Shown here piece by piece: positions 1 through 64,000 of a stretch of DNA of 64,000 bases. The position numbers and the translations under genes were made by a program. The stretch lies in assembly GCA_964580935.1 (NCBI GenBank), contig CAZOLG010000005.1, positions 10,988 to 74,987 on the forward strand. The letters are read 5' to 3'. The DNA comes from an uncultured Methanomassiliicoccales archaeon. Its GTDB lineage: Archaea > Thermoplasmatota > Thermoplasmata > Methanomassiliicoccales > CAZOLG01. The first letter of the stretch is position 1, and each line of letters opens with the position of its first letter. Below the pieces are notes generated by a model, which worked only from the letters and a program-made list of their open reading frames with translations, did no database searches and had not been told where the DNA came from.

Positions 1-104
1 ATCTCCAGCCTGGGATCTAGGAGTTGCCGTTCTGAAAGCTTTTTACGGGTAGATTCCCCTTCCTCTTTCGGAACCTTGACACTCCAGGATTTCACGGTGA
101 TACA

Positions 105-893
105 ATGGGAGAATTGATATTTGTGGGTTTAGGCCTGAGCGGTGCCGGAGACCTGACCATCAGGGCCAGGGCGGCCCTGACGAGGTGTGACACTATCTTC
201 GCCGAGTTCTACACCTCAAGACTCCTGGACAGCTCGCTGGAGGAACTGAAATCGGCCCTGGGCAAAGAGATCAATGTACTCAGCAGGGAGGGGGTGGAGG
301 AAAGCGACGAGATAGTCGATCGCGCTGAGCACGAGAAGGTGGCGATGATCACCCCCGGCGATCCGATGGCGGCCACCACCCATGTTGAGATCAGGATCAG
401 GGCAGAAGAGAGGGGTATCCCCACCTCGCTGTTCCACGGCATATCCATTTTCAGCGCCTGCGCCTCTGCGCTGGGGCTTCAGCCCTACAAGTTCGGTAGG
501 ACGGTCACCCTCCCATTCCCCGAACCGGGGTACCTCCCCACCAGCCCTTACGAGAACGTTCTCGAGAACTTCGAGAGGGGACTTCACACCATGGTCCTCC
601 TTGACATCAAGGGGCCCGAACAGAGGTTCATGACCTGCGCTCAGGGAGTGAAATGGTTGATGAGGGCCGAGGAGAAGATGGGGGAGGGGTTGATGACCGA
701 CAGCAGGTTGTTATGTGCCACGGCCAGAGTGGGGTCCCCTAATCAGCTACTGAGGGCCGGGTATCCGGATGATATCATTGGGTTAGATATGGGGGCGCCA
801 CTGCACACGCTCGTGCTACCTGGACAGCTCCATTTCATGGAGGCGAGGGCCCTGGTCAGGTTCGCCAGTGCTCCTGAAGAGATACTGGAATGA
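105..893 (+). CDS. dph5: Diphthine synthase (Dph5), SAM-dependent tetrapyrrole-methylase fold
   Basis: 262 aa. The N-terminus MGELIFVGLGL...GDLT and the overall length are typical of archaeal diphthine synthase. Stop is TGA. Confidence 0.88.
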   Translation: MGELIFVGLGLSGAGDLTIRARAALTRCDTIFAEFYTSRLLDSSLEELKSALGKEINVLSREGVEESDEIVDRAEHEKVAMITPGDPMAATTHVEIRIRAEERGIPTSLFHGISIFSACASALGLQPYKFGRTVTLPFPEPGYLPTSPYENVLENFERGLHTMVLLDIKGPEQRFMTCAQGVKWLMRAEEKMGEGLMTDSRLLCATARVGSPNQLLRAGYPDDIIGLDMGAPLHTLVLPGQLHFMEARALVRFASAPEEILE

Positions 894-894
894 T

Positions 895-1815
895 TCACGC
901 CACACCCAGAAGAAGCATCACCTTCATCTTTCCCCCCAGCGAGTCATCGGTGGTGACCGAATATCTGATCTTGGCGTTGGGAAGAGATTGAGAAACATTC
1001 CTGATGACGTCCTCGATATCCATCTTCTTTACTTTACCACTGGATATGGTTACCACACCCGCCTTTACCTCACTCTCATCGAAATCGAACCAGGGGGAGG
1101 TAAAGGCCTCATTGACCGCAATGGCCGCCCTCCTGTCTCCCTTACCGGTGCCCATGCCCAACCTACCGTACCTGACTTCCACAAAATCCTTCCTGATGGG
1201 CTCGATGTCCCTGGTGGTCAATGCCTTCTCCAGTTCTTCCACGGGGAGCATCATTATCCTGTTCATCACCTGGAACGCCTTCCTCATGGGCAGATTGGGT
1301 ACCATCTTCAGCAGCTGATCGTTGGGATAGGTAACGGTGATGTCTGAGGCCCAGAAGATGCTGGAGAGGCTATAGTCGGCCACGCTCTTCCTCTCCTCCC
1401 CCTCTACGGAGAAGGGAAGAGCCACCGATGTCATACACAGCTTTGACTGTTTCTTGCACAGATTGGCGACGATGGGGGAAACGTAGCTCCCGGTGTCACC
1501 CCCCAGTCCAGTGAACAGGAAGATGAGATCCCTGTTACCTATACCCCTGGAGAGGGTCTCTTTCAGATCGAAGTTGAGGGAACAGAGGGCCCTGAACGAA
1601 GTCTCCTTGAAGAATTCGACCTCCTCGTTCTTCAATCGGATGTAGTGATTGAAGGATTTTTCCTGAGTCTCTTCCAGGGGAGTGCAAATCGCGGCTGTCT
1701 CAAAGGGGGAATTGGCAATGGTGTTGCAGCCCGCCCCGCCGACACCCACCAGTTTAATGGAGGGTTTCACGGGGGGTCCTTCTCTTCCCAGTTTCTTTGG
1801 TTCATTTTTTGCCAT
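895..1815 (-). CDS. Short, divergent FtsZ/tubulin-superfamily GTPase paralog
   Basis: 306 aa. The T1 loop is VGVGGAGCNTI. The G-box reads GLGGDTGSY, where FtsZ has GGGTG[ST]G. FtsZ-like blocks are present: ALPFSVEGEERK, YPNDQLL, RKDFVEV...GMGTGKGDRRAAIAVNEAFTSPW. There is no long C-terminal linker or tail. Confidence 0.75.
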   Translation of the reverse strand: MAKNEPKKLGREGPPVKPSIKLVGVGGAGCNTIANSPFETAAICTPLEETQEKSFNHYIRLKNEEVEFFKETSFRALCSLNFDLKETLSRGIGNRDLIFLFTGLGGDTGSYVSPIVANLCKKQSKLCMTSVALPFSVEGEERKSVADYSLSSIFWASDITVTYPNDQLLKMVPNLPMRKAFQVMNRIMMLPVEELEKALTTRDIEPIRKDFVEVRYGRLGMGTGKGDRRAAIAVNEAFTSPWFDFDESEVKAGVVTISSGKVKKMDIEDVIRNVSQSLPNAKIRYSVTTDDSLGGKMKVMLLLGVA

Positions 1816-2002
1816 CTTTTTGTCCCCTCAGCCTGAAATTCGCGATTTATAACAAGAGTACCAATTGAATAATGGTGGAGGCACAACTAGGATAATTATT
1901 ACTTCCATAATAAGAATATTGGACTCAGTTCATCAACCCCTCATGGTGAGAAATGATGTTGGAAGAATCAATTTATATACAGGAATCGGTAAGGGGAGGA
2001 CC

Positions 2003-2170
2003 ATGAAAGAGAGAAGGCCCGATGGGTGCCACTTTGACGCTTATGGGGCAGATGAGGAATTCCTGAGGACATTGACCTGCGAGAACTGTCCCCTGGTTTC
2101 TATGGTCTGCGATTACAAGGGAGAGGTGGCACTGACCAGGCTCGCTAGATCGATGCACGATGGGGAGTAG
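2003..2170 (+). CDS. Small Cys-containing hypothetical protein (55 aa)
   Basis: An internal ATG at 2003 is preceded by AAGGGGAGG (1991-1999) and a TATA-like ATTTATATAC (about 1971-1980). The product has 4 Cys and I recognise no family. The longer ORF from 1865 has an implausible N-terminus. Confidence 0.3.
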   Translation: MKERRPDGCHFDAYGADEEFLRTLTCENCPLVSMVCDYKGEVALTRLARSMHDGE

Positions 2171-2312
2171 TTAGAAGTTCCATTCTGTCTTCAACGCAAC
2201 CGGGATACTCGCCGGAATTCTATCAATCTAAGAGTTGTTTATACTGTTCTCATCGTTTCAACATTCTAGGTCGTGTCAGAGATGAAAAGGAATATCCATT
2301 TAACTGCGGAAG

Positions 2313-3875
2313 ATGTTTGTAGTCTGTGCTCCGCAGGGAGGGATGTCATTGCATATTGGACGGGTAGTGGGACACAGAGTGACCGAGACGCGGTTTAGAA
2401 CCGATTATAAAGAGCCTCTCCAGGTGGGCGAGTTGTTGATCGTGGAGGAAGAGGGATCAGATTCACGATTCTTGATCAGAGTGATGGACATCCAGTACGG
2501 TGCCGATTCCGAGAGTGAGAATTGGATGGAAAAGAAGGCGGGAGGACTCCTGGCCGATGATCGGGACGAGGGGAGGAGCGATATTTCAACCCTCACGGAT
2601 AGACTCTACCGGGTGGGAGTGAGTACCCCGTTGGGCTACCTGGACGGGAGACAGTTCAAGAAGACGAAAACGATTCCATTCCACTTTTCCAAGGTAAGGA
2701 AGGCCGACGGAGATGACTATCAATTCCTCAAAGACTTCATGGGAGACATAGAAGTGGGCCTCCTTCGCTCGGGCGACGAAGTGCTTCAGTTCCCGGTGGG
2801 GATATCAAGCAGGAGTATCCCCCACCACATAGGAATCTTCGCCACCACAGGGATGGGGAAGAGCAACCTGATGAAGAACCTGGCCCTTTCCTGCATGAAA
2901 CAGCGGAAGTTCGGGTTCCTGATACTGGACCCCCACGGCGAGTACTATGACGGTGGCGAGAAGGGCAAGAGGGGTCTCATCCATTCATCCCAGCAGGGCG
3001 CTCTAGAAGTGTTCAGTTCCAGGGAGTTGAAGGGGCCGTATAACACACTCAACATCTCCGCCAGCGAGATTGAGATAACGGACCTTGAGAACCTGTACGA
3101 GTTCAGTCAGCCCCAGATCGAGTGCCTTCAGTCATCTCACTACAAATACGGAAAGTCCTGGCTGGTGGACCTGTATCAGAAGGGGGTGGAGCAGATCAAT
3201 CGTGACCTGGGGGAGAGATTCCACGAGGGTACGATCAACGTTATCAAGAGGAGGCTGGAGAACATCTTCAGGTTCGGTTTGCTGACCACTGACTCCAAGC
3301 TATCCATAACCTCACACGTACTGGACTGCCTGCACTCCGGTAAGGTGGTGCTAGTGGACACTTCCAACATGCTAGAGACGGAGGAACTGCTGGTGTCTAC
3401 AGTGCTTTCGAGGGCGGTTTTCGAGAAAAATAAGGCCCTGTACTCCGAGAAGAGCAAGGACGTTCCCCCGGTACTGGTGGCAATGGAGGAAGCCCAGAGG
3501 GTGCTTTCCCAGGCCAGAGGGACTATCTTCTACCAGATTGCCAGGGAGGGAAGGAAGTTCAGGGTCGGTCTATGTGCCGTCTCTCAGCAGCCAAAACTGA
3601 TCGATAATCAGATCATCAGCCAGTTCAACACCTTGTTCGTCCTCGGCCTTTCAGACCGTAGAGACAGGGAGATCTTGATGGATTCGGCCAAACAGGACGT
3701 TTCCAGACTTGACAATGAGATCCAGATGCTTATGCCCGGGGAAGCGCTGGTAGCATCGCCGTTTACACCGTTCGCAATCCCGCTCAAAGTTCATCTTTAT
3801 GAAGACCGTTTAGAGAATGATACCAATGAGGAGGACAAGACCAATAGGGGGGTCATTGACCTCAAATTCTTCTGA
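2313..3875 (+). CDS. herA: HerA-like (DUF87/FtsK-HerA superfamily) hexameric ATPase
   Basis: 520 aa with an N-terminal HAS-barrel-like region. Walker A is GIFATTGMGKSN. The Walker B-like block is VLVAMEEAQRV. An alternative start is ATG 2343 (MSLHIGRV). Confidence 0.78.
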   Translation: MFVVCAPQGGMSLHIGRVVGHRVTETRFRTDYKEPLQVGELLIVEEEGSDSRFLIRVMDIQYGADSESENWMEKKAGGLLADDRDEGRSDISTLTDRLYRVGVSTPLGYLDGRQFKKTKTIPFHFSKVRKADGDDYQFLKDFMGDIEVGLLRSGDEVLQFPVGISSRSIPHHIGIFATTGMGKSNLMKNLALSCMKQRKFGFLILDPHGEYYDGGEKGKRGLIHSSQQGALEVFSSRELKGPYNTLNISASEIEITDLENLYEFSQPQIECLQSSHYKYGKSWLVDLYQKGVEQINRDLGERFHEGTINVIKRRLENIFRFGLLTTDSKLSITSHVLDCLHSGKVVLVDTSNMLETEELLVSTVLSRAVFEKNKALYSEKSKDVPPVLVAMEEAQRVLSQARGTIFYQIAREGRKFRVGLCAVSQQPKLIDNQIISQFNTLFVLGLSDRRDREILMDSAKQDVSRLDNEIQMLMPGEALVASPFTPFAIPLKVHLYEDRLENDTNEEDKTNRGVIDLKFF

Positions 3876-3887
3876 ACGGAGGAGAAA

Positions 3888-5654
3888 ATGGCGGAAGTAG
3901 CTGTGCAGTTCCTGATCGACATTACAGTGGTAATGGTAGTGATCGGGATATCCGCCCTTGTCTTCCCCCGATTCAAACTCCCACCAGCCCTGGGGTACAT
4001 GATCGGTGGCCTCATACTGGCCACGGGCATAATCCCCTCACTGGAGATCCAGGATGTTACTTCGGTGAACTTCTTCGCCGACTTGGGCATTATCCTATTG
4101 ATGTTTTCCCTAGGACTGGAGTTCAATTTCAAACGGCTGAAGAAAGTGGGTCTGCTCTCGTTGGTGGCAGGAACGATCGAGATAATTATCATGCTCACCA
4201 TCGGTTACTCCCTGGGGAGGGTGATGGGATGGAACCAATTGGAGTCCATCTTTTTGGGTGCGGTGATGTCTATCAGCAGCACCGCATTGATCACCAAAGC
4301 CCTGATGGACTCGGGTAGGCTGAGTACCGAGCATGGAGAGGCTATCGTGGGCATACTGATCATCGAGGATTTCTTCGTCATCCTGGTTCTCACTCTGGCC
4401 TCCCCACTGACGAGCGGAACCCCGCTGGAGATCTTCTCTATCCTGGAGCTAGTGATGATCATACTCATCTTTCTCGCCCTCAGCACCGTTCTAGGGATCG
4501 CGGTGATCCCCAGGGCGATAGACTGGGTGGTCTTGAAGTTCAGGGAGGAAACAGTTCTCCTAGTCTCCCTAGGACTCTGTTTCGGGATGGCCATACTCTC
4601 TCTCGGCATCGGACTCTCTGTGGCAATTGGGGCCTTCGTGATGGGGATCATCATATCCCAGGCAGACTCGGTGGAGACCGTTATCTCTACTGTCAAGCCG
4701 GTGAGTATCGTATTCATCGCCATCTTCTTCGTTTCGATAGGCCTTCTCATCGAACCGGGAATTCTGGTGAACAACATCTTGCCCGCCCTTTTAATAGCGG
4801 GAGTATTCCTGATCACCAAACTGTTCTCGGTCACCACTGGCACCTATGCTTCCAATTTGAAGGCGGGAAGCTCACTGTTGGCCGGGATGGGGATGCTTAC
4901 CATGGGAGAGTTCTCGTTTATCATTGCCAAGACCGGAATGGATACCGGGGCGGTCGGTCCCTCTTTTTACTCTCAAGTGATAAGCGCGGCCCTGGTTACC
5001 ATGCTTCTTTATCCCTTCTTTGATCGTTATTCTCAGTCGTTCCTTCAGGGGATAAAGAACAGGCTCCCAAGAGACTGGTTGAGGACCCTCAGAGAGATGG
5101 ATCGATTGAGGAGTGGGGTCAAGAAAAGATTGAGTGACTCAACACTCAGGGCCAGCGAAGCCAAAAATCAGGTCACCATGATATTCATAGATACTATCAT
5201 CATGGCGATTATCATACTAGCGGTCAACTCAGTCTACTACTTCAAGGATTCCATATTCTTCCTGCAAGGAATCGATCCTTCGCTGTTGGGTCTGGGACTA
5301 CTGTTCCTGGCCATTCCGCTAACATTGCCCCCTATTATTAGCATAATCTTTAGAATCAGGGCGCTCATTAACCTATATACTATATGTGCTCTAGAATCCG
5401 GAGAATGTAGAAGGAGGGACCGGAAGGCAGTGACCAAGCTATTCACCGAACTGATCACAGGGATTATAGGATTGATCCTTCTCTTCCTGATCGTCCCATT
5501 CGTCCCTGGAGTAGAAGGGATCTCCTGGATCCCACTGATGGCTGTGATGATCCTGGGGTTTGCGGTAACAATACTATTATGGGACACGTTCCACTATGCC
5601 CACAAGAGGTTCGCCGAGGCGTTGAAAAGAGAAATTGTCGAGGAAGAAGAGTAG
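3888..5654 (+). CDS. Cation:proton antiporter (CPA2/Kef-type) with an extra C-terminal membrane region
   Basis: 588 aa and polytopic. Its Na+/H+-exchanger-like hydrophobic repeats resemble Kef/NapA-type transporters. It starts 12 nt after the herA stop, behind GGAGGAG. Stop is TAG. Confidence 0.78.
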   Translation: MAEVAVQFLIDITVVMVVIGISALVFPRFKLPPALGYMIGGLILATGIIPSLEIQDVTSVNFFADLGIILLMFSLGLEFNFKRLKKVGLLSLVAGTIEIIIMLTIGYSLGRVMGWNQLESIFLGAVMSISSTALITKALMDSGRLSTEHGEAIVGILIIEDFFVILVLTLASPLTSGTPLEIFSILELVMIILIFLALSTVLGIAVIPRAIDWVVLKFREETVLLVSLGLCFGMAILSLGIGLSVAIGAFVMGIIISQADSVETVISTVKPVSIVFIAIFFVSIGLLIEPGILVNNILPALLIAGVFLITKLFSVTTGTYASNLKAGSSLLAGMGMLTMGEFSFIIAKTGMDTGAVGPSFYSQVISAALVTMLLYPFFDRYSQSFLQGIKNRLPRDWLRTLREMDRLRSGVKKRLSDSTLRASEAKNQVTMIFIDTIIMAIIILAVNSVYYFKDSIFFLQGIDPSLLGLGLLFLAIPLTLPPIISIIFRIRALINLYTICALESGECRRRDRKAVTKLFTELITGIIGLILLFLIVPFVPGVEGISWIPLMAVMILGFAVTILLWDTFHYAHKRFAEALKREIVEEEE

Positions 5655-5736
5655 TTTCGAATAGGTCCCAGCAATCGTTTAAAGGCAGTCCTTCCCCTTT
5701 AGGAATGGATGCCCAATAGCGGGAGTGGAGTAGCAA

Positions 5737-6852
5737 TTGAAGATAGCCCACATATCGGATACACATCTCGGATATTCGGCCTATGGAAAGGTGGACGAGG
5801 ACAGCGGGCTCAACCAGAGGGAGACCGACACCTATCGGGCCTTTGAAGCTTTTGTTGACTCCGTGGTCGATAGGAAGCCGGATATGGTGCTGCACAGTGG
5901 GGACCTGTTCGACTCAGTCCGGCCCACCAACAGGGCAATTTCGGTGGCCCTAGATCAACTGCTCCGTCTCACAGCGGAAGGAATCCCGGTGGTAGTGATA
6001 GCCGGTAACCATTCTACGCCCAGGCTGAGAGAGACGGGCAGCGTATTCCGCATTTTCGATCACCTGGAAGAAGTCTATCCGGTCTACAGGGGGCGCTACG
6101 AGAGTATAGAGATCGGAGAAGTCACAGTCCACGCCCTCCCTCATGCTGAGGGCGAACTGCTACAGGAGGGGCTTAAGTCAATGGAGCCCTCTCCCCAAAC
6201 AGAATTCAACGTGGCGATGATGCATACCGGCATCGTTGGACTGGACGTTTTCAGGATGCATGAATTCAACGAACAGCTCATCAATTCCTCCTACCTGAAG
6301 AGGGGCTTCGATTACATTGCACTGGGCCACTACCACGGCCACACTGAGGTCTCTGACAACGCCTGTTATGCGGGTTCCACAGAGAGGTTCTCGTTCGCCG
6401 AAGTCGGCCAGGAAAAGGGTTTCCTCTGGGTCGACCTGGAGAGTGGTGAATGGGAGTTCGAGTCCTTGCCCACGAGGGAGATGGTGGATATCGGGCCCAT
6501 CGATGCTTCACACATGGAGGGGAGAGCTGTCCAGGGGAAGATAGAGGAAAGGCTGGAGAGAATGGATCTCGCCTCGAAGATCGTGAGGCTGAAGGTGAAG
6601 AACATTTCATCCCCCGCCTATCAGTCCCTGGATTTTAACCGTATCAATCAGTTGGTAAAAGACACTGTCCACTTCGAGAGGAGGTTCGATGTGGAGAGGG
6701 AGGACAATTCGGTGCAGTGGAGGAGCACCACCCTGGAGTCCATCGAAGAGGAATTCAAGAATTTTCTGGATCAGTACCCGGTGGAAGGAGTGGATAAAGA
6801 TACCATTGAGGAAAGGGGGCTGGAATACCTAAAGAAGGAGCTGGAATATTGA
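5737..6852 (+). CDS. mre11: DNA double-strand-break repair nuclease Mre11 (SbcD family)
   Basis: 371 aa. Calcineurin-like phosphoesterase motifs are present: HISDTHLG, HSGDLFD, GNHS, GHYH. TTG start. The stop overlaps the rad50 start. Confidence 0.9.
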   Translation: MKIAHISDTHLGYSAYGKVDEDSGLNQRETDTYRAFEAFVDSVVDRKPDMVLHSGDLFDSVRPTNRAISVALDQLLRLTAEGIPVVVIAGNHSTPRLRETGSVFRIFDHLEEVYPVYRGRYESIEIGEVTVHALPHAEGELLQEGLKSMEPSPQTEFNVAMMHTGIVGLDVFRMHEFNEQLINSSYLKRGFDYIALGHYHGHTEVSDNACYAGSTERFSFAEVGQEKGFLWVDLESGEWEFESLPTREMVDIGPIDASHMEGRAVQGKIEERLERMDLASKIVRLKVKNISSPAYQSLDFNRINQLVKDTVHFERRFDVEREDNSVQWRSTTLESIEEEFKNFLDQYPVEGVDKDTIEERGLEYLKKELEY

Positions 6853-9269
6853 AGCTCAGATACATGAAACTCCGGAACTACAGGAAATTCAGAGATTCTG
6901 AAATGGAGTTTCCAGACGGCGTGATCGGGGTGATCGGCCCCAACGGAGTGGGCAAGTCAAGCCTCATCGAAGCTATTGCCTGGGCCCTGTACGGCAACGA
7001 GTTTCAGATCACCAGGACCAACAAAGAGGGTATCCGGCGTGCGGGGGCCGACGATAACGATGAATGCAGCGTGCTCCTCGAATTCGACATGGATGGTGAC
7101 AGCTACCGCCTGTTCAGGGGGATGAGAGGGAAGGACCTGAGACCGGAAGCCGAGCTGGAGGTGAACGGAAGGCTGACCGCTGAAGGGGACAGCGCGGTCA
7201 GCAGAGCGATCACCAAGAGGTTAGGCATGGACTACAAATCATTCTTCATCTCCGTATTCGCCAGGCAGAAGGAACTGAACGCACTTTCTTCACTGAGGCC
7301 TGGAGAGAGAAAGAGGGTCGTACTGCGTATGCTGGATGTGGACGTGATAGAGAAGGTGGTCAACGAGATCAATTCAGATTCCCGCCGGGTGAAGGAGTTA
7401 TTCGAAAGAGAGTCCAAGAAGCTCAGCAACGAGGAGGGGGAGAAGAAGGAGGAGCTGTTGAAGGGCGAACTGAAGGATATCAACGAAGGACTCGAAGGGG
7501 GGCGGAGTGAACTGTCCGGCGTAAAGAAGCGTCTGCAGGAGCATGACAACCGGATCGAGGAGTTGAAGGAAAGACGGTCAGAAGTATCTGATCTGAGGGA
7601 CCGCTATGAAGAATTGAAGGGGGAACTCCGGGAACTGGGGAGTAAACTGGAGAGTGGACGCAGCAGGGTGGAAGAACTGACCGGAGAGATACAGTCCCTG
7701 GAAGATAGGAAAGAAGAGTTGGGCAAACTGGAAGAGAGGGTGGAAGAGTACAGGACAGTCAAATCTTCCCTAGAGGAGAAAGACGAGATCAAGAGAGAGT
7801 ACGAAAAGAAGAAGGAACTTCAGTCCCGCCTGGACTCTCTTGATCGAAAGGAGGGTTCTCGCAGTGAGAGGGTCGCCACCCTGGAAGAGAAGATCGAGGA
7901 CATGGAAGGGGTGGAGAAGAGCATCAGTACGGTGGAAGAGACTCTGACCAAGATCGAGGAGAGATTGAGTGGAAAGAAGAGTAAGATAGACCTGCTGACC
8001 TCTGAGATCAGAAGGATGGAAGAGGAGAGGGAAGAAAAGAAGGAGAGTAGGGAGGAGATCCAGGACCTGGGTCCAGAGAGCAGCTGTCCCACCTGCGAGA
8101 GACCATTGAGGGACCACCATGGTATGCTATTACGGAAGCTGGAGGACGAAATTGAGGAGCTCGATGAGAAGATTCAAGAGGACAGTGATCACCGGGATAA
8201 ACTGGAGGAAGAGGTCTCCACTTTGAAGAAGAGGAGAAAGGTACTGGAGGAGAGGAAGAAGAATCTGACTGAGAAACAACGCCGGCTCTCCAAATTGGAA
8301 GGTACTTTGGAGCAGGCCTCCGAACGTCTGAAAGAGATCAAGGAAGAGAAACAGGATATCGAAGACAAAATGAACGAGATGGGAGAAGTGGATTTCATTC
8401 CAGAGGAGTACGAGTCCCTGATCGAGAGACGGGATGAACTCGAGGACGCTCAAGAAAAATACAGGGAGATATCCGTGCAGCTCAAGCGATTGCCGGCGCT
8501 CAAAGAGAAGAGGGAGAGTATCATTAAGGAGGTCTCTTCTCTGAGAGAGCGCTCTGATGAACTGCAAGGGAGCATCCAGGAACTGGATTACGGGGAAGGC
8601 GACCTGAAAGAGGTACAGGAAGAGCTGGAAGGGGAGATGAAGAAGAGAAATCGGGTGAATGAGCGTTTCCGAGATATCAAGGAAGGAATCAGCCTTAAGA
8701 AGAAAGACAGAGAGCAGACACTTGAAAGACTGGATGAGTTGAGGAAGGTGAAGAAAGAGGTTGATAAATTGAGCACGGAGGTGGAAGAACTTTCCACTCT
8801 TGGGGACGCGATGAAAGACTTCTGGAAGAACGTGATGTCGCGCATAATCCCCACTCTGTCAGACATCTCCTCTTCTCTGTTCACTGAGATGACCGATTCT
8901 AAGTACGAAGGTCTGGACCTGGACGAGAACTACGATATCCACATATACGATCAGGGTGAGAAGTATCCCCTAGAGAGGTTCTCCGGAGGGGAGGTCGATC
9001 TGGCCAACCTGTGCCTGAGATTGGCCATCTCCAGGGTGATCGCCGATCGTTCCGGGAGCGGCGTGGACCTGCTGATACTGGACGAGATATTCGGCTCGCA
9101 GGATCAGAACAGGAAGAGAAACGTGATGAACTCGCTGAATCATCTCTCCAATCAGTTCAGCCAGATCATACTCATCACCCATATAGCAGATGTGAAGGAT
9201 TTCATGAGCAACGTCATGTATCTCAGGGAACAGGAAGACGGTACCAGCGAGATCATGCTGGAGGCCTAG
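6849..9269 (+). CDS. rad50: DNA repair ATPase Rad50 (SbcC family)
   Basis: 806 aa. Walker A is GPNGVGKSS. There are long E/K/R-rich coiled coils and a zinc hook CPTC (ESSCPTCERPL). The signature motif is SGGE and Walker B is LLILDE. Confidence 0.92.
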   Translation: MKLRYMKLRNYRKFRDSEMEFPDGVIGVIGPNGVGKSSLIEAIAWALYGNEFQITRTNKEGIRRAGADDNDECSVLLEFDMDGDSYRLFRGMRGKDLRPEAELEVNGRLTAEGDSAVSRAITKRLGMDYKSFFISVFARQKELNALSSLRPGERKRVVLRMLDVDVIEKVVNEINSDSRRVKELFERESKKLSNEEGEKKEELLKGELKDINEGLEGGRSELSGVKKRLQEHDNRIEELKERRSEVSDLRDRYEELKGELRELGSKLESGRSRVEELTGEIQSLEDRKEELGKLEERVEEYRTVKSSLEEKDEIKREYEKKKELQSRLDSLDRKEGSRSERVATLEEKIEDMEGVEKSISTVEETLTKIEERLSGKKSKIDLLTSEIRRMEEEREEKKESREEIQDLGPESSCPTCERPLRDHHGMLLRKLEDEIEELDEKIQEDSDHRDKLEEEVSTLKKRRKVLEERKKNLTEKQRRLSKLEGTLEQASERLKEIKEEKQDIEDKMNEMGEVDFIPEEYESLIERRDELEDAQEKYREISVQLKRLPALKEKRESIIKEVSSLRERSDELQGSIQELDYGEGDLKEVQEELEGEMKKRNRVNERFRDIKEGISLKKKDREQTLERLDELRKVKKEVDKLSTEVEELSTLGDAMKDFWKNVMSRIIPTLSDISSSLFTEMTDSKYEGLDLDENYDIHIYDQGEKYPLERFSGGEVDLANLCLRLAISRVIADRSGSGVDLLILDEIFGSQDQNRKRNVMNSLNHLSNQFSQIILITHIADVKDFMSNVMYLREQEDGTSEIMLEA

Positions 9270-9387
9270 AGGGATGTACTCGATAATCGGCCTGGGCAAG
9301 CCCAGATAAATTGATTCTTGGATTCAACCTTAGATTGAACCACACCTCTTCTCAGGGAGCGGAACGAGAGGATTTCAAGAGGGGGGT

Positions 9388-10392
9388 TCAGCAGTCCCCG
9401 TAGATCTGTTCCAGCTCCAGATTTTCCTTCGCCGTATCCTTGATCAGATCGATCTTCTCCTGGTCCTCTGGATCGATCCTGGCTATCAGGTGGTCGACCA
9501 TCTCAGCTGCGGTCAGCGTATCGTATCTCACCAATAGTATCGGCACACCGAGCTCGTAGGCCTTGGAGATAACAGTCTTGGCAGGATACAGACCTCCAGA
9601 TAAGATGAGACAGGAACTGTCGGTGGACAGGGCGGCCATCTGTATATCGGGCCTGTCACCGCCGGTGATAACTGCCTTCCTGGGCAGTCTGCGCATGTAT
9701 TTGATCGCGCTCTCCGGCGTCATGGCTCCCACCACTACCTCCTCTACAGACCGGTCGAGCTGGTCCTCTCCAACGATAACTTCTGCCCCTAGAGCATCCA
9801 CGATCTCCTTCACGCGGAAGTGTTTGAGACTATCGATGGTGGGGAATGAGCCCAGAACGTTGATCCCCTTGTCCTCGAGGAAGACCTCTACTGCGGGATC
9901 GTCGTTCTGATTGAGTATCGCCCCCTTGAAATCCAGGTTGTAGTTGTCCATCAACTGCTTGATCATCTGTAGCCTGTCGAGGGACGATGGATCTGGCTGA
10001 GAGACCAGTATCACGTCTGCTCCCACCGCCTGGGCAATGGCCAGTCCGGAGACGTCATGCATGTACCCGGTGGTGATGTCCCTGGTACCCTCTACGAGCA
10101 TCATGTCGCAGTCGCATCTGGCTTTCTCGTAAGCGTCCATGATCTCGGTCATAGAAACGGGCCTGAATATGTCATAGGAGAAAGGTGATATCTCGTCCTC
10201 CTGAGCCTCCAGCTGCATGGTTCTCTTCATGAGATAAGCGTCTTGATCCAGTACGCGGTTACCCGAGTAGACAATGGTCTCCTTGAACGGTTTGAAGTAT
10301 CCTATCTTGCCCTGATAATTCGTGGCCAGACCAAGAGTGATTACCGTCTTTCCCGATCTTTCAGAAACTGAGCCTAAAAATAGAGATTTCAT
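9388..10392 (-). CDS. Stand-alone PtaN-like protein (BioD/CobQ-like P-loop domain plus DRTGG domain)
   Basis: 334 aa. It carries SERSGKTVITLGLA and a C-terminal ITGGDRPDIQ (DRTGG motif), like the N-terminal regulatory half of bacterial Pta. Its start overlaps the stop of the upstream ACD gene by 4 nt. Confidence 0.72.
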   Translation of the reverse strand: MKSLFLGSVSERSGKTVITLGLATNYQGKIGYFKPFKETIVYSGNRVLDQDAYLMKRTMQLEAQEDEISPFSYDIFRPVSMTEIMDAYEKARCDCDMMLVEGTRDITTGYMHDVSGLAIAQAVGADVILVSQPDPSSLDRLQMIKQLMDNYNLDFKGAILNQNDDPAVEVFLEDKGINVLGSFPTIDSLKHFRVKEIVDALGAEVIVGEDQLDRSVEEVVVGAMTPESAIKYMRRLPRKAVITGGDRPDIQMAALSTDSSCLILSGGLYPAKTVISKAYELGVPILLVRYDTLTAAEMVDHLIARIDPEDQEKIDLIKDTAKENLELEQIYGDC

Positions 10393-12512
10393 CGTTCTTC
10401 CCTCCTTATAGTAACTAATGCATCCACAGCATTTCCTCCTTCTCCCTCATCTCCAACGATGACGGGGTTGATTTCGAACTCTGAGATCTCGGGGAAATCG
10501 ACCGAGATCTGCGCGACCTTGAATATGATGTCTTTGAGAGCTTTAATATCCGCGGGCTTCCTGCCCCTGGCACCGGACAGTATGGGATAGGCCTTAATCG
10601 AGGTGATCATGTCGTTGACGTCGGTTTCGGTCAGAGGCGCGATCTTCTGTGAGACGTCCTTCATGATCTCCACGAAGATACCCCCCAGGCCGAAAGTCAT
10701 CACCGGACCGAACTGATCGTCTCTCACCATACCTACGATAGTTTCCCTTCCAGATAACATCTGCTGAATGGAGACGCCCACGATTTCAGCATTGGGCATC
10801 CTGTTCTTGCTTCTTTCGGTAATGAGATTGAACTGCTGTTCCACTTCTTGAGGCGAGGAAACGTCCACTGCCACTCCCCCCACATCGGTCTTGTGGAAGA
10901 TATCAGGAGAAACGATCTTCATGACAACAGGGTAGCCGATACGCTCGGCTATCTCCACCGCCTCCTCAGGGGTGGTGGCCAGGCCTTCATCGGGCACGGG
11001 CACATCATAGGCCTTCAGTATCTCCTTACCTTCATCTTCTCTGAGGGTCAAGCGATTCTCCTCCTTCACATGATCCAGAATCTTTCTGGCCCTCTCCTTA
11101 TCGCCGTTGATATTCACCTCTTCCTCTTTCCGTACACCGTCCCTCATCCTCTTGTACTTAACCATAGCGCCCAGGGCGTTCATAGCCTTATCTGGAGAAT
11201 TGTAATTGGGAATCCCGTGATCTCTGAGTATTCTCACTCCGACATCGGCGTCTTCCCCTCCAATGAATGCCGATACCAGAGGGAGATCCACCTCGCCTGC
11301 AAAGGGGGCCACTATGTTGGCCACCGATTCGATATCCACCACATCGGTGGGTGCCAGCATCACCGCCACGCAGGAGACGTTATCGTCCTCCATGACGGTC
11401 TCGATGGCGAATTTGTACCTCTCATCAGTCGCATCCCCGAGCACGTCGACCGGGTTGTATATGTTGGCCTCATTGGGCAGATATTCCTCCAGTTTCTCGA
11501 TGGTCTCATTGGAGAAAGAGGCCATGGTAAGACCCGCATCGGAGACCGCATCAGCGGCCATCACCCCCATACCTCCAGCATTGGTGACGATGGCCACACC
11601 GTCTCCCTCGGGCAGGGGCATGGTGGCAAAGGCCTGTACGAAATCAAAGAATTCGTCGATGCTGGTGACCCTGATAATGCCCGTCTGATTGAAGGCCGCC
11701 TCGTAGACCTTATCACTTCCAGATAGTGCTCCGGTGTGAGAGGAGGCGGCCTTTGCACCGGTGCTGGTTCTACCGGATTTCAACGCCAATATGGGCTTCT
11801 TCTTGGTGGTCTCGGCCGCTCTGGTCAGAAACTCCGTTCCTCTCTCTGTACCCTCTACATACATACCGATTACTCTGGTCTGATCATCTTCAGCCAGATA
11901 GGGTAACAGTTCGGCCTCATCGATATCCATCTTGTTGCCCACACTGACGAACTTGGAAAAGCCTATCTTTGTTCTTGTGGCCCAGTCCAAGATGGTGGTG
12001 CAGATCGCTCCTGATTGAGAAGTGATGGCCACTCCACCCTGCCGTGGATAATTCTTGGTAAAGGTGGCGTTCATGTCGTGATGTGTATTGATGACCCCCA
12101 GGCAGTTCGGACCTAGAGCCTGAATCCCGTACCTATCGCTGATCTCTCGTACCTGTCGCTCCAGCTCGGCTCCTTCCTTTCCTATCTCTTTGAACCCTGC
12201 GGTGATGATGATGGCGGAGGACACACCTTTCTCCCCTGCCTCTTCCATCACCGCCGGTACGATAGTATTGGGCACTACAACCACCGCCAGGTCCACCGGA
12301 TCGGGGATGTCCTTCACCGAAGCGTAACACTTCAAATCCAGTATCTCATCAGCTTTCGGATTTACGGGGTATAATTCTCCATCAAATCCCGACACGATAA
12401 GATTCCTGAGTATGATGTTTCCCAGTTTCTCCCTTTCTCGGGCAGCACCAATAATCGCTATAGAGACGGGTTCGAACAGTGTTTTCATGTTCTCAATCTG
12501 CATCGATAACAT
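10389..12512 (-). CDS. acd: Acetate--CoA ligase, ADP-forming (ACD), fused alpha-beta form
   Basis: 707 aa. The N-terminus is a CoA-binding and succinyl-CoA-synthetase-like flavodoxin region (VSIAIIGAAR..., GPNCLG). The C-terminus is an ATP-grasp domain (GYPVVMKIVSPDIFHKTDVGGV). Confidence 0.9.
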   Translation of the reverse strand: MLSMQIENMKTLFEPVSIAIIGAAREREKLGNIILRNLIVSGFDGELYPVNPKADEILDLKCYASVKDIPDPVDLAVVVVPNTIVPAVMEEAGEKGVSSAIIITAGFKEIGKEGAELERQVREISDRYGIQALGPNCLGVINTHHDMNATFTKNYPRQGGVAITSQSGAICTTILDWATRTKIGFSKFVSVGNKMDIDEAELLPYLAEDDQTRVIGMYVEGTERGTEFLTRAAETTKKKPILALKSGRTSTGAKAASSHTGALSGSDKVYEAAFNQTGIIRVTSIDEFFDFVQAFATMPLPEGDGVAIVTNAGGMGVMAADAVSDAGLTMASFSNETIEKLEEYLPNEANIYNPVDVLGDATDERYKFAIETVMEDDNVSCVAVMLAPTDVVDIESVANIVAPFAGEVDLPLVSAFIGGEDADVGVRILRDHGIPNYNSPDKAMNALGAMVKYKRMRDGVRKEEEVNINGDKERARKILDHVKEENRLTLREDEGKEILKAYDVPVPDEGLATTPEEAVEIAERIGYPVVMKIVSPDIFHKTDVGGVAVDVSSPQEVEQQFNLITERSKNRMPNAEIVGVSIQQMLSGRETIVGMVRDDQFGPVMTFGLGGIFVEIMKDVSQKIAPLTETDVNDMITSIKAYPILSGARGRKPADIKALKDIIFKVAQISVDFPEISEFEINPVIVGDEGEGGNAVDALVTIRREER

Positions 12513-12564
12513 CCGAGTACTTTTATTTTACCATTGTTCGACGAAGGGGGCCACTCCCCTATTC

Positions 12565-13446
12565 TCAGTACTCTCCCAACGTCATTTGATCCTGAATTCT
12601 AACCGTTGGCTCTTGATGTGGGATGGAGAGCATGGACATCATCTGGGAGGCGTTCTTCACCGCCTTTGCCCTCCCGTGATTGTTGAAGTACACTCTGACC
12701 GAGTCCACCTGTCTTCCCATTCTGCTCAACCTCGGTGCCCAGGGCTTCAGCTCATCGTCCGAATAGAGGTAGTCGTAGCGGTTGATCCTGTGGTCCTCTT
12801 CTGGCTCCCTGTACCATATGTCGTAATTCCTGCCGTGGAATCGGACATAGGCATGATCGGCTGTGGTCTCTTCGATTACGGGCAGACTGGGGCCGTCCAC
12901 AGTGACATTAGCCACGTTGTGTTCCGACAGTAATCCCGACACCTTACCCCTCAACCGTTTGGAACCGTCCAGCCAGGTCCTGTGACGGAACTCCACCGCG
13001 TACTCGATTTCCTTGGAAGAGATCGTATCCAGCAGAACAGACAGCTTGTGCATGTTCTCAGCATCATGTTCAAAGTAAGGGGAGAGCTGTATCAGAGCAC
13101 TGCCCATCAGCCCGTTCTCCATAAGAGGGAATATACAGAGATTCTCGAAGGAAAGGCATTGGTTTGCCGCCGCTTCTGCCCGGTCATCGATCAGAGCGTT
13201 GTGGGTGACGAGCCTCGGCAACTTCAGTGAATACTTGAACCGGTCGAACTCTGAAGCTTTGCCAACCCAGGAATCCACGGTTTTCTCGCCAGGAATACGG
13301 TAGAAGGTGCTATTGATCTCCACAGTTGAGAAGTACCGGGAGTAATAGCTGAGCCACTTACTCTTATTTCCCGATAATTCCCGGGGATAGAACCTGTCTA
13401 TCCAGTCCTTGTACGACCACCCACTACATCCGATATCGATCGTCAT
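12565..13446 (-). CDS. DUF72 family protein
   Basis: The likely true start is ATG 13446 (MTIDIGCSGWSYKDW...FYP), the typical DUF72 N-terminus. The track ORF extends to 13560. Confidence 0.78.
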   Translation of the reverse strand: MTIDIGCSGWSYKDWIDRFYPRELSGNKSKWLSYYSRYFSTVEINSTFYRIPGEKTVDSWVGKASEFDRFKYSLKLPRLVTHNALIDDRAEAAANQCLSFENLCIFPLMENGLMGSALIQLSPYFEHDAENMHKLSVLLDTISSKEIEYAVEFRHRTWLDGSKRLRGKVSGLLSEHNVANVTVDGPSLPVIEETTADHAYVRFHGRNYDIWYREPEEDHRINRYDYLYSDDELKPWAPRLSRMGRQVDSVRVYFNNHGRAKAVKNASQMMSMLSIPHQEPTVRIQDQMTLGEY

Positions 13447-13663
13447 CAACTCCCCCGTTACGCCGCTTTCTATTCTTCCTCCATATATCGGCCTATATAC
13501 ACAAATACTGCTACCAGGATTGAAGCCGACGGGTAACCGGTATTTATTCCTCAGACCCATAATGTGATCCCAGATGAGGAAAATTAATTATTGGGCCGGC
13601 TGATTGGGAAATGAGGGCCAGGGATTGGGGTCTAAACATCCTCCATACCAAGGACCAGGATAA

Positions 13664-14755
13664 ATGGAATCGATTGAGGTACTATTCATGCAAGAATCAA
13701 ACCAAGGATCTGGGAAATGGCTGGGATTGCTGGAGAAGACCATGGATGCTCTTCCCATGAACATAGCAATCCTGGACCAGGAAGGTACGATCGTTCAGGT
13801 GAACAAGTCCTGGAGAGATTTTGCCGACGACAACGGCCTCAAGACCGATAATTACTGTATCGGACAGAACTACATCGGGATATGCGAGTCAGCGGAAGGT
13901 GATTTTTCAGGCATTGCTAGGATAGTGGCGGACAGTCTGAAGGAGATCATCAACTCTGAAAGGAGTGGCTTCAGCATGGAATACCCCTGCCATGGTCCCT
14001 CGGAGAAGAGATGGTTCATCCTCAATGCCCAGAGACTAGATACTGCTGAACCAAAGGTTCTGGTGGTGCACTACAACATAACCCCCCGAAAGATGGCAGA
14101 GAAGGAAATGCAGCTGGCCAACACGAAGCTGAAACTGATGGGCAGCACTACCAGGCACGACATCCTCAATCAACTCTCGGTAATGCTCGGGTACCTTAAC
14201 CTGTTGGCCAAGGATGTCAAGAGCAAGAAGGGGGAGAGGTATATCGACAAGATCGAGAGCGGAGGTCGTAAGATACAGAGGCTGCTAGATTTCTCCAGAG
14301 ATTTCGAGAAATTGGGGATTGAGAAGAGATGGATGGATCTGGAGGAGATCGTTGAGAGCACCTTCTCCCATTTTGAACTGGGCAATATCTCAGTCGAAAT
14401 CGATCTCGACGGTATGGAGGTATTCGGAGATCCACTGCTGGAGAAGGTGTTCTACAACTTGATAGACAATACTCTGGCTCACGGGGGAAGAGAGATAACA
14501 CTGGTTCGGGTCTCTTACAGTACCACCGATGACGGCATCAGGGTCGTATTCGGGGACGACGGACCGGGCATCCCCGTTGACCTCAAAGAATCGATATTCC
14601 AACAGGGGTTCGGTACGGGGACTGGATACGGACTGTATCTGATCAAACAGATATTGATCGGCAGCGACATGGATATCCAAGAGGTGGGCACTGAGGGAGA
14701 GGGAGCCACATTCGAAATATTTGTCCCTGAACATCTGGTAAGAGTTGAGGCATAG
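13664..14755 (+). CDS. PAS-domain sensor histidine kinase
   Basis: 363 aa. It has an N-terminal PAS domain, an H-box TRHDILNQL and an HATPase_c domain (DDGPGIP...GTGTGYGLYL). Stop is TAG. Confidence 0.78.
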   Translation: MESIEVLFMQESNQGSGKWLGLLEKTMDALPMNIAILDQEGTIVQVNKSWRDFADDNGLKTDNYCIGQNYIGICESAEGDFSGIARIVADSLKEIINSERSGFSMEYPCHGPSEKRWFILNAQRLDTAEPKVLVVHYNITPRKMAEKEMQLANTKLKLMGSTTRHDILNQLSVMLGYLNLLAKDVKSKKGERYIDKIESGGRKIQRLLDFSRDFEKLGIEKRWMDLEEIVESTFSHFELGNISVEIDLDGMEVFGDPLLEKVFYNLIDNTLAHGGREITLVRVSYSTTDDGIRVVFGDDGPGIPVDLKESIFQQGFGTGTGYGLYLIKQILIGSDMDIQEVGTEGEGATFEIFVPEHLVRVEA

Positions 14756-15258
14756 GCCGGCGATCGCACTGGCTCCTCCGCCATGGATGGATGTTCCGGA
14801 GCGATCACCTTCCCAGTGGCCATCGTCCGACGACTAGCATCAAAAAGGTTATTTCTGATGGAGGCAATGGTTGATTCCCATCGTACGAGAAGATCGGCGA
14901 TGGGGTGTACATCGTCAAAATGGTCCCTTCCCGAACTACGATATTTCGTGTAATGACAGGAGGAAACCCCGATGTACTACAAACTCCCAGCCTGGGTCAG
15001 GGTGGGGAGAGGGTCTTGGCCCGACTGTGAACCAACCTGTTACGGCTGGGAGACACCTCCCTTTTCATACTGGAGAGCGGGTTCCGGACACTTGCAGCAA
15101 CATGATAGAATGGACCGCCCACAGAGGGGTTTCCCCATGGCCTTTGAAAAATAATCTTCCCTCAGGCGTCATCACTGTTGAATTCGATTATTATCGATTG
15201 GTTAATTCGATAATTAGTCATATCAAGGGCGCGTCTAGCGGCTAGAGAGGAGAGTCTT

Positions 15259-16710
15259 GTGAAGAGAGAAGACGAGACAGAGAATACGCTACAAAGCAGA
15301 GCGTGTAAGGGGCTGATAGGCTCGGTCAGGAGGAGGGCTGAAAAGTTCTCACCGCCGGAAGAATTGGTCGAGCGAGTCCGTATCGATGGGAATCATATGA
15401 GTGCATGTACGAGGAGTCCATTCGAGACCCAGAAGCGTTTTGGGAGAGATATGCGGAGGATGAACTGGACTGGTTCGATCGCTGGGACTCGGTCTTCGAA
15501 TGGGAAAGACAAACATGCGAGTGTGGCTGGTTCAAAAGGGACAAAATCAACGCTGCCTACAATTACGTGGACAGACATGCAGAGGGAAGAAACAGGAACA
15601 AAGCGGCAATCACATGACAGGGAGACAGGGACGATGAGGTGAGGGTGCTTACCTACCACAATCTGCTCAGAAAGGTGTGTCGGATGGCCAACGTCCTGAA
15701 GAGGCACGGGGTGGAGAAAGGAGACAGAGTGTTACTCTATCTACCCATGATCCCTGAGCTGCCAATAGCGATGTTGGCCTGCGCTAGGATCGGGGCAATA
15801 CACAGTGTGGTCTTCGGAGGATTCAACGCTGAGGCCCTGGGCAACGGGATCGTAGACAGCGAGTATTCGGTGCTTATCACCGCTGACGGCGGATACCGGG
15901 GCGGGAAGCTGGTCCCACTGAAGAACATGGCCGACGAGGCAGCGGCCGGGGCGGGGTCATCGTCGAAGATGATAGTGGTCAGGCATGCCGATTGTGGGGT
16001 GAACATGCTAGACAAGAGAGACCACTGGTGGCATGAAGAACGGAAACCGGGGGCCCATGACCTCAAGCCTGGTGCCGCCCTGCGGCCGTTCTTCGGCATC
16101 GAGCCCACCGTGGTCAGGGACGATGGCACAGAGGTTGTGAGCGACGAGGGAGGATATCTACTAATAAAGAAGCCCTGGCCCTCCCTGATGAGGACCATAC
16201 ACGGCGATCATGAAAAGTACAAGGAGACCTACTGGTCCCGCTTCCCGGGCACGTACTTCACCGGGGACGCCGCCCGCCTGGACGAGGAGGGAGACATATG
16301 GTTGCTGGGCAGAGTGGATGACGTGATCAAGGTCTCCGGTCACAGGATAGAGGCCGCAGAGCTAGAGAGTGTGCTTGGCTCGCACCCCGGTGAAGGAGGC
16401 TGCGGTGGTTCCCATACCTCACGATGTCAAAGGAGAAGCGATTCACGCCTACGTTACTCTTAATGTCGGTGTAGAAGAGTCGTCCGAGCTGACCGAGGCG
16501 CTAATCAAATACTTGCGAAAGGTGGTAGGACCGATCGCCACTCCGGAGTCTGTTCAGTTCACTACTGCTCTCCCAAAGACCAGGAGTGGGAAGATAATGA
16601 GGGGGTTGCTCCGAAGGATAGCCTGCGGGCAGTCCGAAGATCTGGGTGACACCACCACCTTAGCCAACCCCTCAGCGGTCTGGGAGCTGGTTGAATTCCG
16701 GGGCGCCTGA
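15259..16710 (+). pseudogene. acs: Decayed AMP-forming acetyl-CoA synthetase (acs) pseudogene
   Basis: ACS-like segments lie in three frame pieces. There is a frameshift near 15385-15395. An in-frame TGA at 15615-15617 sits where ACS has the conserved Trp (AAIT*QGD versus AIIWEGD). About 200 aa are missing around 16035-16060, joining HWWHEE to KPGAALRPFFG and removing the adenylation core. A second frameshift lies at a C/G run near 16385-16392 (SHP|VKEAAVV). Confidence 0.85.
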
Positions 16711-16892
16711 ATACAACCAGACACTGGGTCTCATATCACGTCTCAAAGATGATTGCATCGCATTGGGGAATATTTAGCAGACAACCTGACAGCGGGTCCA
16801 TTGTTTAAACCTCTGGAAAGGGGGTTACTCGGAGATGCCAGTGTGCTTCCTTCCCCAATTCCGAAATATCTTCTATAAGGAGAATAATTCGA

Positions 16893-17165
16893 GTGGAGAT
16901 GACAGAGCTGGTCAGGAAAGGGGAATGCAACAGGTGCGGAGAGTGCTGCAAACCTCGTTTCTACGTCTCGGAAGAGGCGAAGGAGTTCTACAGAAAGAAT
17001 GGCCTCCCCGATAACGGCCAGTGCCAGTTCCTCGCCCTCATCGACGGGGTGTGGACCTATACCATTCACCATGAACGGCCAGATCACTGCCGCAGATTCC
17101 CCTTGCACCCAGACCAACTGGAGGGTCTGGACAATTGTTCCTACTATTTCGTTGAAAAGGAGTAA
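16893..17165 (+). CDS. YkgJ/UPF0153-type cysteine-cluster protein
   Basis: 90 aa with the CxxCxxCC motif (CNRCGECCK) typical of this family. Confidence 0.6.
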   Translation: MEMTELVRKGECNRCGECCKPRFYVSEEAKEFYRKNGLPDNGQCQFLALIDGVWTYTIHHERPDHCRRFPLHPDQLEGLDNCSYYFVEKE

Positions 17166-17177
17166 TATGAAGGAGGA

Positions 17178-18146
17178 CTAAAGGAGGAAGATATGACCCA
17201 GCCTCTTATCGTAGATCCAGGGGTCTTCGGTACGGGCATCCTCTTTCTTGGATATGTACTGTTCCAACTTCGCCTCCACGTTATCGGCCTGACTGACGGC
17301 CAGTGCCTCAGGAAACTGGGGTTCCTTCACCGCCCCGTAATCAGTCTGACCATGGCTGCTCAGTATGATGTGGGCTAGCTTCATCTTCAGCAGTTCAGGG
17401 AAACCCTGGAGCTCATCACATTTCCTGTTGACCATCTCGGCTCCGATCACCAGATGGCCTCTAAGCATTCCATCGATTGACACGTCAATATTGGTGGATA
17501 GTGTATACTCCTCCAGCTTACCGATGTCATGCAGAATAGCTCCAGTGATGAGAAGGTCTCTATCCATCTTCTCATGCAGCCCGTACAGGAAGTCACAGAT
17601 ATTGACCACGTTAAGTGTATGCTCAAGCAGCCCCCCCAGCCAGTTGCAGTGCAGGTGCATCGAGGCGGGGGCGTTCTTGAAGCGCTTCACAAAATCGTCA
17701 TCGGCGAAGAACTCCATGAGCAGCTTCGACAGGTGTTCATTCTCCACCTGCCTGATCCTGGAGAACAGTTTGCTCATCATCTGATCCACGTCCTTCTCCG
17801 TACTGCCCAGGAAATCACGAATGTTATAGGCGGAGCGGTCCACGGGTTGTATACCGTCCTCCCCATTATCACTCACAGCAATCTCCAGCGTATCTCTATA
17901 TTCAGATACTCGTCCCCTGACCCGCACGACCTCCCCCGGGGCAATAGGATCGTATACGTTCTGGACCGAGGACCTGTTTCTCGAGCCCCAATATTTCAGG
18001 TTTATCTCTCCTGTTCGGTCTGTGACCCTCACTTCGAACATGTACCCCTTGGAGTACTCCCTCGGAGGCTTCTTGTACTTCACAGAGAACAGGTCGTCCA
18101 CCTTCTCTCCTTCGCAGAGTTCAGAGACAAACTGAGTCTTTTTCAA
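17178..18146 (-). CDS. OB-fold plus HD-domain phosphohydrolase (YhaM-like 3'-5' exoribonuclease family)
   Basis: 322 aa. The N-terminal OB-like region is followed by HD motifs (HLHCNWLGGLLEHT, ILHDIGK). Confidence 0.72.
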   Translation of the reverse strand: MKKTQFVSELCEGEKVDDLFSVKYKKPPREYSKGYMFEVRVTDRTGEINLKYWGSRNRSSVQNVYDPIAPGEVVRVRGRVSEYRDTLEIAVSDNGEDGIQPVDRSAYNIRDFLGSTEKDVDQMMSKLFSRIRQVENEHLSKLLMEFFADDDFVKRFKNAPASMHLHCNWLGGLLEHTLNVVNICDFLYGLHEKMDRDLLITGAILHDIGKLEEYTLSTNIDVSIDGMLRGHLVIGAEMVNRKCDELQGFPELLKMKLAHIILSSHGQTDYGAVKEPQFPEALAVSQADNVEAKLEQYISKKEDARTEDPWIYDKRLGHIFLL

Positions 18147-18376
18147 CTTGACACCTCATGTTCAACCAATTCATCCATCGGAATGGAGTTATAATGCAAT
18201 GTCGGTAAACGCGCTCGATCGAGGGTCCGATCGTGCTCCCACTCGACATACAGGCACATCCAAAGCGGAATTCTTGAGGGATCTGCCCTCTCCAAAACTG
18301 AATGCCTCATCTAATGTTTAAAGATATCCAAAAGAGGGATGAAGCTCAAACAAAAGGCTCTGAGTCCAGGTCTCGA

Positions 18377-19081
18377 TCAATAGTTCTGTTCTGTCCCCCC
18401 ACTCCTGGCCACCTTCTTGAGCCATTTCTCTGCCTCCTTCCACATGGGGAACTCCCTCTCCCTCGTTCGGAAGCGGCGGGAATGGTTTGCAGACAGCGAA
18501 CTGGTCTTCATCTCAAGGTGCAGTAACTCGTGGTACAAAACGTACTGAGGGACGTAAGCAGGTATAGAGGAGGAATCGAGGGCACTGGACACGGTTACCA
18601 CCTTCATCAGTAGGCTGCAGTAGCCTACTCTACGCCGGTTGGGACGCTTGGTCCAGGTAATCCTCACTCCCCGAGTGCCGTCGATCAGTGCCTGTGCAAT
18701 TAAATCTCGGTACAACTCCTCCAGATCATAGTAATCTCCACAAGTGTACAGGGAAAGATTTCTACTCCTATTCAGGTACTTCTTCCTGTTCCTGTTCAGG
18801 AATTCATCAGAACTGAGCCAATTGTTGATCCTATCCGAATACTCGATCTTTCTTCCCTCTGTAATCCTTCGGAAGAGGGCACGGACGTAGTCTTCCAGAA
18901 GACCATTGTCGGCGTCCAATAAATAATCGGAGATCTTCAGTGAGATCTTGCTACCATTCTTCATCCACTTGCTCTTCAGCTCCTTGTAGGGGTAGAAAGT
19001 CACCTCGACCGTTTCGAACCCAAAATCTTTTCCTACCGTCCTGACCACGGCACGCTTTCCATTATCTTCGTTCACTGACAC
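18377..19081 (-). CDS. SprT-like/DUF45-type Zn metallopeptidase
   Basis: 234 aa. It has an HExxH site (YHELLHLE) preceded by a SprT-like block (ITWTKRPNRRRVGYC...). It overlaps the upstream DUF429 gene by 10 nt. Confidence 0.62.
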   Translation of the reverse strand: MSVNEDNGKRAVVRTVGKDFGFETVEVTFYPYKELKSKWMKNGSKISLKISDYLLDADNGLLEDYVRALFRRITEGRKIEYSDRINNWLSSDEFLNRNRKKYLNRSRNLSLYTCGDYYDLEELYRDLIAQALIDGTRGVRITWTKRPNRRRVGYCSLLMKVVTVSSALDSSSIPAYVPQYVLYHELLHLEMKTSSLSANHSRRFRTREREFPMWKEAEKWLKKVARSGGTEQNY

Positions 19082-19773
19082 ACCTCACCGCGGGGCAACA
19101 GGATAAACCCATCCTGTTCGTCTCCCACCAGCTCAGTCCTCCTACTGCCATAAATCCAATGGGTATACACGCATAGTACACCTATCAAAGCATCGAGTTT
19201 GTCCATAGTGGTGGCGAGCTCGCCAGGAGTGGCGCCGATTATCTCTTTCTGTAGTTGCGGTGTTTCAACTGGTACCCATTGATTCAGTATATCCAGGACC
19301 TGCAGGGCCGCCCGCCGCCTCTCTTCAGCTGGCCCTTTCTTGTATCTAGGGATTTCACCACCGGTCAGCACGTTCAGGGCGCCGTAGGGATACACCTCGT
19401 ACATCCCCCCGGGATTGGTATCAGAATCTGCAAGAGAGTAGCCCATTTTCATCAGTTCTTCCCTCAACCTCTCTCCCCTGCACCCCCCAAATTTCCTGTT
19501 CATGAAATCTCGGCTGGTGGGAAGGACATGGATCCCCCTGTTGAACAGTTCCCTCTCACAACCCCTCAAGCCCTCCCCATCGGGCACTACCAGCGGAGCA
19601 TCGATGCCCACCCAAGTGTGCCGGCAGTCGTTCAGTGTCCTCAGTATATCGTCGTCACTCTTTACAAGAAACAGGTCTTCGATCTCGCAATCAGTATTCA
19701 TTATGCAGACACCAGTTTTCTTCTCCCAGGGAGGCTCTGCCTTCCAGGCGAGATCGATGCCTACGAAATGCAT
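19072..19773 (-). CDS. DUF429 family protein (predicted RNase H-fold nuclease)
   Basis: 233 aa. The blocks GIDLAW...GIDAPLVVP...CERE are typical of DUF429. Confidence 0.62.
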   Translation of the reverse strand: MHFVGIDLAWKAEPPWEKKTGVCIMNTDCEIEDLFLVKSDDDILRTLNDCRHTWVGIDAPLVVPDGEGLRGCERELFNRGIHVLPTSRDFMNRKFGGCRGERLREELMKMGYSLADSDTNPGGMYEVYPYGALNVLTGGEIPRYKKGPAEERRRAALQVLDILNQWVPVETPQLQKEIIGATPGELATTMDKLDALIGVLCVYTHWIYGSRRTELVGDEQDGFILLPRGEVCQ

Positions 19774-19822
19774 ATGATGGTGATGGGAGCAACCGGTTAA
19801 GTTATTGTTGCATCGGTGAGAC

Positions 19823-22108
19823 TCATTCTCCCAATTCGATCTCAGTGAGGTTCGTTCCAGGCTGCTCGGATTCGGGGGTCGCTACTCTCTTGTATATGAG
19901 CACCGGACACCTGACTCCCTTGGTTATTCTGTCCTGCATGGGGCCGAGAACGAATTTATCCCATCTCCTGGCACCACTCACACCCAGGGCCAGTAGATCC
20001 GTATCCGTCGAGTAAGAGATCGCCCCGTCCACTATGGATTTGGACCTCACCTCCCTGGTGATGACCGGAACATCGTATGACTTCACTATCGATTCTAACC
20101 TCTGAGAATACTCTCTAGCACGGTCGAAGTGGTCCTCTTTTACTATCACGTTCATGATGGTGATCCTGCCTCCGCTGGAAAGGGCTATTTCGCTTGCCAC
20201 TTCAGTGGCCTTGCTCACATGCCACATGCCTCCGGAAAGGATGGTAATGCTCTCTGGAGAGAGACGTCCTTCTGACTTCAATACTATGACGTCACAGGGT
20301 GCCTTTCTTAATATTTCGTCCATCTTCCTGCCCAAGACGTCCTTCTTGCTCTCGGCGTAACCTTTCCATCCCAGAAGGATCATGTTTACACCCTCGTCCT
20401 TCGCTGTATCCACAATCGCCCTCGCAATGTCGTGAGAGACGGACACTAACGCCCTGGTCTTTATGCCCTTGAGGTCGGCCTGAAGCTTGACCTTCTCCAG
20501 CATCCTCTTCTTCTGTTGAATGAGGTCTTTATCTACAGCATCCAGGGGGGCGGAAGTGGGCACCTCAATGACCGTGTGGAGAAGCAGTTCTCCGTCACGG
20601 TTATTCGCGATGATCGCCCCCAGGTCCTGTAGTGACCTGATGTTGCTGGGATCATCGATAGGTATCATTACCCTGTACCTCTCCTTGGTCTCCTCGTCCA
20701 TGGGCTCCCTCTCCGGGAGTTCGATCCTTTCGATCTCCTCCCTAGCACCGCTGAAGTAGTGAATGACCAGTCCCACGTATATCGCGCCTATGGCCACGTA
20801 CCAGGACAGAGGTTCGATATCGAAGATGGCTATGGCTAGAAACAGCTGGGTGATGATGCCTGCAATCGGTATCCAGGGGAAGAACGGCGTTACGAACTCC
20901 CGGTTAGCATCTGGCCTCAGTTTCCTCATATTGATGGCCGCCCAGTTGACCAGCACGAAGAGTAGAAGGATGAGAATGTCAGCTACCATGGCCACCTGCT
21001 CGATGGGCATGAATACGGACATTATGACTATGATCACACCACTGAAAATGATGGCCGTAGAAGGGGTCATATTCCTGGGGTGGAGTTTCCCGAAGCTCTC
21101 CGGAAGAGTACCGTCCCTTCCCATAGCGAAGGAGACGCGGGAGGTGGAAAATACCACCGAATTGATGGCCGCGAGTGAGCCGATGATTACGCCGATGGCG
21201 ATCAGGCCTGGGCCCATTATGGGCACCACCTGTTCGGATGTCCTGGCAAGGGCCTCCGTACCCCAATCGGCCACCGAAGGCCAGCCGGAGACCGCGATAG
21301 TGAGAGCGGTGATGATCACGAAGATCACGGCACTGATGAAAATGCAGAGGAACATCGCTTTAGGAACCACCTTTTCCGCGTTCTTCGCCTCTTCACCGGT
21401 CTGGGCAACGATCTCGTACCCCTCGAATATCATGAACGTGAAACCCATGGCACCGGCGAGGCTCATCAGCCCGAACGGCATGAATGGTTCAAAGGACTGG
21501 GGAGCGGGGCCAGTGGTGAGGATGCTGTGAAGGGCGAACAGGATGTATAGCACTACCATTCCCACCAGAACGAAGGACACATATACTTGGGAACGTCCAG
21601 TTCCCCTCACACCTCTGTAGTTCAGCCAGCTGAATACTGCTGCGATGACCACCGCAAAGATCTTGATGAGCATATCGGCCCCGATGCCGGGCACAGTGAT
21701 GTTGTACTGTGCCATCAGCCAGGTGATGCCTTCACCGAAACCCAGCACGTACACCGCACAGGCTATACAGTGGCCCACCCAGGACATCCACCCTCCCAGA
21801 AATCCCAGTGGTGGGAACAATCCTTCTCTGACCCATAAGTAGCCTCCACCGGTCTCGGGAAAGGCACTGCTCAACTCCATGTATGATAAAGCGGTCAACG
21901 TCGTTACCAGGAAATTCAGTATCAAGACCAGGATCAGGGCGGGACCCGCGATGCCCACGCCCAGTCCTACCAGAAGGAAGATTGTGGAACCGATGTTAGG
22001 TCCCAGACCTATCATCAAGACCTCCCAGAGGCCCAAATCCCTTTGTAGAGATACTTCGACTTCTTCAGTACCTCCAATAGCTTCCTGTATTTCCTCCATA
22101 ATGGCCAA
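19823..22108 (-). CDS. APC-family amino-acid permease fused to tandem C-terminal universal stress protein (Usp) domains
   Basis: 761 aa. The N-terminal ~450 aa are polytopic and APC-like. The C-terminal ~290 aa have two Usp-like repeats (RVMIPIDDP... and ILSGGMWH...). Confidence 0.82.
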   Translation of the reverse strand: MAIMEEIQEAIGGTEEVEVSLQRDLGLWEVLMIGLGPNIGSTIFLLVGLGVGIAGPALILVLILNFLVTTLTALSYMELSSAFPETGGGYLWVREGLFPPLGFLGGWMSWVGHCIACAVYVLGFGEGITWLMAQYNITVPGIGADMLIKIFAVVIAAVFSWLNYRGVRGTGRSQVYVSFVLVGMVVLYILFALHSILTTGPAPQSFEPFMPFGLMSLAGAMGFTFMIFEGYEIVAQTGEEAKNAEKVVPKAMFLCIFISAVIFVIITALTIAVSGWPSVADWGTEALARTSEQVVPIMGPGLIAIGVIIGSLAAINSVVFSTSRVSFAMGRDGTLPESFGKLHPRNMTPSTAIIFSGVIIVIMSVFMPIEQVAMVADILILLLFVLVNWAAINMRKLRPDANREFVTPFFPWIPIAGIITQLFLAIAIFDIEPLSWYVAIGAIYVGLVIHYFSGAREEIERIELPEREPMDEETKERYRVMIPIDDPSNIRSLQDLGAIIANNRDGELLLHTVIEVPTSAPLDAVDKDLIQQKKRMLEKVKLQADLKGIKTRALVSVSHDIARAIVDTAKDEGVNMILLGWKGYAESKKDVLGRKMDEILRKAPCDVIVLKSEGRLSPESITILSGGMWHVSKATEVASEIALSSGGRITIMNVIVKEDHFDRAREYSQRLESIVKSYDVPVITREVRSKSIVDGAISYSTDTDLLALGVSGARRWDKFVLGPMQDRITKGVRCPVLIYKRVATPESEQPGTNLTEIELGE

Positions 22109-22420
22109 CCCGAGTTAATAATTACACAGATATTAGTGTTTTCATATGGAAATAGTATGATCTCAATTGCAGAACATCGATGTTTTCATTCCCAGAACAC
22201 TTCACCCGTTCGAATTTTATCTGTCAGAGTGCAAGAAAATGGTTCTCGATTCGAGATTGATCGGAGTATCCATCGTGCACAGCCTTACTGCAGACGGGCT
22301 TAGGTCCAGGAATATCGCCGACCGCTCAAATTATAATAGATAAGGTTTATTTGCGTTCATTCTATATAGTGTTGGCATACAGTCCAGATGGTATGCTTCT
22401 AGAATCTAGGAGGAGAACTC

Positions 22421-23974
22421 GTGGTAAACATAGAACGGGCTTTGATTAGTGTATCGAACAAAGAAGGGATAGTCGATTTCGGCAGGGGATTGAAAGAACT
22501 CGGAGTAAAGATTATCTCCACCGGCGGCACAGCTGCCCTTCTTAACGAGAACGGTGTGAAGACCGTCGGAATCTCAGAAGTGACAGGCTTTCCAGAAATG
22601 CTAGATGGTAGAGTGAAGACCCTGCACCCCAAGGTGCATGCCGGTCTATTGGCGAGAAGAGATATTCCCGAGCATATGGAGCAGCTGGAAGACCTTGATA
22701 TCAGGAAGATCGACATGGTGGTCTGCAACCTGTATCCTTTCAGAGAGACGGTGATGAAGGAGGACTCAACCTTCGAGGACATCATCGAGAATATCGATAT
22801 CGGGGGACCCACCATGATCAGGTCGGCGGCCAAGAACTTCAGGTCCGTGGCCGTGGTGACTTCTCCGGAGAGATACGAGGAGCTGTTGGAGGAGATGAAG
22901 AGTTCTGGCGGCTCTCTGAGCGAGGAGACCATGAATACGTTGTTGCTCGAGGCGTTCAGAACCACTGCCCACTACGACGCAATGATCTCTTCCTACCTTC
23001 AGAACAACCTCTCAAACGAACTGTTTCCGTCCACGCTATCAATCGGCCTGGAGAAGGTGCAGGAACTGCGATACGGGGAGAACCCGGATCAGCAGGCCGC
23101 CTTCTATTCAGATCCTTTCTGTACCGGCACATGTGTGGCCAAGAGTGAGAAACTGCATGGTAAGGAGCTCTCATACAACAACATACTGGACCTGGATGCG
23201 GCGATGGAGATCGTGAGGGAGTTCGACAGGCCCACCGCGGTGGTGATGAAACACACCAACCCCTGTGGTATAGCCAGTTCTGAGACTATCAGCGAGGCTT
23301 TCCGTGTCGCTCACGCTGTGGACCCCATGTCCGCTTTCGGTTGTGTGGTCAGCCTCAACAGGAGGGTCGACCTGGCCACTGCCGAAGAGATCTCGAAGCA
23401 CTTCGTAGAGGCTGTGATCGCACCTGATCTCTCTTCTGAAGCCTTCAACCTGCTCACCCAGAAGAAGAATATCAGATTGCTTCAAACCAACCAGCCCATC
23501 ACCAGGGAAGAAGATCCTGGGAAGAGCATGAAGAGCATCAAGGGAGGGATGCTCACCCAGACCAAATCGTATGTGGACCTGACTCCCGAGGATCTGAAAG
23601 TGGTCACCGACAGAGAGCCCACTGAGGACGAACTGGAGGCCCTATTGTTCGGATGGAAGGCGGTCAAACATGTGTGGTCCAATGCCATTGTTCTTTCCAA
23701 GAAAGACAGGCTGGTGGGCATAGGCGCTGGCCAGATGAGCAGAGTGGATGCTTCGATGATCGCTGCCCATAAGGCCGAGGACAGGGCCCAGGGTAGCGTA
23801 ATGGCCTCCGACGCTTTCTTCCCCTTCCGAGACGGGGTGGATGAGGCGGCCAAAGTGGGCGTGACTGCCATCATACAGCCCGGAGGTTCTATCAGGGACG
23901 AGGAGGTCATCCAGGCGGCCAACGAGCACGGTATGGCCATGGTGTTCACCGGCAACAGGGTATTTAGGCATTGA
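22421..23974 (+). CDS. purH: Bifunctional AICAR transformylase / IMP cyclohydrolase PurH
   Basis: 517 aa. It shows RALISVSNKEG...ISTGGTA, GRVKTLHP and a full-length PurH architecture. GTG start behind GGAGGAG. Confidence 0.92.
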   Translation: MVNIERALISVSNKEGIVDFGRGLKELGVKIISTGGTAALLNENGVKTVGISEVTGFPEMLDGRVKTLHPKVHAGLLARRDIPEHMEQLEDLDIRKIDMVVCNLYPFRETVMKEDSTFEDIIENIDIGGPTMIRSAAKNFRSVAVVTSPERYEELLEEMKSSGGSLSEETMNTLLLEAFRTTAHYDAMISSYLQNNLSNELFPSTLSIGLEKVQELRYGENPDQQAAFYSDPFCTGTCVAKSEKLHGKELSYNNILDLDAAMEIVREFDRPTAVVMKHTNPCGIASSETISEAFRVAHAVDPMSAFGCVVSLNRRVDLATAEEISKHFVEAVIAPDLSSEAFNLLTQKKNIRLLQTNQPITREEDPGKSMKSIKGGMLTQTKSYVDLTPEDLKVVTDREPTEDELEALLFGWKAVKHVWSNAIVLSKKDRLVGIGAGQMSRVDASMIAAHKAEDRAQGSVMASDAFFPFRDGVDEAAKVGVTAIIQPGGSIRDEEVIQAANEHGMAMVFTGNRVFRH

Positions 23975-24037
23975 ACCGGATTGTGGCAGAAACGTCCGGT
24001 CCGCTCCGGACGTACGACAGAAAAGGAGCCCGAGAAG

Positions 24038-25513
24038 ATGAGTGACCCCAAGACTAAAGTACCGAAATGCATGAGCACCCAGCACCCTGATAATGTGAAT
24101 CCTCCCTTCTTTGCAGAACAGCCTGAACTAGGTGGAGAGGACGAGATCCAGGAGGCCTTCTACGCCTTCTCCCACCTCCGTTGTGATGAGCAGATGTGGG
24201 ACTGTGAAGGAAAGGAGGTGGATGACTTCGTGGTCAAGAAGCTGCTTGCCAAGCACGGACCTTTCCTCGAAGAGAACAGACTGGGCGAGGACATCTTTCT
24301 GACGCTGAGGGTTCCCAACCCCACGGTGGAGAAAGAGGAGGCGAAAATACTGCTGGAATCGCTGGAGAGCATACCCCGTTCCTTCGACACCGCCCGACTG
24401 TTCTACGATGACTCTACACCGCCCATCTTCGAGGTGATACTTCCCATGGCCTCGTCAGCAATCGGTCTGGACAGGATTTACAAGTACTACAGGGACTTCG
24501 TGGTGGGCAAGCAGACCAGGTCGTTGATCAAGGGCGACATCGCCATCTCAGAATGGATCGGGGAGTTCTACCCGGAGACGATCAACGTCATCCCGTTGTT
24601 CGAGGACGTTGACCATATGCTCAACGCCGATCAGATCACCAAGGAATATCTTGAAGACAAGGACGTGGAGTATCAGCGCGTATTCCTCGCCCGTTCGGAC
24701 CCAGCTCTGAATTACGGGTTAGTCACTGCGGTGCTCCTCAACTGGATATCACTACAACGGCTGCATCATTTAGAGGAGGAAATCGATGTAGACATTTTAC
24801 CCATTATCGGCATAGGCTCAGCCCCTTTCAGGGGCAACTTCCGTCCGTCCACTGTGGAGAGACTGATGGAGGAGTATTCTTTCGTGCACACATTCACCGT
24901 CCAGTCCGCGTTCAAATACGACAACCCTCACTACGAAGTGAAAGAGGCCATAGAGAAGATAAGGGATAACGAGAGATCTCCCATGAGGGAGATCGACGAG
25001 GAGCGCTGCCTGGATATTATAGACAGGTACTCCAAGGAATACCGGAACCAGGTGACATCGCTGGCCAGTATGGTGAATGATCTGGTCAAATTCATACCAC
25101 GTAGGAGGAGAAGGAAGCTGCACATAGGGCTCTTCGGTTACTCCAGAGATATGGAGGGTTTCTCACTCCCCAGAGCAATCGGTTTCACCGCTTCCCTGTA
25201 CTCGGTGGGCATCCCTCCGGAAGTCCTGGGCCTGAACGCCCTTGAGGAAGACGATCTACAGTTCCTGATGGAGATGTGGCCCCACTTCGAGAAGGACCTG
25301 GGGGACGCTTTGAGGTACTTGAACCAGGACTCTCTTAATATTCTGCCTGACGAACTCAACCGTGCGATCAGGCAACTGCCCTTCAACTATGAAACGGACA
25401 TAGAACACGAGAGGCTCACCGCCAGTATTATGAAAGACTACAGGAGGAAGAACACGGACAACACCAAGGATAACATACTGCAGGCGGCCAATATCAGAAA
25501 ATTCCTGGGGTAG
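24038..25513 (+). CDS. ppcA: Archaeal-type phosphoenolpyruvate carboxylase (PpcA)
   Basis: The likely start is ATG 24038 behind AAAAGGAG. The N-terminal KVPKCMSTQHPDNV is the hallmark of archaeal PpcA. About 490 aa. Confidence 0.85.
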   Translation: MSDPKTKVPKCMSTQHPDNVNPPFFAEQPELGGEDEIQEAFYAFSHLRCDEQMWDCEGKEVDDFVVKKLLAKHGPFLEENRLGEDIFLTLRVPNPTVEKEEAKILLESLESIPRSFDTARLFYDDSTPPIFEVILPMASSAIGLDRIYKYYRDFVVGKQTRSLIKGDIAISEWIGEFYPETINVIPLFEDVDHMLNADQITKEYLEDKDVEYQRVFLARSDPALNYGLVTAVLLNWISLQRLHHLEEEIDVDILPIIGIGSAPFRGNFRPSTVERLMEEYSFVHTFTVQSAFKYDNPHYEVKEAIEKIRDNERSPMREIDEERCLDIIDRYSKEYRNQVTSLASMVNDLVKFIPRRRRRKLHIGLFGYSRDMEGFSLPRAIGFTASLYSVGIPPEVLGLNALEEDDLQFLMEMWPHFEKDLGDALRYLNQDSLNILPDELNRAIRQLPFNYETDIEHERLTASIMKDYRRKNTDNTKDNILQAANIRKFLG

Positions 25514-25607
25514 TCGGACCCGCCGGACTACCTCCCCATCCCTGGTAGTAGATGCAATAAGATTATATGTGCGTTGGAATCTACGGTTGTGCAGATAGAG
25601 TGAATAA

Positions 25608-25796
25608 GTGATGACCATGCCGGCGAGAATTGAGAAGAGCTGCGAGGGTTGTGGTGTTTGCATTCCTTCATGCCCAGAAGATATAATCAAGGAGGAGGAG
25701 GGCAGGATCATCATTCAAGAAGCATTCTGTAGGTCCTGTGGCCTGTGTGTTGATTCATGCCCCGTCGGCGCCATCTCTATCCGGGAAGAGGGTTAA
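25608..25796 (+). CDS. 2x[4Fe-4S] ferredoxin
   Basis: 62 aa with two CxxCxxCxxxCP motifs (CEGCGVCIPSCP and CRSCGLCVDSCP). Confidence 0.8.
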   Translation: MMTMPARIEKSCEGCGVCIPSCPEDIIKEEEGRIIIQEAFCRSCGLCVDSCPVGAISIREEG

Positions 25797-25822
25797 GTAG
25801 ACATAAGGAGGTTCATAAATCG

Positions 25823-27778
25823 ATGACCTATTCAGTCAACTTCTTTCCTAAAAATATCACAGTCAAAGTTAAGGAGGGCACCGATCTTCTGGAGGCGGCC
25901 TATCAGGCAGGCATTGAGATTGAGAGTATTTGTGGCGGAGAGGGGACCTGTGGAAAGTGCAAAGTGGTGGTAGAGGGAGAGGTAGAGTCTCCCCCCACAG
26001 GGAAGATCTCTGAGGAAGAGAGAGAAAAGGGGTACAGGCTGGCATGTCAGACGCTGGTCAGAGGGGACGTCAACGTCCTGGTGCCCATCGAAGCGCAGGT
26101 GGCCGATCATAAGATCCTTACCAGCGCTTACCTGGCCGAATTGGAAGAGATCACGCCCCTGGTCAATTCCACATATCTCTCTCTTCCCGAACCCACGCTG
26201 GAGGACAACGTGGGAGATTTGGACCGTGTGGTCCGGGGCCTTGGTTTTGAGGACGGAGAGGTCACGGCCCCGTTGGACCTTCTGAAGAAGATGCCTTCCA
26301 CTCTGAGGGGGAACGATTGGGAAGTGACCGCGTTCTTGGAGGAGTATGAGGGGGAGAAGAAACTGATCAACCTATGTGGTGGTGACCACACCTCCAGAGA
26401 GTACGGGATTGCCGTCGACATAGGCACCACCACGGTGGTTCTCTCCCTGACCGACCTTCAGACAGGTGAGGTGATCGCCCAGGCTTCAGACTACAACAAA
26501 CAGATCCTGTGCGGTGAAGATGTACTTACCCGGATAGCTTACACGGAAGAGGAGGGTGTATCAAGACCGAACAGGCTGGTTCTGGACACGATCAACTTCC
26601 TCATTTCTCAGGTGGCAAGTGAGGTCCGGGACTGTGAAGAGGTAGAGGGGGAGATCGGGACCTGGGAGATCAACAGCATGACCGTGGCTGGGAATACCAC
26701 GATGATACACCTGTTTCTGGGACTCGACCCCCGGTACATAAGATATGAACCTTACATCCCCACCGTCAACGTACCGCCTATATTCAGGGCAGGAGAGTTA
26801 AACTTGCACATCAATCCCCAGGCCCCGGTATTCATACTGCCGGGAAGGGCCGGTTACGTGGGCGGGGATATAACCGCTGGTGTTCTGGCCACTGAACTGT
26901 ACAAGAAGTCTGAACTCTCCCTGCTCATAGATGTGGGCACCAACGGCGAAGTGGTGCTGGGCAATGAGGACTGGATGGTTGCCTGTTCCTGCAGCGCGGG
27001 CCCGGCCTTCGAGGGGGGGGAAGTAAGATACGGCATGAGGGCCATGGCGGGCGCCATAGACTCAGTGAAGATCAGCGAGGATTTCGAGGTGGAGTACACC
27101 ACCATACAGCAGGAGAAGCCCAGAGGGATCTGCGGATCAGGAATGATCGATCTTCTGGCAGATATGCTCGTTCAGGGGATTATCAACAAGAAGGGGCAGA
27201 TACAGGATGTTGCCACCGACCGGGTAAGGGAAAGAAACGATACCAAAGAATTTGTAATCGCCTGGGGACACGAGACAAGTCTGGGGGAGGACAGAATAGC
27301 CCAGATGGACGGAGAGGGAGAGATCGTGGCTGAAGAGAGCGAGGGGATAGATATCGTCATCACTGAGAACGATATAGCCAATGTGGTCAGAACCAAGGGG
27401 GCCGTCTACGCCGCCTGCAGGGTGCTGTTGAACTCCGTCGATCTCAGGTTCGAAGACCTGGATCACATCTACATCGCAGGAGGATTCGGGAACTACCTGG
27501 ACCTGGACAAAGCGATAGTCCTGGGACTCCTGCCCGACATACCCAAAGATAAGTTCACCTTCATTGGCAACGGGTCCCTGGCCGGGGCGAGACTGGCTCT
27601 ATTGTCCGAGAGAATGAGAGAGGATACGAAGGAGATCTTCAAGAAAATGACCTACTTCGAGCTCAGCACTACCAAGATGTTCTTCGATGAGTTTTCGTCT
27701 TCTCTTTTCCTACCTCATACAGAGATCAGTCAATTTCCGACCGTGGGCGCTATTCTCGACGAGAAGGAGAATCCCTAA
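25823..27778 (+). CDS. Reductive activator of corrinoid proteins (RACo/AcsV-like): [2Fe-2S] ferredoxin domain plus ASKHA ATPase
   Basis: Start ATG 25823 lies behind AAGGAGG. The N-terminus has CGGEGTCGKCKV, followed by ASKHA-like blocks (GIAVDIGTTT, DVGTNGE). About 650 aa. Confidence 0.82.
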   Translation: MTYSVNFFPKNITVKVKEGTDLLEAAYQAGIEIESICGGEGTCGKCKVVVEGEVESPPTGKISEEEREKGYRLACQTLVRGDVNVLVPIEAQVADHKILTSAYLAELEEITPLVNSTYLSLPEPTLEDNVGDLDRVVRGLGFEDGEVTAPLDLLKKMPSTLRGNDWEVTAFLEEYEGEKKLINLCGGDHTSREYGIAVDIGTTTVVLSLTDLQTGEVIAQASDYNKQILCGEDVLTRIAYTEEEGVSRPNRLVLDTINFLISQVASEVRDCEEVEGEIGTWEINSMTVAGNTTMIHLFLGLDPRYIRYEPYIPTVNVPPIFRAGELNLHINPQAPVFILPGRAGYVGGDITAGVLATELYKKSELSLLIDVGTNGEVVLGNEDWMVACSCSAGPAFEGGEVRYGMRAMAGAIDSVKISEDFEVEYTTIQQEKPRGICGSGMIDLLADMLVQGIINKKGQIQDVATDRVRERNDTKEFVIAWGHETSLGEDRIAQMDGEGEIVAEESEGIDIVITENDIANVVRTKGAVYAACRVLLNSVDLRFEDLDHIYIAGGFGNYLDLDKAIVLGLLPDIPKDKFTFIGNGSLAGARLALLSERMREDTKEIFKKMTYFELSTTKMFFDEFSSSLFLPHTEISQFPTVGAILDEKENP

Positions 27779-27911
27779 ACGGTACCGTCTTCCCGCACAG
27801 GCATTTTTCTCTTCTGTAGTTGAACAGTCCCCGTGGCAACTTTTCCCCACACTCACAGACTTCGAGATAGTCTTGTTCGATGTACTTTTCACAGAACGGA
27901 CATTCCGACAT
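27750..27911 (-). CDS. Possible small Zn-ribbon protein (53 aa), not in the supplied track
   Basis: Hand translation gives MSECPFCEKYIEQDYLEVCECGEKLPRGLFNYRREKCLCGKTVPFRDSPSRRE. It has three Cys pairs. An AT-rich TATA-like element (TATATATAATTAAT, about 27946-27960) lies upstream, and GGTGA precedes the ATG. The ORF overlaps the RACo 3' end by 29 nt. Confidence 0.3.
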   Translation of the reverse strand: MSECPFCEKYIEQDYLEVCECGEKLPRGLFNYRREKCLCGKTVPFRDSPSRRE

Positions 27912-28047
27912 CTTGTCACCGCTACTGGTAAAATACTTCGTTGATATATATAATTAATGTTCGACAAATATCGATTATGAGCGGTGAGGGGGGAGAAAAA
28001 CACCCGACTCTGTACCCAAGAAATGTTTAATAGTGACCACCTGAATT

Positions 28048-29082
28048 GTGCCAGCCGTGAACTGGAACTGCCTGCCCACCTGCATCGGGTCGCTGCCCTT
28101 CACTGATGAGAAAGAGGCCGTAGACCTGGTGCTGGCCCAACTTTCATCGATACCTTTCTGGCCTCAGCTGCCGAAGAAGGGGTTCAGGGAGAACATGTAT
28201 GCACAGTATGCCTACCACCTGCCGGGGATCGACCTGGATCATGAGGGGCAGAAGATCACTATCAATGCCGATGATTCCCAGCTTGAGAGTTTCTACTTGG
28301 AAGTGCTGGCGGAGAACATGGAACATTTCGATTACCCTGAGGACTTCTTCAGCGGGTTTCATGAGTTCATGGGCCGGGACTTGCCGGAGGACATCTGCGC
28401 GGTAAAGGGCCAGATCACGGGGCCGGTAAGCGAGGGGCTCCAGATCCTGGACCAGGGAGGGAAGCCTGTTCTATACGACGATACATACAACGAAGTGGTG
28501 CGGAAGAACCTGAACATGATGGCTCGCTGGCAGGAGGAGAGGCTGAAGGAAAAACTGGACCGTACCATCGTATTCATTGACGAACCTTATCTGTCCCTGA
28601 TGGGAACGCCCTTTGCCAGCATACCTGAACAGGCAGCCATCTCGTGGATGAACGATGTAATGGACGGCCTCGAGGGACTGGTCGGTGCACACTGCTGCGG
28701 TAATACCGACTGGCCCACGGTGATGGCCACCGGTATTGACATACTGTCATTCGACGCCTACGAATACGGGCACACGATTGCACTATACGCGGAAGAGGTG
28801 AGCGAATTCCTGGACCGCGGAGGTGCCCTGGCCTGGGGTTTCATCCCCAACACAATAGACTCTCTGCAGGGGGAAAATGTTCAGTCTCTGGTGAAGGATG
28901 CAAGAGAGCATTTCAAATCATTAGCAGAGAAAGGGATAGACCTGGATCTGATCATCAAGAATTCACTGATCACACCCCAGTGCGGTCTAGCAGAGGTTGA
29001 AGAGGCAACCAGTGTTCGCATTTTAGAGATGTTGAATCAGGTATCGGAGAGGATCAGAACGGAGTACAGTTTGGAGGACTGA
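28048..29082 (+). CDS. MetE C-terminal-like ('core MetE'-type) Zn-dependent methyltransferase
   Basis: 344 aa. MetE-type Zn/thiol-activation motifs are present: GAHCCGNTDW (His-x-Cys) and TPQCGLAE (C-terminal Cys). There is no N-terminal folate-binding barrel. The stop lies 2 nt before the cooC ATG, with GGAGGA inside its 3' end. Confidence 0.68.
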   Translation: MPAVNWNCLPTCIGSLPFTDEKEAVDLVLAQLSSIPFWPQLPKKGFRENMYAQYAYHLPGIDLDHEGQKITINADDSQLESFYLEVLAENMEHFDYPEDFFSGFHEFMGRDLPEDICAVKGQITGPVSEGLQILDQGGKPVLYDDTYNEVVRKNLNMMARWQEERLKEKLDRTIVFIDEPYLSLMGTPFASIPEQAAISWMNDVMDGLEGLVGAHCCGNTDWPTVMATGIDILSFDAYEYGHTIALYAEEVSEFLDRGGALAWGFIPNTIDSLQGENVQSLVKDAREHFKSLAEKGIDLDLIIKNSLITPQCGLAEVEEATSVRILEMLNQVSERIRTEYSLED

Positions 29083-29084
29083 CT

Positions 29085-29846
29085 ATGAGTTATACGATTG
29101 CAGTTGCAGGCAAAGGTGGTGTGGGTAAATCCACCATCTCGTCTATACTAGTGAGAACGATAGTCCAGAAGGTCGATGATATAATACTCGCCGTTGATGC
29201 CGACCCTAACGCCAACCTGGGAGAGAAACTGGGAGTTCCAGTAGAGAAGACCATCGGAGACCTTAGAGAGGACCTTCTCAATGAGGCGGAGGAGATACCG
29301 GCGGGTACCAGCAAGCAGGAATATGTGAGATACCAGCTGCGGTTGGCGATGTCGGAGGGAGAGATGTTCGATCTGCTCACCATGGGCCGACCAGAGGGGC
29401 CCGGATGCTACTGTTACATCAACAACATACTCAGAACATATCTGGACGGCATGATGGAGGAGTACCCCTACGTGGTCATCGACAACGAAGCGGGGATGGA
29501 GCATCTGTCCAGGAGGACTACCAAGAGGATGGATCTCCTGGCAGTGGTCACTGACGCCACCAAGGTGGGAGTGGAGACGGCAACAAGAATTGCAGAACTG
29601 GCAGAGGAGATGGAATTGAATGTCACCAACAGGGTCCTGCTGGTGAACCGGGTTCAGAACGACCTACATCCCGTGGTGAAGGAGGTCATCTCCAATTCAG
29701 GATTTGAAAACGTAATAAAGGTGCCCTTTGACAAACAGGTCGATGAGCTGACCATCGCGGGCAGACCCTTGACTGCGTTGGACAGAACCAGTTCGGCGGC
29801 GAGGACCATAAAGGACCTGGTGCAGCAGATCAGAGAGTGGAATTGA
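29085..29846 (+). CDS. cooC: CooC/AcsF-family Ni-insertion ATPase (copy 1)
   Basis: 253 aa. It has the deviant Walker A GKGGVGKST and the CxC Ni motif (GPGCYCYIN). Confidence 0.9.
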   Translation: MSYTIAVAGKGGVGKSTISSILVRTIVQKVDDIILAVDADPNANLGEKLGVPVEKTIGDLREDLLNEAEEIPAGTSKQEYVRYQLRLAMSEGEMFDLLTMGRPEGPGCYCYINNILRTYLDGMMEEYPYVVIDNEAGMEHLSRRTTKRMDLLAVVTDATKVGVETATRIAELAEEMELNVTNRVLLVNRVQNDLHPVVKEVISNSGFENVIKVPFDKQVDELTIAGRPLTALDRTSSAARTIKDLVQQIREWN

Positions 29847-29849
29847 AAA

Positions 29850-29896
29850 TAGAAGTAAGAGAAATAGAGGAAAAGATAAGGGTTTTTTAGGCTTTT
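29850..29896. terminator. Convergent intergenic region with oligo-T tracts on both strands
   Basis: T6 lies at 29883-29888 and T5 at 29893-29897 on the + strand. T-rich runs lie on the - strand downstream of acsC. Archaeal termination commonly uses oligo-dT. Confidence 0.35.
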
Positions 29897-31234
29897 TCAG
29901 TCCATTGACTTCAACAGCTTGGGGATCCCGCTCGACTCCTGCGGACCCACAATCACATCCAGTCCTGTGAGCTCCTCGAGCTTTCCGCTCATCCTGGAGA
30001 CCATACCCGGGATTATGATTTCTCCTCTCTTGGAATTCTCCTGGGCATCCGAATCTTCCAAGGCCTTGGCCACCAATTCAGGTGTCAGCTTTCCGGCCGC
30101 AAAAGCGGTCATCACAGACAGCCCTTCAGTGTCCACCACTTGAAGCCACACCGGCTTCTTGCTCTTCTCCACGTCCCCAATCACGGTGAAGTATGTCAGG
30201 GAGAAGTTGGTGGTGAATACTATCGGCGAATCCTCGTCGGGATCGTTCACCGCATACAATTTAGGCTCCACCTGGATCGGTACCTGCGGGTCTGTGTATA
30301 TGTTCTGACGCAACACGAACAGGGGCAGGGCGTGTTCTACCTTCAGCTCGTCAAAGGCCACCACGCTGCCGTACTTCATGGTGGCCACGATGCCCTTGAG
30401 TACCGACTTATCGCCGTCCAGTGCGTTGACGAAAATCGGGTATCCCAATCCCCTGAACGTCTTGTTGATGGAGATTCTCCTGACAATGGTGCTCTTCTCC
30501 AGTAGTTCCTTTAGATCGCTTGAACCGAAGTCGATGACTATTTTCTCCACTCCTGCCTTTTTCACCTTGTCCACCAGATCGGCCAGTTCGTCGAGGCTGC
30601 CGTCTTCAAATACCACCAGTGGGCAGTCCAGCTCGTCGGCAACCGATGCCATCTGGTCCGCGTTGTCAACGGTGGCCGCATGAAGGAGTGGTTTCTTATC
30701 AGCGATCCGCGAAGCTGCGGCCTTTATAGACTCAGGGTCTTTGGAAAACAGGATCAGAGGCAGTTCCGTACCGTTGGCCACTTTTTCCACGACCTCAGCG
30801 AATGCATCAGCATCCCCCGAATCGTCCCTGACCCCGACCATGTCCATCTTTATTATCTGGCCCACACGCTCGAACTGTAGCCCGTTCGCTTTGTTCACCT
30901 TGGCTTCTATCTCCTCATCAGAGGCCTTGTCGGAAACGGTGAGAGCGAAGGCTACAGGGTGGAAGAACTTCTTTTCGTGCCTGTACAACTCCGTCTCATC
31001 TCCCATCTCGATCTGGTTCTCTCCAGTCCCCACTTTTACTAGCTTGATAGGCGGCGCAGACGAGGCTTCCAGTTCCGCCTTTGCATCATCAGAAACATTC
31101 GGGCAGTCCTCCAGTTCGACCTTCTGGTTGGCCAGCTGCATCGCAAAGGCCAGACAGGTGGGGAACCCGCAGTCGCCACAGTTGGTCTGGGGAAGTAATT
31201 TGAATATCTCCATAGCTGTAGGCATTTCAGTCAC
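29897..31234 (-). CDS. acsC: Corrinoid iron-sulfur protein large subunit (AcsC/CdhE)
   Basis: 445 aa. The N-terminal [4Fe-4S] motif is NCGDCGFPTCLAFAM...CP. It looks colinear with Moorella AcsC as I remember it (TNFSLTY, IVGPQESSGI). Confidence 0.9.
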   Translation of the reverse strand: MTEMPTAMEIFKLLPQTNCGDCGFPTCLAFAMQLANQKVELEDCPNVSDDAKAELEASSAPPIKLVKVGTGENQIEMGDETELYRHEKKFFHPVAFALTVSDKASDEEIEAKVNKANGLQFERVGQIIKMDMVGVRDDSGDADAFAEVVEKVANGTELPLILFSKDPESIKAAASRIADKKPLLHAATVDNADQMASVADELDCPLVVFEDGSLDELADLVDKVKKAGVEKIVIDFGSSDLKELLEKSTIVRRISINKTFRGLGYPIFVNALDGDKSVLKGIVATMKYGSVVAFDELKVEHALPLFVLRQNIYTDPQVPIQVEPKLYAVNDPDEDSPIVFTTNFSLTYFTVIGDVEKSKKPVWLQVVDTEGLSVMTAFAAGKLTPELVAKALEDSDAQENSKRGEIIIPGMVSRMSGKLEELTGLDVIVGPQESSGIPKLLKSMD

Positions 31235-32177
31235 CTCCTCTCAGGTCGTCCACCGCTTCATTGATTATCTTCATTGCCCCAGGGCTGCGCACAATAAGCA
31301 TATCCGCCCCGGACATGATGGCTGCTATACCGGTGGTCGCCTCCCACCAGTCGCCTCGCTCCTTCACGTCCCCCAACTCAGGGCTAGGATCTGTGGCTTC
31401 TCTTGCTCCCCATGCTGCCGAAGCGTCGCATATCATGGGGTTCTGCAGTATGTTGTCCCCCATCAGAGCCGCCAGGCGTATTCTCTCGTTGACCGAGTAA
31501 GAGTATTCTAGTCCCACCCCCAGAGCGGCCATCAACGGATCGGCTATGACGTCTTCGAGATCAACATCGAAGTCCGTGAGCAAGATATTGATCTGCTTGG
31601 CCAGGTTGATATCAAGGTTTGAGAATCCGATGAGGACATGGTCATTAGACATCGCGGCCGCCGATATGGACTTATAGGCGTCCTCCTCGGCATGGCCCAG
31701 TACCAGACGTTCATCGGGGGCCGCGTTGCTCACCGCCTCCATCGTCTTGGCGTCCGTGTCCTCGTGACCGCATCCGTAAACGATGAGGGGCAGCTTTACA
31801 GTGTCCAATACCTCCTTCACCGTCTCGGCTGCCTCTTCTGGAGAACGGTCCTCTTCTTCAGGGTTGGTGGACAGGAACCTGAGGCATATCGCATCCGCCC
31901 CGAATTCCTCCCACTTCTTCGCCCATTGGGCGGGGTCGTCCACCGCATCGCCAAATACCTCCCTGACCACATCTGGGAAATCCTTGAGTTTATCCAAGAC
32001 CTCTCCAGCAATAGCCGGTCGATGAGGCGATTCGTTCTCGAAGGATAGGAAGGGTAGACCGGTCTGTCCACCGATTGTCACTGTGTTCCTTGAACCTCCC
32101 TCTTCCTCCCCCTTTCCTAGTGTCACTTCTCTAATCTTACCGCTCCATTCTTCTTTTGGCAAAGGTACTTCAGTCAT
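31227..32177 (-). CDS. acsD: Corrinoid iron-sulfur protein small subunit (AcsD/CdhD)
   Basis: 316 aa, a TIM-barrel AcsD-like protein. It overlaps acsC by 8 nt and lies directly downstream of the CODH/ACS gene. Confidence 0.88.
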   Translation of the reverse strand: MTEVPLPKEEWSGKIREVTLGKGEEEGGSRNTVTIGGQTGLPFLSFENESPHRPAIAGEVLDKLKDFPDVVREVFGDAVDDPAQWAKKWEEFGADAICLRFLSTNPEEEDRSPEEAAETVKEVLDTVKLPLIVYGCGHEDTDAKTMEAVSNAAPDERLVLGHAEEDAYKSISAAAMSNDHVLIGFSNLDINLAKQINILLTDFDVDLEDVIADPLMAALGVGLEYSYSVNERIRLAALMGDNILQNPMICDASAAWGAREATDPSPELGDVKERGDWWEATTGIAAIMSGADMLIVRSPGAMKIINEAVDDLRGGD

Positions 32178-32199
32178 TGAACTTCCTCCTTTTCGATGT

Positions 32200-35100
32200 T
32201 CAACTTATCAATGGGGGCATATCCAGGGCGGGATGGTCCACCTTCTGCATCCACTCGGTAAGACCCTGCGCGTCGGTGCAGATCGTCTCATCCGCTATCT
32301 TCTCCACGAAGTCTGGTTTTCCAAGTTCCTCGGCCCTCTCCTTCAGATCGTCCATCAGTGCTTCCTTCAACGACTTGGGCATCCAGGCAATACGGAAAAA
32401 GCCGCCGTCCGCGGGGATGAACTTCTCGCTGATCAGGTATTTCCTACCCACACCTATGAATCCCGGAGTCTGTTTTCCACCGCCGACAGAACCGGCCAGT
32501 GTGGAGAACTTCATTCCCAAAGGAGTTATTCCCGGGTACTCACGGTTGACCACCACCACTCCCTGCATGTCTGTGGTCATACCCACGATGCATTCGAAAC
32601 ACCCGCAGGAAGTCATCGGGTCCTCCATCATTGTGTAGGCATTGAACTTCTTCAGCTTGTGATGGCTGTATTCATAGACGGCCTCGTTAACTCCTTTCCA
32701 CTGGCCCTTCTCTGCGTCAATGACCTCTCCTTTCTCTATTGGCTGGTTGGGTCCGGTAGGGGTGATCTCTTTGCTTGCCCTGGCATCGAGCCAGTTGATC
32801 GCACCGCACAGGCCCAGTCTCTGGGGAGTGATCACGCATACGTGGTCGGGGGCGAACGACTGACAGAGAGTGCAGGAATAGAAGATATCCACCGCCTCGT
32901 CGGTGAGGTCAGCGATCCGCTCGTCCCTCTTCTCGTAGGCCTCCTTGGCCTCGGGTATGTAGTCCTGCATCGCCTCTTCGTCGGTGAGCACCGTTACCTG
33001 AACCCTGCTTATGATGTTCCCGAACTCTTCCTTCAACTTTGTTATTAGTATGTCTCCGATGTGTTTGAACCGGAGCCCAGCGTTGACCGAACTCTTGCTC
33101 AACCGGATCCACAGAATGTCCCTCTGTCCGGTGTGCCATCCTCCCTCAGCGAAGTTAATGAACTGGTGTATCCTCCTTTCGAGCACGGACTCGAAGTCTT
33201 CTTCCATCTTCTTACCGTACACTTCGACCACGATGCCGAGGGGGCTCTTTCCGCCCTCTTCCATCTCATCAACGTCCTTTCCGATGAGGGTGATCTTTCC
33301 ATCTTCCACCTCGTCCTCGTCCCTCATCTTGAGGATCTCGAAAGCGGTGGTCTTGGCCGCTCCGCCAGCTTCGATGTACGTCTGCGGCCTCCTGACCGTC
33401 TCCCCCTCAAAAGCGGGACCATAGGCCACAGGTATGTCGACGGGTTCCAGCTTGACCTGTATGTCTCTGACCTCGATGGCGGTCTGGATCATCTTCTCGT
33501 AGTCCTTCTGCACCACGTACTTATCAGGTATCTCCTCCACCTCCTGGTCAGTGATGGTCGGAGAGCCGTTGAACATTACCGCGAACTCGGCCGCGGCCTT
33601 GATATGGTCGATGGGGCCCATCTGAAGCACGAAGACCTTGGGCCTCTTGGAGAGGTACTTGTACAGTGACTCCCTGTCTCCTCTTTCAACCCCTCCGAAT
33701 GAGAGTGCTGCCCTTATTGCGAAGTTCAGTCCGTGTATGGCCTGAGTGAACTCTCCCACAGGGTAAAGCATGATGTCCAAGCCCATCTGTATGCCCTCGT
33801 CCTGCAGTTGCCTGATGACATCGAATGTGGCTATGATCAGCATACCCTTGCTCTGACAGTCACGGACCACCTTGGCCAGTTTTTCAGGGTCTTCTGCGGT
33901 CCCCACGAGGACCGCTGCTCCCGGTATTGTGTCGTCCACGAAGTCGATCCCCAGTTCCCTGAGCACCATGTCGGGAACGAATCCGCAGTACGGTGTATCC
34001 TCGTAGGGGTCGTCCGTCTCCACGTACTTCAGTGCCTCTACGATCTCCGCGGAGATCATAGTGGCCTCTCCCGCGATAAGAGCGTTCTCGTAGGTGGACT
34101 CCTCCCGGATCTTGTTCCGGACCTTGCCCAGTATCGTGGGCAGGTCGCCGAGTTTCTTCACCTCGGCACCGTCCCAGGCGAAAATGGAGGGCAGCTCATA
34201 CCCAGTATCCGGGTATTCCACCGGCTCCTGGTACCCGTATCGATCGATGGCCACTCCCAGCAGCTGATCAGCGTACCCAGTAGCGATAATCGCTCCCTCG
34301 ATGGCCATCTCGTAAAGCCTCTCCTGACTGATGGGTTCACCCTCCTCTCTCACGTAAGTATTATCCAGTCGCAGTACCCATCTCCTGTACTCCAGCGTGT
34401 TAAGGATCTTGTCCGCGGCCTTCATGGGGTCCTTCTCGAAGATGAAGTACCCGCCGTAGACGTCCCTGGCCGTGTTCTCCAGTACCTCGGTCACCAGGGA
34501 TGAACCGTAGATGTAGTTGATTGTGCCTACATGGGTGGGCATCCCCATGGCCACACACCAGGCACCGATGGTCACCGCTTTTTCGTGGTTAGCTTCCGGT
34601 GCTGAGGCCACGAACGGTATCTCGTCCACATCGGTATCGAACCTCTCTGCTATGGCAGTGGCGAAATTGGCCGCCCTGCTGTTGTCCACGCAGGAGCCCA
34701 TGTGCCATATGGGTGGCAGGTCGACCCCGTTCTCCCCCTTCAGCCCGCTGATGAATTTGTTAAGGCCTTCTCCGGCGTACTCCTCCAGTGCCTCCGAGGA
34801 CATCAGACCTTCCTTGGCCAGTGCGGCGGCCGAACAGCCAGTGGTCACGATCAGCACGTCATTGGCTATCAACTCCTTGGCTATGGTCACGTGGTTGTAA
34901 TCCTGAACCGCATTCTGGTTGTTACAGCCGGCCATCAGTGCCACGCCCCTGATGGTGCCGTCTTTGATGTTATCTATGATGTGCATCAACGGATCAGATT
35001 CGTTGTAAGGGGAGCAGAGTTCCTCGATCTGCTCGAGGCTGAACCCGGCAATCACCTCGTTCTTGATGTCAGGGATGAAAATATTCTCGTTGTCTTCCCT

Positions 35101-36279
35101 CTGAGTATAGGCCTCTATCGCCAGCCTTATGATGGCCCTGGCGCTCTCTTCAGCGTCCTCCTCCCTAAACTGTATATGTGTATCATTGGGAAGTCGCACG
35201 TTAGGCATGGTGGTGGTCATCTTGGTGGGAAGACAGGAACACAACTGGGCCATGGAGGGAACGATACACTGATAGTCAGCCACCACCAGGTCCACAGCGC
35301 CCGTAGAAAGCACCAACTCCTGGGAGGAGAAGTTAGCGGCCATCGGGACCCCCTTTCGCATCAGAGTCTCGTTCCCGGTACAGCATATACCTATGATATT
35401 GATTCCCTCAGCACCAGCATCCTTGGCCTCATCCTCCATCTCTTTGGCCACGTCCACCACCACATCACTGAGCACTGGGTTGTGGCCGTGAACGGCTATA
35501 TTGACCATGTCCTTGTTGATGGCCCCCAGATTGGCCATGGTTTTCACCAGTTTCGGGGTGCCGAACAGGATGTCGGAGAGGTCCGTTGAGATCTGCTCAC
35601 CGGTGAGATCCGCGACGGCGGCATTTATTCCGGCGAACAGGATGGGTACTGGATCGGCGTCACACCCAAGGGTGGTGCGATGCATGATATCCGAGATTGA
35701 CTGCTCAATATTATTGGGCATCACGCCCAGTCTTTTCCACAGGGCAATCCTGTCCTCTGTGATCGTAGAGGTGGCAAATCTGGTGGGCACTTCCTCATGC
35801 CGGTTGAAATCGTCCCAGACCACCTCCAGTATTTCTTCCATCACATCGTGTTCTTCGACACCCTCGGTCTCAATACCCAGACGGCCGGCAACTCTCTCCA
35901 GCTTCTCCTTATCCTTAATACTGTAAGCGGGAGCTTTTCCCTCTAGGACCTTGTGAACCGTCTCTGCCAGGTGTCTTCCGTGACCGGAGTGGGCAGCCGC
36001 CCCTCCAGCGATATTCCTTATCAGATTTCGGGCCACTATGGTGTAGGCTCTCGCACCGCAGATCCCCTTGTCCGGTTTGCCTCCGAAGGGGTTGATCCGA
36101 CAGGGGCCCTGGAGGCAGTTCCTGCAACATATACCGAGCTCTCCGAAGCCGCACTGGGGCTGCATGGCTTCGAACCGGTCCCACATCGTCTCTATATTCT
36201 TGTCAGCAGCAACGGGCAGACACTGCATTACGGCCTCATCGCAACTTCTCCCTAGATCTATCTTATCTTTAGACTCCAT
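32200..36279 (-). CDS. acsAB: Single-polypeptide fusion of CooS/AcsA-type Ni-CO dehydrogenase (aa 1 to ~636) and full-length AcsB acetyl-CoA synthase (aa ~650 to 1359)
   Basis: One uninterrupted 1359-aa ORF. The N-terminal half carries CODH motifs: QPQCGFGELGICCRNCLQGPCRI, HGHNP, ICCTGNE, GCNN, MGSCVDNSR. The C-terminal half carries AcsB motifs: ATGYADQLL, YPDTGYELP, the A-cluster ligands SCTLCQSFAPDHVC, LCGA and TSCGCFE, and IAWMPKSLK. The junction is ...LEYRRWVLRLDNTYVREEGEPISQERLYEM... (about nt 34324-34371). Confidence 0.9.
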   Translation of the reverse strand: MESKDKIDLGRSCDEAVMQCLPVAADKNIETMWDRFEAMQPQCGFGELGICCRNCLQGPCRINPFGGKPDKGICGARAYTIVARNLIRNIAGGAAAHSGHGRHLAETVHKVLEGKAPAYSIKDKEKLERVAGRLGIETEGVEEHDVMEEILEVVWDDFNRHEEVPTRFATSTITEDRIALWKRLGVMPNNIEQSISDIMHRTTLGCDADPVPILFAGINAAVADLTGEQISTDLSDILFGTPKLVKTMANLGAINKDMVNIAVHGHNPVLSDVVVDVAKEMEDEAKDAGAEGINIIGICCTGNETLMRKGVPMAANFSSQELVLSTGAVDLVVADYQCIVPSMAQLCSCLPTKMTTTMPNVRLPNDTHIQFREEDAEESARAIIRLAIEAYTQREDNENIFIPDIKNEVIAGFSLEQIEELCSPYNESDPLMHIIDNIKDGTIRGVALMAGCNNQNAVQDYNHVTIAKELIANDVLIVTTGCSAAALAKEGLMSSEALEEYAGEGLNKFISGLKGENGVDLPPIWHMGSCVDNSRAANFATAIAERFDTDVDEIPFVASAPEANHEKAVTIGAWCVAMGMPTHVGTINYIYGSSLVTEVLENTARDVYGGYFIFEKDPMKAADKILNTLEYRRWVLRLDNTYVREEGEPISQERLYEMAIEGAIIATGYADQLLGVAIDRYGYQEPVEYPDTGYELPSIFAWDGAEVKKLGDLPTILGKVRNKIREESTYENALIAGEATMISAEIVEALKYVETDDPYEDTPYCGFVPDMVLRELGIDFVDDTIPGAAVLVGTAEDPEKLAKVVRDCQSKGMLIIATFDVIRQLQDEGIQMGLDIMLYPVGEFTQAIHGLNFAIRAALSFGGVERGDRESLYKYLSKRPKVFVLQMGPIDHIKAAAEFAVMFNGSPTITDQEVEEIPDKYVVQKDYEKMIQTAIEVRDIQVKLEPVDIPVAYGPAFEGETVRRPQTYIEAGGAAKTTAFEILKMRDEDEVEDGKITLIGKDVDEMEEGGKSPLGIVVEVYGKKMEEDFESVLERRIHQFINFAEGGWHTGQRDILWIRLSKSSVNAGLRFKHIGDILITKLKEEFGNIISRVQVTVLTDEEAMQDYIPEAKEAYEKRDERIADLTDEAVDIFYSCTLCQSFAPDHVCVITPQRLGLCGAINWLDARASKEITPTGPNQPIEKGEVIDAEKGQWKGVNEAVYEYSHHKLKKFNAYTMMEDPMTSCGCFECIVGMTTDMQGVVVVNREYPGITPLGMKFSTLAGSVGGGKQTPGFIGVGRKYLISEKFIPADGGFFRIAWMPKSLKEALMDDLKERAEELGKPDFVEKIADETICTDAQGLTEWMQKVDHPALDMPPLIS

Positions 36280-36810
36280 CCAAATCCTCTCCCGTGGTTA
36301 CCTACAAATTGAAGCTTATCCAATTCCTGAGAAAATGTTCTAGTAGAATGAGCGGGTTTCATTAACCTCCCGCAAAACACATCCTTCTCATTGGTCACCG
36401 TACATCCTCCCAGAAAAAACGATCCTCCCTCCCCCAGTGAATAGCCGGGACTACTGGCGATGTCATAACGCGGGCTATCTATTCGGGAAGGGGTAATTGT
36501 CCCTCTCATGGGCACACCCACTCACCAAGGAAATTCACCATCCAGTGAATCTTCTCAGCGCTGGCACTGCGAGATTGTGATGGTCATACTTTAATGTTTT
36601 CGTCCTTTGTCGAAGCCGGGTAGGTTCATAGCGTTTACGCCCGCCCAAGAGAGAAGGAGCTTTGCCTCTTTGAACATGTGGGGCAGCCACCATCCTCGAC
36701 ATTGTGTGAATGGGTGATTGCCTCACTGGATACTCAGAAGAGTTGATCATAGAGGGGCACTTTCAGGCGAATCGATGTGAATGACGCTGGCCGGAAGGAT
36801 GACAAGAGTC

Positions 36811-36828
36811 ATTCGTCATATGACGAAT
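36811..36828. promoter_or_regulatory. Perfect 18-bp palindrome ATTCGTCATATGACGAAT, a candidate operator
   Basis: Read directly from the sequence. It lies 30 nt downstream of the ACT-protein stop and ~530 nt upstream of the acsAB start. Additional ATGAC half-site-like copies occur at 36780-36805. Confidence 0.3.
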
Positions 36829-36857
36829 ATCAAGTTCGCAAGATACAATACTACTGC

Positions 36858-37790
36858 TCAGAACTCGATATCATTTAGGGCCACCAGGCTGTACTCTCTC
36901 CTCATGTCGGAGAGGAACTCTTCGATGTTCTTCCTCAGATCATCTTTCCCTATGGGACAGCTACTGACATCGGCTATGAGATCCAGGGTCATCTTCTCGT
37001 AGTAAGAGAGTACCTTTGTGTAAACACTCAATAGATTGATGTCGTATTTCGCCAGGTACTCGGTCACCTGCTGTATGGCCCCCGGCCTGTCGGGTATGGT
37101 GAAGTCAATTTCCATCAACTGTATACCCGGTTTGAGCAGGGTGATAGAGAGTACCCAGGAATCGGTATCGCCGACCAGCATCACGGGATGGTTCTCCTCG
37201 ACACTCTCGAACAGTTCCAGGTACTCCTGGGGCACCTCGAATTCGCCGTTCTTGATCTCGGAAGAGCTCCGGTGCCTCCTCTTGACCACCTTGGTCTGCA
37301 CTGAGGACACAGACGGGGCCACGCCCTTGGTGTATCGATCGGAGATGTTCGATGGTTTGATCTCCAGTGCGTCCACCTTGTTAAGGGAGGGGTCGTTCTT
37401 CCCCTTCATAGTATTGAACTCATCCAGTAGTTCTTCATGGTCGCCATAGTAGCTCAGATCGACCAGCATCTTCCATACCATGCATACATCGGAGATCATA
37501 CTCAGAGAGACCGAATTCAAGATGTCTATATTCCTGTCGCCCATGAACTTGGCTATCTGAGCACATGCTCCTGGGATATCCACCATGTAGAAGGTGGCCG
37601 AGCATATCCTCCTGTAGTTCTCAGGTCCGAAGGTGGAGAGCACTATCTCATAGCTCCTAGAGCCGTTGTAATCGTACCTGAACATGGTGCTGAATACCTG
37701 GCTCCCGTCGGACAGGCCGAGTGGTTTACCTACCCTATCGCTCACCTTGACCTTACCGTCCTTCAACCTCGCGAAATCCCACAGTCTCAT
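36858..37790 (-). CDS. Uncharacterised protein with two ACT domains and a possible N-terminal AbrB/SpoVT-like domain
   Basis: 310 aa. The ACT-like segments are FYMVDIPGACAQIAKFMGDRNIDILNS and FTIPDRPGAIQQVTEYLAKYDINLLSV. The N-terminal GKVKVSDRVGKPLGLSDGSQV resembles a swapped-hairpin DNA-binding motif; this match is weak. Confidence 0.55.
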   Translation of the reverse strand: MRLWDFARLKDGKVKVSDRVGKPLGLSDGSQVFSTMFRYDYNGSRSYEIVLSTFGPENYRRICSATFYMVDIPGACAQIAKFMGDRNIDILNSVSLSMISDVCMVWKMLVDLSYYGDHEELLDEFNTMKGKNDPSLNKVDALEIKPSNISDRYTKGVAPSVSSVQTKVVKRRHRSSSEIKNGEFEVPQEYLELFESVEENHPVMLVGDTDSWVLSITLLKPGIQLMEIDFTIPDRPGAIQQVTEYLAKYDINLLSVYTKVLSYYEKMTLDLIADVSSCPIGKDDLRKNIEEFLSDMRREYSLVALNDIEF

Positions 37791-38139
37791 GTGACCGCCC
37801 CTGGCAACGTACTCATCTAGGATAAATGTTGTGTAGTACTGAAAAGGTTTGCTAGCCGCCTCTGCGACGTGCCCGTACGGGGCTGTGCTTTGCTCCCGGC
37901 AGTAACGGCCTTTGGAACGATGGAAAAGTTCTTAGGGAGGTAATTTCAGGTTACCCGTATTGGCTGCGGGCTCGTGTAAGATACGGTCTCATGGATCCTC
38001 TGATAGCAACTGAGAATTCGATCATCTGCAGGCCGGGTACTGACTTCTTGGGACTATTAATATCTTCACTGGGCCTGACGGCAGTGGGATTGCTGGTGGC
38101 AAAGCGCCTAATGAACAGGTGAGGGGGAGCCATTGAAGA

Positions 38140-38943
38140 CTATTCAGAAAGCCTTGTCTCCAGAGTCTCCTTGACGGTTCTCACTGCTTCCACCACATCT
38201 TCGATACCGTCCACGTCCATCGGGGAGCGACCTGCCAGGTCAGCTTCCATCATCTTCTGATTGAACGGTATGGTGGATATCAGCTCTATGCCCAGCTCGT
38301 CCAGTCTCTCTTTTATCACCCTTTCATCCTCTTCAGAAAAGGCCTTGTTCAGGACGGCCACCACCCTGGGTATCCCGATGTCTGTGGCCAACTTCTTGAT
38401 CTTGGAGGCGGTCTCTACGGACCTCATTCCCGGTTCAACCACGATGATCATGACGTCCATGTTTTTTGAAGAAGCTCTCCCCAGATGCTCCAGGCCGGCC
38501 TCCATATCCATGATCAGGTACTGGTCCTCCTCCAGAACAAGGTATTTTAGCAGGTTCTTCAGCAGGGCGCTTTCAGGACAGAAACATCCTCCTCCACCGG
38601 ACCTGATAGTCCCCAGAATGAGAAGCCTCACGTTGTCCTTGGCCCCCACCGCGTACCTCTCCGCCAGATCGTCCACCTTGGGGTTCAACTTGAACATCCC
38701 GCCGTAACCGGATCCGGGCCTGGAACCGGTCCGCTCCTCGATCAGGTCCAGCATCTGCGAGAGGGGTACCACTCCCTCCAGCTCTTCCTCGGGAACGCCC
38801 ACGACACTGGCCAGATTTGAAGCGGGATCAGCGTCCAGAACCAGGGTGTCTTTGCCCTCCCTCCCGAACAGTCTGGAGAGGATTCCTCCCAATGTGGTCT
38901 TTCCTACCCCGCCTTTACCTGATATGGCGATTTTCAATGCCAT
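38140..38943 (-). CDS. cooC: CooC/AcsF-family Ni-insertion ATPase (copy 2)
   Basis: 267 aa with GKGGVGKTT and the CxC motif (GGGCFCPES). It abuts cooT with no spacer. Confidence 0.9.
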   Translation of the reverse strand: MALKIAISGKGGVGKTTLGGILSRLFGREGKDTLVLDADPASNLASVVGVPEEELEGVVPLSQMLDLIEERTGSRPGSGYGGMFKLNPKVDDLAERYAVGAKDNVRLLILGTIRSGGGGCFCPESALLKNLLKYLVLEEDQYLIMDMEAGLEHLGRASSKNMDVMIIVVEPGMRSVETASKIKKLATDIGIPRVVAVLNKAFSEEDERVIKERLDELGIELISTIPFNQKMMEADLAGRSPMDVDGIEDVVEAVRTVKETLETRLSE

Positions 38944-39135
38944 TCAGACCCTCTTGAACACCACGCCATGACCGACCAGATTGGCTTCCTTCAGCTCCAC
39001 GTCTTCTAAGACCTTCTTGTCCCCAAGAATGTCCATACAGATCGCCTTGTTACCCTCCATAGTGATCTTGGTAACATCGGCCATGATCTCTTTTGCCTCG
39101 CCATCCTCAAACAAAAACACAGAAGATTCGCACAT
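38944..39135 (-). CDS. cooT: CooT-family small nickel-binding protein
   Basis: About 63 aa when started at ATG 39135, giving the N-terminus MCESSVFLF. Met-Cys2 is the CooT Ni ligand position. The size and beta-rich pattern fit CooT, and the gene sits directly upstream of cooC. Confidence 0.62.
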   Translation of the reverse strand: MCESSVFLFEDGEAKEIMADVTKITMEGNKAICMDILGDKKVLEDVELKEANLVGHGVVFKRV

Positions 39136-39353
39136 GGTTGTGAACACTCGATGCTTACCTATTTAACGCCTTTCATTAGCCTTCGATAGGAAGGTGGTTG
39201 ACAGTCGAAGTAAGTGAAGAATAGGACACCAATAGAACGATCTGGGATACTTCGGTCAAATCTTGAAATAACAATAGTGAATGGGAAAATGTTATGAATT
39301 GACATGAAATAGTATGATGGAAATCTGAACTATTTCCTTAGATTAGGGTTCTG

Positions 39354-41132
39354 ATGGTGACCAGTCAAATGCAGATTCTCTTGGTGGATGATGAAAAGAG
39401 CTTCTTAGAACTGACCAAGACCTTTATGGAAGAGGAATACCCTCACTTTGAGATAGTCACCACTACCTCGGCCGAAGAAGGCCTGAATATTATCGAAGAT
39501 GCCGATGTTGATGTCATCGTTTCCGATTATCAGATGCCAGGGATAGACGGTATTGAGTTCTTGAGGGTGCTCAGAGAGGATAGAGGAAGCGACCTACCCT
39601 TCATGATCTTTACCGGTAAGGGTAGAGAAGACGTAGCCATGGAGGGCCTTAATTTAGGGGCCGATCGATACTTACAGAAGGGCGGTGATCCGAAATCTCA
39701 GTACGGTGTATTGGGGCAGGCGATAGTCCAGGTGATAGAACATCACCGGATCAAGAAGGAACTGGACCTCACCAGCTTCTCCCTGCAAAACGCCAGTACG
39801 GGGGCCCTCTGGGTTTCTCCCGAGGGGGAGATCATTTACGCGAACAAAGAGGTCTGTCAGAATCTAGGATATGATCACGATGAGCTCATAGGTATGACTG
39901 TTTCAGATATCAACCCCGAATATTCAAATGAGAGGCCAGAGGTCTGGAAGGAGATCAAGAGGAAGGGGAGCACGAATTTTGAGACTTTTCATCGGACCAA
40001 GAACGGTGAGATATATCCTGTAGAAGTCACAAGCCATTATCTAAAGAAGGGTGGAGAAGAATACGAATTCGCATTCGTTCGCGACCTCACGGAATGGAAA
40101 GACAGGATCAAGGAAGTCCGAGAAATTGAGAGTAAACTGGATGGTTTTTTGGAGGCGTGTCCGGATCTGGCCTTTCTGACCGATGTTGACGGCACTATTG
40201 CTGAGGTGAATGAGGCAGTCTGTCAAAGACTGGGGTTGGAGAGGGGGGACCTGATCGGAAAATCCTATGTGGAACTGAGGAGTCTGTTTTCAGGAGAAAG
40301 CTGGAGAAAAATCATCGAGAATACGGAAAGAATGCTGGAGGGGGGGAGCTGCCAACCATTCAGGATTGATGTCAAATCTAAGGACGGAGAGACCCTTTTC
40401 TTGGAGTTGAATTCTAAACTGATCGAAAAGAACGGGGAACCGATTGGACTGGTGGGAATCGGTAGAGATATCACTGAGCGCAAGGAGGTAATGGATAAAG
40501 AGGAATTTCTACATTCACTGCTCAGACACGATCTTCGAAATAAGATCTTGATCTCAGAGGGTTATGGGGAGTTGTTGCTGCAGGCAGATCTCAAGGACAG
40601 GCATATAGAGCTCCTGGAGAAAAGTATGAAGGCTCAGAGAGATGGGATGGAGCTGATTGAAAAGGTAAAGATTCTAAGGCAGGTGGAAACAGAACGGAGG
40701 TCGAGAGAGGTGAACATCAGAACGGTGCTTAGAGAGGTTTTTGATGAGCATAAAGACCAACTGGGTTCTAGCCAGATAGGGTGTGAACTTGAGACCGTTG
40801 ATGCAATGATTGAAGGAGGGGTGCTTGTCAAAGAACTGTTTTCAAACATAGTCAATAACTGCGTAAGACACTCCGAAGGGAGCAAGATAAGAATTCAGGT
40901 GGCAAAGAACGATGAGTGGGTAACCTGCAGTATAGAAGATGACGGCATAGGAATTTCTGATGAGGATAAGGAAAAGATCTTTGAGAGAGGATTCAAGAAA
41001 GGGAGGAGTGGAGGACTGGGGTTGGGCATGTATCTGGTCAGAGAAATCGCAGGAGCTTACGGAGGGTCTGTCGAGGTCAAAGACTCTAACCTAGGTGGGG
41101 CGAGGTTTGATGTTCGATTGAAAAGAGCCTGA
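39354..41132 (+). CDS. Hybrid sensor kinase: receiver domain, two PAS domains and a histidine kinase
   Basis: 592 aa. The receiver has ILLVDDE...SDYQMPGIDG. There are two PAS domains. The H-box is LRHDLRNK and the HATPase domain has DDGIGISD...GLGLGMYL. Confidence 0.85.
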   Translation: MVTSQMQILLVDDEKSFLELTKTFMEEEYPHFEIVTTTSAEEGLNIIEDADVDVIVSDYQMPGIDGIEFLRVLREDRGSDLPFMIFTGKGREDVAMEGLNLGADRYLQKGGDPKSQYGVLGQAIVQVIEHHRIKKELDLTSFSLQNASTGALWVSPEGEIIYANKEVCQNLGYDHDELIGMTVSDINPEYSNERPEVWKEIKRKGSTNFETFHRTKNGEIYPVEVTSHYLKKGGEEYEFAFVRDLTEWKDRIKEVREIESKLDGFLEACPDLAFLTDVDGTIAEVNEAVCQRLGLERGDLIGKSYVELRSLFSGESWRKIIENTERMLEGGSCQPFRIDVKSKDGETLFLELNSKLIEKNGEPIGLVGIGRDITERKEVMDKEEFLHSLLRHDLRNKILISEGYGELLLQADLKDRHIELLEKSMKAQRDGMELIEKVKILRQVETERRSREVNIRTVLREVFDEHKDQLGSSQIGCELETVDAMIEGGVLVKELFSNIVNNCVRHSEGSKIRIQVAKNDEWVTCSIEDDGIGISDEDKEKIFERGFKKGRSGGLGLGMYLVREIAGAYGGSVEVKDSNLGGARFDVRLKRA

Positions 41133-41195
41133 GTATCACATCATAGAGGTATTCCCTTGGCGTCATGATTGGTCGATCATGGTCCTGAAAAACCC

Positions 41196-41405
41196 CTAGT
41201 TCTCCATCCGGTAATCAGGCTCTTCAAGGTAATATTCTGGGACAAAACATCCAGATTTCCCGATATCATGGGGAAGAATCACTCCCATCAGCTTGAAACT
41301 GTCTTACCAATCGATTTGATATGCTTGATATTGTTCTGTGTGTTTGAACATTTCTGGTGCATGCGGGGCAGAATAAGCATAGAGGTAAAGATGTGGTTCA
41401 ATAAT
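41196..41405 (-). pseudogene. Possible relic of an HD-domain gene
   Basis: Hand translation of the - strand gives ...HAPEMFKHTEQYQAYQIDW*DSFKLMGVILPHDIGKSG...MEN*. There is an in-frame TAA at 41304-41306, no plausible start codon, and only ~65 codons. The HDIGK motif is suggestive only. Confidence 0.25.
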
Positions 41406-41416
41406 CTATGGAGACC

Positions 41417-41872
41417 TCACTCAGTCTCATTCACATCCGACCCTTCCTCTCTCCCCGCCTCATCCGTCTCTCCTTCGTAGCCGTCGCCGTAGAATACATA
41501 TCGGGCGGGGATCCGCTTCCTCATACCCGTCCAGTAGGGGCACTTGCTGCACTTGTAGCCCAGTGTGACCCTTCCCCCGAATATGGTCTCATTGCGGATC
41601 CTCAACATCTTCGAGGAGCACACAGGACATTCCCCGTACCTACTCCTCTGCTGCCCCTCCCTGCAGTGAATTGTGACCGAGGCTATCCCCCGGTCGATGG
41701 TCACCGACCTCACCCTCTCCTCACTGGCGGTGTATTCCTCATCATGTTCCCGCAGCCCGGATACCACATACTCAGTAAGCCTCCTCTGTGTAGATATCAT
41801 AGGGTGCTCTCTCATCACTTCCCTGATCACCTCTTCTAGCAGATCCGTGGGAGGGATCCGATAACTCATCAA
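41417..41872 (-). CDS. Hypothetical Zn-ribbon protein with an acidic C-terminal tail
   Basis: 151 aa with CPVC...CSKC Cys pairs. I recognise no family. Confidence 0.5.
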   Translation of the reverse strand: MMSYRIPPTDLLEEVIREVMREHPMISTQRRLTEYVVSGLREHDEEYTASEERVRSVTIDRGIASVTIHCREGQQRSRYGECPVCSSKMLRIRNETIFGGRVTLGYKCSKCPYWTGMRKRIPARYVFYGDGYEGETDEAGREEGSDVNETE

Positions 41873-41976
41873 AGATAAATAGTGCTATAGGTAAACATAT
41901 TTTCGCGTTGAACGGGTGGTATCAAAGGAACAATAAATGAAAAATAGACCACCCGCATTCTTCAATTGGTGAGATA

Positions 41977-43302
41977 TTGGAGAGAAAGAGAGTCATCATA
42001 ATGGGAGCGGCGGGTAGGGATTTTCATAATTTCAATACCTATTTCCGTGATAACCCTCTGTATAATGTCATTGCTTTTACTGCTACCCAGATACCGAATA
42101 TTGAAGGGAGAGAGTACCCCTCCAAACTGGCAGGATATCTGTATCCTAGCGGCATCCCCATCTTTCCAGAGGAGAGACTGCCCGAACTGATCAGGGAGTA
42201 CGAGGTCGATCAGGTGGTCTTCGCCTACAGTGATGTGCCGTACATGGAAGTGATGCATAAGGCCTCTATGATACTCAAGAACAAGGCGGACTTCCGGCTG
42301 ATGGGAAACTCGAGGACCGTTCTGAAGAGTGACGAGCCAGTGATCAGCGTGGGGGCGGTCAGGACAGGCTCTGGGAAGAGCCAGACCACCAGAAAGATCT
42401 GTTCGATACTGAGAGATAAAGGGCTAGACGTGGTAGCCGTCCGCCATCCCATGCCCTACGGCGATCTGGTAAAACAGGCAGTTCAGCGGTTCGCCAGTTA
42501 CGATGACCTGGACAGTCAGGACTGCACCATTGAGGAGAGAGAAGAGTATGAACCGCTCATCGATATGGGGATAGTGGTATACGCGGGCGTCGACTACGAG
42601 AAGATCTTGAGGGAGGCGGAGGAGGAGGCGGACATCATCGTGTGGGATGGTGGGAACAACGACACCCCTTTCTACGAATCGGACCTGCATATCGTGGTGG
42701 TCGATCCCCACAGACCGGGGCATGAGGTGAGTTACCACCCTGGAGAAGTCAATCTCAGGATGGCCGATGTGGTATTGATCAACAAGATACAGACGGCCAA
42801 CAGGAAGGGTATCCTTACAGTCAAGGAGAACATAGTAAAGGTCAATCCCTCGGCCACTGTTATCGAAGCGGCGTCGACCATTTGCGTGGATGATAAAGAT
42901 ATGATCAGGGACAAGCGAGCCCTGGTGGTGGAAGACGGTCCCACGGTCACCCACGGTGGTATGGAGTACGGGGCCGGACTGATAGCCGCTGAGGACTACC
43001 GCGCTTCCGAGATCATAGATCCCCGACCGTTTGCCAAGGGCACGATCGCCAATACTTTTCAGGAATACCCTCACCTGAAGAGGGTGCTTCCCGCCATGGG
43101 GTACGGGGAGAAACAGAGAAGGGAGTTGGAGGAGACAGTGGAAGAGGCAGATGCCGATGTTGTGGTCTCGGGAACCCCTGTGGACCTGCGCAGGGTGATC
43201 GATGTCTCCAAGCCGATAGTCAGAGTTAGGTATGAACTGGAAGAGATCAGTCATCCTAACCTCGAAGAGCTGGTTACCGAGTTCTTAGATCAGAAGTTAT
43301 GA
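41977..43302 (+). CDS. COG2403-type P-loop NTPase (family annotated as predicted GTPase / cyclic 2,3-diphosphoglycerate synthetase-like)
   Basis: 441 aa. The N-terminus is VIIMGAAGRDFHNFN and the P-loop is GAVRTGSGKSQT. The family assignment is from memory and the function is not inferable. Confidence 0.6.
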   Translation: MERKRVIIMGAAGRDFHNFNTYFRDNPLYNVIAFTATQIPNIEGREYPSKLAGYLYPSGIPIFPEERLPELIREYEVDQVVFAYSDVPYMEVMHKASMILKNKADFRLMGNSRTVLKSDEPVISVGAVRTGSGKSQTTRKICSILRDKGLDVVAVRHPMPYGDLVKQAVQRFASYDDLDSQDCTIEEREEYEPLIDMGIVVYAGVDYEKILREAEEEADIIVWDGGNNDTPFYESDLHIVVVDPHRPGHEVSYHPGEVNLRMADVVLINKIQTANRKGILTVKENIVKVNPSATVIEAASTICVDDKDMIRDKRALVVEDGPTVTHGGMEYGAGLIAAEDYRASEIIDPRPFAKGTIANTFQEYPHLKRVLPAMGYGEKQRRELEETVEEADADVVVSGTPVDLRRVIDVSKPIVRVRYELEEISHPNLEELVTEFLDQKL

Positions 43303-43398
43303 TGGAGGGCTTTCCCTCCCTCATTTCACTTCCCATCTTGACATACTTCAGATGTTCCAAAGGATGAAATATGCCCCCAATCATCAATAGCAGGTCAG

Positions 43399-43504
43399 GC
43401 GGGGGTAGCCAAGCTTGGCCAAAGGCGCAGGACTTAAGTTCCCTGCCCGCGGATGAGATATCCTGTCACATAGGAGTCCGAGGGTTCAAATCCCTCCCCC
43501 CGCA
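43399..43504 (+). tRNA. tRNA-Leu(UAA) with a 21-nt canonical (37/38) intron at 43439-43459
   Basis: The acceptor stem is GCGGGGG/CCCCCGC with discriminator A. The T arm is GAGGG-TTCAAAT-CCCTC. It has a long D loop and a 14-nt variable region (class II). The anticodon stem is CAGGA/TCCTG and the anticodon TAA lies at 43435-43437. The intron forms a bulge-helix-bulge: central helix CUUA:UGAG with 3-nt bulges AG^U and AU^A. No CCA is encoded. Confidence 0.85.
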
Positions 43505-43558
43505 CTTTGCCTCTGGTTCAAAGCCTTTATTAATATAAATTCCTAAGGATTGGATAGT

Positions 43559-44113
43559 ATGATTGAGATAGAGAAGGCAGAAGAGATGGTCAGAGAGAGG
43601 GTGGATACCGAAAATTTAAGGAAACACATGTACGCGGTCTCCGCGATTATGAGGAAGCTGGCTGAAAGGCTTGGTGAGGACCCCAAGCTCTGGGAAGTCG
43701 TGGGCTTGCTGCACGATATCGACTACGAGGAGACCAAAGACAAGCCGGAGGAACACGCCAAGAGATCCGCAGAGATTTTGGGACATAGACTACCCGAGGA
43801 GGCTTTAAAAGCGATAAGAGCCCACAACTTCGAATATCTCAATGTGGGGCCTGAAAGCGACTTCGACAACGCCTTGATCGCAGCAGACGCGATTTCAGGC
43901 CTAATAGTGGCTACAGCCCTGGTTATGCCCAACAGCAGACTGGATGAGGCGAGGGTGGAATCTGTGCTCAAGAAGTTTAGCGACTCGTCCTTTGCAAAGA
44001 ATATCGACAGGGACAGAATCCTGTACTGCGAGAAGTTGGGTCTGAGTAAGGAGGAATTCGCCGAAATTTCACTACGGGCCCTCCAGAGAATCCACGATAG
44101 GTTGGGTCTCTGA
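43559..44113 (+). CDS. HD-domain metal-dependent phosphohydrolase
   Basis: About 184 aa with H...LLHDIDYE motifs. ATG 43559 is preferred over the TTG at 43550. Confidence 0.7.
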
Positions 44114-44362
44114 TCTTCAACCTCGGGTTACCTCAATAGCATTGGGAAGGTTTCGGATTGAATGCTTTCACCACATCTTGAGTTTTTATCCAGCTCAAGG
44201 AGGTCTTTCTAGATGACGAATTCACTCACTCATACATATTTGCTGACCATTCCCCTGAGTCTCGAATGGCTCTCACTCGCTGGAGGAGTGAAGTTCTGTT
44301 GATCTCTCGTGATAAATCAATCGTCAAGTTATTAGTATGTTTGATAATCTAGGAATTGAACG

Positions 44363-47121
44363 TTGAAGTCGAATATGTCAAACATCTCCAAGGCCAATGT
44401 CCTATTCGTCGATGATGAACTAGATGTCCTGGAGTTGACCAAGATATTCCTCGAGAAGGAGGTCGAAGGCCTCAATATAGATACTGTGCATTCTGTTGAT
44501 CAGGGCCTTGAGAGACTATCCGAGGGCGACTACGACGCAATTGTGTCTGATTACCAGATGCCTGGTACGGATGGACTCCAGTTCCTGGAGTTAGTACGGG
44601 GTTCTGGCAAAGACGATTGTCCAGGAAATCAAGAGGAACAGGGTGGAGATGAAACTACAGGAAGAACAGTTGAGAAGAGAGGTTCTTCTCGACAATCTTC
44701 CACACATAGCGCTCATTCTAAAGAAAGGTTCCAGGGAAATCATATACTCCAACAAGGCAGCAAGAAGGGGGGGTGCCTCCCCTGGTAAGACATGTTATGA
44801 GACTCTACCGGTAAGAGGAGATCCGTGTCCCTTCTGTCTGGCCCCCGAGCTATGGGAGAGTGGAGAAAGCCGGGAAATAGAAGTGGAATATGAAGGTAGA
44901 CACTACAGGGGGATCTGGGTGCCCTTCTCTGAAGATCTGTATATCCATTACATCTTGGATATTACGGAGATGAAGGCTACCGAGGAAAGGCTGAGAGAAA
45001 GTGAAATGGAATTGAGGGCTATCTTCAATGATCCGGGCGTATTCATCGGAATCCTGGACCTGAATGGAACGCTGCTCGAAGCGAATAAGTCCTCACTGAG
45101 GTTTATCAGTGCTTCCAGATCAGAGGTGGAAGGAAACAAATTCTGGGATACACCATGGTGGACCCATTCCCCCGAGCTGCAGGATAGATTGAAGGAGGCG
45201 ATCGAGAAGGCCTCCGAGGGGGAGATCGTCAGGTTCGAGGCCACACATATCGGCAAAGATGGCGGGCAGATGGCCGTCGACTTCTCCGTGAGACCGGTCA
45301 GAGACGCGGAGGGCAGGGTCAAAGAACTCATCGCTGAGGGCAGGGATATCACTGAGCTGAAACGGACGGAAGAGGAGCTTCGGAGGTCTCAAGAGAGGTA
45401 CAAGGAGTTTGCCGACAAGTCCTCAGATATCATGGTGAGACTCAACCTAAGTGGAGATATTACGTACGTTAGTGGTGGTATAGAGGGCGAAGTTGGATAT
45501 TCCAGTGAGGAGGTACTGGGCAGAAATGTAGGGGAGTTTCTCACCCCCGAATCTTTGGACAAGATGAAGAAGAGGATCTAGAAGAGGAGAGATGGCGTTG
45601 AGGATATGTCCCCTTTCGAGGTGGAGGTCGTCACCGAATCAGGGAATAGGGTGCCCTTCGAACTCTCTACGGATCCGGTCTACGAAGACGGGGAGATCAA
45701 TGAAATACTGGCGGTGGCAAGGAATATTTCCGATTTGAAGGAGAGAGGAGAAATACAGAATCCAGTTCGAGGAGGCCAGAGACGCTATCTTCTTGGCTGA
45801 CGCCGATAGCGGTATCATCGTTGATTGTAACCGGGCTGCAGCGGATCTACTGAGGAGAGAGAGGTCCGAAATAATCGGGAAGCACCAGAGGTATTTACAT
45901 CCCGATGGAGGGAAGGGGGGTTTTCGGAGAGTTTCCGGGAACATCTGGAGAAAAAGTCGGGGGAGGTTCTAGAGTCTCAGGTGATAACCTCGGAGAGAGA
46001 GTTGAAAGATGTTTCCATCAAAGGGACCATTATCGAACTGGACGATGAGAAATTGCTCCATGGCGTATTCAGAGATATAACCGATCAGAAGGAAAGAGAG
46101 AGGGAACTCCGACGAGAGAGAAAGAGGTTCCAGGAGATCTTCAATAATGTGAACGATGCGATATACCTGCATAAATTGACGGATGAAGGTCAATGATGTG
46201 GCGTGCGAGATGTTGGGTTACTCGAGAGAAGAGTTCATGGAGATGTCGCCCGGAGATATAGATTCCTCGGAGATGAGAGACAAGGTCCCCGACATTATGA
46301 AGGAGCTCCACGAAGAAGGAGATCTCAGGTTCGAGATGGTCCACCGGACCAAAGATGGAAGGGATGTCCCAGTAGAGGTTCATTCTCACCTCTTTGAACT
46401 GGAAGAGGAAGAGAGGGTGCTGTCCGTGGCCCGGGATATAACTGAGAGAAAGAGAGCGGAAGAGCGGAAGGAGTTTCTCAATTCACTACTCAAACATGAT
46501 GCCAAGAATAAGGCGGCAGTTATCAGGGGATACCTCGATATTCTCAGAGATTACGAGATGTCTGATCGGGCCGAAGAGTATGTGGAGAAGATCAATGAGA
46601 ACCTCCTGGACGGGATCCAGATAATGGAGAGGATAGGAACCCTCCAGGAGATCGGGGAAGAGCCGATCCAGAATATCGATCTACGTGATATCATTGATGA
46701 CGTAGTCAAGGAAATCGAAGGCAGGGCCGAGCGGGAGGGCATGGAGATCGAAGTCATATGCCCCAAATCGATTTGCAGGGTGAGGGGCGGTCAACTGCTC
46801 AAAGAGTTGTTCACCAACTTGATCCTCAATTCCATCATTCACTCGGGAGGGAACAAACTAAGGATAGAGGGGAGGGAAGGACCGAACACGGTCACCTGCA
46901 CCGTCGAAGATGATGGCTCAGGCATCCCCGGAGAGGTCAAAGACGAGGTCTTTGAAAGGGGATTCAAGGGAGAGAGAAGTCCCGGATCAGGCCTGGGACT
47001 GTTCCTTGCCAAGACGATAGTCGAGTCGTACGGCGGTAGAATTGAGGTGGAGGGGTCAGGACTGGGCGGTGCGAAATTTTCAGTTCGACTTGAGAAAGCC
47101 CAGGAAGAGGTCGGTGATTAG
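44363..47121 (+). pseudogene. Disrupted hybrid sensor kinase (receiver, four or more PAS domains, histidine kinase)
   Basis: The domains are colinear across 5 track ORFs. The receiver is truncated by an out-of-frame deletion near 44606-44612, so the ...FTGKGRE...LQKG segment seen in the 39354 paralog is missing. An in-frame TAG at 45579-45581 lies inside a PAS domain. Frameshifts lie near 45741-45755, at the G6/T4 run 45915-45924, and near 46180-46190. The terminal kinase core is intact (KHDAKNK; DDGSGIP...GLGLFL). Confidence 0.8.
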
Positions 47122-47240
47122 ACCCTAGCAGATAATCAGACGGCAAACCGAGATATCACGCGCCATCAATTTTCAAAGTACATGCCTTGCGAGGTCTATC
47201 GGACATCTAATCCCGTAGTGCCCAAGATACATTCCCCCTC

Positions 47241-47831
47241 TCAGTGAATGATCTCCGCGTACTCCTCGAAAGGCATTATAGATATGTGGGGCATGAGGTC
47301 CTTGAACCCCTGCACTATCTCTTCGAGCTTGTGAAAATCCTCGTGAGACTTGCGGTCATTCCAGTAGGTGATCATCACATACTTCGTAGGCTTTATCGGC
47401 ACATTCTCGTATTCTCCCCTGAGCATGGAGCCACCCCAGGCGACATTGGTAGTCCTGACCACCTTGGTCCCCACGAAGCCCTCTTTGTCCATGGTCAGCT
47501 GGCACAGGTCCTCCATCATCTCTTCCACCTCCTCTTCATGTCCTGGCTTCACAGACAGATAATTGATAGCGGTGACCAGCGGTTTCCTGACGTATTCGTA
47601 ACCGTCAAGCGCGTGGACCGGTATTCTGGTGACATTGATACCTCTCTCTTTCAAGAAGGTCTCGGCCATCTTCGATCGCTTTTCCCGCGGACCACAGTAG
47701 ACCTTCACTTCCCTGTCTTCAAGGAAGTCTAGATAGAACTCCAGGTCCCATACTGGTATGTTCAACGAGCCTTCAATATGGTTCATATAATACTCTTCTC
47801 TAGTCTTGACATCCACGATCAATTCGGTCAT
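47241..47831 (-). CDS. Rhodanese-like domain fused to an ABM/Dabb-like domain
   Basis: The likely start is ATG 47831 (MTELIVDVKTREEY...). The active-site loop YCGPREKRS has CX5R spacing. The C-terminal ~95 aa resemble an antibiotic-biosynthesis-monooxygenase-type fold, which is a weak call. Confidence 0.62.
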   Translation of the reverse strand: MTELIVDVKTREEYYMNHIEGSLNIPVWDLEFYLDFLEDREVKVYCGPREKRSKMAETFLKERGINVTRIPVHALDGYEYVRKPLVTAINYLSVKPGHEEEVEEMMEDLCQLTMDKEGFVGTKVVRTTNVAWGGSMLRGEYENVPIKPTKYVMITYWNDRKSHEDFHKLEEIVQGFKDLMPHISIMPFEEYAEIIH

Positions 47832-47963
47832 TGTGTGTTCTATTAGATTATGGAATATAAGAAAATATTCCAACATTGAACTGACCGCTTCAAGATCTTG
47901 TGAGCCTATCGTAGTCAAAGGAAGCCTTACTAAGACTCTCCAATATCAACGGCAAGTCAATAA

Positions 47964-49310
47964 TCAGGCCCTCTTGAGGTAAACGTCGAACCTGGTACCA
48001 CCCAACTCCGAATCCCCAACTTCAACTCTCCCTCCATAGGCTTCCAAGAGCTTGCTGACCAGAAACATCCCGAGGCCAGATCCTCGTTCCCGGTCGGTGG
48101 TGAATTCCCTCTGGAAGATCTTTTTCCTATGTTCATCTGGGATTCCGCGTCCGTCATCCTCTATGGTGCACACTACTTCTTCATCATGCACCTCCTTTGA
48201 AAGTCTGATCCTAGTTCCGCCGGAGTGCCGAATAGAGTTCTCAACGATATTGGTGAAAACCCTGTCCAGCAAAGGTCCACCCTTTACCATGCACTTTTCA
48301 TGAGAGCACTCGTCGATAATCTTCATTCCCTCATCTTCCGCTCGCGGCCTCCATCTCTTCAGACCTCTGTTTACAATAGAACTGATGTCCACCGGGTCAA
48401 TCCTCTCCTCGTACGCTCTCTCCAAGGTGCTGACCTTCTCAATGATCTCCATCCCCTCTTCGGCCCCCTCTTCAGCCTTTGCGAGGTACCTTTTCTCTTT
48501 TTCCAATAGGCCATAATCTTCGATCAAATCGAGATAACCCAGGACAATCTGGATCTTGTTTCTCAGGTCATGCCTCAAGAGAGAACGCAATAATTCCTCT
48601 CGCTCCTGGGCCTCCTTCCGCTCGGAGATGTCCCTTACCGTTGCCTGCAAGAAACTCTCATCGCCGATATCCGCTCTACTCAACAGAACCGTAGCCGGAA
48701 ACTCTGTTCCATCGAGGCTTTGATGGGTCCATTCAACAAATCTGCTGCCCCTTTCCATTGCCTCCTCGATCAATTCCTTCGCCCTGATCTCGGATAGCTG
48801 ACCATCCAGCTGCCTTTCCGGAGCATACTCCCAGGGCTTCCCTGAACAGAATTATTCCTCGTCTTCGGCCTTGAACATCTCCAAAGCTGCAGGATTGGCC
48901 GCCGTGAACTCCCATTCCGGAGGCTCCAGTATCATGATCGCATCCCGTGAGGTTTCGAAGAGCTTACGAAACCTTTGCTCCGCCTTCTTTCTCTCCGAAA
49001 TATCTCGAGCGACACTCAGGATCGCGGTCTTGCCCTGATAGGTTATCAGACTGGAGCTGATCTCCACAGGTATCTTCTCTCCTTTTTTCGTGACATGTAC
49101 TGTCTCGAAGACCTGTATCTCATCCTCTTCCATACTCCCGATGAGGGCATTGATAGTTTCTGCACTTAATCCAGCATCGATTTCCTGCGGTCCCATGGAG
49201 AGCAGTTCATCCCTGGTATAGCCTAAGATTTCGACAGCGGCATCATCTCCATCGTTACATGCACCCATACATCTCTTCGAGTCTTTGGTATTTGATACCT
49301 CTCTTGACAC
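47964..49310 (-). pseudogene. PAS-PAS histidine kinase interrupted by an in-frame TAA and N-terminally truncated
   Basis: The two track ORFs are in the same frame. TAA at 48852-48854 lies inside a PAS domain (...FKAEDEE*FCSGKPWEY...). The first PAS starts mid-domain. The kinase core is intact (LRHDLRNK; DDGRGIP). Confidence 0.68.
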
Positions 49311-49637
49311 CGCTTTGTTATGTGATCTCCTTCACCATTTTCGCGTCTCCTTCGACCGGTTATTCAGTCATTTCGAGTATGAGATATCCGCCTGCACCCT
49401 CTCTGTCAGTCTCAGCGGTACTATTTCTTATGGAAACGGATAATAATACTTCCTACTCAAGAATCAGATTGTGACTTTCACTTTCTACCAGCCAACGAAT
49501 GAATGATTTCGAGAGAATGATATCGATAGAAGATTACTGGGCAACGGGGGTAATAGGAAAGGGGACATGAAAAGAATCCGTGTACGATGAGAAGGAATAT
49601 TATCGGGGAAGGCACTTGATGATAGACGGAGACACAA

Positions 49638-50501
49638 ATGGACTTGACAGAATTCAAGAAATGGATTGGAAGCGAAGTTCAAACCTACGTAATGCAGGAC
49701 GAAGGGAACAGGCTCGGTAGACTGGACGGTAGCCCCATATTCGAAGAGCCCGTTGTTGGTTTCGTCTCAGGGAGCGACCCCATTTTTCTGCAGCTGAAAG
49801 AAGTCATAGGAAGATTCCATCTCACTCCCCAGGAAGTAATGGAGTACGGAGCGAACAAGAAAGGTGTCCCCATATCGGATAACAAGGAGGCGGGTGTGAT
49901 TTCGTATATCCTGCCCATCTCCGCCGAGACCAGACGGGAGAACGCCGATATGGAAAAGAGACCCTCGGAGCGGTGGTCTCATACCCGCCTCTTTGGAGAG
50001 GAGTTCAACAAGAATCTCTCCAGACACCTCGTGTCTCTTGTAGAAGATCGAGGGTATCTTGCCGTAGCACCGGGGACTGAAGATTCGCTCTTCAAAACGC
50101 TCGATGATGAGAGAGTGGGCAAGACCTCCAACTGGTCCCAGCGCCACATCGCCTACGCTGCGGGTTTGGGTACATTCGGGCTGTCCGATGGACTCATCAC
50201 AGCCAGAGGGAAGGCACATAGAGCGGGGAGTGTGGTGGTGAACTACCCTCTGGAATCCCCTGAAGAGAGAGCGGGTCTCCATGACTACTGCCTTTTCTAC
50301 AGGAACAAGAGCTGCAGAGCATGTGCAGAGAGATGTCCAGTGGACGCCATTACCGGAGAGGGGCACGACAAGGAAAAGTGTGCCAAATTTGTTTTCGGTC
50401 AGGAGGATTTCGTGATCAAGAACTACGGCATCGATATCTACGGATGTGGTCTATGTCAGACTGGTGTCCCCTGCGAATCCGGGATTCCGTTAGACGATTG
50501 A
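49638..50501 (+). CDS. QueG/reductive-dehalogenase-superfamily Fe-S protein (epoxyqueuosine-reductase-like)
   Basis: 287 aa. The block WSQRHIAYAAGLGTFGLSDGLITARGKAHRAGSVVV parallels the QueG core (S.R.AA..AGLG..GKN.LLIT...GS...LG). It has C-terminal Cys clusters CRACAERCP and CGLCQTGVPC. Confidence 0.65.
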   Translation: MDLTEFKKWIGSEVQTYVMQDEGNRLGRLDGSPIFEEPVVGFVSGSDPIFLQLKEVIGRFHLTPQEVMEYGANKKGVPISDNKEAGVISYILPISAETRRENADMEKRPSERWSHTRLFGEEFNKNLSRHLVSLVEDRGYLAVAPGTEDSLFKTLDDERVGKTSNWSQRHIAYAAGLGTFGLSDGLITARGKAHRAGSVVVNYPLESPEERAGLHDYCLFYRNKSCRACAERCPVDAITGEGHDKEKCAKFVFGQEDFVIKNYGIDIYGCGLCQTGVPCESGIPLDD

Positions 50502-50687
50502 CAGCTGTTAACGGCTTCTGAAACATCCCTTCAGGGAGCTTTAGATAACCCATCTTGATACATGCTTTGGTCGGTAGCCGTTGGCATGGTGGAAAATGAC
50601 TAGCCGGAGGTCGGACTTCCTTGATGTGTACCATAATTCATACAATCTTCAGATAGTTGGATAGGTCGTTGCAAGTTTTCCCATCAT

Positions 50688-50706
50688 TATGCAATATTGT
50701 TGCATA
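50688..50706. promoter_or_regulatory. Inverted repeat TATGCAA-N5-TTGCATA upstream of the UroD-like gene
   Basis: Read directly from the sequence. A further TTGCAA copy lies at about 50669-50674. A TATA-like AAAATTATATAC lies at about 50758-50769, ~35 nt before ATG 50803. Confidence 0.25.
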
Positions 50707-50802
50707 TTAACACCCTTAATTGAGTAAGATGAAACATCGTTTCGAACCGCTGATAATAAAAATTATATACGCGCTACGATACTCAAGTCATGGGGATTAA
50801 TA

Positions 50803-51921
50803 ATGGGCTATGAGGAAAAATTTCCTGATGTAGATCCTGACTGGCATGCGAATGCCACTCAGCGATTCGCGAGTCCCTTTGTCGACATGCCCCATGACAG
50901 GATCAGTGTAGATCCGATCATGCTTTCTCATGCTGCAGTTGCATGTGGGTATACGATTAGGGACTTTTATGAAAAGCCTGAACTGGGAATCCACTGTGTC
51001 GGTTACATGTCCAACCTGTACGACCTTCTCCCAGTAACCCATTGGTTCTTTTCGTTGCCATGGGTGACTGAATTGGGCGTCACACTGGAGTATAAAGACA
51101 CACTACCGCCAGTATCCACCGGACCTGTGATTTCAGAGCCCGGAGAGGTGGATGATATAGAGGTTCCAGGAGTGGAAGATCTCAAGAAGGAATGGACACT
51201 TCCGATGTTCTACCGGATTTACGATTACGTAGCAGAGAACCTTCCGCAAACCTTGGTGCCGATTTCCTATGGGTTCGACCTAGTCGGTGCGGCGGCGGAG
51301 CTCTGTGGAGTCGAACAATTCATAATGTGGACCTTCACGGAACCAGAACAGTCAATGAAGCTAGTGCAGAAGTACACTGATACTTCAGTAAACGGGGCCA
51401 TCGGACTGGCCGACAAGTATGGTATGGCCATGCTGATTGTCGGATCCGTTCTGGCCAATAACGACATCTTCTCCGATGACGATGTCGAGAAGTACTCCGC
51501 CAAGATGATGAGATACTATGTGGACAAGTCGTTCAGAGGGGGCGCTGGTCCGCAGCTGTTCTACCACCTTTGTGGAAACCACGAGACGGACTACAAGAGG
51601 TTCAAAGAAAACCTTATATGGTCGCCTTTCACCGTGTTCCACGTCGGATATAAGGGCAGCAAAGTGTTCCCATCCAGTCTCCTGAAGGAGGAGTTCGGAG
51701 ATATGGCCACCATCATGGGATCAGTGGACACCAAACTGATGATAAATGCTAACCCGAAGGCTGTGTATGATCAGTCCAAGGAGCAGCTCATCGGCGGTAG
51801 AGACAGTCCCAAGGGATACATCTTGGGTAACTCGTGCGAATGTCCGCCATATACACATCCGGGTAACTTGCTAGCAATGACCAGAGCTGCGAGGGACTAC
51901 GGTACATACGGAGAATGGTGA
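50803..51921 (+). CDS. Uroporphyrinogen-decarboxylase-family (MtaA/CmuA-like) methyltransferase
   Basis: 372 aa with a URO-D-like TIM barrel. A MtaA-type Zn motif His-x-Cys (YHLCGNH) and a later Cys (NSCECPP) are present. Confidence 0.75.
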   Translation: MGYEEKFPDVDPDWHANATQRFASPFVDMPHDRISVDPIMLSHAAVACGYTIRDFYEKPELGIHCVGYMSNLYDLLPVTHWFFSLPWVTELGVTLEYKDTLPPVSTGPVISEPGEVDDIEVPGVEDLKKEWTLPMFYRIYDYVAENLPQTLVPISYGFDLVGAAAELCGVEQFIMWTFTEPEQSMKLVQKYTDTSVNGAIGLADKYGMAMLIVGSVLANNDIFSDDDVEKYSAKMMRYYVDKSFRGGAGPQLFYHLCGNHETDYKRFKENLIWSPFTVFHVGYKGSKVFPSSLLKEEFGDMATIMGSVDTKLMINANPKAVYDQSKEQLIGGRDSPKGYILGNSCECPPYTHPGNLLAMTRAARDYGTYGEW

Positions 51922-51931
51922 GGTGAGAAAA

Positions 51932-52384
51932 ATGGATATTAAAATTCCGGAAGAGGCCGAAGAGATCCTCGGCGAGAGGGGTATAAAGGCGAAAGATGTG
52001 AAGGACATCATCAGTACAGCCGAGTCTACTGGAAAGAAGCTCACCCACGAGGAAGAACCTAAGATCCTGGCCAAGAAGGTATTGGGCGACACCACAGTCT
52101 ACGCGGAGTACCATATGGATGGAAATGCCGCCGTGGTGGACACCGCCTACGCCCACAGGATTGCGCTTGGCGACACGGTCAACGAGTTTGGCTCTGCTGG
52201 CTGGAGATGTGAGAACTGTCGGGAGAAGGCCGTTGAGGGTCATGTTGAGATGTCCTACATGGACGTGACCAGGAACGGTCCGGCGATCATATGTCCTAAG
52301 TGCCAAGATTCGTGGGCTGAAGAATACTTGGCCACAGGCACAATGGCTGCAGTCGAAGGCCTGTTCGAGAAGAAGAGGGCTTAA
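51932..52384 (+). CDS. Hypothetical Zn-ribbon protein coupled to the UroD-like gene
   Basis: About 150 aa with CENC...CPKC. ATG 51932 lies 10 nt after the UroD-like stop, behind GGTGAGGTGA. Confidence 0.5.
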   Translation: MDIKIPEEAEEILGERGIKAKDVKDIISTAESTGKKLTHEEEPKILAKKVLGDTTVYAEYHMDGNAAVVDTAYAHRIALGDTVNEFGSAGWRCENCREKAVEGHVEMSYMDVTRNGPAIICPKCQDSWAEEYLATGTMAAVEGLFEKKRA

Positions 52385-52390
52385 ACACAT

Positions 52391-52430
52391 TGGCCGCTCC
52401 GTCGGCCATTAGTTTTTAATTTTTATTTTT
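52391..52430 (+). terminator. Hairpin followed by three oligo-T tracts
   Basis: The stem is TGGCCG-CTCCGT-CGGCCA (52391-52408). It is followed by T5, T5 and T5 runs (52413-52430), immediately after the Zn-ribbon gene. Confidence 0.5.
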
Positions 52431-52523
52431 ATTGTCCACTTCAGAGGAGGTTAGTTCAGTCATACGATTAATTAGTTAAGTGTAAATGCTATTACGCCAT
52501 CACACTGGAAACGGGGTATCGAC

Positions 52524-53894
52524 GTGGATCAGAAGATCGGAGAAACGGACAGTCTCTGTCCCGAGTGCCTGCAGACAGTCCCAGCGGAGAAAATAGCTGA
52601 AGGAGAGAAAATCTACCTGGTGAAGACCTGTCCAGAACACGGGACCTTCCGTTCCCTTATTTGGAGAGGGGTTGACGACTATAGAGATCTGAACAGGTAT
52701 GCGGGTGAACCCGTAAAGCCGGGCGATATATCCGTGCACAACTCAGGGAACTGCCCCCAGATATGCGGCCTGTGTGAAGATCACAAACAGCACACATGTC
52801 TGGTGGTGCTTGAGGTGACTAACGGCTGTAATCTGAACTGCCCCATATGCTTTGCCAGATCAAACCAAGGTTACAGGTTCCACCCCACCCTGGAGGAGAT
52901 CGAAGGCATGTGGAGGACGGTGGTGGAAAAGGTCGATTCTCCCATATGCGTCCAGATCAGCGGAGGAGAACCCACCATAAGGAGTGATCTACCGGAGATA
53001 ATCAGGATGGGCAAGGAGATGGGCGTAGACTATATCGAGTTGAACACCAACGGCGTCAAGCTCGCAGAGGATTCCGACTACGTTCGCAAGCTCAAAGAAT
53101 CGGGTGTGGATTCCCTTTACTTTTCGTTCGATGGTGTTACCCCTGAAGTATACGAGGAGACCTGTGGAGAGGACCTGCTGGAGGTCAAGAGGAAGGCGTT
53201 GGACAATTGTGAGGAGGCGGAGATGGGGGTGACGCTGGTCACCGTGGTCTCCCCGAAATTGAACCTGGACCAGGTGGGAGACATCATAAGGTTCGCGGCC
53301 GACAGGATACCCACGGTGAAGGGTGTACACTTCCAGCCGATCAGCTTCTTCGGCAGGTATCCGACCGCGCCTGGAGACGACGACAGGATGCTGATTCCCG
53401 ATCTGATCGAGGAGATCGAGGAGCAGACAGATGGTCAGATCAGGGCGGAGAACTTCGTTCCCACTTCCTGCGCCAACGTCCACTGCGACTCCAAATCGTT
53501 GTCGGTCAAGATGGAGGACGGTTCTATATTCCCCATCACCAGCAGGGCACTGGGTCCACCTGAAGACACTTCTGAGATAGCGAAGAAGACCAGGGGGGAG
53601 ATCTCAGACCTGTGGAGGTTCGTTGATGAAGTGCTCTCCGACGCCGATACGGAGGGGGACGACACCTGGATGGGTTTCCTTCAAAGGGCGAAGTCCCAGT
53701 ATTTAACAATTTCAATGATGGCGTTTCAGGACGTATGGAACGTGGAGACCGACAGGCTACAGCGATGCTGCATACACACCGTCACTCCGGACGGCAGGCT
53801 CATACCGTTCTGCCTGTTCAATATTACATCGTCTGGAGGAGACACCCTGTATAGACACCAGATATTCAGCAAATACGCAAGAGAAGGAGATTAG
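52524..53894 (+). CDS. Radical SAM protein with N-terminal Zn-ribbon (COG1964 type, the family containing MJ0619 tetraether lipid synthase Tes/GDGT-MAS)
   Basis: 456 aa. It has an N-terminal CPEC...CPEHG. The radical SAM cluster motif is CNLNCPICF. It also has the auxiliary Cys run CPQICGLCEDH. The link to Tes is by remembered family architecture only. Confidence 0.6.
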   Translation: MDQKIGETDSLCPECLQTVPAEKIAEGEKIYLVKTCPEHGTFRSLIWRGVDDYRDLNRYAGEPVKPGDISVHNSGNCPQICGLCEDHKQHTCLVVLEVTNGCNLNCPICFARSNQGYRFHPTLEEIEGMWRTVVEKVDSPICVQISGGEPTIRSDLPEIIRMGKEMGVDYIELNTNGVKLAEDSDYVRKLKESGVDSLYFSFDGVTPEVYEETCGEDLLEVKRKALDNCEEAEMGVTLVTVVSPKLNLDQVGDIIRFAADRIPTVKGVHFQPISFFGRYPTAPGDDDRMLIPDLIEEIEEQTDGQIRAENFVPTSCANVHCDSKSLSVKMEDGSIFPITSRALGPPEDTSEIAKKTRGEISDLWRFVDEVLSDADTEGDDTWMGFLQRAKSQYLTISMMAFQDVWNVETDRLQRCCIHTVTPDGRLIPFCLFNITSSGGDTLYRHQIFSKYAREGD

Positions 53895-53902
53895 TGAAAA
53901 GA

Positions 53903-54208
53903 CTAGCGGGAGGGCTTCTTGCCCACACTCTGGTGATAATCGTCGATTATCTTGTTCATATAGTTGGCGAGTACCTTCTGCTTCGCGTTATTGTCCACCC
54001 ACATCGAAGTCAGCGGGAATTCATGGTCACAGAACGGACACCTTGCGAACTTGCAGTCCTTGGTGGCGAACCGGCAGCCCTTGCAGGCAATTGCCCTTGA
54101 CTGGAAGAGGCTGAAGTCCTTACCGCACCTCGGGCAGGTGATCTGCTTGGTAGTCTTCAACAATTTGTGTGAGATTCCCATCTGTCTCATGTGAGGGGTC
54201 AAGACCAT
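53903..54208 (-). CDS. Hypothetical multi-CxxC Zn-ribbon protein
   Basis: 101 aa with CPRC, CKGC and CPFC pairs. I recognise no family. Confidence 0.45.
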   Translation of the reverse strand: MVLTPHMRQMGISHKLLKTTKQITCPRCGKDFSLFQSRAIACKGCRFATKDCKFARCPFCDHEFPLTSMWVDNNAKQKVLANYMNKIIDDYHQSVGKKPSR

Positions 54209-54293
54209 GTTTTCTCTCCGCTCGAAAAAAGTAGAACCAAGTTATTTAAACTCTTTCCGGGACAGAGGAAAGTGGTAACTGGGGAAGCTTGAT

Positions 54294-55064
54294 TCAGATG
54301 TCAGATTTGGTGGTCTCCATTCCTGGCGGCAATACCACCGGCCAGTTCAGAAAGGGTGGATAGGGGTATGAAGCGGCGTCCTCCGTTGAGTACAGACCAT
54401 CCAACAGTCTGTCCAAGCCCGCTGGCGATAGGGTGGTAATCATCTCCTCTTCCTTGGGCATGCCGAATAGCCGGTCTCCCATACAAGGGATATCGATATC
54501 GAAGTCCTTACCGTTGAGTACCCTGGAGATGGAGGCGCACAGAGAGACCTGACCTGTTATTCTCGTCTCTACTGACCTGCCCGTATGGTAGACGTGAGCG
54601 ATGATCAGTCTCAGCGCCTGAGCGGGGTTCACGTACATCACGATCACATCGGGTTCCACGGGCATCAGGCCAAAAGGAGCCATCAGCAGTGCCTTGTACC
54701 TGGTCTCATGATCACCTATCATCCCGATGGATTCATGAAGTTCCCTTGCCGCCGATCTGTCCTTTGTGAACTGTTCATAGAGTAGCCCGTTACGCAGCCG
54801 GTCAGGCGACCTGATCAATCCCACGGAGGCCGCTCCCCACACACATTTCATGCCCTCGCGGGAGGCGCCCACCACCCCCTCCCCTCCATAATGTCTGGCA
54901 AGTGCTACCATATGACAGATCGAGCTCTTTCTAAGCAACCTTGCCTCAGGGAAATCTAACAGGTCTTTCGCCTCTGCCAGGAACTTGATTCCTACCGGAT
55001 TCGTGCTCAGATCCAGTTTGGATCTTATGGTCTCTGCAGTCTCCTCCCAATCGTGCTGGCCCAT
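54294..55064 (-). CDS. DUF169 family protein
   Basis: 256 aa. The NPVGIKF block and the overall pattern are typical of DUF169. Confidence 0.72.
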   Translation of the reverse strand: MGQHDWEETAETIRSKLDLSTNPVGIKFLAEAKDLLDFPEARLLRKSSICHMVALARHYGGEGVVGASREGMKCVWGAASVGLIRSPDRLRNGLLYEQFTKDRSAARELHESIGMIGDHETRYKALLMAPFGLMPVEPDVIVMYVNPAQALRLIIAHVYHTGRSVETRITGQVSLCASISRVLNGKDFDIDIPCMGDRLFGMPKEEEMITTLSPAGLDRLLDGLYSTEDAASYPYPPFLNWPVVLPPGMETTKSDI

Positions 55065-55323
55065 ATTCCGAAGATGGGTGCAGAAATATAACTAAATTGC
55101 GAGTATTGTTTCCTTTGAACGCGGCATTCACCATGAGAAAGAAATATACAACATGCTTCCGTTTCCTGAACCTGTGAAACCCTTACGGAAACTGAAGTTG
55201 GCCCTGGCCAGGAGGAAGTTGTCTTCCACGAAAATAGATGGGGGGGTGGACCACCCGCTCGAAGCATGGATCCACGGACAGGTGATAGACGAGTTCAATT
55301 CCTCGACTGAGCTCGGGAAGAAG

Positions 55324-56622
55324 ATGGGCGATAGGCGCCCGGACGATGTGCAGAGATCGGACATTGAACAGTATCAGCTATTCCGCTTCAGGAGAATGCT
55401 TCAGTACGTCAAAGAGAACAGTGTTTTTTACAGGAAGCTGTTCGAGGACGGGGTATCGCCACAGGATATCAGGACCTATGAAGACCTAGAGAAAGTACCT
55501 CTGACCGAACCGGCGGAACTGTCCGAGAACCCGTACCTCTTCCTGTGCGTTTCACAGCGGGAGATCAAGCGCCCTTTCACCACTTCCGGCACCTCAGGAC
55601 AGCGCAAGAGGATATTCTTCACCAGTGAGGATCTGCTTCACATCATCGACTCCATCTCTGCCGCTCTGAAGACGGTGGGTATGACTGATGAGGACACGCT
55701 CCAGATCATGTTTCCCACCATTGCCTCCTGGGACCCGGGGTACATGCTGAAGGGGGCATGCGAGGTGGTCGGTTTCTCATCTGTGGTCCAGGATACCATG
55801 GATGTGGGCGAACAGATCAGGACCATGGAAGAGAACGGTACTTCTATGCTGATCGGTCTCACCTCTTTCATCTACAGGATCACCATGCTCGCCAGAAAGT
55901 CCTATGATCTGAGGACCCTGGGCATTAAGAAGATCATCCTTTCCGCCGAACCGCTGTCTGAAGCCATGAGGCGGGAGATAGAATCAGCATGGGGGTGCAA
56001 GGCACTCAGTCAATACGGACTGACCGAGATGGGTTTGGCCAACGCCATCGAGTGTGATGTCCAGCAGGGACTGCATGTCAACGAGGCGGATTTCCTGGTG
56101 GAGGTAATCGACCCCGAGACCGGTAAACATGTTGAAGAGGGTAAGGAGGGGGAACTGGTGTTTACCTCCCTGACCGCACAGGGGACACCCCTGATCAGGT
56201 ATAGAACCTACGATCTGTCCCGACTCATTTCGCCCCCATGCGAGTGCGGGTTCCAGACCATCTCCAAGGTGGGCAAAATTAACGGTAGGCTGGATATGCA
56301 GACCAAGATAGGTCTCGGAGAGAAAGTATATCCTCTGCTGTTTGACGAAGCTCTGTTGAGCGTCCCCGGAGTACTGAACTATCGCATCATCATCGACAAG
56401 GCTGGGTACAAAGACCGCCTAAGATTCAGGGTCGAAGTGATGGAGAAAAGGGAGGGGCAGGAAGAGGAGCTGAAGGAAAAGCTGTGCTCGCTGGAAGAGG
56501 TCCGATCGGGGGTGGAAAGAGACCTGCTGGAACCTCCAGAAGTCGAGATCGTTGAACTGGGGACACTGGAGTACACGCCCAAGTCACAGACCATTGTGGA
56601 TAATCGAGAGATATTCGATTGA
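55324..56622 (+). CDS. Phenylacetate-CoA ligase / coenzyme F390 synthetase-family adenylating enzyme (PaaK-like)
   Basis: About 432 aa from ATG 55324; the track ORF starts at 55153. It has FTTSGTSGQRKRIFFT and PaaK-like N- and C-domains. Confidence 0.78.
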   Translation: MGDRRPDDVQRSDIEQYQLFRFRRMLQYVKENSVFYRKLFEDGVSPQDIRTYEDLEKVPLTEPAELSENPYLFLCVSQREIKRPFTTSGTSGQRKRIFFTSEDLLHIIDSISAALKTVGMTDEDTLQIMFPTIASWDPGYMLKGACEVVGFSSVVQDTMDVGEQIRTMEENGTSMLIGLTSFIYRITMLARKSYDLRTLGIKKIILSAEPLSEAMRREIESAWGCKALSQYGLTEMGLANAIECDVQQGLHVNEADFLVEVIDPETGKHVEEGKEGELVFTSLTAQGTPLIRYRTYDLSRLISPPCECGFQTISKVGKINGRLDMQTKIGLGEKVYPLLFDEALLSVPGVLNYRIIIDKAGYKDRLRFRVEVMEKREGQEEELKEKLCSLEEVRSGVERDLLEPPEVEIVELGTLEYTPKSQTIVDNREIFD

Positions 56623-56697
56623 TGGGCACAAATTGACCTGGAGTGGTCGCTATGGACTCCGAAAATTTCTTGAATCATCCGCCCTTTGTGGACTCGA

Positions 56698-57288
56698 ATG
56701 AAAGTCGGCGTTGTTTCTGTCCAGGGTGCCGCACCTGAGCACCTACGTACCTTCAAGAGAGCAATGGAAGTGAAGGGCATGGAGGGCGAGGTGGTGTTTG
56801 TACGCAGAGAGAAAGACCTTGATGGCGTGCGGTGTCTTGCCCTCCCCGGAGGAGAGAGTACCACCATATCCAAGTTGCTCCACAGGTTCGATATCTTCCA
56901 GAGGATAATCGAGCTGGGAGAGAAGGGGGTGCCGATCATGGGCACGTGTGCCGGATGCATACTGTTGGCCAAAGAGGGGGGTGAGGAGGTGGAGAGGAGC
57001 GAGACCAAATTGATGGGGATGATGGACATGGCCGTCAAGCGCAATGCCTTCGGCAGACAGAAGGAGTCGTTCGAGGCCCCTCTGGAAGTAAAAGGTCTGG
57101 ACGGACCGTTCCCAGCAGTGTTCATCAGAGCTCCAGCGATTACCGAAGTATGGGGAGACTGTGAGGTGTACTCTTCTTACGATAATCATACAGTAATGGC
57201 CAGGCAGGAAAACCTGTTGGGACTATCATTTCATCCAGAACTGTCCGGCGATACGCGCATACACGAGATGCTGCTGGATATGATATGA
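56698..57288 (+). CDS. pdxT: Pyridoxal 5'-phosphate synthase glutaminase subunit PdxT
   Basis: About 196 aa. It has MKVGVVSVQG, LPGGESTT, the catalytic GTCAG block, and FHPE. Confidence 0.9.
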   Translation: MKVGVVSVQGAAPEHLRTFKRAMEVKGMEGEVVFVRREKDLDGVRCLALPGGESTTISKLLHRFDIFQRIIELGEKGVPIMGTCAGCILLAKEGGEEVERSETKLMGMMDMAVKRNAFGRQKESFEAPLEVKGLDGPFPAVFIRAPAITEVWGDCEVYSSYDNHTVMARQENLLGLSFHPELSGDTRIHEMLLDMI

Positions 57289-57302
57289 GGTCAAGGCGGT
57301 AT

Positions 57303-58034
57303 TCAGCTCTTGATGGCCTCAATAATCCTTCTCAGCATATTGGAGTTGTTGTCTTCCACCACGTTTCCGGTGACGATTATATCCGCACCGGCGCCGACGA
57401 TCTCCGATGCCTGTTCCGGCTTCCTGATACCCCCGCCCACCACCAGAGGTATGGATAACGCCTCTTTCATGGCCCTGATCATGGGGCAAGAAACGGGCTC
57501 CGGTGCTCCACTGCCCGCTTCCAGATACACCAGATCCATCCCGAACAGTTCGGTGGCCAGTCCGTAGGCGATGGCCTTCTCGATGTCGTCCCTCTTCAGC
57601 ACATCGGCCTGCCCGACCTCTCCCACTTTCATACCTGGCTCCACGATCAGGTATCCCATGGAGATGGTCTCCAGGCCGAGTCTGCGTATCGCAGTTGCCC
57701 CGGTCACCTGTTCACCTATAACATGATCAATATTCCTCGAATTGAGCATGCTCATGAAGTAAACGGCATCGCAGTGCCCTGAGATAGCATGCGCCCCAGA
57801 GGGGAAGTAGATGACGGGCAGCTCAGTCCTCTTCTTTATGGAGAGGACCGTCTCATCGAGATTTTCCTGAGTGATACCGGTGGATCCTCCAACCATGATC
57901 GCATCCGTTCCCAGCATGTCAACATCCTGAGCGATAGTCCCCGCCCCCTCCGGGCTCTGATTGTCGGGATCGATCAACGTCATGTGAAGAGGCTCTGCGC
58001 TAAGCCTCTCTTCCAGATACTCTTTGACTTTCAT
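57303..58034 (-). CDS. Geranylgeranylglyceryl phosphate synthase (GGGPS, PcrB family)
   Basis: ATG 58034 lies behind GGGAGG and forms an ATGA overlap with the upstream gene's stop. The blocks IMVGGSTG, YLEAGSGA and VVGGGIR are typical of GGGPS. Confidence 0.9.
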   Translation of the reverse strand: MKVKEYLEERLSAEPLHMTLIDPDNQSPEGAGTIAQDVDMLGTDAIMVGGSTGITQENLDETVLSIKKRTELPVIYFPSGAHAISGHCDAVYFMSMLNSRNIDHVIGEQVTGATAIRRLGLETISMGYLIVEPGMKVGEVGQADVLKRDDIEKAIAYGLATELFGMDLVYLEAGSGAPEPVSCPMIRAMKEALSIPLVVGGGIRKPEQASEIVGAGADIIVTGNVVEDNNSNMLRRIIEAIKS

Positions 58035-58930
58035 ATTATACCTCCCATGAGGAATGCCACCAAGGCGACGGCCATTGCGTTCTTGGCCCATCTCTGTCCC
58101 TTCTCCGGACTTTCAAAGTGAATATAGGCAGAATATATAAAGATTGCATCCGCCACCAGGACCAGTATGAGGTAGCCCAGCCCCAGCTGATCGTCCACGT
58201 AGGGAATGAAACTGAGGCCCACGGCCAGCAGGAATGAGAGGGAGCCGATAACACCCGCCCTTCTCCTGCCTATACTCATGGGGAGGGTGTTGCGATCGAA
58301 ATCTGCCTCCATGTCCTCAATATCCTTGAGTACCTCCCTCCCTAGGGTGGCCAGAAAAGCCATGGAGGCGATGGTCGCCGTACTGTAGATGTCCCCCACC
58401 ACCGCGCCTCCCAGCAGGAAGAGCCCTCCCGTCAGCCACGCGATCATCAGGTTTCCCCCCAGAGGTTTCCTCTTCAGGTTCACCTCATAGGCGAGCATGA
58501 TGGCTATCGCCGAGGTAACGATCAGTATGGAGATCCAGTCCAGGAACAGGGTGAGGAAGAAGGCGACGGAGAACATGCCGGCGGAGAGGGACAGCACTGC
58601 CCCGGGGGAGAGTTGTCCTGAAGGTATGGGCCTCTCAGGGTGCGCCCTCTTGTCCACCTCCCGATCCATGTAGTCGTTGAGCGAATTTCCAGCTGCGATG
58701 AACAGGAAGACAACTGCGGACGCCACGGCCAGCTCGAAACCGTAGTCGGTGAGTGAGAAGTCCACGGCTATGAATGCGCCCAGAAGGAGACCGATCACCC
58801 CCATCACACAGTTCCCGATCCTGAACAGACGGATGTAACTATTCACAATGGGAGATTTGACTGATGTCTTATTACATTTTTTAAGGCGGGAAAACCATTG
58901 GAGAATCCGGAATTCGCTGCTCCCCCTCAC
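58031..58930 (-). CDS. UbiA-family prenyltransferase, probable digeranylgeranylglyceryl phosphate synthase
   Basis: 299 aa and polytopic. It has the Asp-rich motifs NSLNDYMDREVD and DIEDMEAD. It is translationally coupled to GGGPS. Confidence 0.82.
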   Translation of the reverse strand: MRGSSEFRILQWFSRLKKCNKTSVKSPIVNSYIRLFRIGNCVMGVIGLLLGAFIAVDFSLTDYGFELAVASAVVFLFIAAGNSLNDYMDREVDKRAHPERPIPSGQLSPGAVLSLSAGMFSVAFFLTLFLDWISILIVTSAIAIMLAYEVNLKRKPLGGNLMIAWLTGGLFLLGGAVVGDIYSTATIASMAFLATLGREVLKDIEDMEADFDRNTLPMSIGRRRAGVIGSLSFLLAVGLSFIPYVDDQLGLGYLILVLVADAIFIYSAYIHFESPEKGQRWAKNAMAVALVAFLMGGII

Positions 58931-59086
58931 ATGACATCCGCCCCCATCATGACACCAGAGAGTTGAAGATGGACCTATGAATGGGTGGTGGGTCAGCTAG
59001 AAGGTATTCAATCAGATGTTTTTAGGGTAACTTAATCTTGGGAGGCGGGTAAAATGTTAATATCCCCTGTCTAGATTAGGAGGCAA

Positions 59087-60535
59087 ATGGTACAGGAAGA
59101 CATCTCAGATGAAATAGAGGCGATCAAATCACTGATCGCGAGACATTTTCCGGTATACGACGTCAGGGTGAGCTATGAATCGCTCTCTTTCTTCGTCAGC
59201 GTAGATCGGGAGACGCTGGACGAGGACTTCGATTCCATGCGGAGAAAGCTGATGGACGAGGGCTACATTCCCAGCATACGGACTCAGATGGGCGAACATA
59301 TAATCAACGTCATCAGGAAGCCGGACATCCAGACCAGGAGTATCTGGATCAACCGTATCCTTCTGATCGTTACCACCTTCACCACCATATTCGCCGGGGC
59401 CTTCCTGTGGCAGAGCTACATGGGCGTGGGCGAGCTGTTCACCGTGGACAACTTCCTCTGGGGAGCACTGTTCTTCGCCCTCCCTCTGATGACCATACTG
59501 GGAGCTCATGAGCTATCACACTACCTGATGTCGAAAAGACACGGTGTCGATGCTTCCCTACCATTCTTCATACCTTCCATACCGCCACTGGGCACCTTCG
59601 GTGCATTCATTTCCATGCGCGACCCCATGCCGGACAGGAAAGCACTGTTGGACATAGGAGTGGCCGGCCCCATAGCCGGATTGTTGGTTACCCTACCGGT
59701 CACCGTGCTGGGCCTGTTCCTGACCGCTCAGGGAAACATGCAGACCGGGGCTCTGGGGCCCGAAGGTGGGCTGGGTCTGATGCTCCAGCCGCTGTTCCAT
59801 GTATTCATGTTGTTCATGCCCATACCCGAGGGGGCGGCACTGCACCCCACGGCGTTTGCGGCCTGGGTGGGGTTCCTGGTCACCGCCATAAACCTCCTTC
59901 CCACAGGCCAGTTGGATGGCGGACACATAGCGAGGGCCTTTTTTGGAGAGAAGACGAAGTACCTCAGTTACGCCACTGCAGGCATACTGGTCATCATGTC
60001 CTTCTGGTTCACGGGATGGATCTTCTTCGCGATAATCATCTTCTTCCTGGGACTGAAGCACCCACCTCCACTGAACGACATATCAAGAGTGGGGCTGAAG
60101 CGGAAAGTTGTGGGCGCACTAGCGATAGTCATCCTCATCTCCACCTTCGTTCCCGTTCCAGTCTCACAGGTATCCCCCGATTACTCGTTCTCCGTTCAGT
60201 TCGATGGGGGCAACAACACCACGGCAACTCCCGGAGAGGTGGTGTACTTCAACATGACTGTGAACAACACGGGAAACAGTAATCTTCAGATGCATATGAG
60301 TGCTCAGGACGTGCCCACAGGCTGGGGGGCGGTTGTCTACTTGAGCAACAGTCCGTCTATCAACTCCACGAACACTCTGAATTTTGATGTGCCTTATGAA
60401 GAGAGGGCCAACATCACTCTGGAGATAGTGGTAGCCGAGGAGTCTCTTGCGGGAGAGAAAATCATTTCATTACATACTGAATCTCAGGATACGAGCAGGA
60501 GTTACCATTTCACCGTGGACGTCAATTACGGGTAG
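59087..60535 (+). CDS. Site-2 protease (M50) family membrane metalloprotease with a C-terminal extracytoplasmic domain
   Basis: 482 aa. It has HELSHY and the NLLPTGQLDGGH motif. The C-terminal ~130 aa are a beta-rich domain. Confidence 0.83.
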   Translation: MVQEDISDEIEAIKSLIARHFPVYDVRVSYESLSFFVSVDRETLDEDFDSMRRKLMDEGYIPSIRTQMGEHIINVIRKPDIQTRSIWINRILLIVTTFTTIFAGAFLWQSYMGVGELFTVDNFLWGALFFALPLMTILGAHELSHYLMSKRHGVDASLPFFIPSIPPLGTFGAFISMRDPMPDRKALLDIGVAGPIAGLLVTLPVTVLGLFLTAQGNMQTGALGPEGGLGLMLQPLFHVFMLFMPIPEGAALHPTAFAAWVGFLVTAINLLPTGQLDGGHIARAFFGEKTKYLSYATAGILVIMSFWFTGWIFFAIIIFFLGLKHPPPLNDISRVGLKRKVVGALAIVILISTFVPVPVSQVSPDYSFSVQFDGGNNTTATPGEVVYFNMTVNNTGNSNLQMHMSAQDVPTGWGAVVYLSNSPSINSTNTLNFDVPYEERANITLEIVVAEESLAGEKIISLHTESQDTSRSYHFTVDVNYG

Positions 60536-61541
60536 AGTGACGACTCTGGAACTTGCAGTAGCTGCGGCTCAGCGATTTGTGTACTCTCTGGACATGCTTC
60601 TCCCTCAGGATCAAGCATTCAGGAGGTGGTGGACAGTCATGAGGAAACACCATGACCAGATTCCCTCCGGGCCTCAGAACTTCCTTCATCGCTGAGAAGC
60701 CACGTGCATACAGCGATTCGATGCTCTCACTGTTGGTACTGGTGGCCCTACCGTAAGGAGGATCGGTGGCCACCGCATCCATCTCAGGAAAGATGTTCCT
60801 GATCTCTCCCACGTCTGCCGCTTCTATCACCTCGTAATCGGCCTGGAAGTGGTCGAGGTTCTTCTTGCATCCCGTGACCATCTCCGAGGAGATATCGGAG
60901 CCGAAGACTTTAGCGCCGATCAACGCTGCCTCCAACAGTATGCCGCCAGTCCCACAGAAGGGATCCAACAACCTCTGTCCCCGCTTCACCTCGGTCAGAT
61001 TCACCAGGGCCCGGGCGAACTTGGGGTGCAGTGAGATGGGGGAAAAGAAGGGTCGGTTCGCCACCTTCCGCTCCTCGAACTGCGTCCTATCGATCTGGAC
61101 CTCCGAGATGAAGAAGTGCAGGGCGTCTGAAAGAAGCACCCTCACCTCAATATCAGGCGTTTCCAAGTCCACCTCTCTGTTCTCAGAAACTGCAGTCCCG
61201 ATCCTGCGGGTCAGTTCTTCCGTGCTCAAGCGCAAGAAATGCTTCTGAAAGCGCCTGGTCCTCACTGCCACAGAACCCTCGGGTACTCTCAGCTCTTTCA
61301 GAAAATCGTCCAGTTCAGAGGGGGAGCAGGACCCGAGATACGCTCCCGCTCTGTGGACAAGGGCCAACCTGTCGGTAATGGGCTTCAACATGCTTCCGGG
61401 AAAACTGCAGATCTGATAACCGGGTCCACAATATCCCCCCCTAACTTCTCCCACCTCAGCCCTCACACAGGAGAAAACCTCGGCCCGGGGTAAGGTATGG
61501 TGCTCGCCCGACAGTTCAAAGAAAAAACCTGTCTCTCTCAT
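60522..61541 (-). CDS. THUMP-domain tRNA (guanine-N2)-methyltransferase (archaeal Trm-G10/Trm11 type)
   Basis: 339 aa with an N-terminal THUMP-like region, SAM motif I DPFCGTGGI, and the DPPYG catalytic motif. Confidence 0.82.
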   Translation of the reverse strand: MRETGFFFELSGEHHTLPRAEVFSCVRAEVGEVRGGYCGPGYQICSFPGSMLKPITDRLALVHRAGAYLGSCSPSELDDFLKELRVPEGSVAVRTRRFQKHFLRLSTEELTRRIGTAVSENREVDLETPDIEVRVLLSDALHFFISEVQIDRTQFEERKVANRPFFSPISLHPKFARALVNLTEVKRGQRLLDPFCGTGGILLEAALIGAKVFGSDISSEMVTGCKKNLDHFQADYEVIEAADVGEIRNIFPEMDAVATDPPYGRATSTNSESIESLYARGFSAMKEVLRPGGNLVMVFPHDCPPPPECLILREKHVQRVHKSLSRSYCKFQSRHSTRN

Positions 61542-61559
61542 CTCACTATCTTCAGAGAA

Positions 61560-62534
61560 TCAATCCCTGATACCTTCTTCGCTTATTGTTATTACTGCCT
61601 CCGCCTCAGGAAGGTTGGGCGAATCGATCAACCTCGCGATCCGCTTTCCTCCCTTACTCTTCCTGAGGTATATCCTGAAGGTGGCAGTGTGCCCCACGAT
61701 GTGTCCGCCTATAGGACGGGTGGGATCGCCGAAGAACGCATCTGGCTTTGCCGATACTTGGTTGGTCACCGCAATCACCGAGTTGTGGAGATCGGAGAAC
61801 CTCAACAGGTCATGCATATGTTTATTCAATGTCTGCTGCCTCTCGGCCAGGGCTCCCCTGCCAACATACTCTGCCCTGAAGTGTGATGTGAGAGAATCGA
61901 CGATCAGCAGCTTAACGTCCATATCCTTGGCCATCTCGAGAGCTTTCTGCGCCAGCAAAATCTGATGGTGGGAGTTGAAGGCTCTTGCCACCTGGACCTT
62001 CTTAAGCACTTCCACCGGATCGTGGTCCAGGGCTTTGGCCATCTGGACAATTCTCTCCGGCCGGAATGTGTTCTCGGTATCAATCATGATCACCTCTCCG
62101 TCCAGACCGCCCTCTTCTTCGGGGAGAGTGACATTGACCGCCAGCTGAAAGCAGACCTGGGTCTTCCCACTTCCGAACTCTCCGAAAAACTCCACTATGG
62201 ACTGGGTTTCAAATCCCCCTCCCATGAGCTCGTCGAAAGCCTTCGAGGAAGAGGTCAACTTATTCACCTTCTCCCGCCTCTCCAGTATGGAGTCGCCGGT
62301 CTCAAAACCGCCTATGTCTGCCGCCTCTTTGGAAGCTTCGATGATCTTGATCGCACTTGATTCCCCGATATCGGCGATATCTGCCAGATTCTTTGGAGAT
62401 TCAACTGCTATAGACATAAGATCGGTGTAGCCCGCGTTCCGAAGTTTTTCTGCAGTGGCCGGACCCACTCCAGGTAGATCCTGCAATTCAACGTCGCCCA
62501 TTGGTGCACCTGTCATACTTAATCCTTCCAACAC
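61560..62534 (-). CDS. radA: DNA repair and recombination protein RadA
   Basis: 324 aa. It has an N-terminal HhH ([12 protein letters not shown]), Walker [10 protein letters not shown], and a RecA/Rad51 core. Confidence 0.95.
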
Positions 62535-62692
62535 ATATAATACATATCATCGAGATGAGTGAAACTGTTAGTGGGAGGAGTAAGGACATACATAGATTTC
62601 TAGGTTGCATGTACTATGCACACTATCCACTGTCAGGGTCTGCCACTCGATGAAAGAAAAGATTTATAGACTCCCTGTTATTAGGGTCTTGC

Positions 62693-63403
62693 ATGGCCCG
62701 GAAGAAGAAGAAAGGATCTAAAAAGAAAAAGGAGGAAAAGGAAGAGGGATACGAATTCGTACCTCCTGAATTTGATGAAGAGACCTTTCTTAGGAAAGAC
62801 ATCAAGACCACCAAGGCATTGATAGTGACCGTACTCTCCGCACTCGGTTTTGCCGTCATGGCCTATTTTGCCGGTCTGGTCGACTTCATTCTGGGCCTTC
62901 TAGTATTATTGATTGGTGTAATCTCTCTTAGATACATATACACACTGACCAGGGTTCCCACCGAGGATCTGGAGAAGAAATCCTGGGCCGGCAATTTCAT
63001 ACTGTTCGTTCTGCTGTGTCTGGGGCTGTGGATACTGTTCCTCAACCCGCCATTCTCAGACCACACTTCACCGCTCATAGAAGATTCTGCCATATGGGTG
63101 TACGACACCAGTGTGGATGACTGGGTGAAAATGAATGACGCAAACAGGGCGACACTGATCAACTCTGGAGAGACGGTCAACATCACAGCGGACGTCACCG
63201 ATAACGGGGATTTAGAAAGCGTTAAGATCAACGTGCATTTAGCTGGGAATCCTGGAGAATACGTTGACATGGAGAACGTGGGCAATATCACTTATCAGTA
63301 CTCCACCAGTTACGACACCGCGGGCACTTACTACTATACCATAGAGAGCGTGGACGGTGCCGGAAATACCCAGATCTCCGAGGGTTCATTCCCCGTAAAT
63401 TGA
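62693..63403 (+). CDS. Hypothetical membrane protein with a Lys-rich N-terminus and a C-terminal Ig-like domain
   Basis: 236 aa. It begins MARKKKKGSKKKKEEKEE, has 2-3 TM helices, and has a beta-rich C-terminus. Confidence 0.5.
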   Translation: MARKKKKGSKKKKEEKEEGYEFVPPEFDEETFLRKDIKTTKALIVTVLSALGFAVMAYFAGLVDFILGLLVLLIGVISLRYIYTLTRVPTEDLEKKSWAGNFILFVLLCLGLWILFLNPPFSDHTSPLIEDSAIWVYDTSVDDWVKMNDANRATLINSGETVNITADVTDNGDLESVKINVHLAGNPGEYVDMENVGNITYQYSTSYDTAGTYYYTIESVDGAGNTQISEGSFPVN

Positions 63404-63417
63404 ACTGAGTGTAAGAA

Positions 63418-64000
63418 CTAAAGTTCCCAGGGCTTTCTTTTGTCTAGCAGAGATGACAGGGCCATCCTGTGTTCTTCCGTGAACGAAATCTCGCTCCTTT
63501 CCAGTACCTGGAGTCCTTTTTCTTCCCTGAACGTGCTGCCCAGAGAAGACCTCTCGAAGTTGTCCGCTATCAGTTGCTTGGCGCTGGTCCACTCCCGGGG
63601 GGCCATTACCACCCACCTACCTTCCTCTATAAACGGGAGACTGAGGCCTTCTCTATTCCACTTATCTAGAAATCTTTGCCCGTGATCAATCCATACCGGT
63701 GGGCCCTGGTGCCGCTTGGACAGAGGCAAAGTGATCGACTCCAGCTCATACAAGAGGATGACCTGGTCATCAACATAATGGCCGCAGTCGAGTACCACAA
63801 AGTCGTGCCTGCTTAGCATATCCCTCACCCCTAGAAGGGTCTTCTTCACCTGAGGGTAGAGATTATCGTCGATCAGATCCGGGCGATCCAGTTTGACTAC
63901 CAGTATCTCCGTCCCCCTCTCCTGAATCATCTCGTCCATTGTCTGCCAATCAAACGGATCTTTGTTTCTGGGGAAGAAAAAGCGAGTGCTCTCCTGTCTC
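63418..64000 (-). CDS. cca: CCA-adding enzyme (class I archaeal tRNA nucleotidyltransferase), C-terminal part; the gene runs off the window
   Basis: The segment ERGTEILVVKLDRPDLIDDNLYPQVKKT... matches the archaeal CCA enzyme tail region (A. fulgidus ERGTAVFAVKFRKPDIVDDNLYPQL, from memory). The reading frame stays open to nt 64000. Confidence 0.88.
   Translation of the reverse strand, partial: RQESTRFFFPRNKDPFDWQTMDEMIQERGTEILVVKLDRPDLIDDNLYPQVKKTLLGVRDMLSRHDFVVLDCGHYVDDQVILLYELESITLPLSKRHQGPPVWIDHGQRFLDKWNREGLSLPFIEEGRWVVMAPREWTSAKQLIADNFERSSLGSTFREEKGLQVLERSEISFTEEHRMALSSLLDKRKPWEL

Follow-up and report, generated by a model that had tools for sequence, protein, structure and literature searches.

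Organization of the locus

The DNA analysed here, called the window in the following, is a 64-kb stretch of the genome of an uncultured archaeal relative of Methanomassiliicoccales (Thermoplasmatota). Positions 25608-39147 carry the usual bacterial-type CODH/ACS (acetyl-CoA synthase) cluster of archaea related to Methanomassiliicoccales, and most of what is described below is ordinary for this clade. The features are collected in Table 1. A first-pass annotation had already recognized a gene set of the bacterial Acs rather than the archaeal Cdh type, and bit scores together with Pfam and NCBIfam matches bear this out; AcsC, AcsD, RACo, the ferredoxin, the two CooC/AcsF-type ATPases and CooT were all recovered with Pfam and NCBIfam where the annotation had placed them. 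Three things had escaped it: the fusion of acsA to acsB and two genes, one of the MesB type and one with an ACT domain. Among the flanking genes which it had called archaeal, PpcA and RadA (61560-62534) were confirmed and GGGPS was not; the sole prenyltransferase found in the window is a UbiA-family protein at 58031-58930.

Table 1. Features of the CODH/ACS cluster and of the adjoining purH-ppcA segment (window coordinates)
Feature	Position	Strand	Evidence
Conserved promoter-proximal block upstream of purH	22335..22410	+	alignment A4
purH (AICAR transformylase/IMP cyclohydrolase)	22421..23974	+	PF01808, PF02142
ppcA, archaeal-type PEP carboxylase	23981..25513	+	PF14010, E=1.7e-189
2x[4Fe-4S] ferredoxin	25608..25796	+	PF12838, PF00037
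RACo/AcsV, ATP-dependent reductive activator of CFeSP	25823..27778	+	PF00111, PF17650, PF17651, PF14574; NF040756 AcsV 639 bits
MesB-type core (folate-independent) methionine synthase (predicted), 344 aa	28048..29082	+	invariant residues, fold, gene context
CooC/AcsF-type Ni-insertion ATPase, P-loop GKGGVGKS and C-Y-C motif	29085..29846	+	PF01656, PF13614; motifs from translation
AcsC, CFeSP large subunit	29897..31234	-	PF04060, PF03599; NF003195 558 bits; 433 bits to M. thermoacetica 4djd_C
AcsD, CFeSP small subunit, 316 aa	31227..32177	-	PF03599; NF003376 356 bits (cut-off 280); 262 bits to 4djd_D
AcsB half, residues 651-1359, three ACS domains	32200..34329	-	PF18537, PF03598, PF19436; NF040764 (three-domain AcsB), residues 660-1358, 982 bits; 813 bits to 7zkj_B/1ru3
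Linker of the fusion, D639-I650, DNTYVREEGEPI	34330..34365	-	junction alignment
AcsA (CooS-type CODH) half, residues 1-638	34366..36279	-	PF03063; TIGR01702 (CooS), residues 12-636, 692 bits; 702 bits to CODH-II 1su6
Conserved block (CTTCGACAAAGRACGARARCMTTWAAGTA), ~300 nt upstream of the acsAB start	36575..36625	-	alignment A5, four fused-type loci
ACT-domain protein, 310 aa	36858..37790	-	PF01842
Second CooC-type Ni-insertion ATPase, P-loop and C-F-C motif	38140..38943	-	PF01656
CooT nickel chaperone	38944..39147	-	PF10133, E=3e-14, aligned from residue 5

Two of the start sites deserve a comment. The RACo frame opens at 25757, the NF040756 alignment begins at residue 27, and the true start is likely M23 at 25823. 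For CooT the true start is likely the ATG at 39135, which gives a protein beginning with Met-Cys. The ferredoxin has an orthologue at the same position in L001/L087, the position of the acsF-type ATPase is conserved in both cluster types, and the CooT-CooC pair is found upstream of acsAB in L001, L007, L020 and L045.

The ACT-domain protein, which has a weak second ACT-like segment, has orthologues with 48-69% identity in seven related loci (L001, L003, L004, L009, L088, L089 and L090); its position upstream of acsAB is conserved only in clusters of the MesB type, and it possibly has a role in ligand-sensing regulation. The conserved block between this gene and acsAB gives no match in Rfam. 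It resembles a BRE/TATA promoter, which would imply a long 5' leader.

The AcsA-AcsB fusion

The genes acsA and acsB form one uninterrupted open reading frame of 1359 codons (32200-36279, minus strand) with neither a stop codon nor a frameshift at the junction. The CooS-like CODH of ~636 aa, which had been taken for a gene of its own, is the N-terminal half of this frame. The linker takes the place of two tails, the C-terminal one of AcsA and the N-terminal one of AcsB, and among homologues it varies both in sequence and in length (about 12-25 aa). All cluster ligands of the AcsA half are present (C43, C51, C52, C55, C60, C74, H266, C299/C300, C338, C452, C482 and C530) and are invariant in alignment A1. 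Those of the A-cluster (C1136, C1139, C1148, C1158 and C1225-G-C1227) were checked in the sequence of the AcsB half, and the fusion protein holds a complete set of C-, B-, D- and A-cluster ligands.

The fusion is common to the archaeal relatives. There are at least 120 homologues among the matches listed (57-100% identity, most of them ~1355-1405 aa), and PF03063 and PF03598 occur together in 120 of 120. One open frame runs through both halves at 11 of 17 archaeal loci, and L010 is a twelfth, where it runs through the junction; contig breaks, frameshifts or an insertion are found at the remaining five. At about 60 bacterial loci with both genes there are two frames with a stop codon between them. 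The phylogenies proposed in the first-pass annotation were made for the two halves, as unrooted neighbour-joining (NJ) trees only, with 200 bootstrap replicates; the trees are congruent, and the archaeal fused clade is found in 200/200 replicates in each.

Comparison with structures in the PDB points in one direction. The AcsB half scores 813 and 810 bits against the ACS of Carboxydothermus hydrogenoformans and Moorella thermoacetica, with all three domains covered, and 362 bits against the archaeal CdhC (9c0s_E), with only the C-terminal domains covered. The AcsA half, which scores 702 bits against CODH-II, reaches 28-35 bits against archaeal CdhA. AcsC and AcsD match the M. thermoacetica CFeSP (Table 1), and no archaeal counterpart is listed for either of them. 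These scores support the assignment of the structural proteins to bacterial Acs and not to Cdh. About 60 ORFs of the window were scanned against Pfam without any match of the CdhB type or otherwise specific for Cdh, in agreement with the earlier remark that CdhB is missing.

The MesB-type gene

The product of the gene at 28048-29082 is predicted to be a methyl-CFeSP:homocysteine methyltransferase. It has no match in Pfam, and in NCBIfam a weak match to the methionine synthase PRK00957 and nothing else. The residues S15, D178, H215, C217, D236 and C312 are invariant in the family and equal the published MesB residues 15, 177, 214, 216, 235 and 311 (PMC7857596), with an offset of +1 beyond S15; the Zn- and homocysteine-binding residues stand at the positions published for MesB. 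An AlphaFold2 model (pLDDT 88) has 3RPD and MetE catalytic domains as its top Foldseek matches and predicts a MetE-like fold. By sequence the family profile finds MetE-type proteins in the PDB at E=0.43 only, and the link to MetE is at the level of this predicted fold.

Every related cluster in which this stretch is readable has the mesB-like gene between RACo and acsF; in L089 it is found with acsF and has no RACo beside it. PMC7857596 describes Methanomassiliicoccales as having MesB only and, for some methanogens, places mesB and acsCD in one operon; the neighbourhood of mesB and acsCD is already published.

Proposed working of the system

Both catalytic activity and flux direction are here deduced from the proteins encoded. 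The 1359-aa polypeptide would combine an N-terminal CooS-type CO dehydrogenase, with the C-cluster, and a C-terminal three-domain acetyl-CoA synthase, with the A-cluster, joined by the short variable linker. At the C-cluster CO2 and reduced ferredoxin would give CO, which would pass to the A-cluster and be combined there with CoA and a methyl group which AcsC/AcsD, the corrinoid iron-sulfur protein, brings in; the reaction could also run in the reverse direction. RACo with its own ferredoxin would re-reduce inactive Co(II), and the two CooC-type ATPases and CooT would take care of nickel loading. The embedded MesB-type enzyme may transfer the methyl group from methyl-CFeSP to homocysteine, yielding methionine.

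Gene order at purH and the fate of acsE

The first-pass annotation stated that AcsE is absent. This is true for the window, where tblastn of the 64 kb (E<=1) found no AcsE, MetF or Fhs and the Pfam scans found no FolD or H4MPT-pathway family; at the level of the clade the absence is largely positional. The suggestion that PurH hints at folate is supported indirectly, as purH of the relatives adjoins acsE-metF-...-fhs-folD and Methanomassiliicoccales have a published C1-tetrahydrofolate pathway (PMC6147122, PMC10804542).

In the relatives purH adjoins ppcA and RACo (L083/L088, L087, L090 and L093), and the synteny of ppcA is seen in L001/L087, L083/L088 and L090. The two nearest relatives, L083/L088 (AcsAB 81% identical) and L087 (78%), have the order MetV-MetF-AcsE-PurH-PpcA-...-RACo-MesB-AcsF-AcsC-AcsD-AcsAB-ACT, with acsE-metF directly upstream of purH. 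L090 has the same order and likewise acsE-metF directly beyond purH, but AcsB alone where AcsAB would stand. In other fused-type archaea acsE adjoins RACo. It should be noted that the core cluster of L089 (77%) has no adjoining RACo, ppcA, purH or acsE, and the arrangement is therefore fluid; what we call the ancestral order is a parsimony argument from a handful of loci.

In the window the block upstream of purH, with CATTCTATATAGTGTTGGCATAC at 22358-22380 (its only occurrence in the window), is kept and may function as a promoter, and purH is probably the first gene of a purH-ppcA-fdx-RACo-mesB-acsF transcription unit. Conservation stops upstream of this block, where the relatives carry acsE, and an unrelated permease gene occupies the acsE-metF position. 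The break in synteny at purH together with the retained block makes the absence of acsE appear as a lineage-specific rearrangement, with which relocation and loss are both compatible. As a whole, the locus is best explained, and we hold this with good confidence, as the fused bacterial-type cluster standard for the clade, long resident, in which acsE is missing because the ancestral connection between acsE and purH-ppcA-fdx-RACo-mesB-acsF was broken just upstream of purH.

As to where acsE went, we lean towards its being encoded elsewhere in the genome, together with metF and the other genes of the folate methyl branch, and, with the same leaning, towards a complete tetrahydrofolate-type Wood-Ljungdahl pathway that either fixes carbon and makes acetate or oxidises acetyl-CoA, with MesB as a methionine side branch. 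Every related genome readable beyond purH has acsE-metF(-fhs-folD); CODH, ACS, CFeSP, RACo and the Ni-maturation set are intact, purH is kept, and an ADP-forming acetyl-CoA synthetase is encoded at 10389-12512. A C1-tetrahydrofolate pathway has been reported for Methanomassiliicoccales (PMC6147122, PMC10804542). The proposal is at variance with the finding of not a single methyl-branch gene within 64 kb, and according to PMC6147122 many Methanomassiliicoccales have no metF.

It is rather unlikely that acsE and metF have been deleted. The result would be a truncated pathway like that of Dehalococcoides, in which CODH/ACS cleaves acetyl-CoA, methionine receives the methyl group by way of CFeSP and MesB, and CO is oxidised to CO2 by the fused CODH, with reduced ferredoxin as a further product; this second part, too, we regard as rather unlikely. 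Deletion would agree with a break exactly at the acsE-metF site of the relatives, with mesB being kept inside the cluster, and with decay of the left flank, where an internally deleted remnant of an AMP-forming acetyl-CoA synthetase lies at 15639-16463. D. mccartyi offers a precedent, as it has neither AcsE nor MetF and takes the methyl group of methionine from acetate (PMC7857596), and a Methanomassiliicoccus sp. relative would be further along, with AcsB kept and the CODH half gone. However, a full CODH half, two CooC, CooT and RACo would be costly for methionine supply alone, and the L089 core cluster is separated from the purH block without this implying loss.

A third proposal, that the MesB-like enzyme has taken the place of AcsE and as a reversed Zn-thiol methyltransferase loads CFeSP from a methylated thiol, is very improbable, and equally so a pterin-independent methyl branch with, for example, methyl-CoM, methanethiol or methionine as donor. 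It draws on the observation that in fused-type clusters the place beside RACo is taken by acsE or by the mesB-like gene, but never by the two together, and on fold relatives which include MtaA (4ay7), a methylcobamide:thiol methyltransferase. But mesB and acsE coexist within ~6-9 kb in L083, L087 and L090 and are therefore not alternatives, and the invariant homocysteine-binding S15 and D178 fit a methionine synthase.

Residence of the cluster in the lineage

The first-pass annotation also suggested an acquired island. The tetranucleotide and codon comparison which it proposed was carried out, and the profile of the cluster matches that of the flanks: GC3 is 0.669 against 0.655 +/- 0.041, and the codon-usage distance and the tetranucleotide correlation are within the range of the flanks. 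The Pfam scans of the window gave no sign of an integrase, a transposase or a flanking tRNA. The gene order, including the "flanking" purH and ppcA, recurs in relatives with AcsAB 66-81% identical, and cluster and "flanks" keep their synteny among archaeal relatives with as little as ~57% identity. By these comparisons the cluster appears long resident in the lineage and no recent island. A recent transfer of the module from a bacterium, which could point to the far higher scores against bacterial Acs than archaeal Cdh and to Bacillota as the nearest non-archaeal sequences (48-52% identity), is already contradicted by composition and synteny and by an archaeal clade whose internal diversity matches several orders, and we give it hardly any credence; that archaeal AcsB may be an ancient lineage is raised in PMC13370988. 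An ancient bacterial-like module is possible; the NJ trees cannot be rooted.

Comparison with known systems

With AcsA/AcsB/AcsC/AcsD of M. thermoacetica and CODH-III/ACS of C. hydrogenoformans the cluster shares all four catalytic modules and every metal-cluster ligand. Its AcsB likewise has three domains, including the N-terminal one that docks to CODH, the CFeSP subunits have the bacterial size, and RACo, CooC/AcsF and ferredoxin are part of the cluster. It differs in that a single polypeptide, with a 12-aa linker instead of the bacterial tails, comprises AcsA and AcsB, that acsE is absent from the cluster, that mesB-type and ACT-domain genes are inserted, and that the host is an archaeon.

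The archaeal ACDS complex (CdhABCDE, Methanosarcina) is alike in overall chemistry and has homologous A-cluster domains, but a CdhA-type subunit of 800 aa and CdhB are missing here, and AcsB has an N-terminal domain which CdhC lacks. With 316 aa, AcsD is as long as the small subunits in solved bacterial structures (309-323 aa), whereas archaeal CdhD is ~430 aa.

[quoted passage not shown] The passages seen of these papers make no mention of a translational AcsA-AcsB fusion or of two cluster variants (acsE-type and mesB/ACT-type), and we found no published description of the fusion.

MesB of Dehalococcoides mccartyi (DET0516 family; Price et al., 2021, PMC7857596) is likewise ~340 aa without a folate-binding domain, and by published residue positions the Zn ligands His-x-Cys...Asp...Cys and the homocysteine ligands Ser and Asp are equivalent. 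The gene adjoins acsC/acsD in both organisms; the cluster described here differs from that of D. mccartyi in having mesB between RACo and acsF and in retaining CODH.

A single-chain CODH/ACS

The core of the acs cluster is one open reading frame of 1359 aa, without internal stop or frameshift, in which AcsA and AcsB are fused. NCBIfam assigns residues 12-636 to the CooS equivalog TIGR01702 with 692 bits (cut-off 478) and residues 660-1358 to NF040764, the model of three-domain AcsB, with 982 bits (cut-off 800). The Pfam domains PF18537, PF03598 and PF19436 are all detected in the ACS half, the N-terminal CODH-binding (A1) domain included. The A-cluster motif is present (C1136, C1139, C1148, C1158, C1225-G-C1227), and the ligands of the C-, B- and D-clusters in the CODH half are complete and invariant. 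In bacteria CODH and ACS are separate polypeptides (alpha2beta2); here they are one chain.

The fusion is found far outside the window. Prismane and ACS domains occur together in all of the homologues listed (at least 120, 57-100% identity), most of them 1355-1405 aa long. Loci were also scanned in GTDB representative genomes, one genome per species, where the best match has 68% identity. A single open frame covers both halves in 11 of the 17 archaeal loci, one more (L010) is open through the junction, and the remaining 5 have contig breaks, frameshifts or an insertion. Both genes are also present in roughly 60 bacterial loci, from Bacillota, Chloroflexota, Desulfobacterota, Actinomycetota and others; there they are two frames divided by a stop codon, often without a change of reading frame. 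Because it is common to the listed homologues and the archaeal loci, the fusion is not an assembly artefact. A literature search, which did not extend to Adam et al. 2018 (PNAS) and Lang et al. 2015, found no published description of it.

The junction is a 12-aa linker (D639-I650), variable in length and sequence among the fused homologues, which stands in for about 16 C-terminal residues of Moorella AcsA and about 16 N-terminal residues of AcsB. In neighbour-joining (NJ) analysis the two halves give congruent trees, and the archaeal fused clade is recovered in 200/200 bootstraps in each, which fits one fusion event followed by co-inheritance. By analogy with CooS enzymes, the fused protein would dimerise via its CODH half, to which each ACS would stay tethered.

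Some fused homologues carry an intein (PF14528 and PF14890). The database entries P0020 and P0025 are 1894-1896 aa long, about 530 aa extra, and a 5.2-kb span in a related locus (L014:6808-12029) matches the size of an intein-bearing fusion. In several Chloroflexota loci (L022, L028, L032, L039, L052, L053, L055) the acsB frame runs on to 1200-1435 codons, which is either a fusion to another downstream domain or an insertion.

Gene content of the cluster

The acs genes form two convergent groups, as seen from the ORF listing and the Pfam and NCBIfam scans. Both the CFeSP (AcsC/AcsD) and its RACo activator are encoded in the cluster. The start of RACo is probably M23, since the model alignment begins at residue 27. 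The outline of the gene list in the first-pass annotation holds; two genes had been overlooked and one gene had been divided into two.

Features of the cluster and of the rest of the window
Feature	Position	Strand	Basis
ADP-forming acetyl-CoA synthetase, 707 aa (at 10389-12512), with its 334-aa DRTGG/AAA_26 neighbour	9388-12512	-	TIGR02717, 595 bits
PAS/histidine-kinase genes	13664-14755; 39354-41132; 44643-49310		
Small ORFs beside the synthetase remnant	14871-15642		
AMP-forming acetyl-CoA synthetase remnant, 274 aa (probable pseudogene)	15639-16463	+	
2x[4Fe-4S] ferredoxin	25608-25796	+	Pfam/NCBIfam
RACo/AcsV	from 25757; likely start M23 = 25823	+	Pfam/NCBIfam
344-aa ORF, MesB-type	28048-29082	+	no Pfam match
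CooC/AcsF-type ATPase	29085-29846	+	Pfam/NCBIfam
AcsC	29897-31234	-	Pfam/NCBIfam
AcsD	31227-32177	-	Pfam/NCBIfam
AcsA-AcsB fusion, 1359 aa	32200-36279	-	Pfam/NCBIfam
Gap upstream of acsAB	36280-36857	-	
ACT-domain protein, 310 aa	36858-37790	-	Pfam/NCBIfam
CooC	38140-38943	-	Pfam/NCBIfam
CooT	38944-39147	-	Pfam/NCBIfam
441-aa protein	41977-43302	+	weak P-loop similarity
tRNA, 106 nt	43399-43504	+	Rfam, 47 bits
TrsS / DVU_1553-1557-type gene set	49638-56622		
Radical-SAM gene (TrsS)	52524-53894		NCBIfam, 531 bits (cut-off 490)

The ACT-domain protein has no match in the PDB, and its single-sequence structure model (pLDDT 36.5) is too poor to use. An Rfam scan of the cluster's long gaps found no RNA element. 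In 4/4 fused-type genomes (the window, L087, L088 and L089) a gap of about 540-600 nt precedes acsAB. Its sole conserved block, about 40 nt long and about 300 nt before the start codon, resembles a BRE/TATA promoter and implies a long, poorly conserved 5' leader. The 441-aa protein has only weak P-loop similarity (cobW/LpxK, E ~1e-3) and a counterpart near cooT-cooC in the relative with 78% AcsAB identity (L001:3600-4931); it could be a further accessory NTPase.

Bacterial and archaeal enzyme types

The first-pass annotation held that the structural genes are of the Acs and not the Cdh type. The bit scores against PDB structures bear this out. The AcsB half scores 813 bits with the C. hydrogenoformans ACS and 810 bits with the M. 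thermoacetica ACS, in alignments that begin in the N-terminal domain, as against 362 bits with Methanosarcina CdhC, which aligns over the C-terminal domains only (9c0s_E spans just residues 949-1352). The AcsA half scores 702 bits with CODH-II and 660 bits with M. thermoacetica AcsA; CdhA chains score 28-35 bits. AcsC (433 bits) and AcsD (262 bits) both match the M. thermoacetica CFeSP, with no archaeal match among those listed for either. The archaeal CdhA model TIGR00314, for a protein of about 800 aa with an extra Fe-S domain, gives 53.5 bits against a cut-off of 781. The claimed lack of the epsilon subunit CdhB also stands, as Pfam scans of about 60 window ORFs gave no CdhB-type match.

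A resident cluster

The same annotation had suggested that the cluster is an acquired island. As a recent event this finds no support: there is no composition signal, no mobility genes were found in the flanks, and the synteny is conserved. GC3 is 0.669 in the cluster and 0.655 +/- 0.041 in the flanks. The proposed comparison of 25.6-39.2 kb with the flanks was carried out, and both codon-usage distance and tetranucleotide correlation of the cluster overlap the flank values, with no compositional difference. Pfam scans of the flanks gave no integrase or transposase, and the sole tRNA found by Rfam lies 4 kb from the cluster. Synteny, including purH and ppcA, extends to relatives with an AcsAB 66-81% identical to that of the window. 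The core cluster is kept in all related loci recovered, which is a weak test of patchiness as these loci were found using the cluster's own proteins.

The NJ trees contain three monophyletic groups, namely archaea, Bacillota and the remaining bacteria. It should be noted that they are unrooted. A placement of the archaea within bacteria as sister to Bacillota was therefore dropped, as an archaeal/bacterial root is equally allowed. Such a topology is compatible with an old transfer between the domains as well as with a root that separates archaeal from bacterial AcsB; the latter is deemed possible in a 2026 preprint (PMC13370988). The archaeal proteins are 48-52% identical to those of Bacillota versus 39-42% to those of Chloroflexota and Desulfobacterota, which as a sign of origin is suggestive only.

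Bacterial architecture in an archaeon, the lack of CdhB and the use of folate in place of methanopterin are typical of the clade and have been published before. The archaea for which the same preprint records AcsB include Methanomassiliicoccales, Thermoplasmatota and Bathyarchaeota, and Speth and Orphan describe Methanomassiliicoccales with acetyl-CoA synthase/CO dehydrogenase and a complete C1-tetrahydrofolate pathway (PMC6147122). Public data contain many such clusters, to which the window adds one more. Overall, the first-pass observation was partly confirmed and its interpretation partly supported. The most interesting features, in our view, are ones that the first-pass annotation did not have: the clade-wide AcsA-AcsB fusion, the existence of two cluster variants and a CODH-less relative in Methanomassiliicoccus sp.

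The MesB-type gene

MesB is the core, folate-independent methionine synthase; the predicted reaction is transfer of a methyl group to homocysteine from methyl-CFeSP or methylcobalamin. The 344-aa protein has a weak match (33 bits) to the archaeal methionine synthase model of NCBIfam, and many of its homologues carry the JGI name "methionine synthase II (cobalamin-independent)". Its family comprises 377 clusters at 50% identity (E<=1e-30). In D. mccartyi MesB the homocysteine residues are Ser15 and Asp177, and zinc is bound by His/Cys/Asp/Cys at 214, 216, 235 and 311 (PMC7857596). The window protein has the same residue set shifted by one residue, with the same spacings of the zinc ligands: H215, C217, D236 and C312 for zinc and S15 and D178 for homocysteine, all invariant in 18 homologues. 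The published definition of MesB is a phmmer score of at least 130 bits to D. mccartyi Q3Z939, and Methanomassiliicoccales are stated to have MesB only (PMC7857596).

The AlphaFold2 model (pLDDT 88) suggests the fold of the MetE catalytic domain without a folate-binding domain. Its top Foldseek matches are 3RPD and C-terminal catalytic barrels of MetE (E 2e-9 to 1e-6, TM ~0.55-0.60), followed by MtaA and uroporphyrinogen decarboxylase. Because the residues, the fold and the published statement on Methanomassiliicoccales agree, we have filed the gene as MesB-type, the likeness to D. mccartyi MesB being drawn from the published residue positions. Sequence and profile matches in the PDB (designer PPR proteins, which are repeat-summed and spurious, and 3RPD at E=0.43) were set aside as artefacts.

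MesB is expected in genomes that encode AcsC/AcsD. Here about 0.8 kb separates the gene from acsC, and eight related loci show this linkage too. Two Chloroflexota loci (L063:1747-2784 and L027:4836-5855) also have a MesB-like gene, 34-35% identical to that of the window, at a distance of a few kb upstream of acsA, so the linkage of mesB and acs is not restricted to archaea.

Two cluster variants and the position of acsE

Archaea with the fusion have two types of cluster. The acsE type, acsAB-acsD-acsC-<acsF-<RACo-acsE>, is found in L007, L010, L011, L017, L020 and L050; of these, L007 and L020 have cooT-cooC upstream of acsAB. The mesB/ACT type, ACT-acsAB-acsD-acsC-<acsF-<mesB-<RACo, is found in the window, L001/L087, L002, L009, L073, L083/L088, L089 and L090. 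In L089 the core cluster is separated from the purH block.

Searches of the 64 kb by tblastn, for AcsE with both bacterial and archaeal queries, gave no match even at E<=1 to AcsE, MetF, FlpD, Fhs or DUF5981 (PF12225), the last of which is encoded next to metF in relatives. The earlier statement that AcsE is absent is thus right for the window and does not hold as a trait of the clade, as acsE stands beside purH in relatives. It lies directly past purH, divergently transcribed, in three genomes of the mesB/ACT type: L087 (AcsAB 78% identical to the window's), L083 and L088 (81%; one organism, with MesB, PpcA and PurH 99-100% identical) and the Methanomassiliicoccus sp. L090. The gene order in these is metF-...-acsE <-> purH-ppcA-(fdx)-RACo-mesB-acsF, which is the layout of the acsE type with two additions, purH-ppcA at the start of the RACo operon and mesB ahead of acsF. 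A protein search with AcsE listed at least 120 matches, down to about 61% identity, and a metagenome scan with the AcsE of L087 gave three short contigs, 3/3 of them with ppcA/purH-acsE(-metF). About 110 nt of purH-proximal intergenic DNA, including a TATA-like block, are shared by the window and its relatives. Then the similarity ends, and the next gene in the window is an amino-acid permease/Usp fusion, which points to a rearrangement exactly at the acsE boundary in the window's lineage. The putative purH promoter motif has no second copy in the window.

Possible roles of the pathway

All components required for CO2/CO interconversion, acetyl-CoA synthesis or cleavage, carriage of methyl groups on the corrinoid and its reactivation, and nickel insertion are encoded with intact ligands. 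Methyl-CFeSP would be the branch point between the A-cluster and MesB, and the ADP-forming acetyl-CoA synthetase could couple acetyl-CoA to acetate and ATP. The location of mesB within the cluster supports the published proposal that methyl-CFeSP directly supplies methionine synthesis.

We lean, by somewhat more than an even chance, towards a complete folate-type pathway with acsE elsewhere in the genome. The suggestion that PurH hints at folate is supported indirectly, by relatives in which purH-acsE-metF runs on to fhs and folD (L084-L086) and by the C1-tetrahydrofolate pathway described in PMC6147122. The radical-SAM gene was considered as evidence for H4MPT on account of its Pfam "HMPTM" zinc ribbon, and was rejected as it is TrsS.

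A truncated, Dehalococcoides-like use of the pathway, with cleavage of acetyl-CoA providing the methyl group of methionine, we consider rather unlikely.

Two linked readings may also be put together: (a) that the single-chain fusion is an undescribed hallmark of one archaeal lineage and arose once, and (b) that acsE and metF are truly lost in the window's lineage. Jointly they seem to us distinctly doubtful. The lineage in (a) may comprise Thermoplasmatota/Methanomassiliicoccales and MAGs labelled Bathyarchaeia or Halobacteriota, and inteins may later have been inserted into the fusion in some members and the CODH half deleted in Methanomassiliicoccus sp. Under (b), the fused enzyme, CFeSP and MesB may form a pterin-independent module which cleaves acetyl-CoA and passes methyl groups to methionine.

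That a MesB-like enzyme has taken the place of AcsE is unlikely, since three relatives have both mesB and acsE, a few kb from each other.

Other features of the window

The ADP-forming acetyl-CoA synthetase is adjoined by a 334-aa DRTGG/AAA_26 protein, which is like the N-terminal part of phosphotransacetylase. In the AMP-forming synthetase remnant, residues 2-175 correspond to about Acs 96-269 and residues 124-252 to about Acs 467-601; the remnant is thus N-terminally truncated and internally deleted. The TrsS-type set contains the radical-SAM protein TrsS, a DVU_1557-family redox protein, a DVU_1553-family AMP-dependent ligase, a DUF169 protein, an MtaA/URO-D-like methyltransferase and a QueG/RDH-like Fe-S protein. 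The tRNA, which was not found by ARAGORN in bacterial mode, has a length that suggests an intron. Across the window the proteins are strikingly acidic (median pI 4.9, n=25; AcsAB 4.67 versus 5.5-6.2 in more distant relatives), which suggests adaptation to elevated salt. PAS/histidine-kinase genes are unusually dense around the cluster, and one of them, a response-regulator-PAS-PAS-kinase hybrid, is directly beside cooT.

Significance and comparison with known systems

For annotation, a "bacterial acs island" in an archaeon of this clade is the ordinary, long-resident state; the apparent flanks purH and ppcA are part of the conserved neighbourhood, and the lack of AcsE in a 64-kb window is not to be read as a gap in the pathway. 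The clade-wide fusion is a natural tethered CODH/ACS, which could be a handy single-gene target for expression or for structures of CO channelling. The fused, intein-bearing and CODH-less variants together offer a natural experiment on the degree of coupling that the two activities need.

The archaeal ACDS (CdhABCDE) has a two-domain CdhC without A1; this is at variance with the window protein, which has A1 (PF18537). The relative L090 (Methanomassiliicoccus sp. GCA_033485155.1) has a cluster which is otherwise syntenic with the mesB/ACT type and encodes AcsB alone (L090:17556-19700, 714 aa), with no CODH remnant within its 21 kb. This AcsB aligns to residues 648-1359 of the window protein with 66% identity, and its start coincides exactly with the fusion junction. 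Such an ACS without CODH resembles the situation in Dehalococcoides.

Follow-up and report, generated by a model that had tools for sequence, protein, structure and literature searches.

The window, the 64-kb stretch of DNA that was analysed, comes from a Methanomassiliicoccales-related archaeon and contains a mesB gene inside an acs cluster, which is laid out as follows.

25757..27778, + strand: RACo/AcsV, ATP-dependent reductive activator of corrinoid proteins (Pfam, NCBIfam)
28048..29082, + strand: mesB, 344-aa MesB-type core methionine synthase (ORF, motifs, family alignment, AF2/Foldseek)
29085..29846, + strand: cooC-type P-loop ATPase, Ni-insertion accessory protein for CODH/ACS (Pfam CbiA/AAA_31)
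29897..31234, - strand: acsC, corrinoid- and 4Fe-4S-binding large CFeSP subunit (NF003195, 558 bits; Pfam FeS and CdhD)
31227..32177, - strand: acsD, small CFeSP subunit (NF003376, 356 bits; Pfam CdhD)
32200..36279, - strand: CODH-ACS fusion, 1359 aa (TIGR01702, 692 bits, and NF040764, 982 bits, in one ORF)

RACo/AcsV contains an N-terminal 2Fe-2S ferredoxin domain and matches Fer2, RACo_linker, Raco_middle and RACo_C_ter in Pfam (8e-101 for RACo_C_ter) and AcsV in NCBIfam (639 bits). The fusion protein is composed of CODH (AcsA, aa 12-636) and acetyl-CoA synthase (AcsB, aa 653-1358). The mesB ORF is intact, with a GTG start and a TGA stop at 29080-29082. The stop is followed by 'CT' and then by the cooC ATG at 29085, a spacing of 2 nt, and a GGAGGA Shine-Dalgarno-like element lies inside the final mesB codons. 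mesB is convergent with acsC, acsD and the CODH-ACS fusion; acsC/acsD start 50 nt past cooC on the opposite strand, and the CFeSP (also CoFeSP) genes are thus co-encoded with mesB. These coordinates bear out the first-pass annotation, which had placed the gene between RACo and cooC, with its stop 2 nt from the cooC ATG, and convergent with acsC/acsD. An Rfam scan of the 269-nt gap upstream of mesB found no regulatory RNA, and the only Rfam match in the window is a tRNA.

Fold and catalytic residues of MesB

The mesB product is 344 aa long and, as first read, carries the HCCGN and QCGLAE motifs, which start at residues 215 and 311, respectively. It matches 5,948 database proteins at E<=1e-3, with 61-82% identity to the nearest of them. 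Identity to Methanomassiliicoccales orthologues is 50-61%, and that to proteins of Methanomassiliicoccus and Methanomassiliicoccaceae is 50-56%, including 56% to a Methanomassiliicoccus sp. orthologue with the same gene order. Judged by these alignments, the family relationship is far beyond chance.

At the level of sequence, kinship with MetE appears weak to marginal. The Pfam scan of the window protein returned no family at E<=0.01, and PF01717 was detected in just 7 of 56 family members. TIGR01371 gave no match, and the sole NCBIfam match, to NF002119 (which we take to be of the MesA, or methanogen core synthase, type), reached 33 bits (E 3.5e-8) against a model cutoff of 258 bits. Searches of PDB sequences, started either from the protein alone or from a profile of 56 sequences, produced only spurious designer-PPR repeats and a marginal match to 3rpd (E=0.054). 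Because these searches were uninformative, we turned to structure prediction and Foldseek for the MetE relationship. The AF2 model (pLDDT 95.4, pTM 0.93) forms one beta/alpha barrel, and its top 23 Foldseek matches in the PDB are cobalamin-independent methionine synthases (E 2.5e-9 to 5e-6, TMq about 0.6), with matches including 3rpd, a one-domain synthase, 1xdj (with Zn and homocysteine), 3l7r and 4l6h; the best are MetE catalytic (C-terminal) domains and 3rpd. This supports a one-barrel MetE-like Zn/thiol methyltransferase without the folate-binding N-terminal barrel, whose absence the first-pass annotation had also recorded. The MetE affinity proposed there holds for the fold but not for profile HMMs, which gave no Pfam or MtaA match and left the NCBIfam match below its cutoff.

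The catalytic residues place the protein in the published MesB ("core-MetE") family. The family alignment predicts H215, C217, D236 and C312 as Zn ligands and S15 and D178 as homocysteine-binding residues. Across 56 family members, with identities as low as 30%, the four ligands are invariant, and at least 90% of the same members, archaeal and bacterial-type alike, conserve S15 and D178. The characterised MesB is that of Dehalococcoides mccartyi (cbdbA481 = DET0516, UniProt Q3Z939); the CBDB1 enzyme has 343 aa and the ligands His215, Cys217, Asp236 and Cys312. Both proteins therefore have the same size and identical zinc-ligand numbering, including the Asp that in MesB takes the place of the MetE ligand Glu665 (Price 2021, PMC7857596), and both are single MetE-like barrels with no folate-binding domain. 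Ser15 and Asp177, which bind homocysteine in Q3Z939 (Price 2021), are equivalent to Ser15 and Asp178 of the window protein. The family assignment follows from this residue pattern, the D. mccartyi enzyme being compared through its published length and numbering; its primer-derived termini, MTKTDF... and ...KHGTV, had no match in 289 proteins and 97 loci that were searched. The proteins differ at residue 122, where a His was proposed as the lower cobalt ligand in Dehalococcoidia (Deobald 2020, PMC7005905); the window protein has Gln122, as do 236 of the 266 sampled family members in which the [KR]G-x-x-x-GP motif is present.

Canonical MetE (PF01717/TIGR01371) shares the catalytic barrel fold and the Zn-thiolate activation of homocysteine, but the window protein has half its length, lacks the N-terminal Meth_synt_1 and uses Asp rather than Glu as fourth ligand, and the characterised MesB makes no use of methyl-THF. 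The window protein also differs at one position from most members of MesC (Methanosarcina MA_0053 type): where these have His for the second zinc-ligand Cys (MetE Cys643; Price 2021), it has Cys217.

The MT2 enzymes MtaA, MtbA and MtsA (URO-D fold) likewise carry out Zn-dependent thiol methylation from a methyl-corrinoid protein, using a related barrel, and the H-x-C...C zinc motif is also found in MtaA/MtbA. Further down the Foldseek list come UROD-fold proteins (E 5e-6), and the nearest relatives of the window protein belong to a methanogen order. Such features would suit an MT2-like methylcobamide:thiol methyltransferase for a thiol other than homocysteine, such as coenzyme M, that links the CFeSP methyl to methanogenesis or to another thiol pool. 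We consider this very unlikely. MetE structures outrank the uroporphyrinogen decarboxylases in Foldseek, and the window protein has no match to PF01208 (URO-D/MtaA) or TIGR01463; one of 56 family members reaches E=0.12 for PF01208. As a positive control, family models readily detect a URO-D/MtaA-like protein at 50803-51921 of the window. Archaeal and bacterial-type members alike conserve the Ser and Asp that hold the amino-acid part of homocysteine, homologues of non-methanogens sit in mtnA-mtnP/ahcY/metK operons (see below), and MesB is the sole candidate synthase reported for Methanomassiliicoccus (S1 Table of Price 2021).

Conservation of the mesB neighbourhood

We found that the order RACo-mesB-(cooC)-<acsC<acsD is conserved across 32 related archaeal loci at 46-61% identity. 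acsC is convergent with mesB within 5 kb in 19 of 20 related loci, and RACo lies upstream of mesB in 15 of 20 with enough flank, so that the co-localisation with acsCD noted in the window recurs in other genomes. The CODH-ACS fusion is also present in five of the loci (L001, L004, L006, L013 and L021). Clustering of mesB with acsCD in methanogens was reported by Price 2021, and the Methanomassiliicoccus MesB described there belongs to the same lineage and orthologous group as the window protein and shows the same acsC/acsD association. The RACo-mesB pairing, the cooC junction and the ACS-less variants are not mentioned in the consulted part of the text of Price 2021, its figure aside, and a text search of Methanomassiliicoccales genomics papers returned nothing on mesB or the layout of the acs cluster.

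In 8-9 loci without CODH, RACo-mesB-acsC-acsD is kept with the catalytic residues intact. In L007, L010, L025 and probably L008, ACS, CODH and cooC are all gone from the locus and these four genes alone are kept.

In 22 of 26 related loci the gene that follows mesB directly is cooC, and this conservation, together with the 2-nt spacing, is what the sequence shows of a putative translational coupling of mesB and cooC. cooC is missing exactly where ACS is missing, whereas mesB stays. For this reason we reject a functional tie between MesB and CooC and ascribe the tight junction to operon layout.

More distant homologues, mostly bacterial-type (38-44% identity, 65 loci), occupy methionine-salvage and SAM-cycle operons of the form mtnA-mtnP-mesB...ahcY-metK. 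mtnP is directly upstream in 21 of 42 cases and mtnA in 13 of 27, and SAH hydrolase and metK occur in 13 and 10 loci, respectively. These operons mirror the metK-ahcY-core-metE operon of D. mccartyi, and this context supports methionine synthesis as the function of the family. A profile search of the bacterial-type members recovered Actinomycetota, Bacillota, Omnitrophota, Deltaproteobacteria, Elusimicrobia, Aminicenantes and Ca. Jettenia; Dehalococcoides was absent from its results. No acs gene was found within 10 kb of the mesB homologue in any of the 65 distant loci. The acs linkage of mesB is confined to the Methanomassiliicoccales-type clade.

Methyl donor and direction of transfer

D. 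mccartyi core-MetE transfers methyl from methylcob(III)alamin, not from methyl-THF, to homocysteine with a kcat of about 60 s-1 and a KM for free methylcobalamin of about 240 uM (Deobald 2020, PMC7005905). Because this KM is high, the authors of that study suggested that the real donor is a corrinoid protein. D. mccartyi has acsCD in the absence of CODH (Deobald 2020), and its CoFeSP is the predicted donor; transfer from CoFeSP to homocysteine was proposed by both Deobald 2020 and Price 2021. The setting in the window differs from that of the D. mccartyi metK/ahcY operon in that mesB sits inside the acs cluster, as RACo-mesB-cooC convergent with acsCD-acsAB, and in that the window host encodes a CODH, fused to ACS.

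We regard it as probable that mesB encodes a MesB-type methionine synthase for which CFeSP, AcsCD, is the most likely methyl donor; both the donor and the direction of transfer are what we infer for this enzyme. The MesB Zn2+, held by His215, Cys217, Asp236 and Cys312, would activate the thiol of a homocysteine positioned by Ser15 and Asp178, and the thiolate would then attack the methyl-Co(III) corrinoid to give methionine and Co(I). The physiological donor would most likely be methylated AcsCD, encoded on the opposite strand, which might in turn be methylated when the neighbouring CODH-ACS cleaves acetyl-CoA, or by an AcsE-type transferase that draws on methyl-tetrahydrofolate. RACo, encoded upstream, would bring the Co(II) of oxidised cofactor back to Co(I). 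CFeSP would thus stand where acetyl-CoA metabolism and methionine synthesis part ways, with CODH-ACS as the other consumer or source of its methyl group. Draining of the CFeSP methyl to homocysteine, one of two directions suggested in the first-pass annotation, is the best-supported function, though the idea had already been published in 2020-2021. The mesB gene beside CFeSP is a clear example of that known idea, which it leaves unchanged while adding strong comparative support; the literature searched holds no biochemical demonstration of methyl transfer from CFeSP to MesB. With direct transfer of this kind, anaerobes would need neither methyl-folate nor MetH/MetE for making methionine.

A genuine MesB synthase might instead be served by another corrinoid protein of the MtaC/MtmC type or by free methylcobamide, in which case the acsCD adjacency would be an operon accident. 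Bacterial-type homologues adjoin acs in 0 of 65 loci, Price 2021 allows for the binding of other corrinoid proteins by certain MesB paralogues, and many methylotrophy corrinoid proteins are described for Methanomassiliicoccales in the literature. We nevertheless think such a donor unlikely, as the acs linkage holds over 46-61% identity (19/20 loci) and persists where the locus has lost CODH, ACS and cooC and is reduced to RACo-mesB-acsCD, and as a KM of about 240 uM for free methylcobalamin in the characterised enzyme is implausibly high physiologically.

The first-pass annotation had further proposed that mesB occupies the position of AcsE and offers a bypass of it. No AcsE-like gene was found within the 64-kb window. 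Pterin_bind (PF00809) had no match in the window protein in the Pfam scan, however, and on sequence comparison the mesB product is not homologous to AcsE. Moreover, relatives' loci (L002/3, L005, L006, L012, L020 and L022) carry both genes, with the AcsE-like Pterin_bind gene ~6-7 kb upstream, next to purH. The mesB product is a member of the MesB family and neither a new enzyme nor an AcsE replacement.

In some systems, among them the Mts enzymes, methyl transfer between corrinoid and thiol can run in both directions. Together with the lack of an AcsE-like gene in the window, this would allow for the reverse reaction, in which methionine or another methylated thiol is demethylated to load CFeSP and feed acetyl-CoA synthesis without AcsE. 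We hold this to be highly improbable. MetH chemistry has established that methylcobalamin methylates homocysteine thiolate in a strongly favourable reaction, and the characterised enzyme is fast towards methionine. Ser15 and Asp178 are near-invariant, and the context of the family, as seen in the operons of the distant homologues, is methionine and SAM regeneration. The presence of an AcsE-like Pterin_bind gene near the same cluster in relatives also speaks against the reverse reaction, as does the persistence of the module without ACS, where there is no acetyl-CoA synthesis to feed. The earlier reading is thus retained as to a core-MetE-like enzyme linked to CFeSP genes and abandoned as to AcsE replacement and loading from a methylated thiol.

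The ACS-less loci

Throughout an entire archaeal order, the synthase remains beside its presumed corrinoid donor and the corrinoid reactivase, and it does so even after the loss of ACS/CODH. Because L007, L010, L025 (and probably L008) keep just RACo, mesB, acsC and acsD, we tentatively suggest, as a reading that we would not yet favour, that RACo, MesB and AcsCD could form a self-contained corrinoid-dependent methionine synthase with no need of ACS in the Methanomassiliicoccales lineage. With the same reserve, such a system might be MetH-like but assembled from individual proteins, with its methyl groups supplied by methyl-THF/AcsE or a methylotrophic methyltransferase. In analogy to MetH, an AcsE-like pterin-binding transferase would take the part of the folate domain and AcsCD that of the cobalamin domain, MesB would stand in for the homocysteine domain, and RACo would be the counterpart of the reactivation domain. 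Unlike in MetH, the proteins are separate and show no domain-by-domain homology, MesB being MetE-like and not a homologue of the MetH homocysteine domain, and reactivation would be ATP- and ferredoxin-driven rather than SAM-dependent. If the suggestion is true, the retained and possibly primary role of CFeSP in such archaea would be methionine synthesis, not acetyl-CoA metabolism. We regard the ACS-less RACo-mesB-acsCD loci as the most useful lead, and RACo, mesB, acsC and acsD make up a compact four-gene set that could be expressed for a direct test of transfer.

Proteins of this kind are frequently annotated as 'hypothetical' or as 'cobalamin-independent methionine synthase II'. Because they escape Pfam, metabolic reconstructions may wrongly report methionine auxotrophy.

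Identity of MesB and its immediate surroundings

The mesB gene encodes a short one-barrel "core-MetE" methionine synthase, and its neighbours are those stated in the first-pass annotation: RACo, the ATP-dependent reductive activator of the corrinoid iron-sulfur protein AcsCD (CFeSP), a cooC-type ATPase gene, and convergent acsC and acsD.

Genes of the mesB region (window positions)
25757-27778, +, RACo/AcsV
28048-29082, +, mesB, intact, with GTG start, 344 codons and TGA stop
29085-29846, +, CbiA/CooC-type ATPase
29897-31234, opposite strand to mesB, AcsC
31227-32177, opposite strand to mesB, AcsD
32200-36279, -, one 1359-aa ORF fusing the CODH catalytic subunit (aa 12-636) to acetyl-CoA synthase (aa 653-1358)

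MesB resembles MetE only marginally in sequence. No Pfam family matches at E<=0.01, and the sole NCBIfam match, to a model for short archaeal methionine synthases, scores 33 bits where the cutoff is 258. Of 56 family members, only 7 show PF01717, and the family profile matches the one-domain synthase 3rpd at just E=0.054. It is the predicted structure that settles the MetE-type identity. The AlphaFold2 model built on the 56-sequence alignment (pLDDT 95.4, pTM 0.93) was searched against the PDB with Foldseek, and each of the best 23 matches is a cobalamin-independent methionine synthase (E 2.5e-9 to 5e-6, TMq about 0.6), among them 3rpd with selenomethionine and T. maritima MetE with Zn and homocysteine; uroporphyrinogen decarboxylases rank below them. 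The motifs HCCGN and QCGLAE begin at residues 215 and 311. Conservation in the family alignment, down to 30% identity, is complete at H215, C217, D236 and C312 and reaches 90% or more at S15 and D178. MesB is a MetE-type barrel in which the Zn site is complete and the residues for binding homocysteine are present; its gene lies next to those for a corrinoid protein and the activator of that protein. The MetE-like family assignment made at first pass is right, and already in print (PMC7005905, PMC7857596).

The CHARACTERISED enzyme for comparison is the 343-aa core-MetE of Dehalococcoides mccartyi CBDB1 described by Deobald et al. (PMC7005905), whose zinc ligands, His215, Cys217, Asp236 and Cys312, are identical to ours in both residue and number. 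Price et al. (PMC7857596) named the family MesB, noted the Asp-for-Glu ligand, and placed homocysteine binding at Ser15 and Asp177, corresponding to S15 and D178 here. Predicted membership of MesB, for which Price et al. use a criterion of at least 130 bits, is based on this pattern of residues, on Methanomassiliicoccus proteins being orthologous, and on failed tests for alternative families. Those tests failed for canonical MetE, the NF002119 model, the methylcobamide:CoM methyltransferases (MT2) and AcsE, the methyl-THF:CFeSP methyltransferase. The protein adds to a family that is already known and named, and whose function has been predicted in print.

The mesB stop (29080-29082) is followed by 2 bases and the cooC ATG at 29085, with a GGAGGA element in the final mesB codons, and oligo-T runs lie on both strands of the 50-nt gap separating the convergent cooC and acsC stops. 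In the mesB leader (27940-28047), which matches no Rfam family, an AT-rich TATA-like element, ATATATATAATTAA (about 27945-27958, roughly 90 nt 5' of the GTG), suggests a separate archaeal promoter for mesB-cooC, distinct from that of RACo. The 269-nt RACo-mesB gap also holds, on the opposite strand, a 53-aa ORF (27750-27911, -; MSECPFCEKY...CECGEKLP...YRREKCLCGKTVPF) whose Cys-rich pattern resembles a zinc ribbon; it matches no Pfam family and shares 29 nt with the RACo 3' end. Using tblastn, we found it at the equivalent position in related loci L001/L005, L006, L011 and L021 (E 2e-10 to 7e-7), as two tandem copies in L006 and at the site of a called 61-aa gene in L001.

The host is an archaeon, because the window carries RadA, an archaeal-type PEP carboxylase and an apparently intron-containing tRNA. 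This tRNA was called by Rfam (43399-43504, +; 47 bits), and its 106-nt span suggests the intron; ARAGORN in its bacterial setting reported no tRNA anywhere in the window. The nearest MesB homologues are in Methanomassiliicoccales MAGs (50-61% identity).

Gene context and locus architecture

We gathered 97 homologous loci, 17 through exact-protein or genome look-ups and 80 through a metagenome scan, and mapped the window's neighbour genes onto them by tblastn. Two context regimes emerged, cleanly split by identity to MesB: 46-61% (32 loci) versus 38-44% (65 loci). Among the 32 Methanomassiliicoccales-type loci, counting only those with enough flank, cooC lies immediately 3' of mesB in 22 of 26, acsC is convergent and within 5 kb in 19 of 20, and RACo is 5' in 15 of 20. 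None of the 65 more distant loci has an acs gene within 10 kb. There, an MTA phosphorylase gene (PNP_UDP_1) lies directly 5' on the same strand in 21/42, an MtnA-type isomerase (IF-2B) farther upstream in 13/27, and SAH hydrolase (13 loci) or SAM synthetase (10 loci) downstream. Operons of mtnA-mtnP-mesB occur at L016 6064-9032 and in L039-L093 (for example L040 10001-16577 and L043 10001-15388), often with SAH hydrolase and SAM synthetase within about 5 kb 3' and with no acs genes nearby; they form a methionine-salvage/SAM-cycle supra-operon. This gene order matches the metK-ahcY-core-metE operon of D. mccartyi (PMC7005905), and the context is independent evidence that methionine formation is the family's role. 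At L037 (279-2100), the gene immediately after a 43%-identity homologue is cooC-like (50% identity to CooC of the window), but the 6.5 kb downstream hold no acs gene, which may be an intermediate arrangement.

In the archaeal clade, scored where sequence past acsD exists, we found three architectures. The CODH-ACS fusion of the window recurs in L001, L004, L006, L013 and L021; ACS stands alone in L002/3, L012, L019, L023, L030, L031, L033 and L035; and a reduced form has neither cooC nor ACS/CODH at the syntenic position.

Reduced loci (RACo and mesB, then acsC, acsD and an ACT gene on the opposite strand)
L007, 7990-15178
L010, 7985-15193
L025, 3-4800
L008, probable

In these loci acsD is followed straight by the conserved ACT-domain gene, and the MesB catalytic residues are intact. 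Loci with cooC are exactly those with ACS, which leaves RACo, mesB, acsC and acsD as the constant core; the close spacing of mesB and cooC is a matter of operon structure, not a functional pairing.

The predicted methyl donor

The first-pass annotation placed MesB in the AcsE position, which is not supported: the protein is unrelated to AcsE, and in relatives that share the cluster a Pterin_bind (AcsE-like) gene of 257-268 aa is present as well, about 6-7 kb upstream, beside and divergent from purH.

AcsE-like Pterin_bind genes in relatives
L002, 126-932
L005, 1414-2190
L006, 2640-3407
L012, 3347-4117

The corresponding window position (19823-22421) is occupied by a 761-aa protein that joins an amino-acid permease to Usp domains. 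The 64 kb contain no AcsE-like gene at all; one may lie elsewhere in the host genome. This absence is the sole point in favour of the earlier proposal that MesB loads CFeSP from a methylated thiol. The conserved residues for amino-acid binding contradict that direction, as do the methionine/SAM setting of distant homologues and the survival of the module at loci with no ACS left to feed.

The proposed link to CFeSP itself was right, and also already published (PMC7005905; PMC7857596). The D. mccartyi enzyme uses methylcob(III)alamin, not methyl-THF (kcat about 60 s-1), converting methyl-Co(III) corrinoid and homocysteine to methionine and Co(I); its KM for the free cofactor is above the physiological range, and Deobald et al. 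proposed direct transfer from CFeSP (PMC7005905). Price et al. (PMC7857596) predicted the same transfer for MesB in general, reported apparent operons that unite mesB with acsC and acsD in methanogens, and described MesB as the only methionine synthase of Methanomassiliicoccales. For methionine formation here, the donor would be methylated AcsCD, which would be methylated either by the adjacent CODH-ACS as it cleaves acetyl-CoA or by an AcsE-type transferase using methyl-THF, and RACo would rescue oxidised Co(II). C1-THF pathway genes have been reported for this order. The whole set would work like MetH split into separate proteins.

The text of the cited papers, figures aside, makes no mention of the RACo-mesB pairing, of graded CODH/ACS/cooC loss around a constant RACo-mesB-acsCD core, or of the split between acs-linked archaeal and methionine-salvage-linked bacterial-type loci. 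These points lend support and make the system convenient for experiments, leaving the concept unchanged; we found no experimental test of CFeSP-to-MesB transfer in the literature searched.

Other features of the window

The 310-aa protein encoded at 36858-37790 (-) ends in an ACT domain, and its N-terminal ~180 aa are unassigned, with no PDB sequence match. Many related loci, ACS-less ones among them, have it as a conserved neighbour just past the acs operon, and it could regulate the cluster by sensing amino acids. At 38140-38943 (-), 1.9 kb past the CODH-ACS gene, a second P-loop ATPase of CooC/CbiA type (267 aa) may be a second Ni-insertion accessory protein (CooC/AcsF pair). PAS-domain/histidine-kinase genes are unusually concentrated downstream of the acs region (39354-41132 and 44643-49310; at least 5 ORFs, one with a receiver domain). 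The set at 50803-53894 (+), comprising a URO-D/MtaA-like methyltransferase (PF01208, 95 bits), a DVU_1557-family redox protein (DUF7479) and a radical SAM protein above the NCBIfam TrsS "(seleno)protein" cutoff (531 versus 490 bits), is unrelated to mesB and holds the window's only genuine MtaA-like gene. Within 9388-12512 (-), a 707-aa ADP-forming acetate-CoA ligase (TIGR02717, 595 bits) adjoins a DRTGG/AAA_26 protein similar to the N-terminal portion of phosphate acetyltransferase, a pair that would fit a role in forming or activating acetate in connection with the acs cluster.

Follow-up and report, generated by a model that had tools for sequence, protein, structure and literature searches.

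A single-chain CO dehydrogenase–acetyl-CoA synthase conserved in a clade of Thermoplasmata archaea

CODH/ACS has a central place in the anaerobic fixation of carbon and is targeted for the bioconversion of CO2/CO. In the characterised enzymes, those of Moorella, Carboxydothermus and Clostridium autoethanogenum and the archaeal ACDS, CO dehydrogenase (CODH) and acetyl-CoA synthase (ACS) are separate chains. Does the 64,000-nucleotide stretch of DNA analysed here (the window), from an uncultured Methanomassiliicoccales archaeon, encode both in one polypeptide, and what would such a chain be? An earlier note on this DNA had read a single 1359-aa ORF as a complete CooS/AcsA-type module and a complete AcsB, joined by a linker of ~15 aa. 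We confirmed a genuine covalent fusion, in which a complete, ligand-intact CODH is joined through a short linker to a complete, ligand-intact three-domain ACS:

32200..36279, minus strand: fused AcsA-AcsB gene, 1359 aa, comprising Ni-CODH module, linker and three-domain ACS (ORF, family and structure matches)
34372..36249, minus strand: CODH module (CooS/AcsA, clade-F-like), residues ~11-636, from alignment to CODH-II 1su6_A
34327..34374, minus strand: interdomain linker LRLDNTYVREEGEPIS, residues ~636-651, ~12-16 aa, flanked by the CODH-II and AcsB alignments
33445..34326, minus strand: ACS A1 (CODH-docking, tunnel-bearing) domain, residues ~652-945 (PF18537 and 9fu4_B match)
32200..33444, minus strand: ACS A2-A3 domains with the A-cluster (PF03598 and PF19436)

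The ORF listing of the window gives a single stop-free frame with an ATG start, and the DNA reads continuously through the junction, with no stop codon, N or change of frame, so that the uninterrupted ORF stands. The translation contains GICCTGNE, AGCNN, HMGSCVDNSR, LRLDNTYVREEGEPISQ, SCTLCQSFAPDHVC, GLCGA and TSCGCFE. Pfam places Prismane (PF03063, 539 bits) at residues 50-618, CODH_A_N (PF18537) at 674-753, CdhC (PF03598) at 949-1103 and ACS_CODH_B_C (PF19436) at 1115-1358. Among the NCBIfam models, TIGR01702 (CooS) covers residues 12-636 (profile 1-619 of 621, 692 bits against a cutoff of 478) and NF040764, named 'acetyl-CoA decarbonylase/synthase complex subunit alpha/beta' and here matching the AcsB half, covers residues 660-1358 (profile 1-705 of 705, 982 bits against 800); both halves are thus full length and above curated cutoffs, and with E-values of 1e-160 to 1e-295 chance is no issue. 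With all the quoted motifs present, the CooS/AcsA-type module and the AcsB, including its docking domain and A-cluster ligands, are as complete as the earlier note had stated. Alignment to solved structures equates residues 11-636 with CODH-II 7-632 (of 636) and residues 648-1357 with Moorella AcsB 17-728 (of 729), leaving a connector of about 10-15 residues, in line with the proposed linker, where Moorella has tails of ~15 and 16 residues outside the aligned cores (AcsA C-tail and AcsB N-tail).

The top solved relative of the CODH half is CODH-II, the monofunctional CooS of Carboxydothermus hydrogenoformans (1SU6; 704 bits, 50% identity, Foldseek TMt 0.96), a free-standing homodimer without an ACS partner, whereas the fusion carries one. 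The cluster motifs of the two are identical, and residue-by-residue alignment to 1su6_A finds conserved the D-cluster (C43/C51), B-cluster (C52/C55/C60/C74) and C-cluster (H266/C300/C338/C452/C482/C530) ligands and the catalytic acid-base residues H97/K567, all of them invariant or nearly so across 28 aligned fused homologues (the window protein and 27 others). The full AcsB part spans residues ~650-1358, of which 652-940 match residues 17-310 of an isolated A1 domain structure (9fu4_B). An A-cluster consists of four Cys for a [4Fe-4S] cubane and a Cys-Gly-Cys motif for Ni. Applying a constant offset of 630 from the structure alignment to convert fusion into Moorella/Carboxydothermus AcsB numbering, C1136, C1139, C1148, C1158, C1225, G1226 and C1227, invariant in the same 28-member alignment, fall on C506/C509/C518/C528/C595/G596/C597, which we take to be the A-cluster positions.

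Catalytic modules, metal ligands and a three-domain ACS with an A1 docking domain are common to the fusion, Moorella thermoacetica AcsA2AcsB2 (1MJG, 1OAO) and C. hydrogenoformans CODH/ACS (7ZKJ). Alignment to the chains of these two enzymes gives 810-813 bits for the ACS half and 655-661 bits for the CODH half; the partners AcsC, AcsD, AcsV and CooC/AcsF are likewise shared. There, CODH and ACS are separate polypeptides, whereas here they form one chain in an archaeal host, and the fusion, with one ORF and no intervening stop codon, lacks the separate subunits that a Moorella-type alpha2beta2 enzyme needs. The archaeal ACDS (CdhABCDE) has the overall chemistry and an archaeal host in common with the fusion but uses a CdhA-type CODH, which carries additional ferredoxin-like clusters, and its CdhC is a two-domain ACS without A1 that binds CODH only transiently (bioRxiv 10.64898/2026.07.07.736967). 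The fusion scores 53 bits on TIGR00314 (cutoff 781), is matched by CdhC models over residues 947-1352 only and possesses A1; we therefore rejected a CdhA/CdhC-type assignment in favour of the AcsA/AcsB type.

The fused gene is the first of an AcsAB-AcsD-AcsC operon, and its neighbours include the following:

31227..32177, minus strand: AcsD, CoFeSP small subunit (NF003376, 356 bits), 22 nt downstream of the fusion, synteny conserved
29897..31234, minus strand: AcsC, CoFeSP large subunit (NF003195, 558 bits), overlapping the AcsD end by 8 nt, synteny conserved
29085..29846, plus strand: CooC/AcsF-type P-loop ATPase, putative Ni-insertion chaperone (MinD/ParA-family matches only)
28048..29082, plus strand: MetE-like gene, candidate core methionine synthase of the MesB type (PRK00957 matched weakly, E = 3.5e-8)
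25757..27778, plus strand: AcsV-like corrinoid activation/regeneration protein (NF040756, 639 bits, under the exception-level cutoff of 800)
36858..37790, minus strand: ACT-domain protein, possible regulator (PF01842), upstream of the fusion
38140..38943, minus strand: second CooC-type P-loop ATPase (CbiA/ParA-family matches)

AcsAB-AcsD-AcsC with AcsV and CooC genes is an arrangement kept in related loci, whereas the order in Neomoorella stamsii (L010) is CooC-AcsA-AcsB-AcsC-AcsV-CooC-AcsD, as against AcsAB-AcsD-AcsC with a divergent AcsV-MesB-CooC here. Homologues of the first ATPase, for which we infer a Ni-insertion role, adjoin the cluster in L005, L007, L008, L026, L071 and others, and in L004, L005 and L026 a homologue of the second immediately precedes the fusion. 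The MetE-like gene, on which Pfam gave no match, is kept in related clusters at 49-53% identity, the AcsV-like gene is conserved in them, and an ACT-domain gene is also found upstream in L001, L002, L024, L025, L028 and L038. AcsE was not seen in the window's cluster.

How many database chains cover both domains, a question raised in the earlier note, bears directly on whether the fusion is real. At least 120 clusters (90% identity) drawn from NCBI, JGI, ENA and Logan show this four-domain architecture (Prismane, CODH_A_N, CdhC and ACS_CODH_B_C in a single chain of ~1355-1390 aa with RRW...L anchors) and are 57-81% identical to the window protein, which aligns with them through the junction and sits inside the archaeal clade. 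Intact single-ORF fusions make up 11 of the best 80 GTDB species-level loci, and all 11 are archaeal, with Methanomassiliicoccales/Thermoplasmata labels; the bacterial loci among these 80 have two separate genes in every case. Among 1.84 billion representatives scanned, none outside the Thermoplasmata clade proved to be an independent full fusion. The fusion is conserved within one clade of Thermoplasmata archaea.

A single sequencing or assembly error at the junction could mimic such a gene, since acsA and acsB of the bacteria examined are adjacent, in the same orientation and a few bases apart or overlapping, and frameshifts do occur within this gene in some long-read MAG loci (L067, L071, L007 and L011). 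The probability that the window gene is an artefact of this kind is nevertheless negligible: the at least 120 clusters are independent and in frame, linker lengths differ by whole codons between subclades while the flanks are invariant, and two complete-chromosome assemblies (L008 and L012) carry the intact fusion, which disposes of the lost stop or frameshift that the earlier note had considered. Nor is the junction a plain read-through of an intergenic spacer, because the Moorella-type tails are replaced by a shorter connector.

Is the mature enzyme then also a single chain? The linker is the most variable stretch of the protein, with 20-31 aa of differing sequence between the invariant RRW634 and L655, yet it remains in frame throughout, a sign that the fusion has been under selection over the long term. 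An AlphaFold2 model of a monomer of residues 1-945 (CODH, linker and docking domain, without A2/A3 and cofactors) reached a pTM of 0.90, with the linker an ordered coil at pLDDT 91-96, and implies a defined CODH-A1 arrangement. Since a floating 300-residue A1 would be unlikely to give such a pTM, the linker appears long enough for A1 to dock in cis, although within a dimer a domain-swapped docking in trans would be an alternative. The variability of the linker could also, if indirectly, suit a fused gene whose product becomes an ordinary two-subunit enzyme, by cleavage of the linker or by translation of ACS from an internal start, and in the window an AGGAG does precede the Met658 codon by 12 nt. 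We regard this as improbable. Met658 is not conserved, being Lys in many fused homologues, so that an internal start is no feature of the family; the linker, moreover, is predicted to be ordered and packed (pLDDT above 90) and not an exposed flexible loop, and comparison of related loci revealed no conserved protease gene in the cluster. Less probable still is a CODH module that persists as a structural relic, with ACS/CoFeSP cleaving acetyl-CoA for its methyl group and releasing CO, the methyl passing to, for example, the neighbouring MesB-like methionine synthase, as proposed for Dehalococcoides. Decayed Methanomassiliicoccales forms (L035, L036, L038 and P0126) lend it some substance: they retain only a degenerate C-terminal piece of CODH, in which C-cluster cysteines are replaced, while their A-cluster ligands are all intact and AcsD, AcsC, MetE-like and CooC-type genes remain syntenic, with AcsV in L035 and L038. 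MesB, moreover, is predicted to take methyl groups from CoFeSP (PMC7857596). In the window protein and the 27 other full-length fusions, by contrast, the near-invariance of the CODH ligands and the catalytic His and Lys, the 692-bit score on the CooS equivalog and the retention of two CooC-type maturation ATPases argue for purifying selection on a working CODH. The gene thus very probably encodes a functional single-chain 'bacterial-type' CODH/ACS, given complete domains, conserved ligands and operon, a retained junction and a confident cis model.

By analogy with the two-subunit enzymes, two chains of this single-chain enzyme would pair through their CODH modules, with the D-cluster shared between them, and the resulting (AcsAB)2 particle would correspond to the alpha2beta2 enzyme of Moorella. 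CO2 and CO would be interconverted at the C-cluster, an internal tunnel would carry CO across A1 to the A-cluster, and there CO would be joined with CoA and the methyl group delivered by the co-transcribed corrinoid Fe-S protein AcsCD to form acetyl-CoA, or the reverse reaction would run. The fusion would enforce 1:1 stoichiometry and make the CODH-ACS association permanent, and the swinging motions of A2/A3 should be unaffected, since the tether holds only the immobile A1 domain. No new chemistry is expected from fusing two subunits that are already tightly bound.

In a small neighbour-joining tree of the ACS half, the archaeal sequences form one clade (bootstrap 100) beside Bacillota/Moorella-type AcsB, which suggests horizontal transfer from Bacillota. 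A Thermoplasmata ancestor may thus have held a Bacillota-like acsA-acsB gene pair, in which the acsA stop codon would have been lost and both terminal tails trimmed, so that a short surface-packed linker came to join the CODH C-terminus to the A1 N-terminus. We infer a single such event at the base of the clade mainly from remnants in related genes, because the internal branches of the tree have bootstrap values of 16-53.

A search of the literature found no discussion, enzymology or structure of a single-chain CODH-ACS, in agreement with the earlier note, which knew of no characterised fused form. Supplementary Table 1 of Inoue et al. 2019 does, however, mark two fused proteins from uncultured euryarchaeotal MAGs, binned as 'others' and absent from the main-text discussion; one is 1275 aa long, the other a partial sequence. 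Likened by architecture, which agrees, they almost certainly belong to the family of the window protein. Neighbouring-subunit joining also recurs in CODH/ACS systems, as AcsB-AcsD (P0143, P0170), AcsD-CODH (P0207; Desulfomonile tiedjei WP_014808137.1) and Pyr_redox_2-AcsB (P0167), with other partners or orientations, and none of these links the pair of catalytic modules connected by the CO tunnel. As such related fusions exist, the present one is of solid but moderate novelty: an enzyme already known, in a variant architecture.

With its chemistry expected to be unchanged and its architecture already in databases and one table, the value of the fusion is practical and evolutionary and not conceptual. 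A natural single chain fixes stoichiometry, makes co-expression and assembly of two subunits unnecessary, and gives heterologous expression, cryo-EM and tunnel engineering a simpler construct to work with; it is also a clean marker of one acquisition of bacterial-type CODH/ACS by Thermoplasmata. Carboxydothermus is able to run ACS as a free monomer. It is possible, if doubtful, that the fusion is an ancient shared trait of the Thermoplasmata clade with the acquired enzyme and that the tether is functionally consequential, in which case CODH-ACS coupling would be obligatory and the free-monomer option lost. The methanogenic Methanomassiliicoccales may represent a 'deletion series', from intact CODH through a vestigial ligand-less stub to linker remnants only. 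Loss of CODH with ACS/CoFeSP/MesB kept would then make what had been a carbon-fixing machine a supplier of C1 units by acetyl-CoA cleavage, a route to repurposing the acetyl-CoA synthase system that the decayed derivatives suggest, and the family would be a ready system in which to ask what CODH contributes to ACS beyond CO supply.

One further gene of the window bears on acetyl-CoA:

10389..12512, minus strand: ADP-forming acetyl-CoA synthetase, Acd (TIGR02717, 595 bits, above cutoff)

Acd is a likely outlet or inlet for acetyl-CoA, and metabolic reconstructions have proposed acetogenesis for these lineages via 'acsA-E' and AcdAB (PMC11264602).

The CODH-ACS protein is encoded by a single uninterrupted ORF, and the sequence GGAGAGGA is found a few bases 5' of its ATG. 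The gene and the Pfam domains of its product are:

32200..36279, minus strand: fused CODH-ACS gene, single uninterrupted ORF, 1359 aa, ATG start
Residues 50–618 of the fusion: Prismane/CODH
Residues 674–753 of the fusion: CODH_A_N
Residues 949–1103 of the fusion: CdhC
Residues 1115–1358 of the fusion: ACS_CODH_B_C

Two NCBIfam models are matched end to end and above their curated cutoffs, the CooS equivalog TIGR01702 by residues 12–636 (profile 1–619 of 621, 692 bits, cutoff 478) and the bacterial-type ACS model NF040764 by residues 660–1358 (profile 1–705 of 705, 982 bits, cutoff 800). The claim of the earlier note that one ORF carries both a CODH and an AcsB is thus borne out, and every motif it quoted is present in the translation. 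In a search against solved structures, CODH-II residues 7–632 of 636 pair with fusion residues 11–636 and Moorella AcsB residues 17–728 of 729 pair with fusion residues 648–1357. The ends of these two alignments leave a connector of ~10–15 residues, in agreement with the ~15-residue linker proposed earlier.

Residue-level alignment to CODH-II shows that the CODH half keeps the ligands of the D-cluster (C43, C51), the B-cluster (C52, C55, C60, C74) and the C-cluster (H266, C300, C338, C452, C482, C530), together with the acid–base residues H97 and K567. The A-cluster ligands of the ACS half are C1136, C1139, C1148, C1158 and C1225-G1226-C1227. Fusion and Moorella AcsB numbering differ by a constant offset of 630 in the structure alignment, and we take these residues to be Moorella positions 506, 509, 518, 528 and 595–597. 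The residues of all four clusters and the acid–base pair are invariant or nearly so in an alignment of 28 fused homologues, and, judged by sequence, both halves look catalytically competent.

How many database proteins cover both domains had been left to a survey; a search of 5.8 billion protein clusters gives at least 120 clusters at 90% identity that share the four-domain architecture. These are 1355–1390 aa long, share 57–81% identity with the window protein and derive from NCBI, JGI, ENA and Logan assemblies, some clusters having hundreds of member sequences. In the fused-homologue alignment the linker anchors RRW632–634 and L655 are invariant and the flanks highly conserved, yet the segment from RRW to L655 is 20, 26, 28–29 or 31 residues long according to subclade, with unrelated sequences that are always in frame. 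Such variation marks an interdomain linker and indicates a fusion held by selection over long divergence. A stop codon or frameshift at the junction, which the earlier note had allowed for, is absent from the window, where the DNA is continuous, and the number of clusters and their in-frame linkers rule out an assembly artefact. An internal start at Met658 was rejected as a feature of the family, as Met658 is not conserved among the fused homologues. The observation of a single-chain CODH-ACS is therefore confirmed, and its interpretation as a covalent fusion is supported.

To place the fusion taxonomically, one genome per GTDB species was scanned (596 relatives), and a locus was called fused when a single stop-free ORF held both halves. 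Among the best 80 of these 596 loci, 11 are fused (L001–L008, L011, L012 and L026). All are archaeal, with the labels Methanomassiliicoccales, Thermoplasmata, 'Methanobacteriota', 'Euryarchaeota' and, once, 'Halobacteriota'; those labelled Thermoplasmata include UBA10834, the name-giving genome of Ca. Gimiplasmatales, and two of the 11 (L008, L012) are complete chromosomes. A further locus, L071, has the same gene, frameshifted. Bacterial loci with both genes among the best 80, which span Bacillota, Planctomycetota, Actinomycetota, Desulfobacterota-type and other lineages, always have two separate adjacent ORFs. Moreover, when 1.84 billion representatives at 50% identity were scanned exhaustively by HMMER with a 601-residue junction query (residues 400–1000), only P0096 and P0124 (partial) had a genuine CODH part and an alignment that ran unbroken through the junction; P0126 and P0167 are further matches, N-terminally altered. 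Two continuous representatives in 1.84 billion indicate that the CODH-then-ACS orientation is confined to one protein family. The fusion is specific to its lineage and has stayed stable over evolution in the non-methanogenic Thermoplasmata; it is uncharacterised but already catalogued.

A few fused genes occur in MAGs labelled 'Halobacteriota' or 'Bathyarchaeia' (L011; P0097, P0099); in L011 (6775-7257, 7904-12119) the gene is frameshifted and a second copy of its N-terminal fragment lies upstream. Mis-binning, taxonomy labels or real transfer beyond Thermoplasmata may account for these genes.

A neighbour-joining tree of the ACS half (690 columns, 100 bootstraps) groups all 22 Thermoplasmata sequences in one clade with bootstrap 100, adjoining AcsB of the Bacillota/Moorella type. 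A single acquisition of a bacterial-type cluster, whose adjacent genes then fused, would fit this tree. We also considered that the CODH half may be a CODH-II-like monofunctional enzyme captured independently; it does match CODH-II better than AcsA, at 704 versus 661 bits, but this difference is small. Within the Thermoplasmata clade, fused sequences are interleaved with 'AcsB-only' sequences of Methanomassiliicoccus, Methanomethylophilaceae and Methanarcanum, with weak bootstraps of 16–53. The AcsB-only protein of L024 (7941-10205) aligns from residue 626 and retains the last CODH helix and the linker. Those of L035 (7269-10262), L036 (4132-7095) and L038 (2122-5085) and the library protein P0126 are AcsBs of ~990 aa with a degenerate CODH C-terminal piece, in which the DxFGG and ERRRW motifs are present, Leu/Met, Val/His or Trp/Gly/Lys stand in place of the C-cluster cysteines (with a gap at one position in L038), and Pfam detects no CODH domain. 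The A-cluster ligands are complete in every one of these proteins, and AcsD, AcsC, MetE-like and CooC-type genes are syntenic at the CODH-decayed loci, with AcsV seen in L035 and L038. CODH and linker remnants beside an intact A-cluster suggest that the fusion decayed secondarily, leaving these Methanomassiliicoccales and Methanomethylophilaceae methanogens with an ACS/CoFeSP system that lacks CODH; we infer that the fusion was ancestral in the Thermoplasmata clade and that its CODH module decayed in methyl-reducing methanogens.

By analogy with the α2β2 enzyme, the fusion most likely forms an equivalent (AcsAB)2 homodimer. The CODH modules would dimerise and share the D-cluster, CO2 and CO would be interconverted at the C-cluster, and CO would tunnel through A1 to the A-cluster, with AcsCD delivering the methyl group, AcsV reactivating the corrinoid and two CooC-type ATPases inserting Ni. 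As A1 is the static ACS domain, an N-terminal tether should leave the movements of A2 and A3 unhindered. Fusion would fix a 1:1 stoichiometry and a permanent CODH–ACS association, and new chemistry is not expected from it. Flux may run towards acetogenesis or towards acetyl-CoA cleavage.

AlphaFold2 modelling of residues 1–945 (CODH, linker and A1) from a 46-sequence alignment gave a mean pLDDT of 87 and a pTM of 0.90. Ten-residue blocks over 631–660 average pLDDT 91–96, and the linker (636–651) forms an ordered coil that joins the final helix of CODH (618–635) to the initial helix of A1 (652–681). The sole poorly predicted internal segment, 43–60, is the cysteine loop of the D- and B-clusters, for which both the dimer and the clusters are required. 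For a chain of two modules, a pTM of 0.90 implies that CODH and A1 take up a defined arrangement, so that in the model the linker appears compatible with docking in cis; A1 may instead dock in trans within the dimer. Foldseek against the PDB matched the CODH part only (TMt 0.96, TMq 0.65) and, because it matches single chains, says nothing on domain arrangement. Neither sequence nor Foldseek searches of the PDB found a solved chain with both modules.

The CODH-ACS fusion architecture is on record before, only just: one sentence in Inoue et al. 2019 states that fused Ni-CODHs were classified, and JGI automatic protein names for the fused clusters give both functions. The earlier note knew of no characterised fused form and, indeed, we found no discussion, enzymology or structure of one in the literature; Adam et al. 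2018, Hu et al. 2021 and Zinke et al. 2021 may mention it. It goes unmentioned in a 2026 eLife genomic-context paper, a 2026 ACDS preprint, a Cell 2024 hydrogenase paper and wetland MAG papers, and 'AcsAB' in the literature is mostly cellulose synthase. For Ca. Gimiplasmatales and RBG-16-68-12, published MAG reconstructions include 'acsA–E' and AcdAB, from which (methylotrophic) acetogenesis is proposed, leaving acsA and acsB as one gene unremarked (PMC11264602). The fusion is a known enzyme in a variant architecture, without conceptual surprise; its use lies in structural and biotechnological studies and as a marker of evolution.

Fusion as such is unexceptional for CODH/ACS, since other subunit fusions occur:

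P0143 and P0170: AcsB–AcsD fusion, 1209 and 1225 aa
P0207: AcsD–CODH fusion, 1122 aa (cf. Desulfomonile tiedjei, Inoue supplementary table)
P0131: DUF166–CODH fusion, 878 aa
P0167: Pyr_redox_2 (pyridine-nucleotide-disulphide oxidoreductase)–AcsB fusion, 1024 aa

Two fused homologues, P0020 (1894 aa) and P0025 (1896 aa), contain a ~537-aa intein (Intein_splicing and LAGLIDADG_3) exactly between 'SCTL' and 'CQSFAPDHVC', equivalent to window residues 1138/1139 (nt ~32863-32865) and immediately N-terminal to the A-cluster cysteine that corresponds to C1139. This cysteine, at the Moorella C509 position, would be the +1 extein nucleophile. An intein also sits at this profile position in P0148, an unfused AcsB representative.

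The window is judged archaeal from the labels of homologous proteins and from its marker genes; it encodes diphthine synthase, HerA–Mre11–Rad50, RadA and an archaeal-type PEP carboxylase. AcsD lies 22 nt 3' of the fusion and overlaps AcsC by 8 nt; a divergently transcribed unit encodes a CooC-type ATPase, a MetE-like protein and an AcsV-like corrinoid activator, and upstream of the fusion are genes for an ACT-domain protein and another CooC-type ATPase. This arrangement recurs in related loci, CODH-decayed ones included, and the cluster contains no AcsE. An ADP-forming acetyl-CoA synthetase is encoded 20 kb from the fusion. Further features are:

28048-29082, plus strand: MetE-like gene, weak PRK00957 match, no Pfam match
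36280-36857: non-coding stretch of ~580 bp between the ACT-protein gene and the fusion start codon
36858-37790, minus strand: ACT-domain protein, 310 aa, PRK08577-like C-terminus, upstream of the fusion
50803-51921, plus strand: URO-D-family protein, of a family that includes methylcobamide methyltransferases
52524-53894, plus strand: radical-SAM protein with an HMPTM-type zinc ribbon, adjoining the URO-D-family gene

The MetE-like gene is kept in the CODH/ACS cluster across loci at 49-53% identity and is consistent with a core methionine synthase of the MesB class. Such enzymes are predicted to draw methyl groups from CoFeSP and reported as the sole methionine synthase of Methanomassiliicoccales (PMC7857596). 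The ACT-domain protein is likewise upstream in L001, L002, L024, L025, L028 and L038, and from this conserved position it may regulate the cluster by sensing a small molecule. No Rfam match to a riboswitch or other RNA was found near the cluster, the ~580-bp stretch included. The zinc ribbon is named for a methanopterin-biosynthesis methyltransferase, and the URO-D and radical-SAM pair hints that the window organism carries out corrinoid-dependent methyl transfer and makes methanopterin. Rfam places a tRNA of 106 nt at 43399-43504 (plus strand, 47 bits) where ARAGORN reported none; it probably contains an intron.
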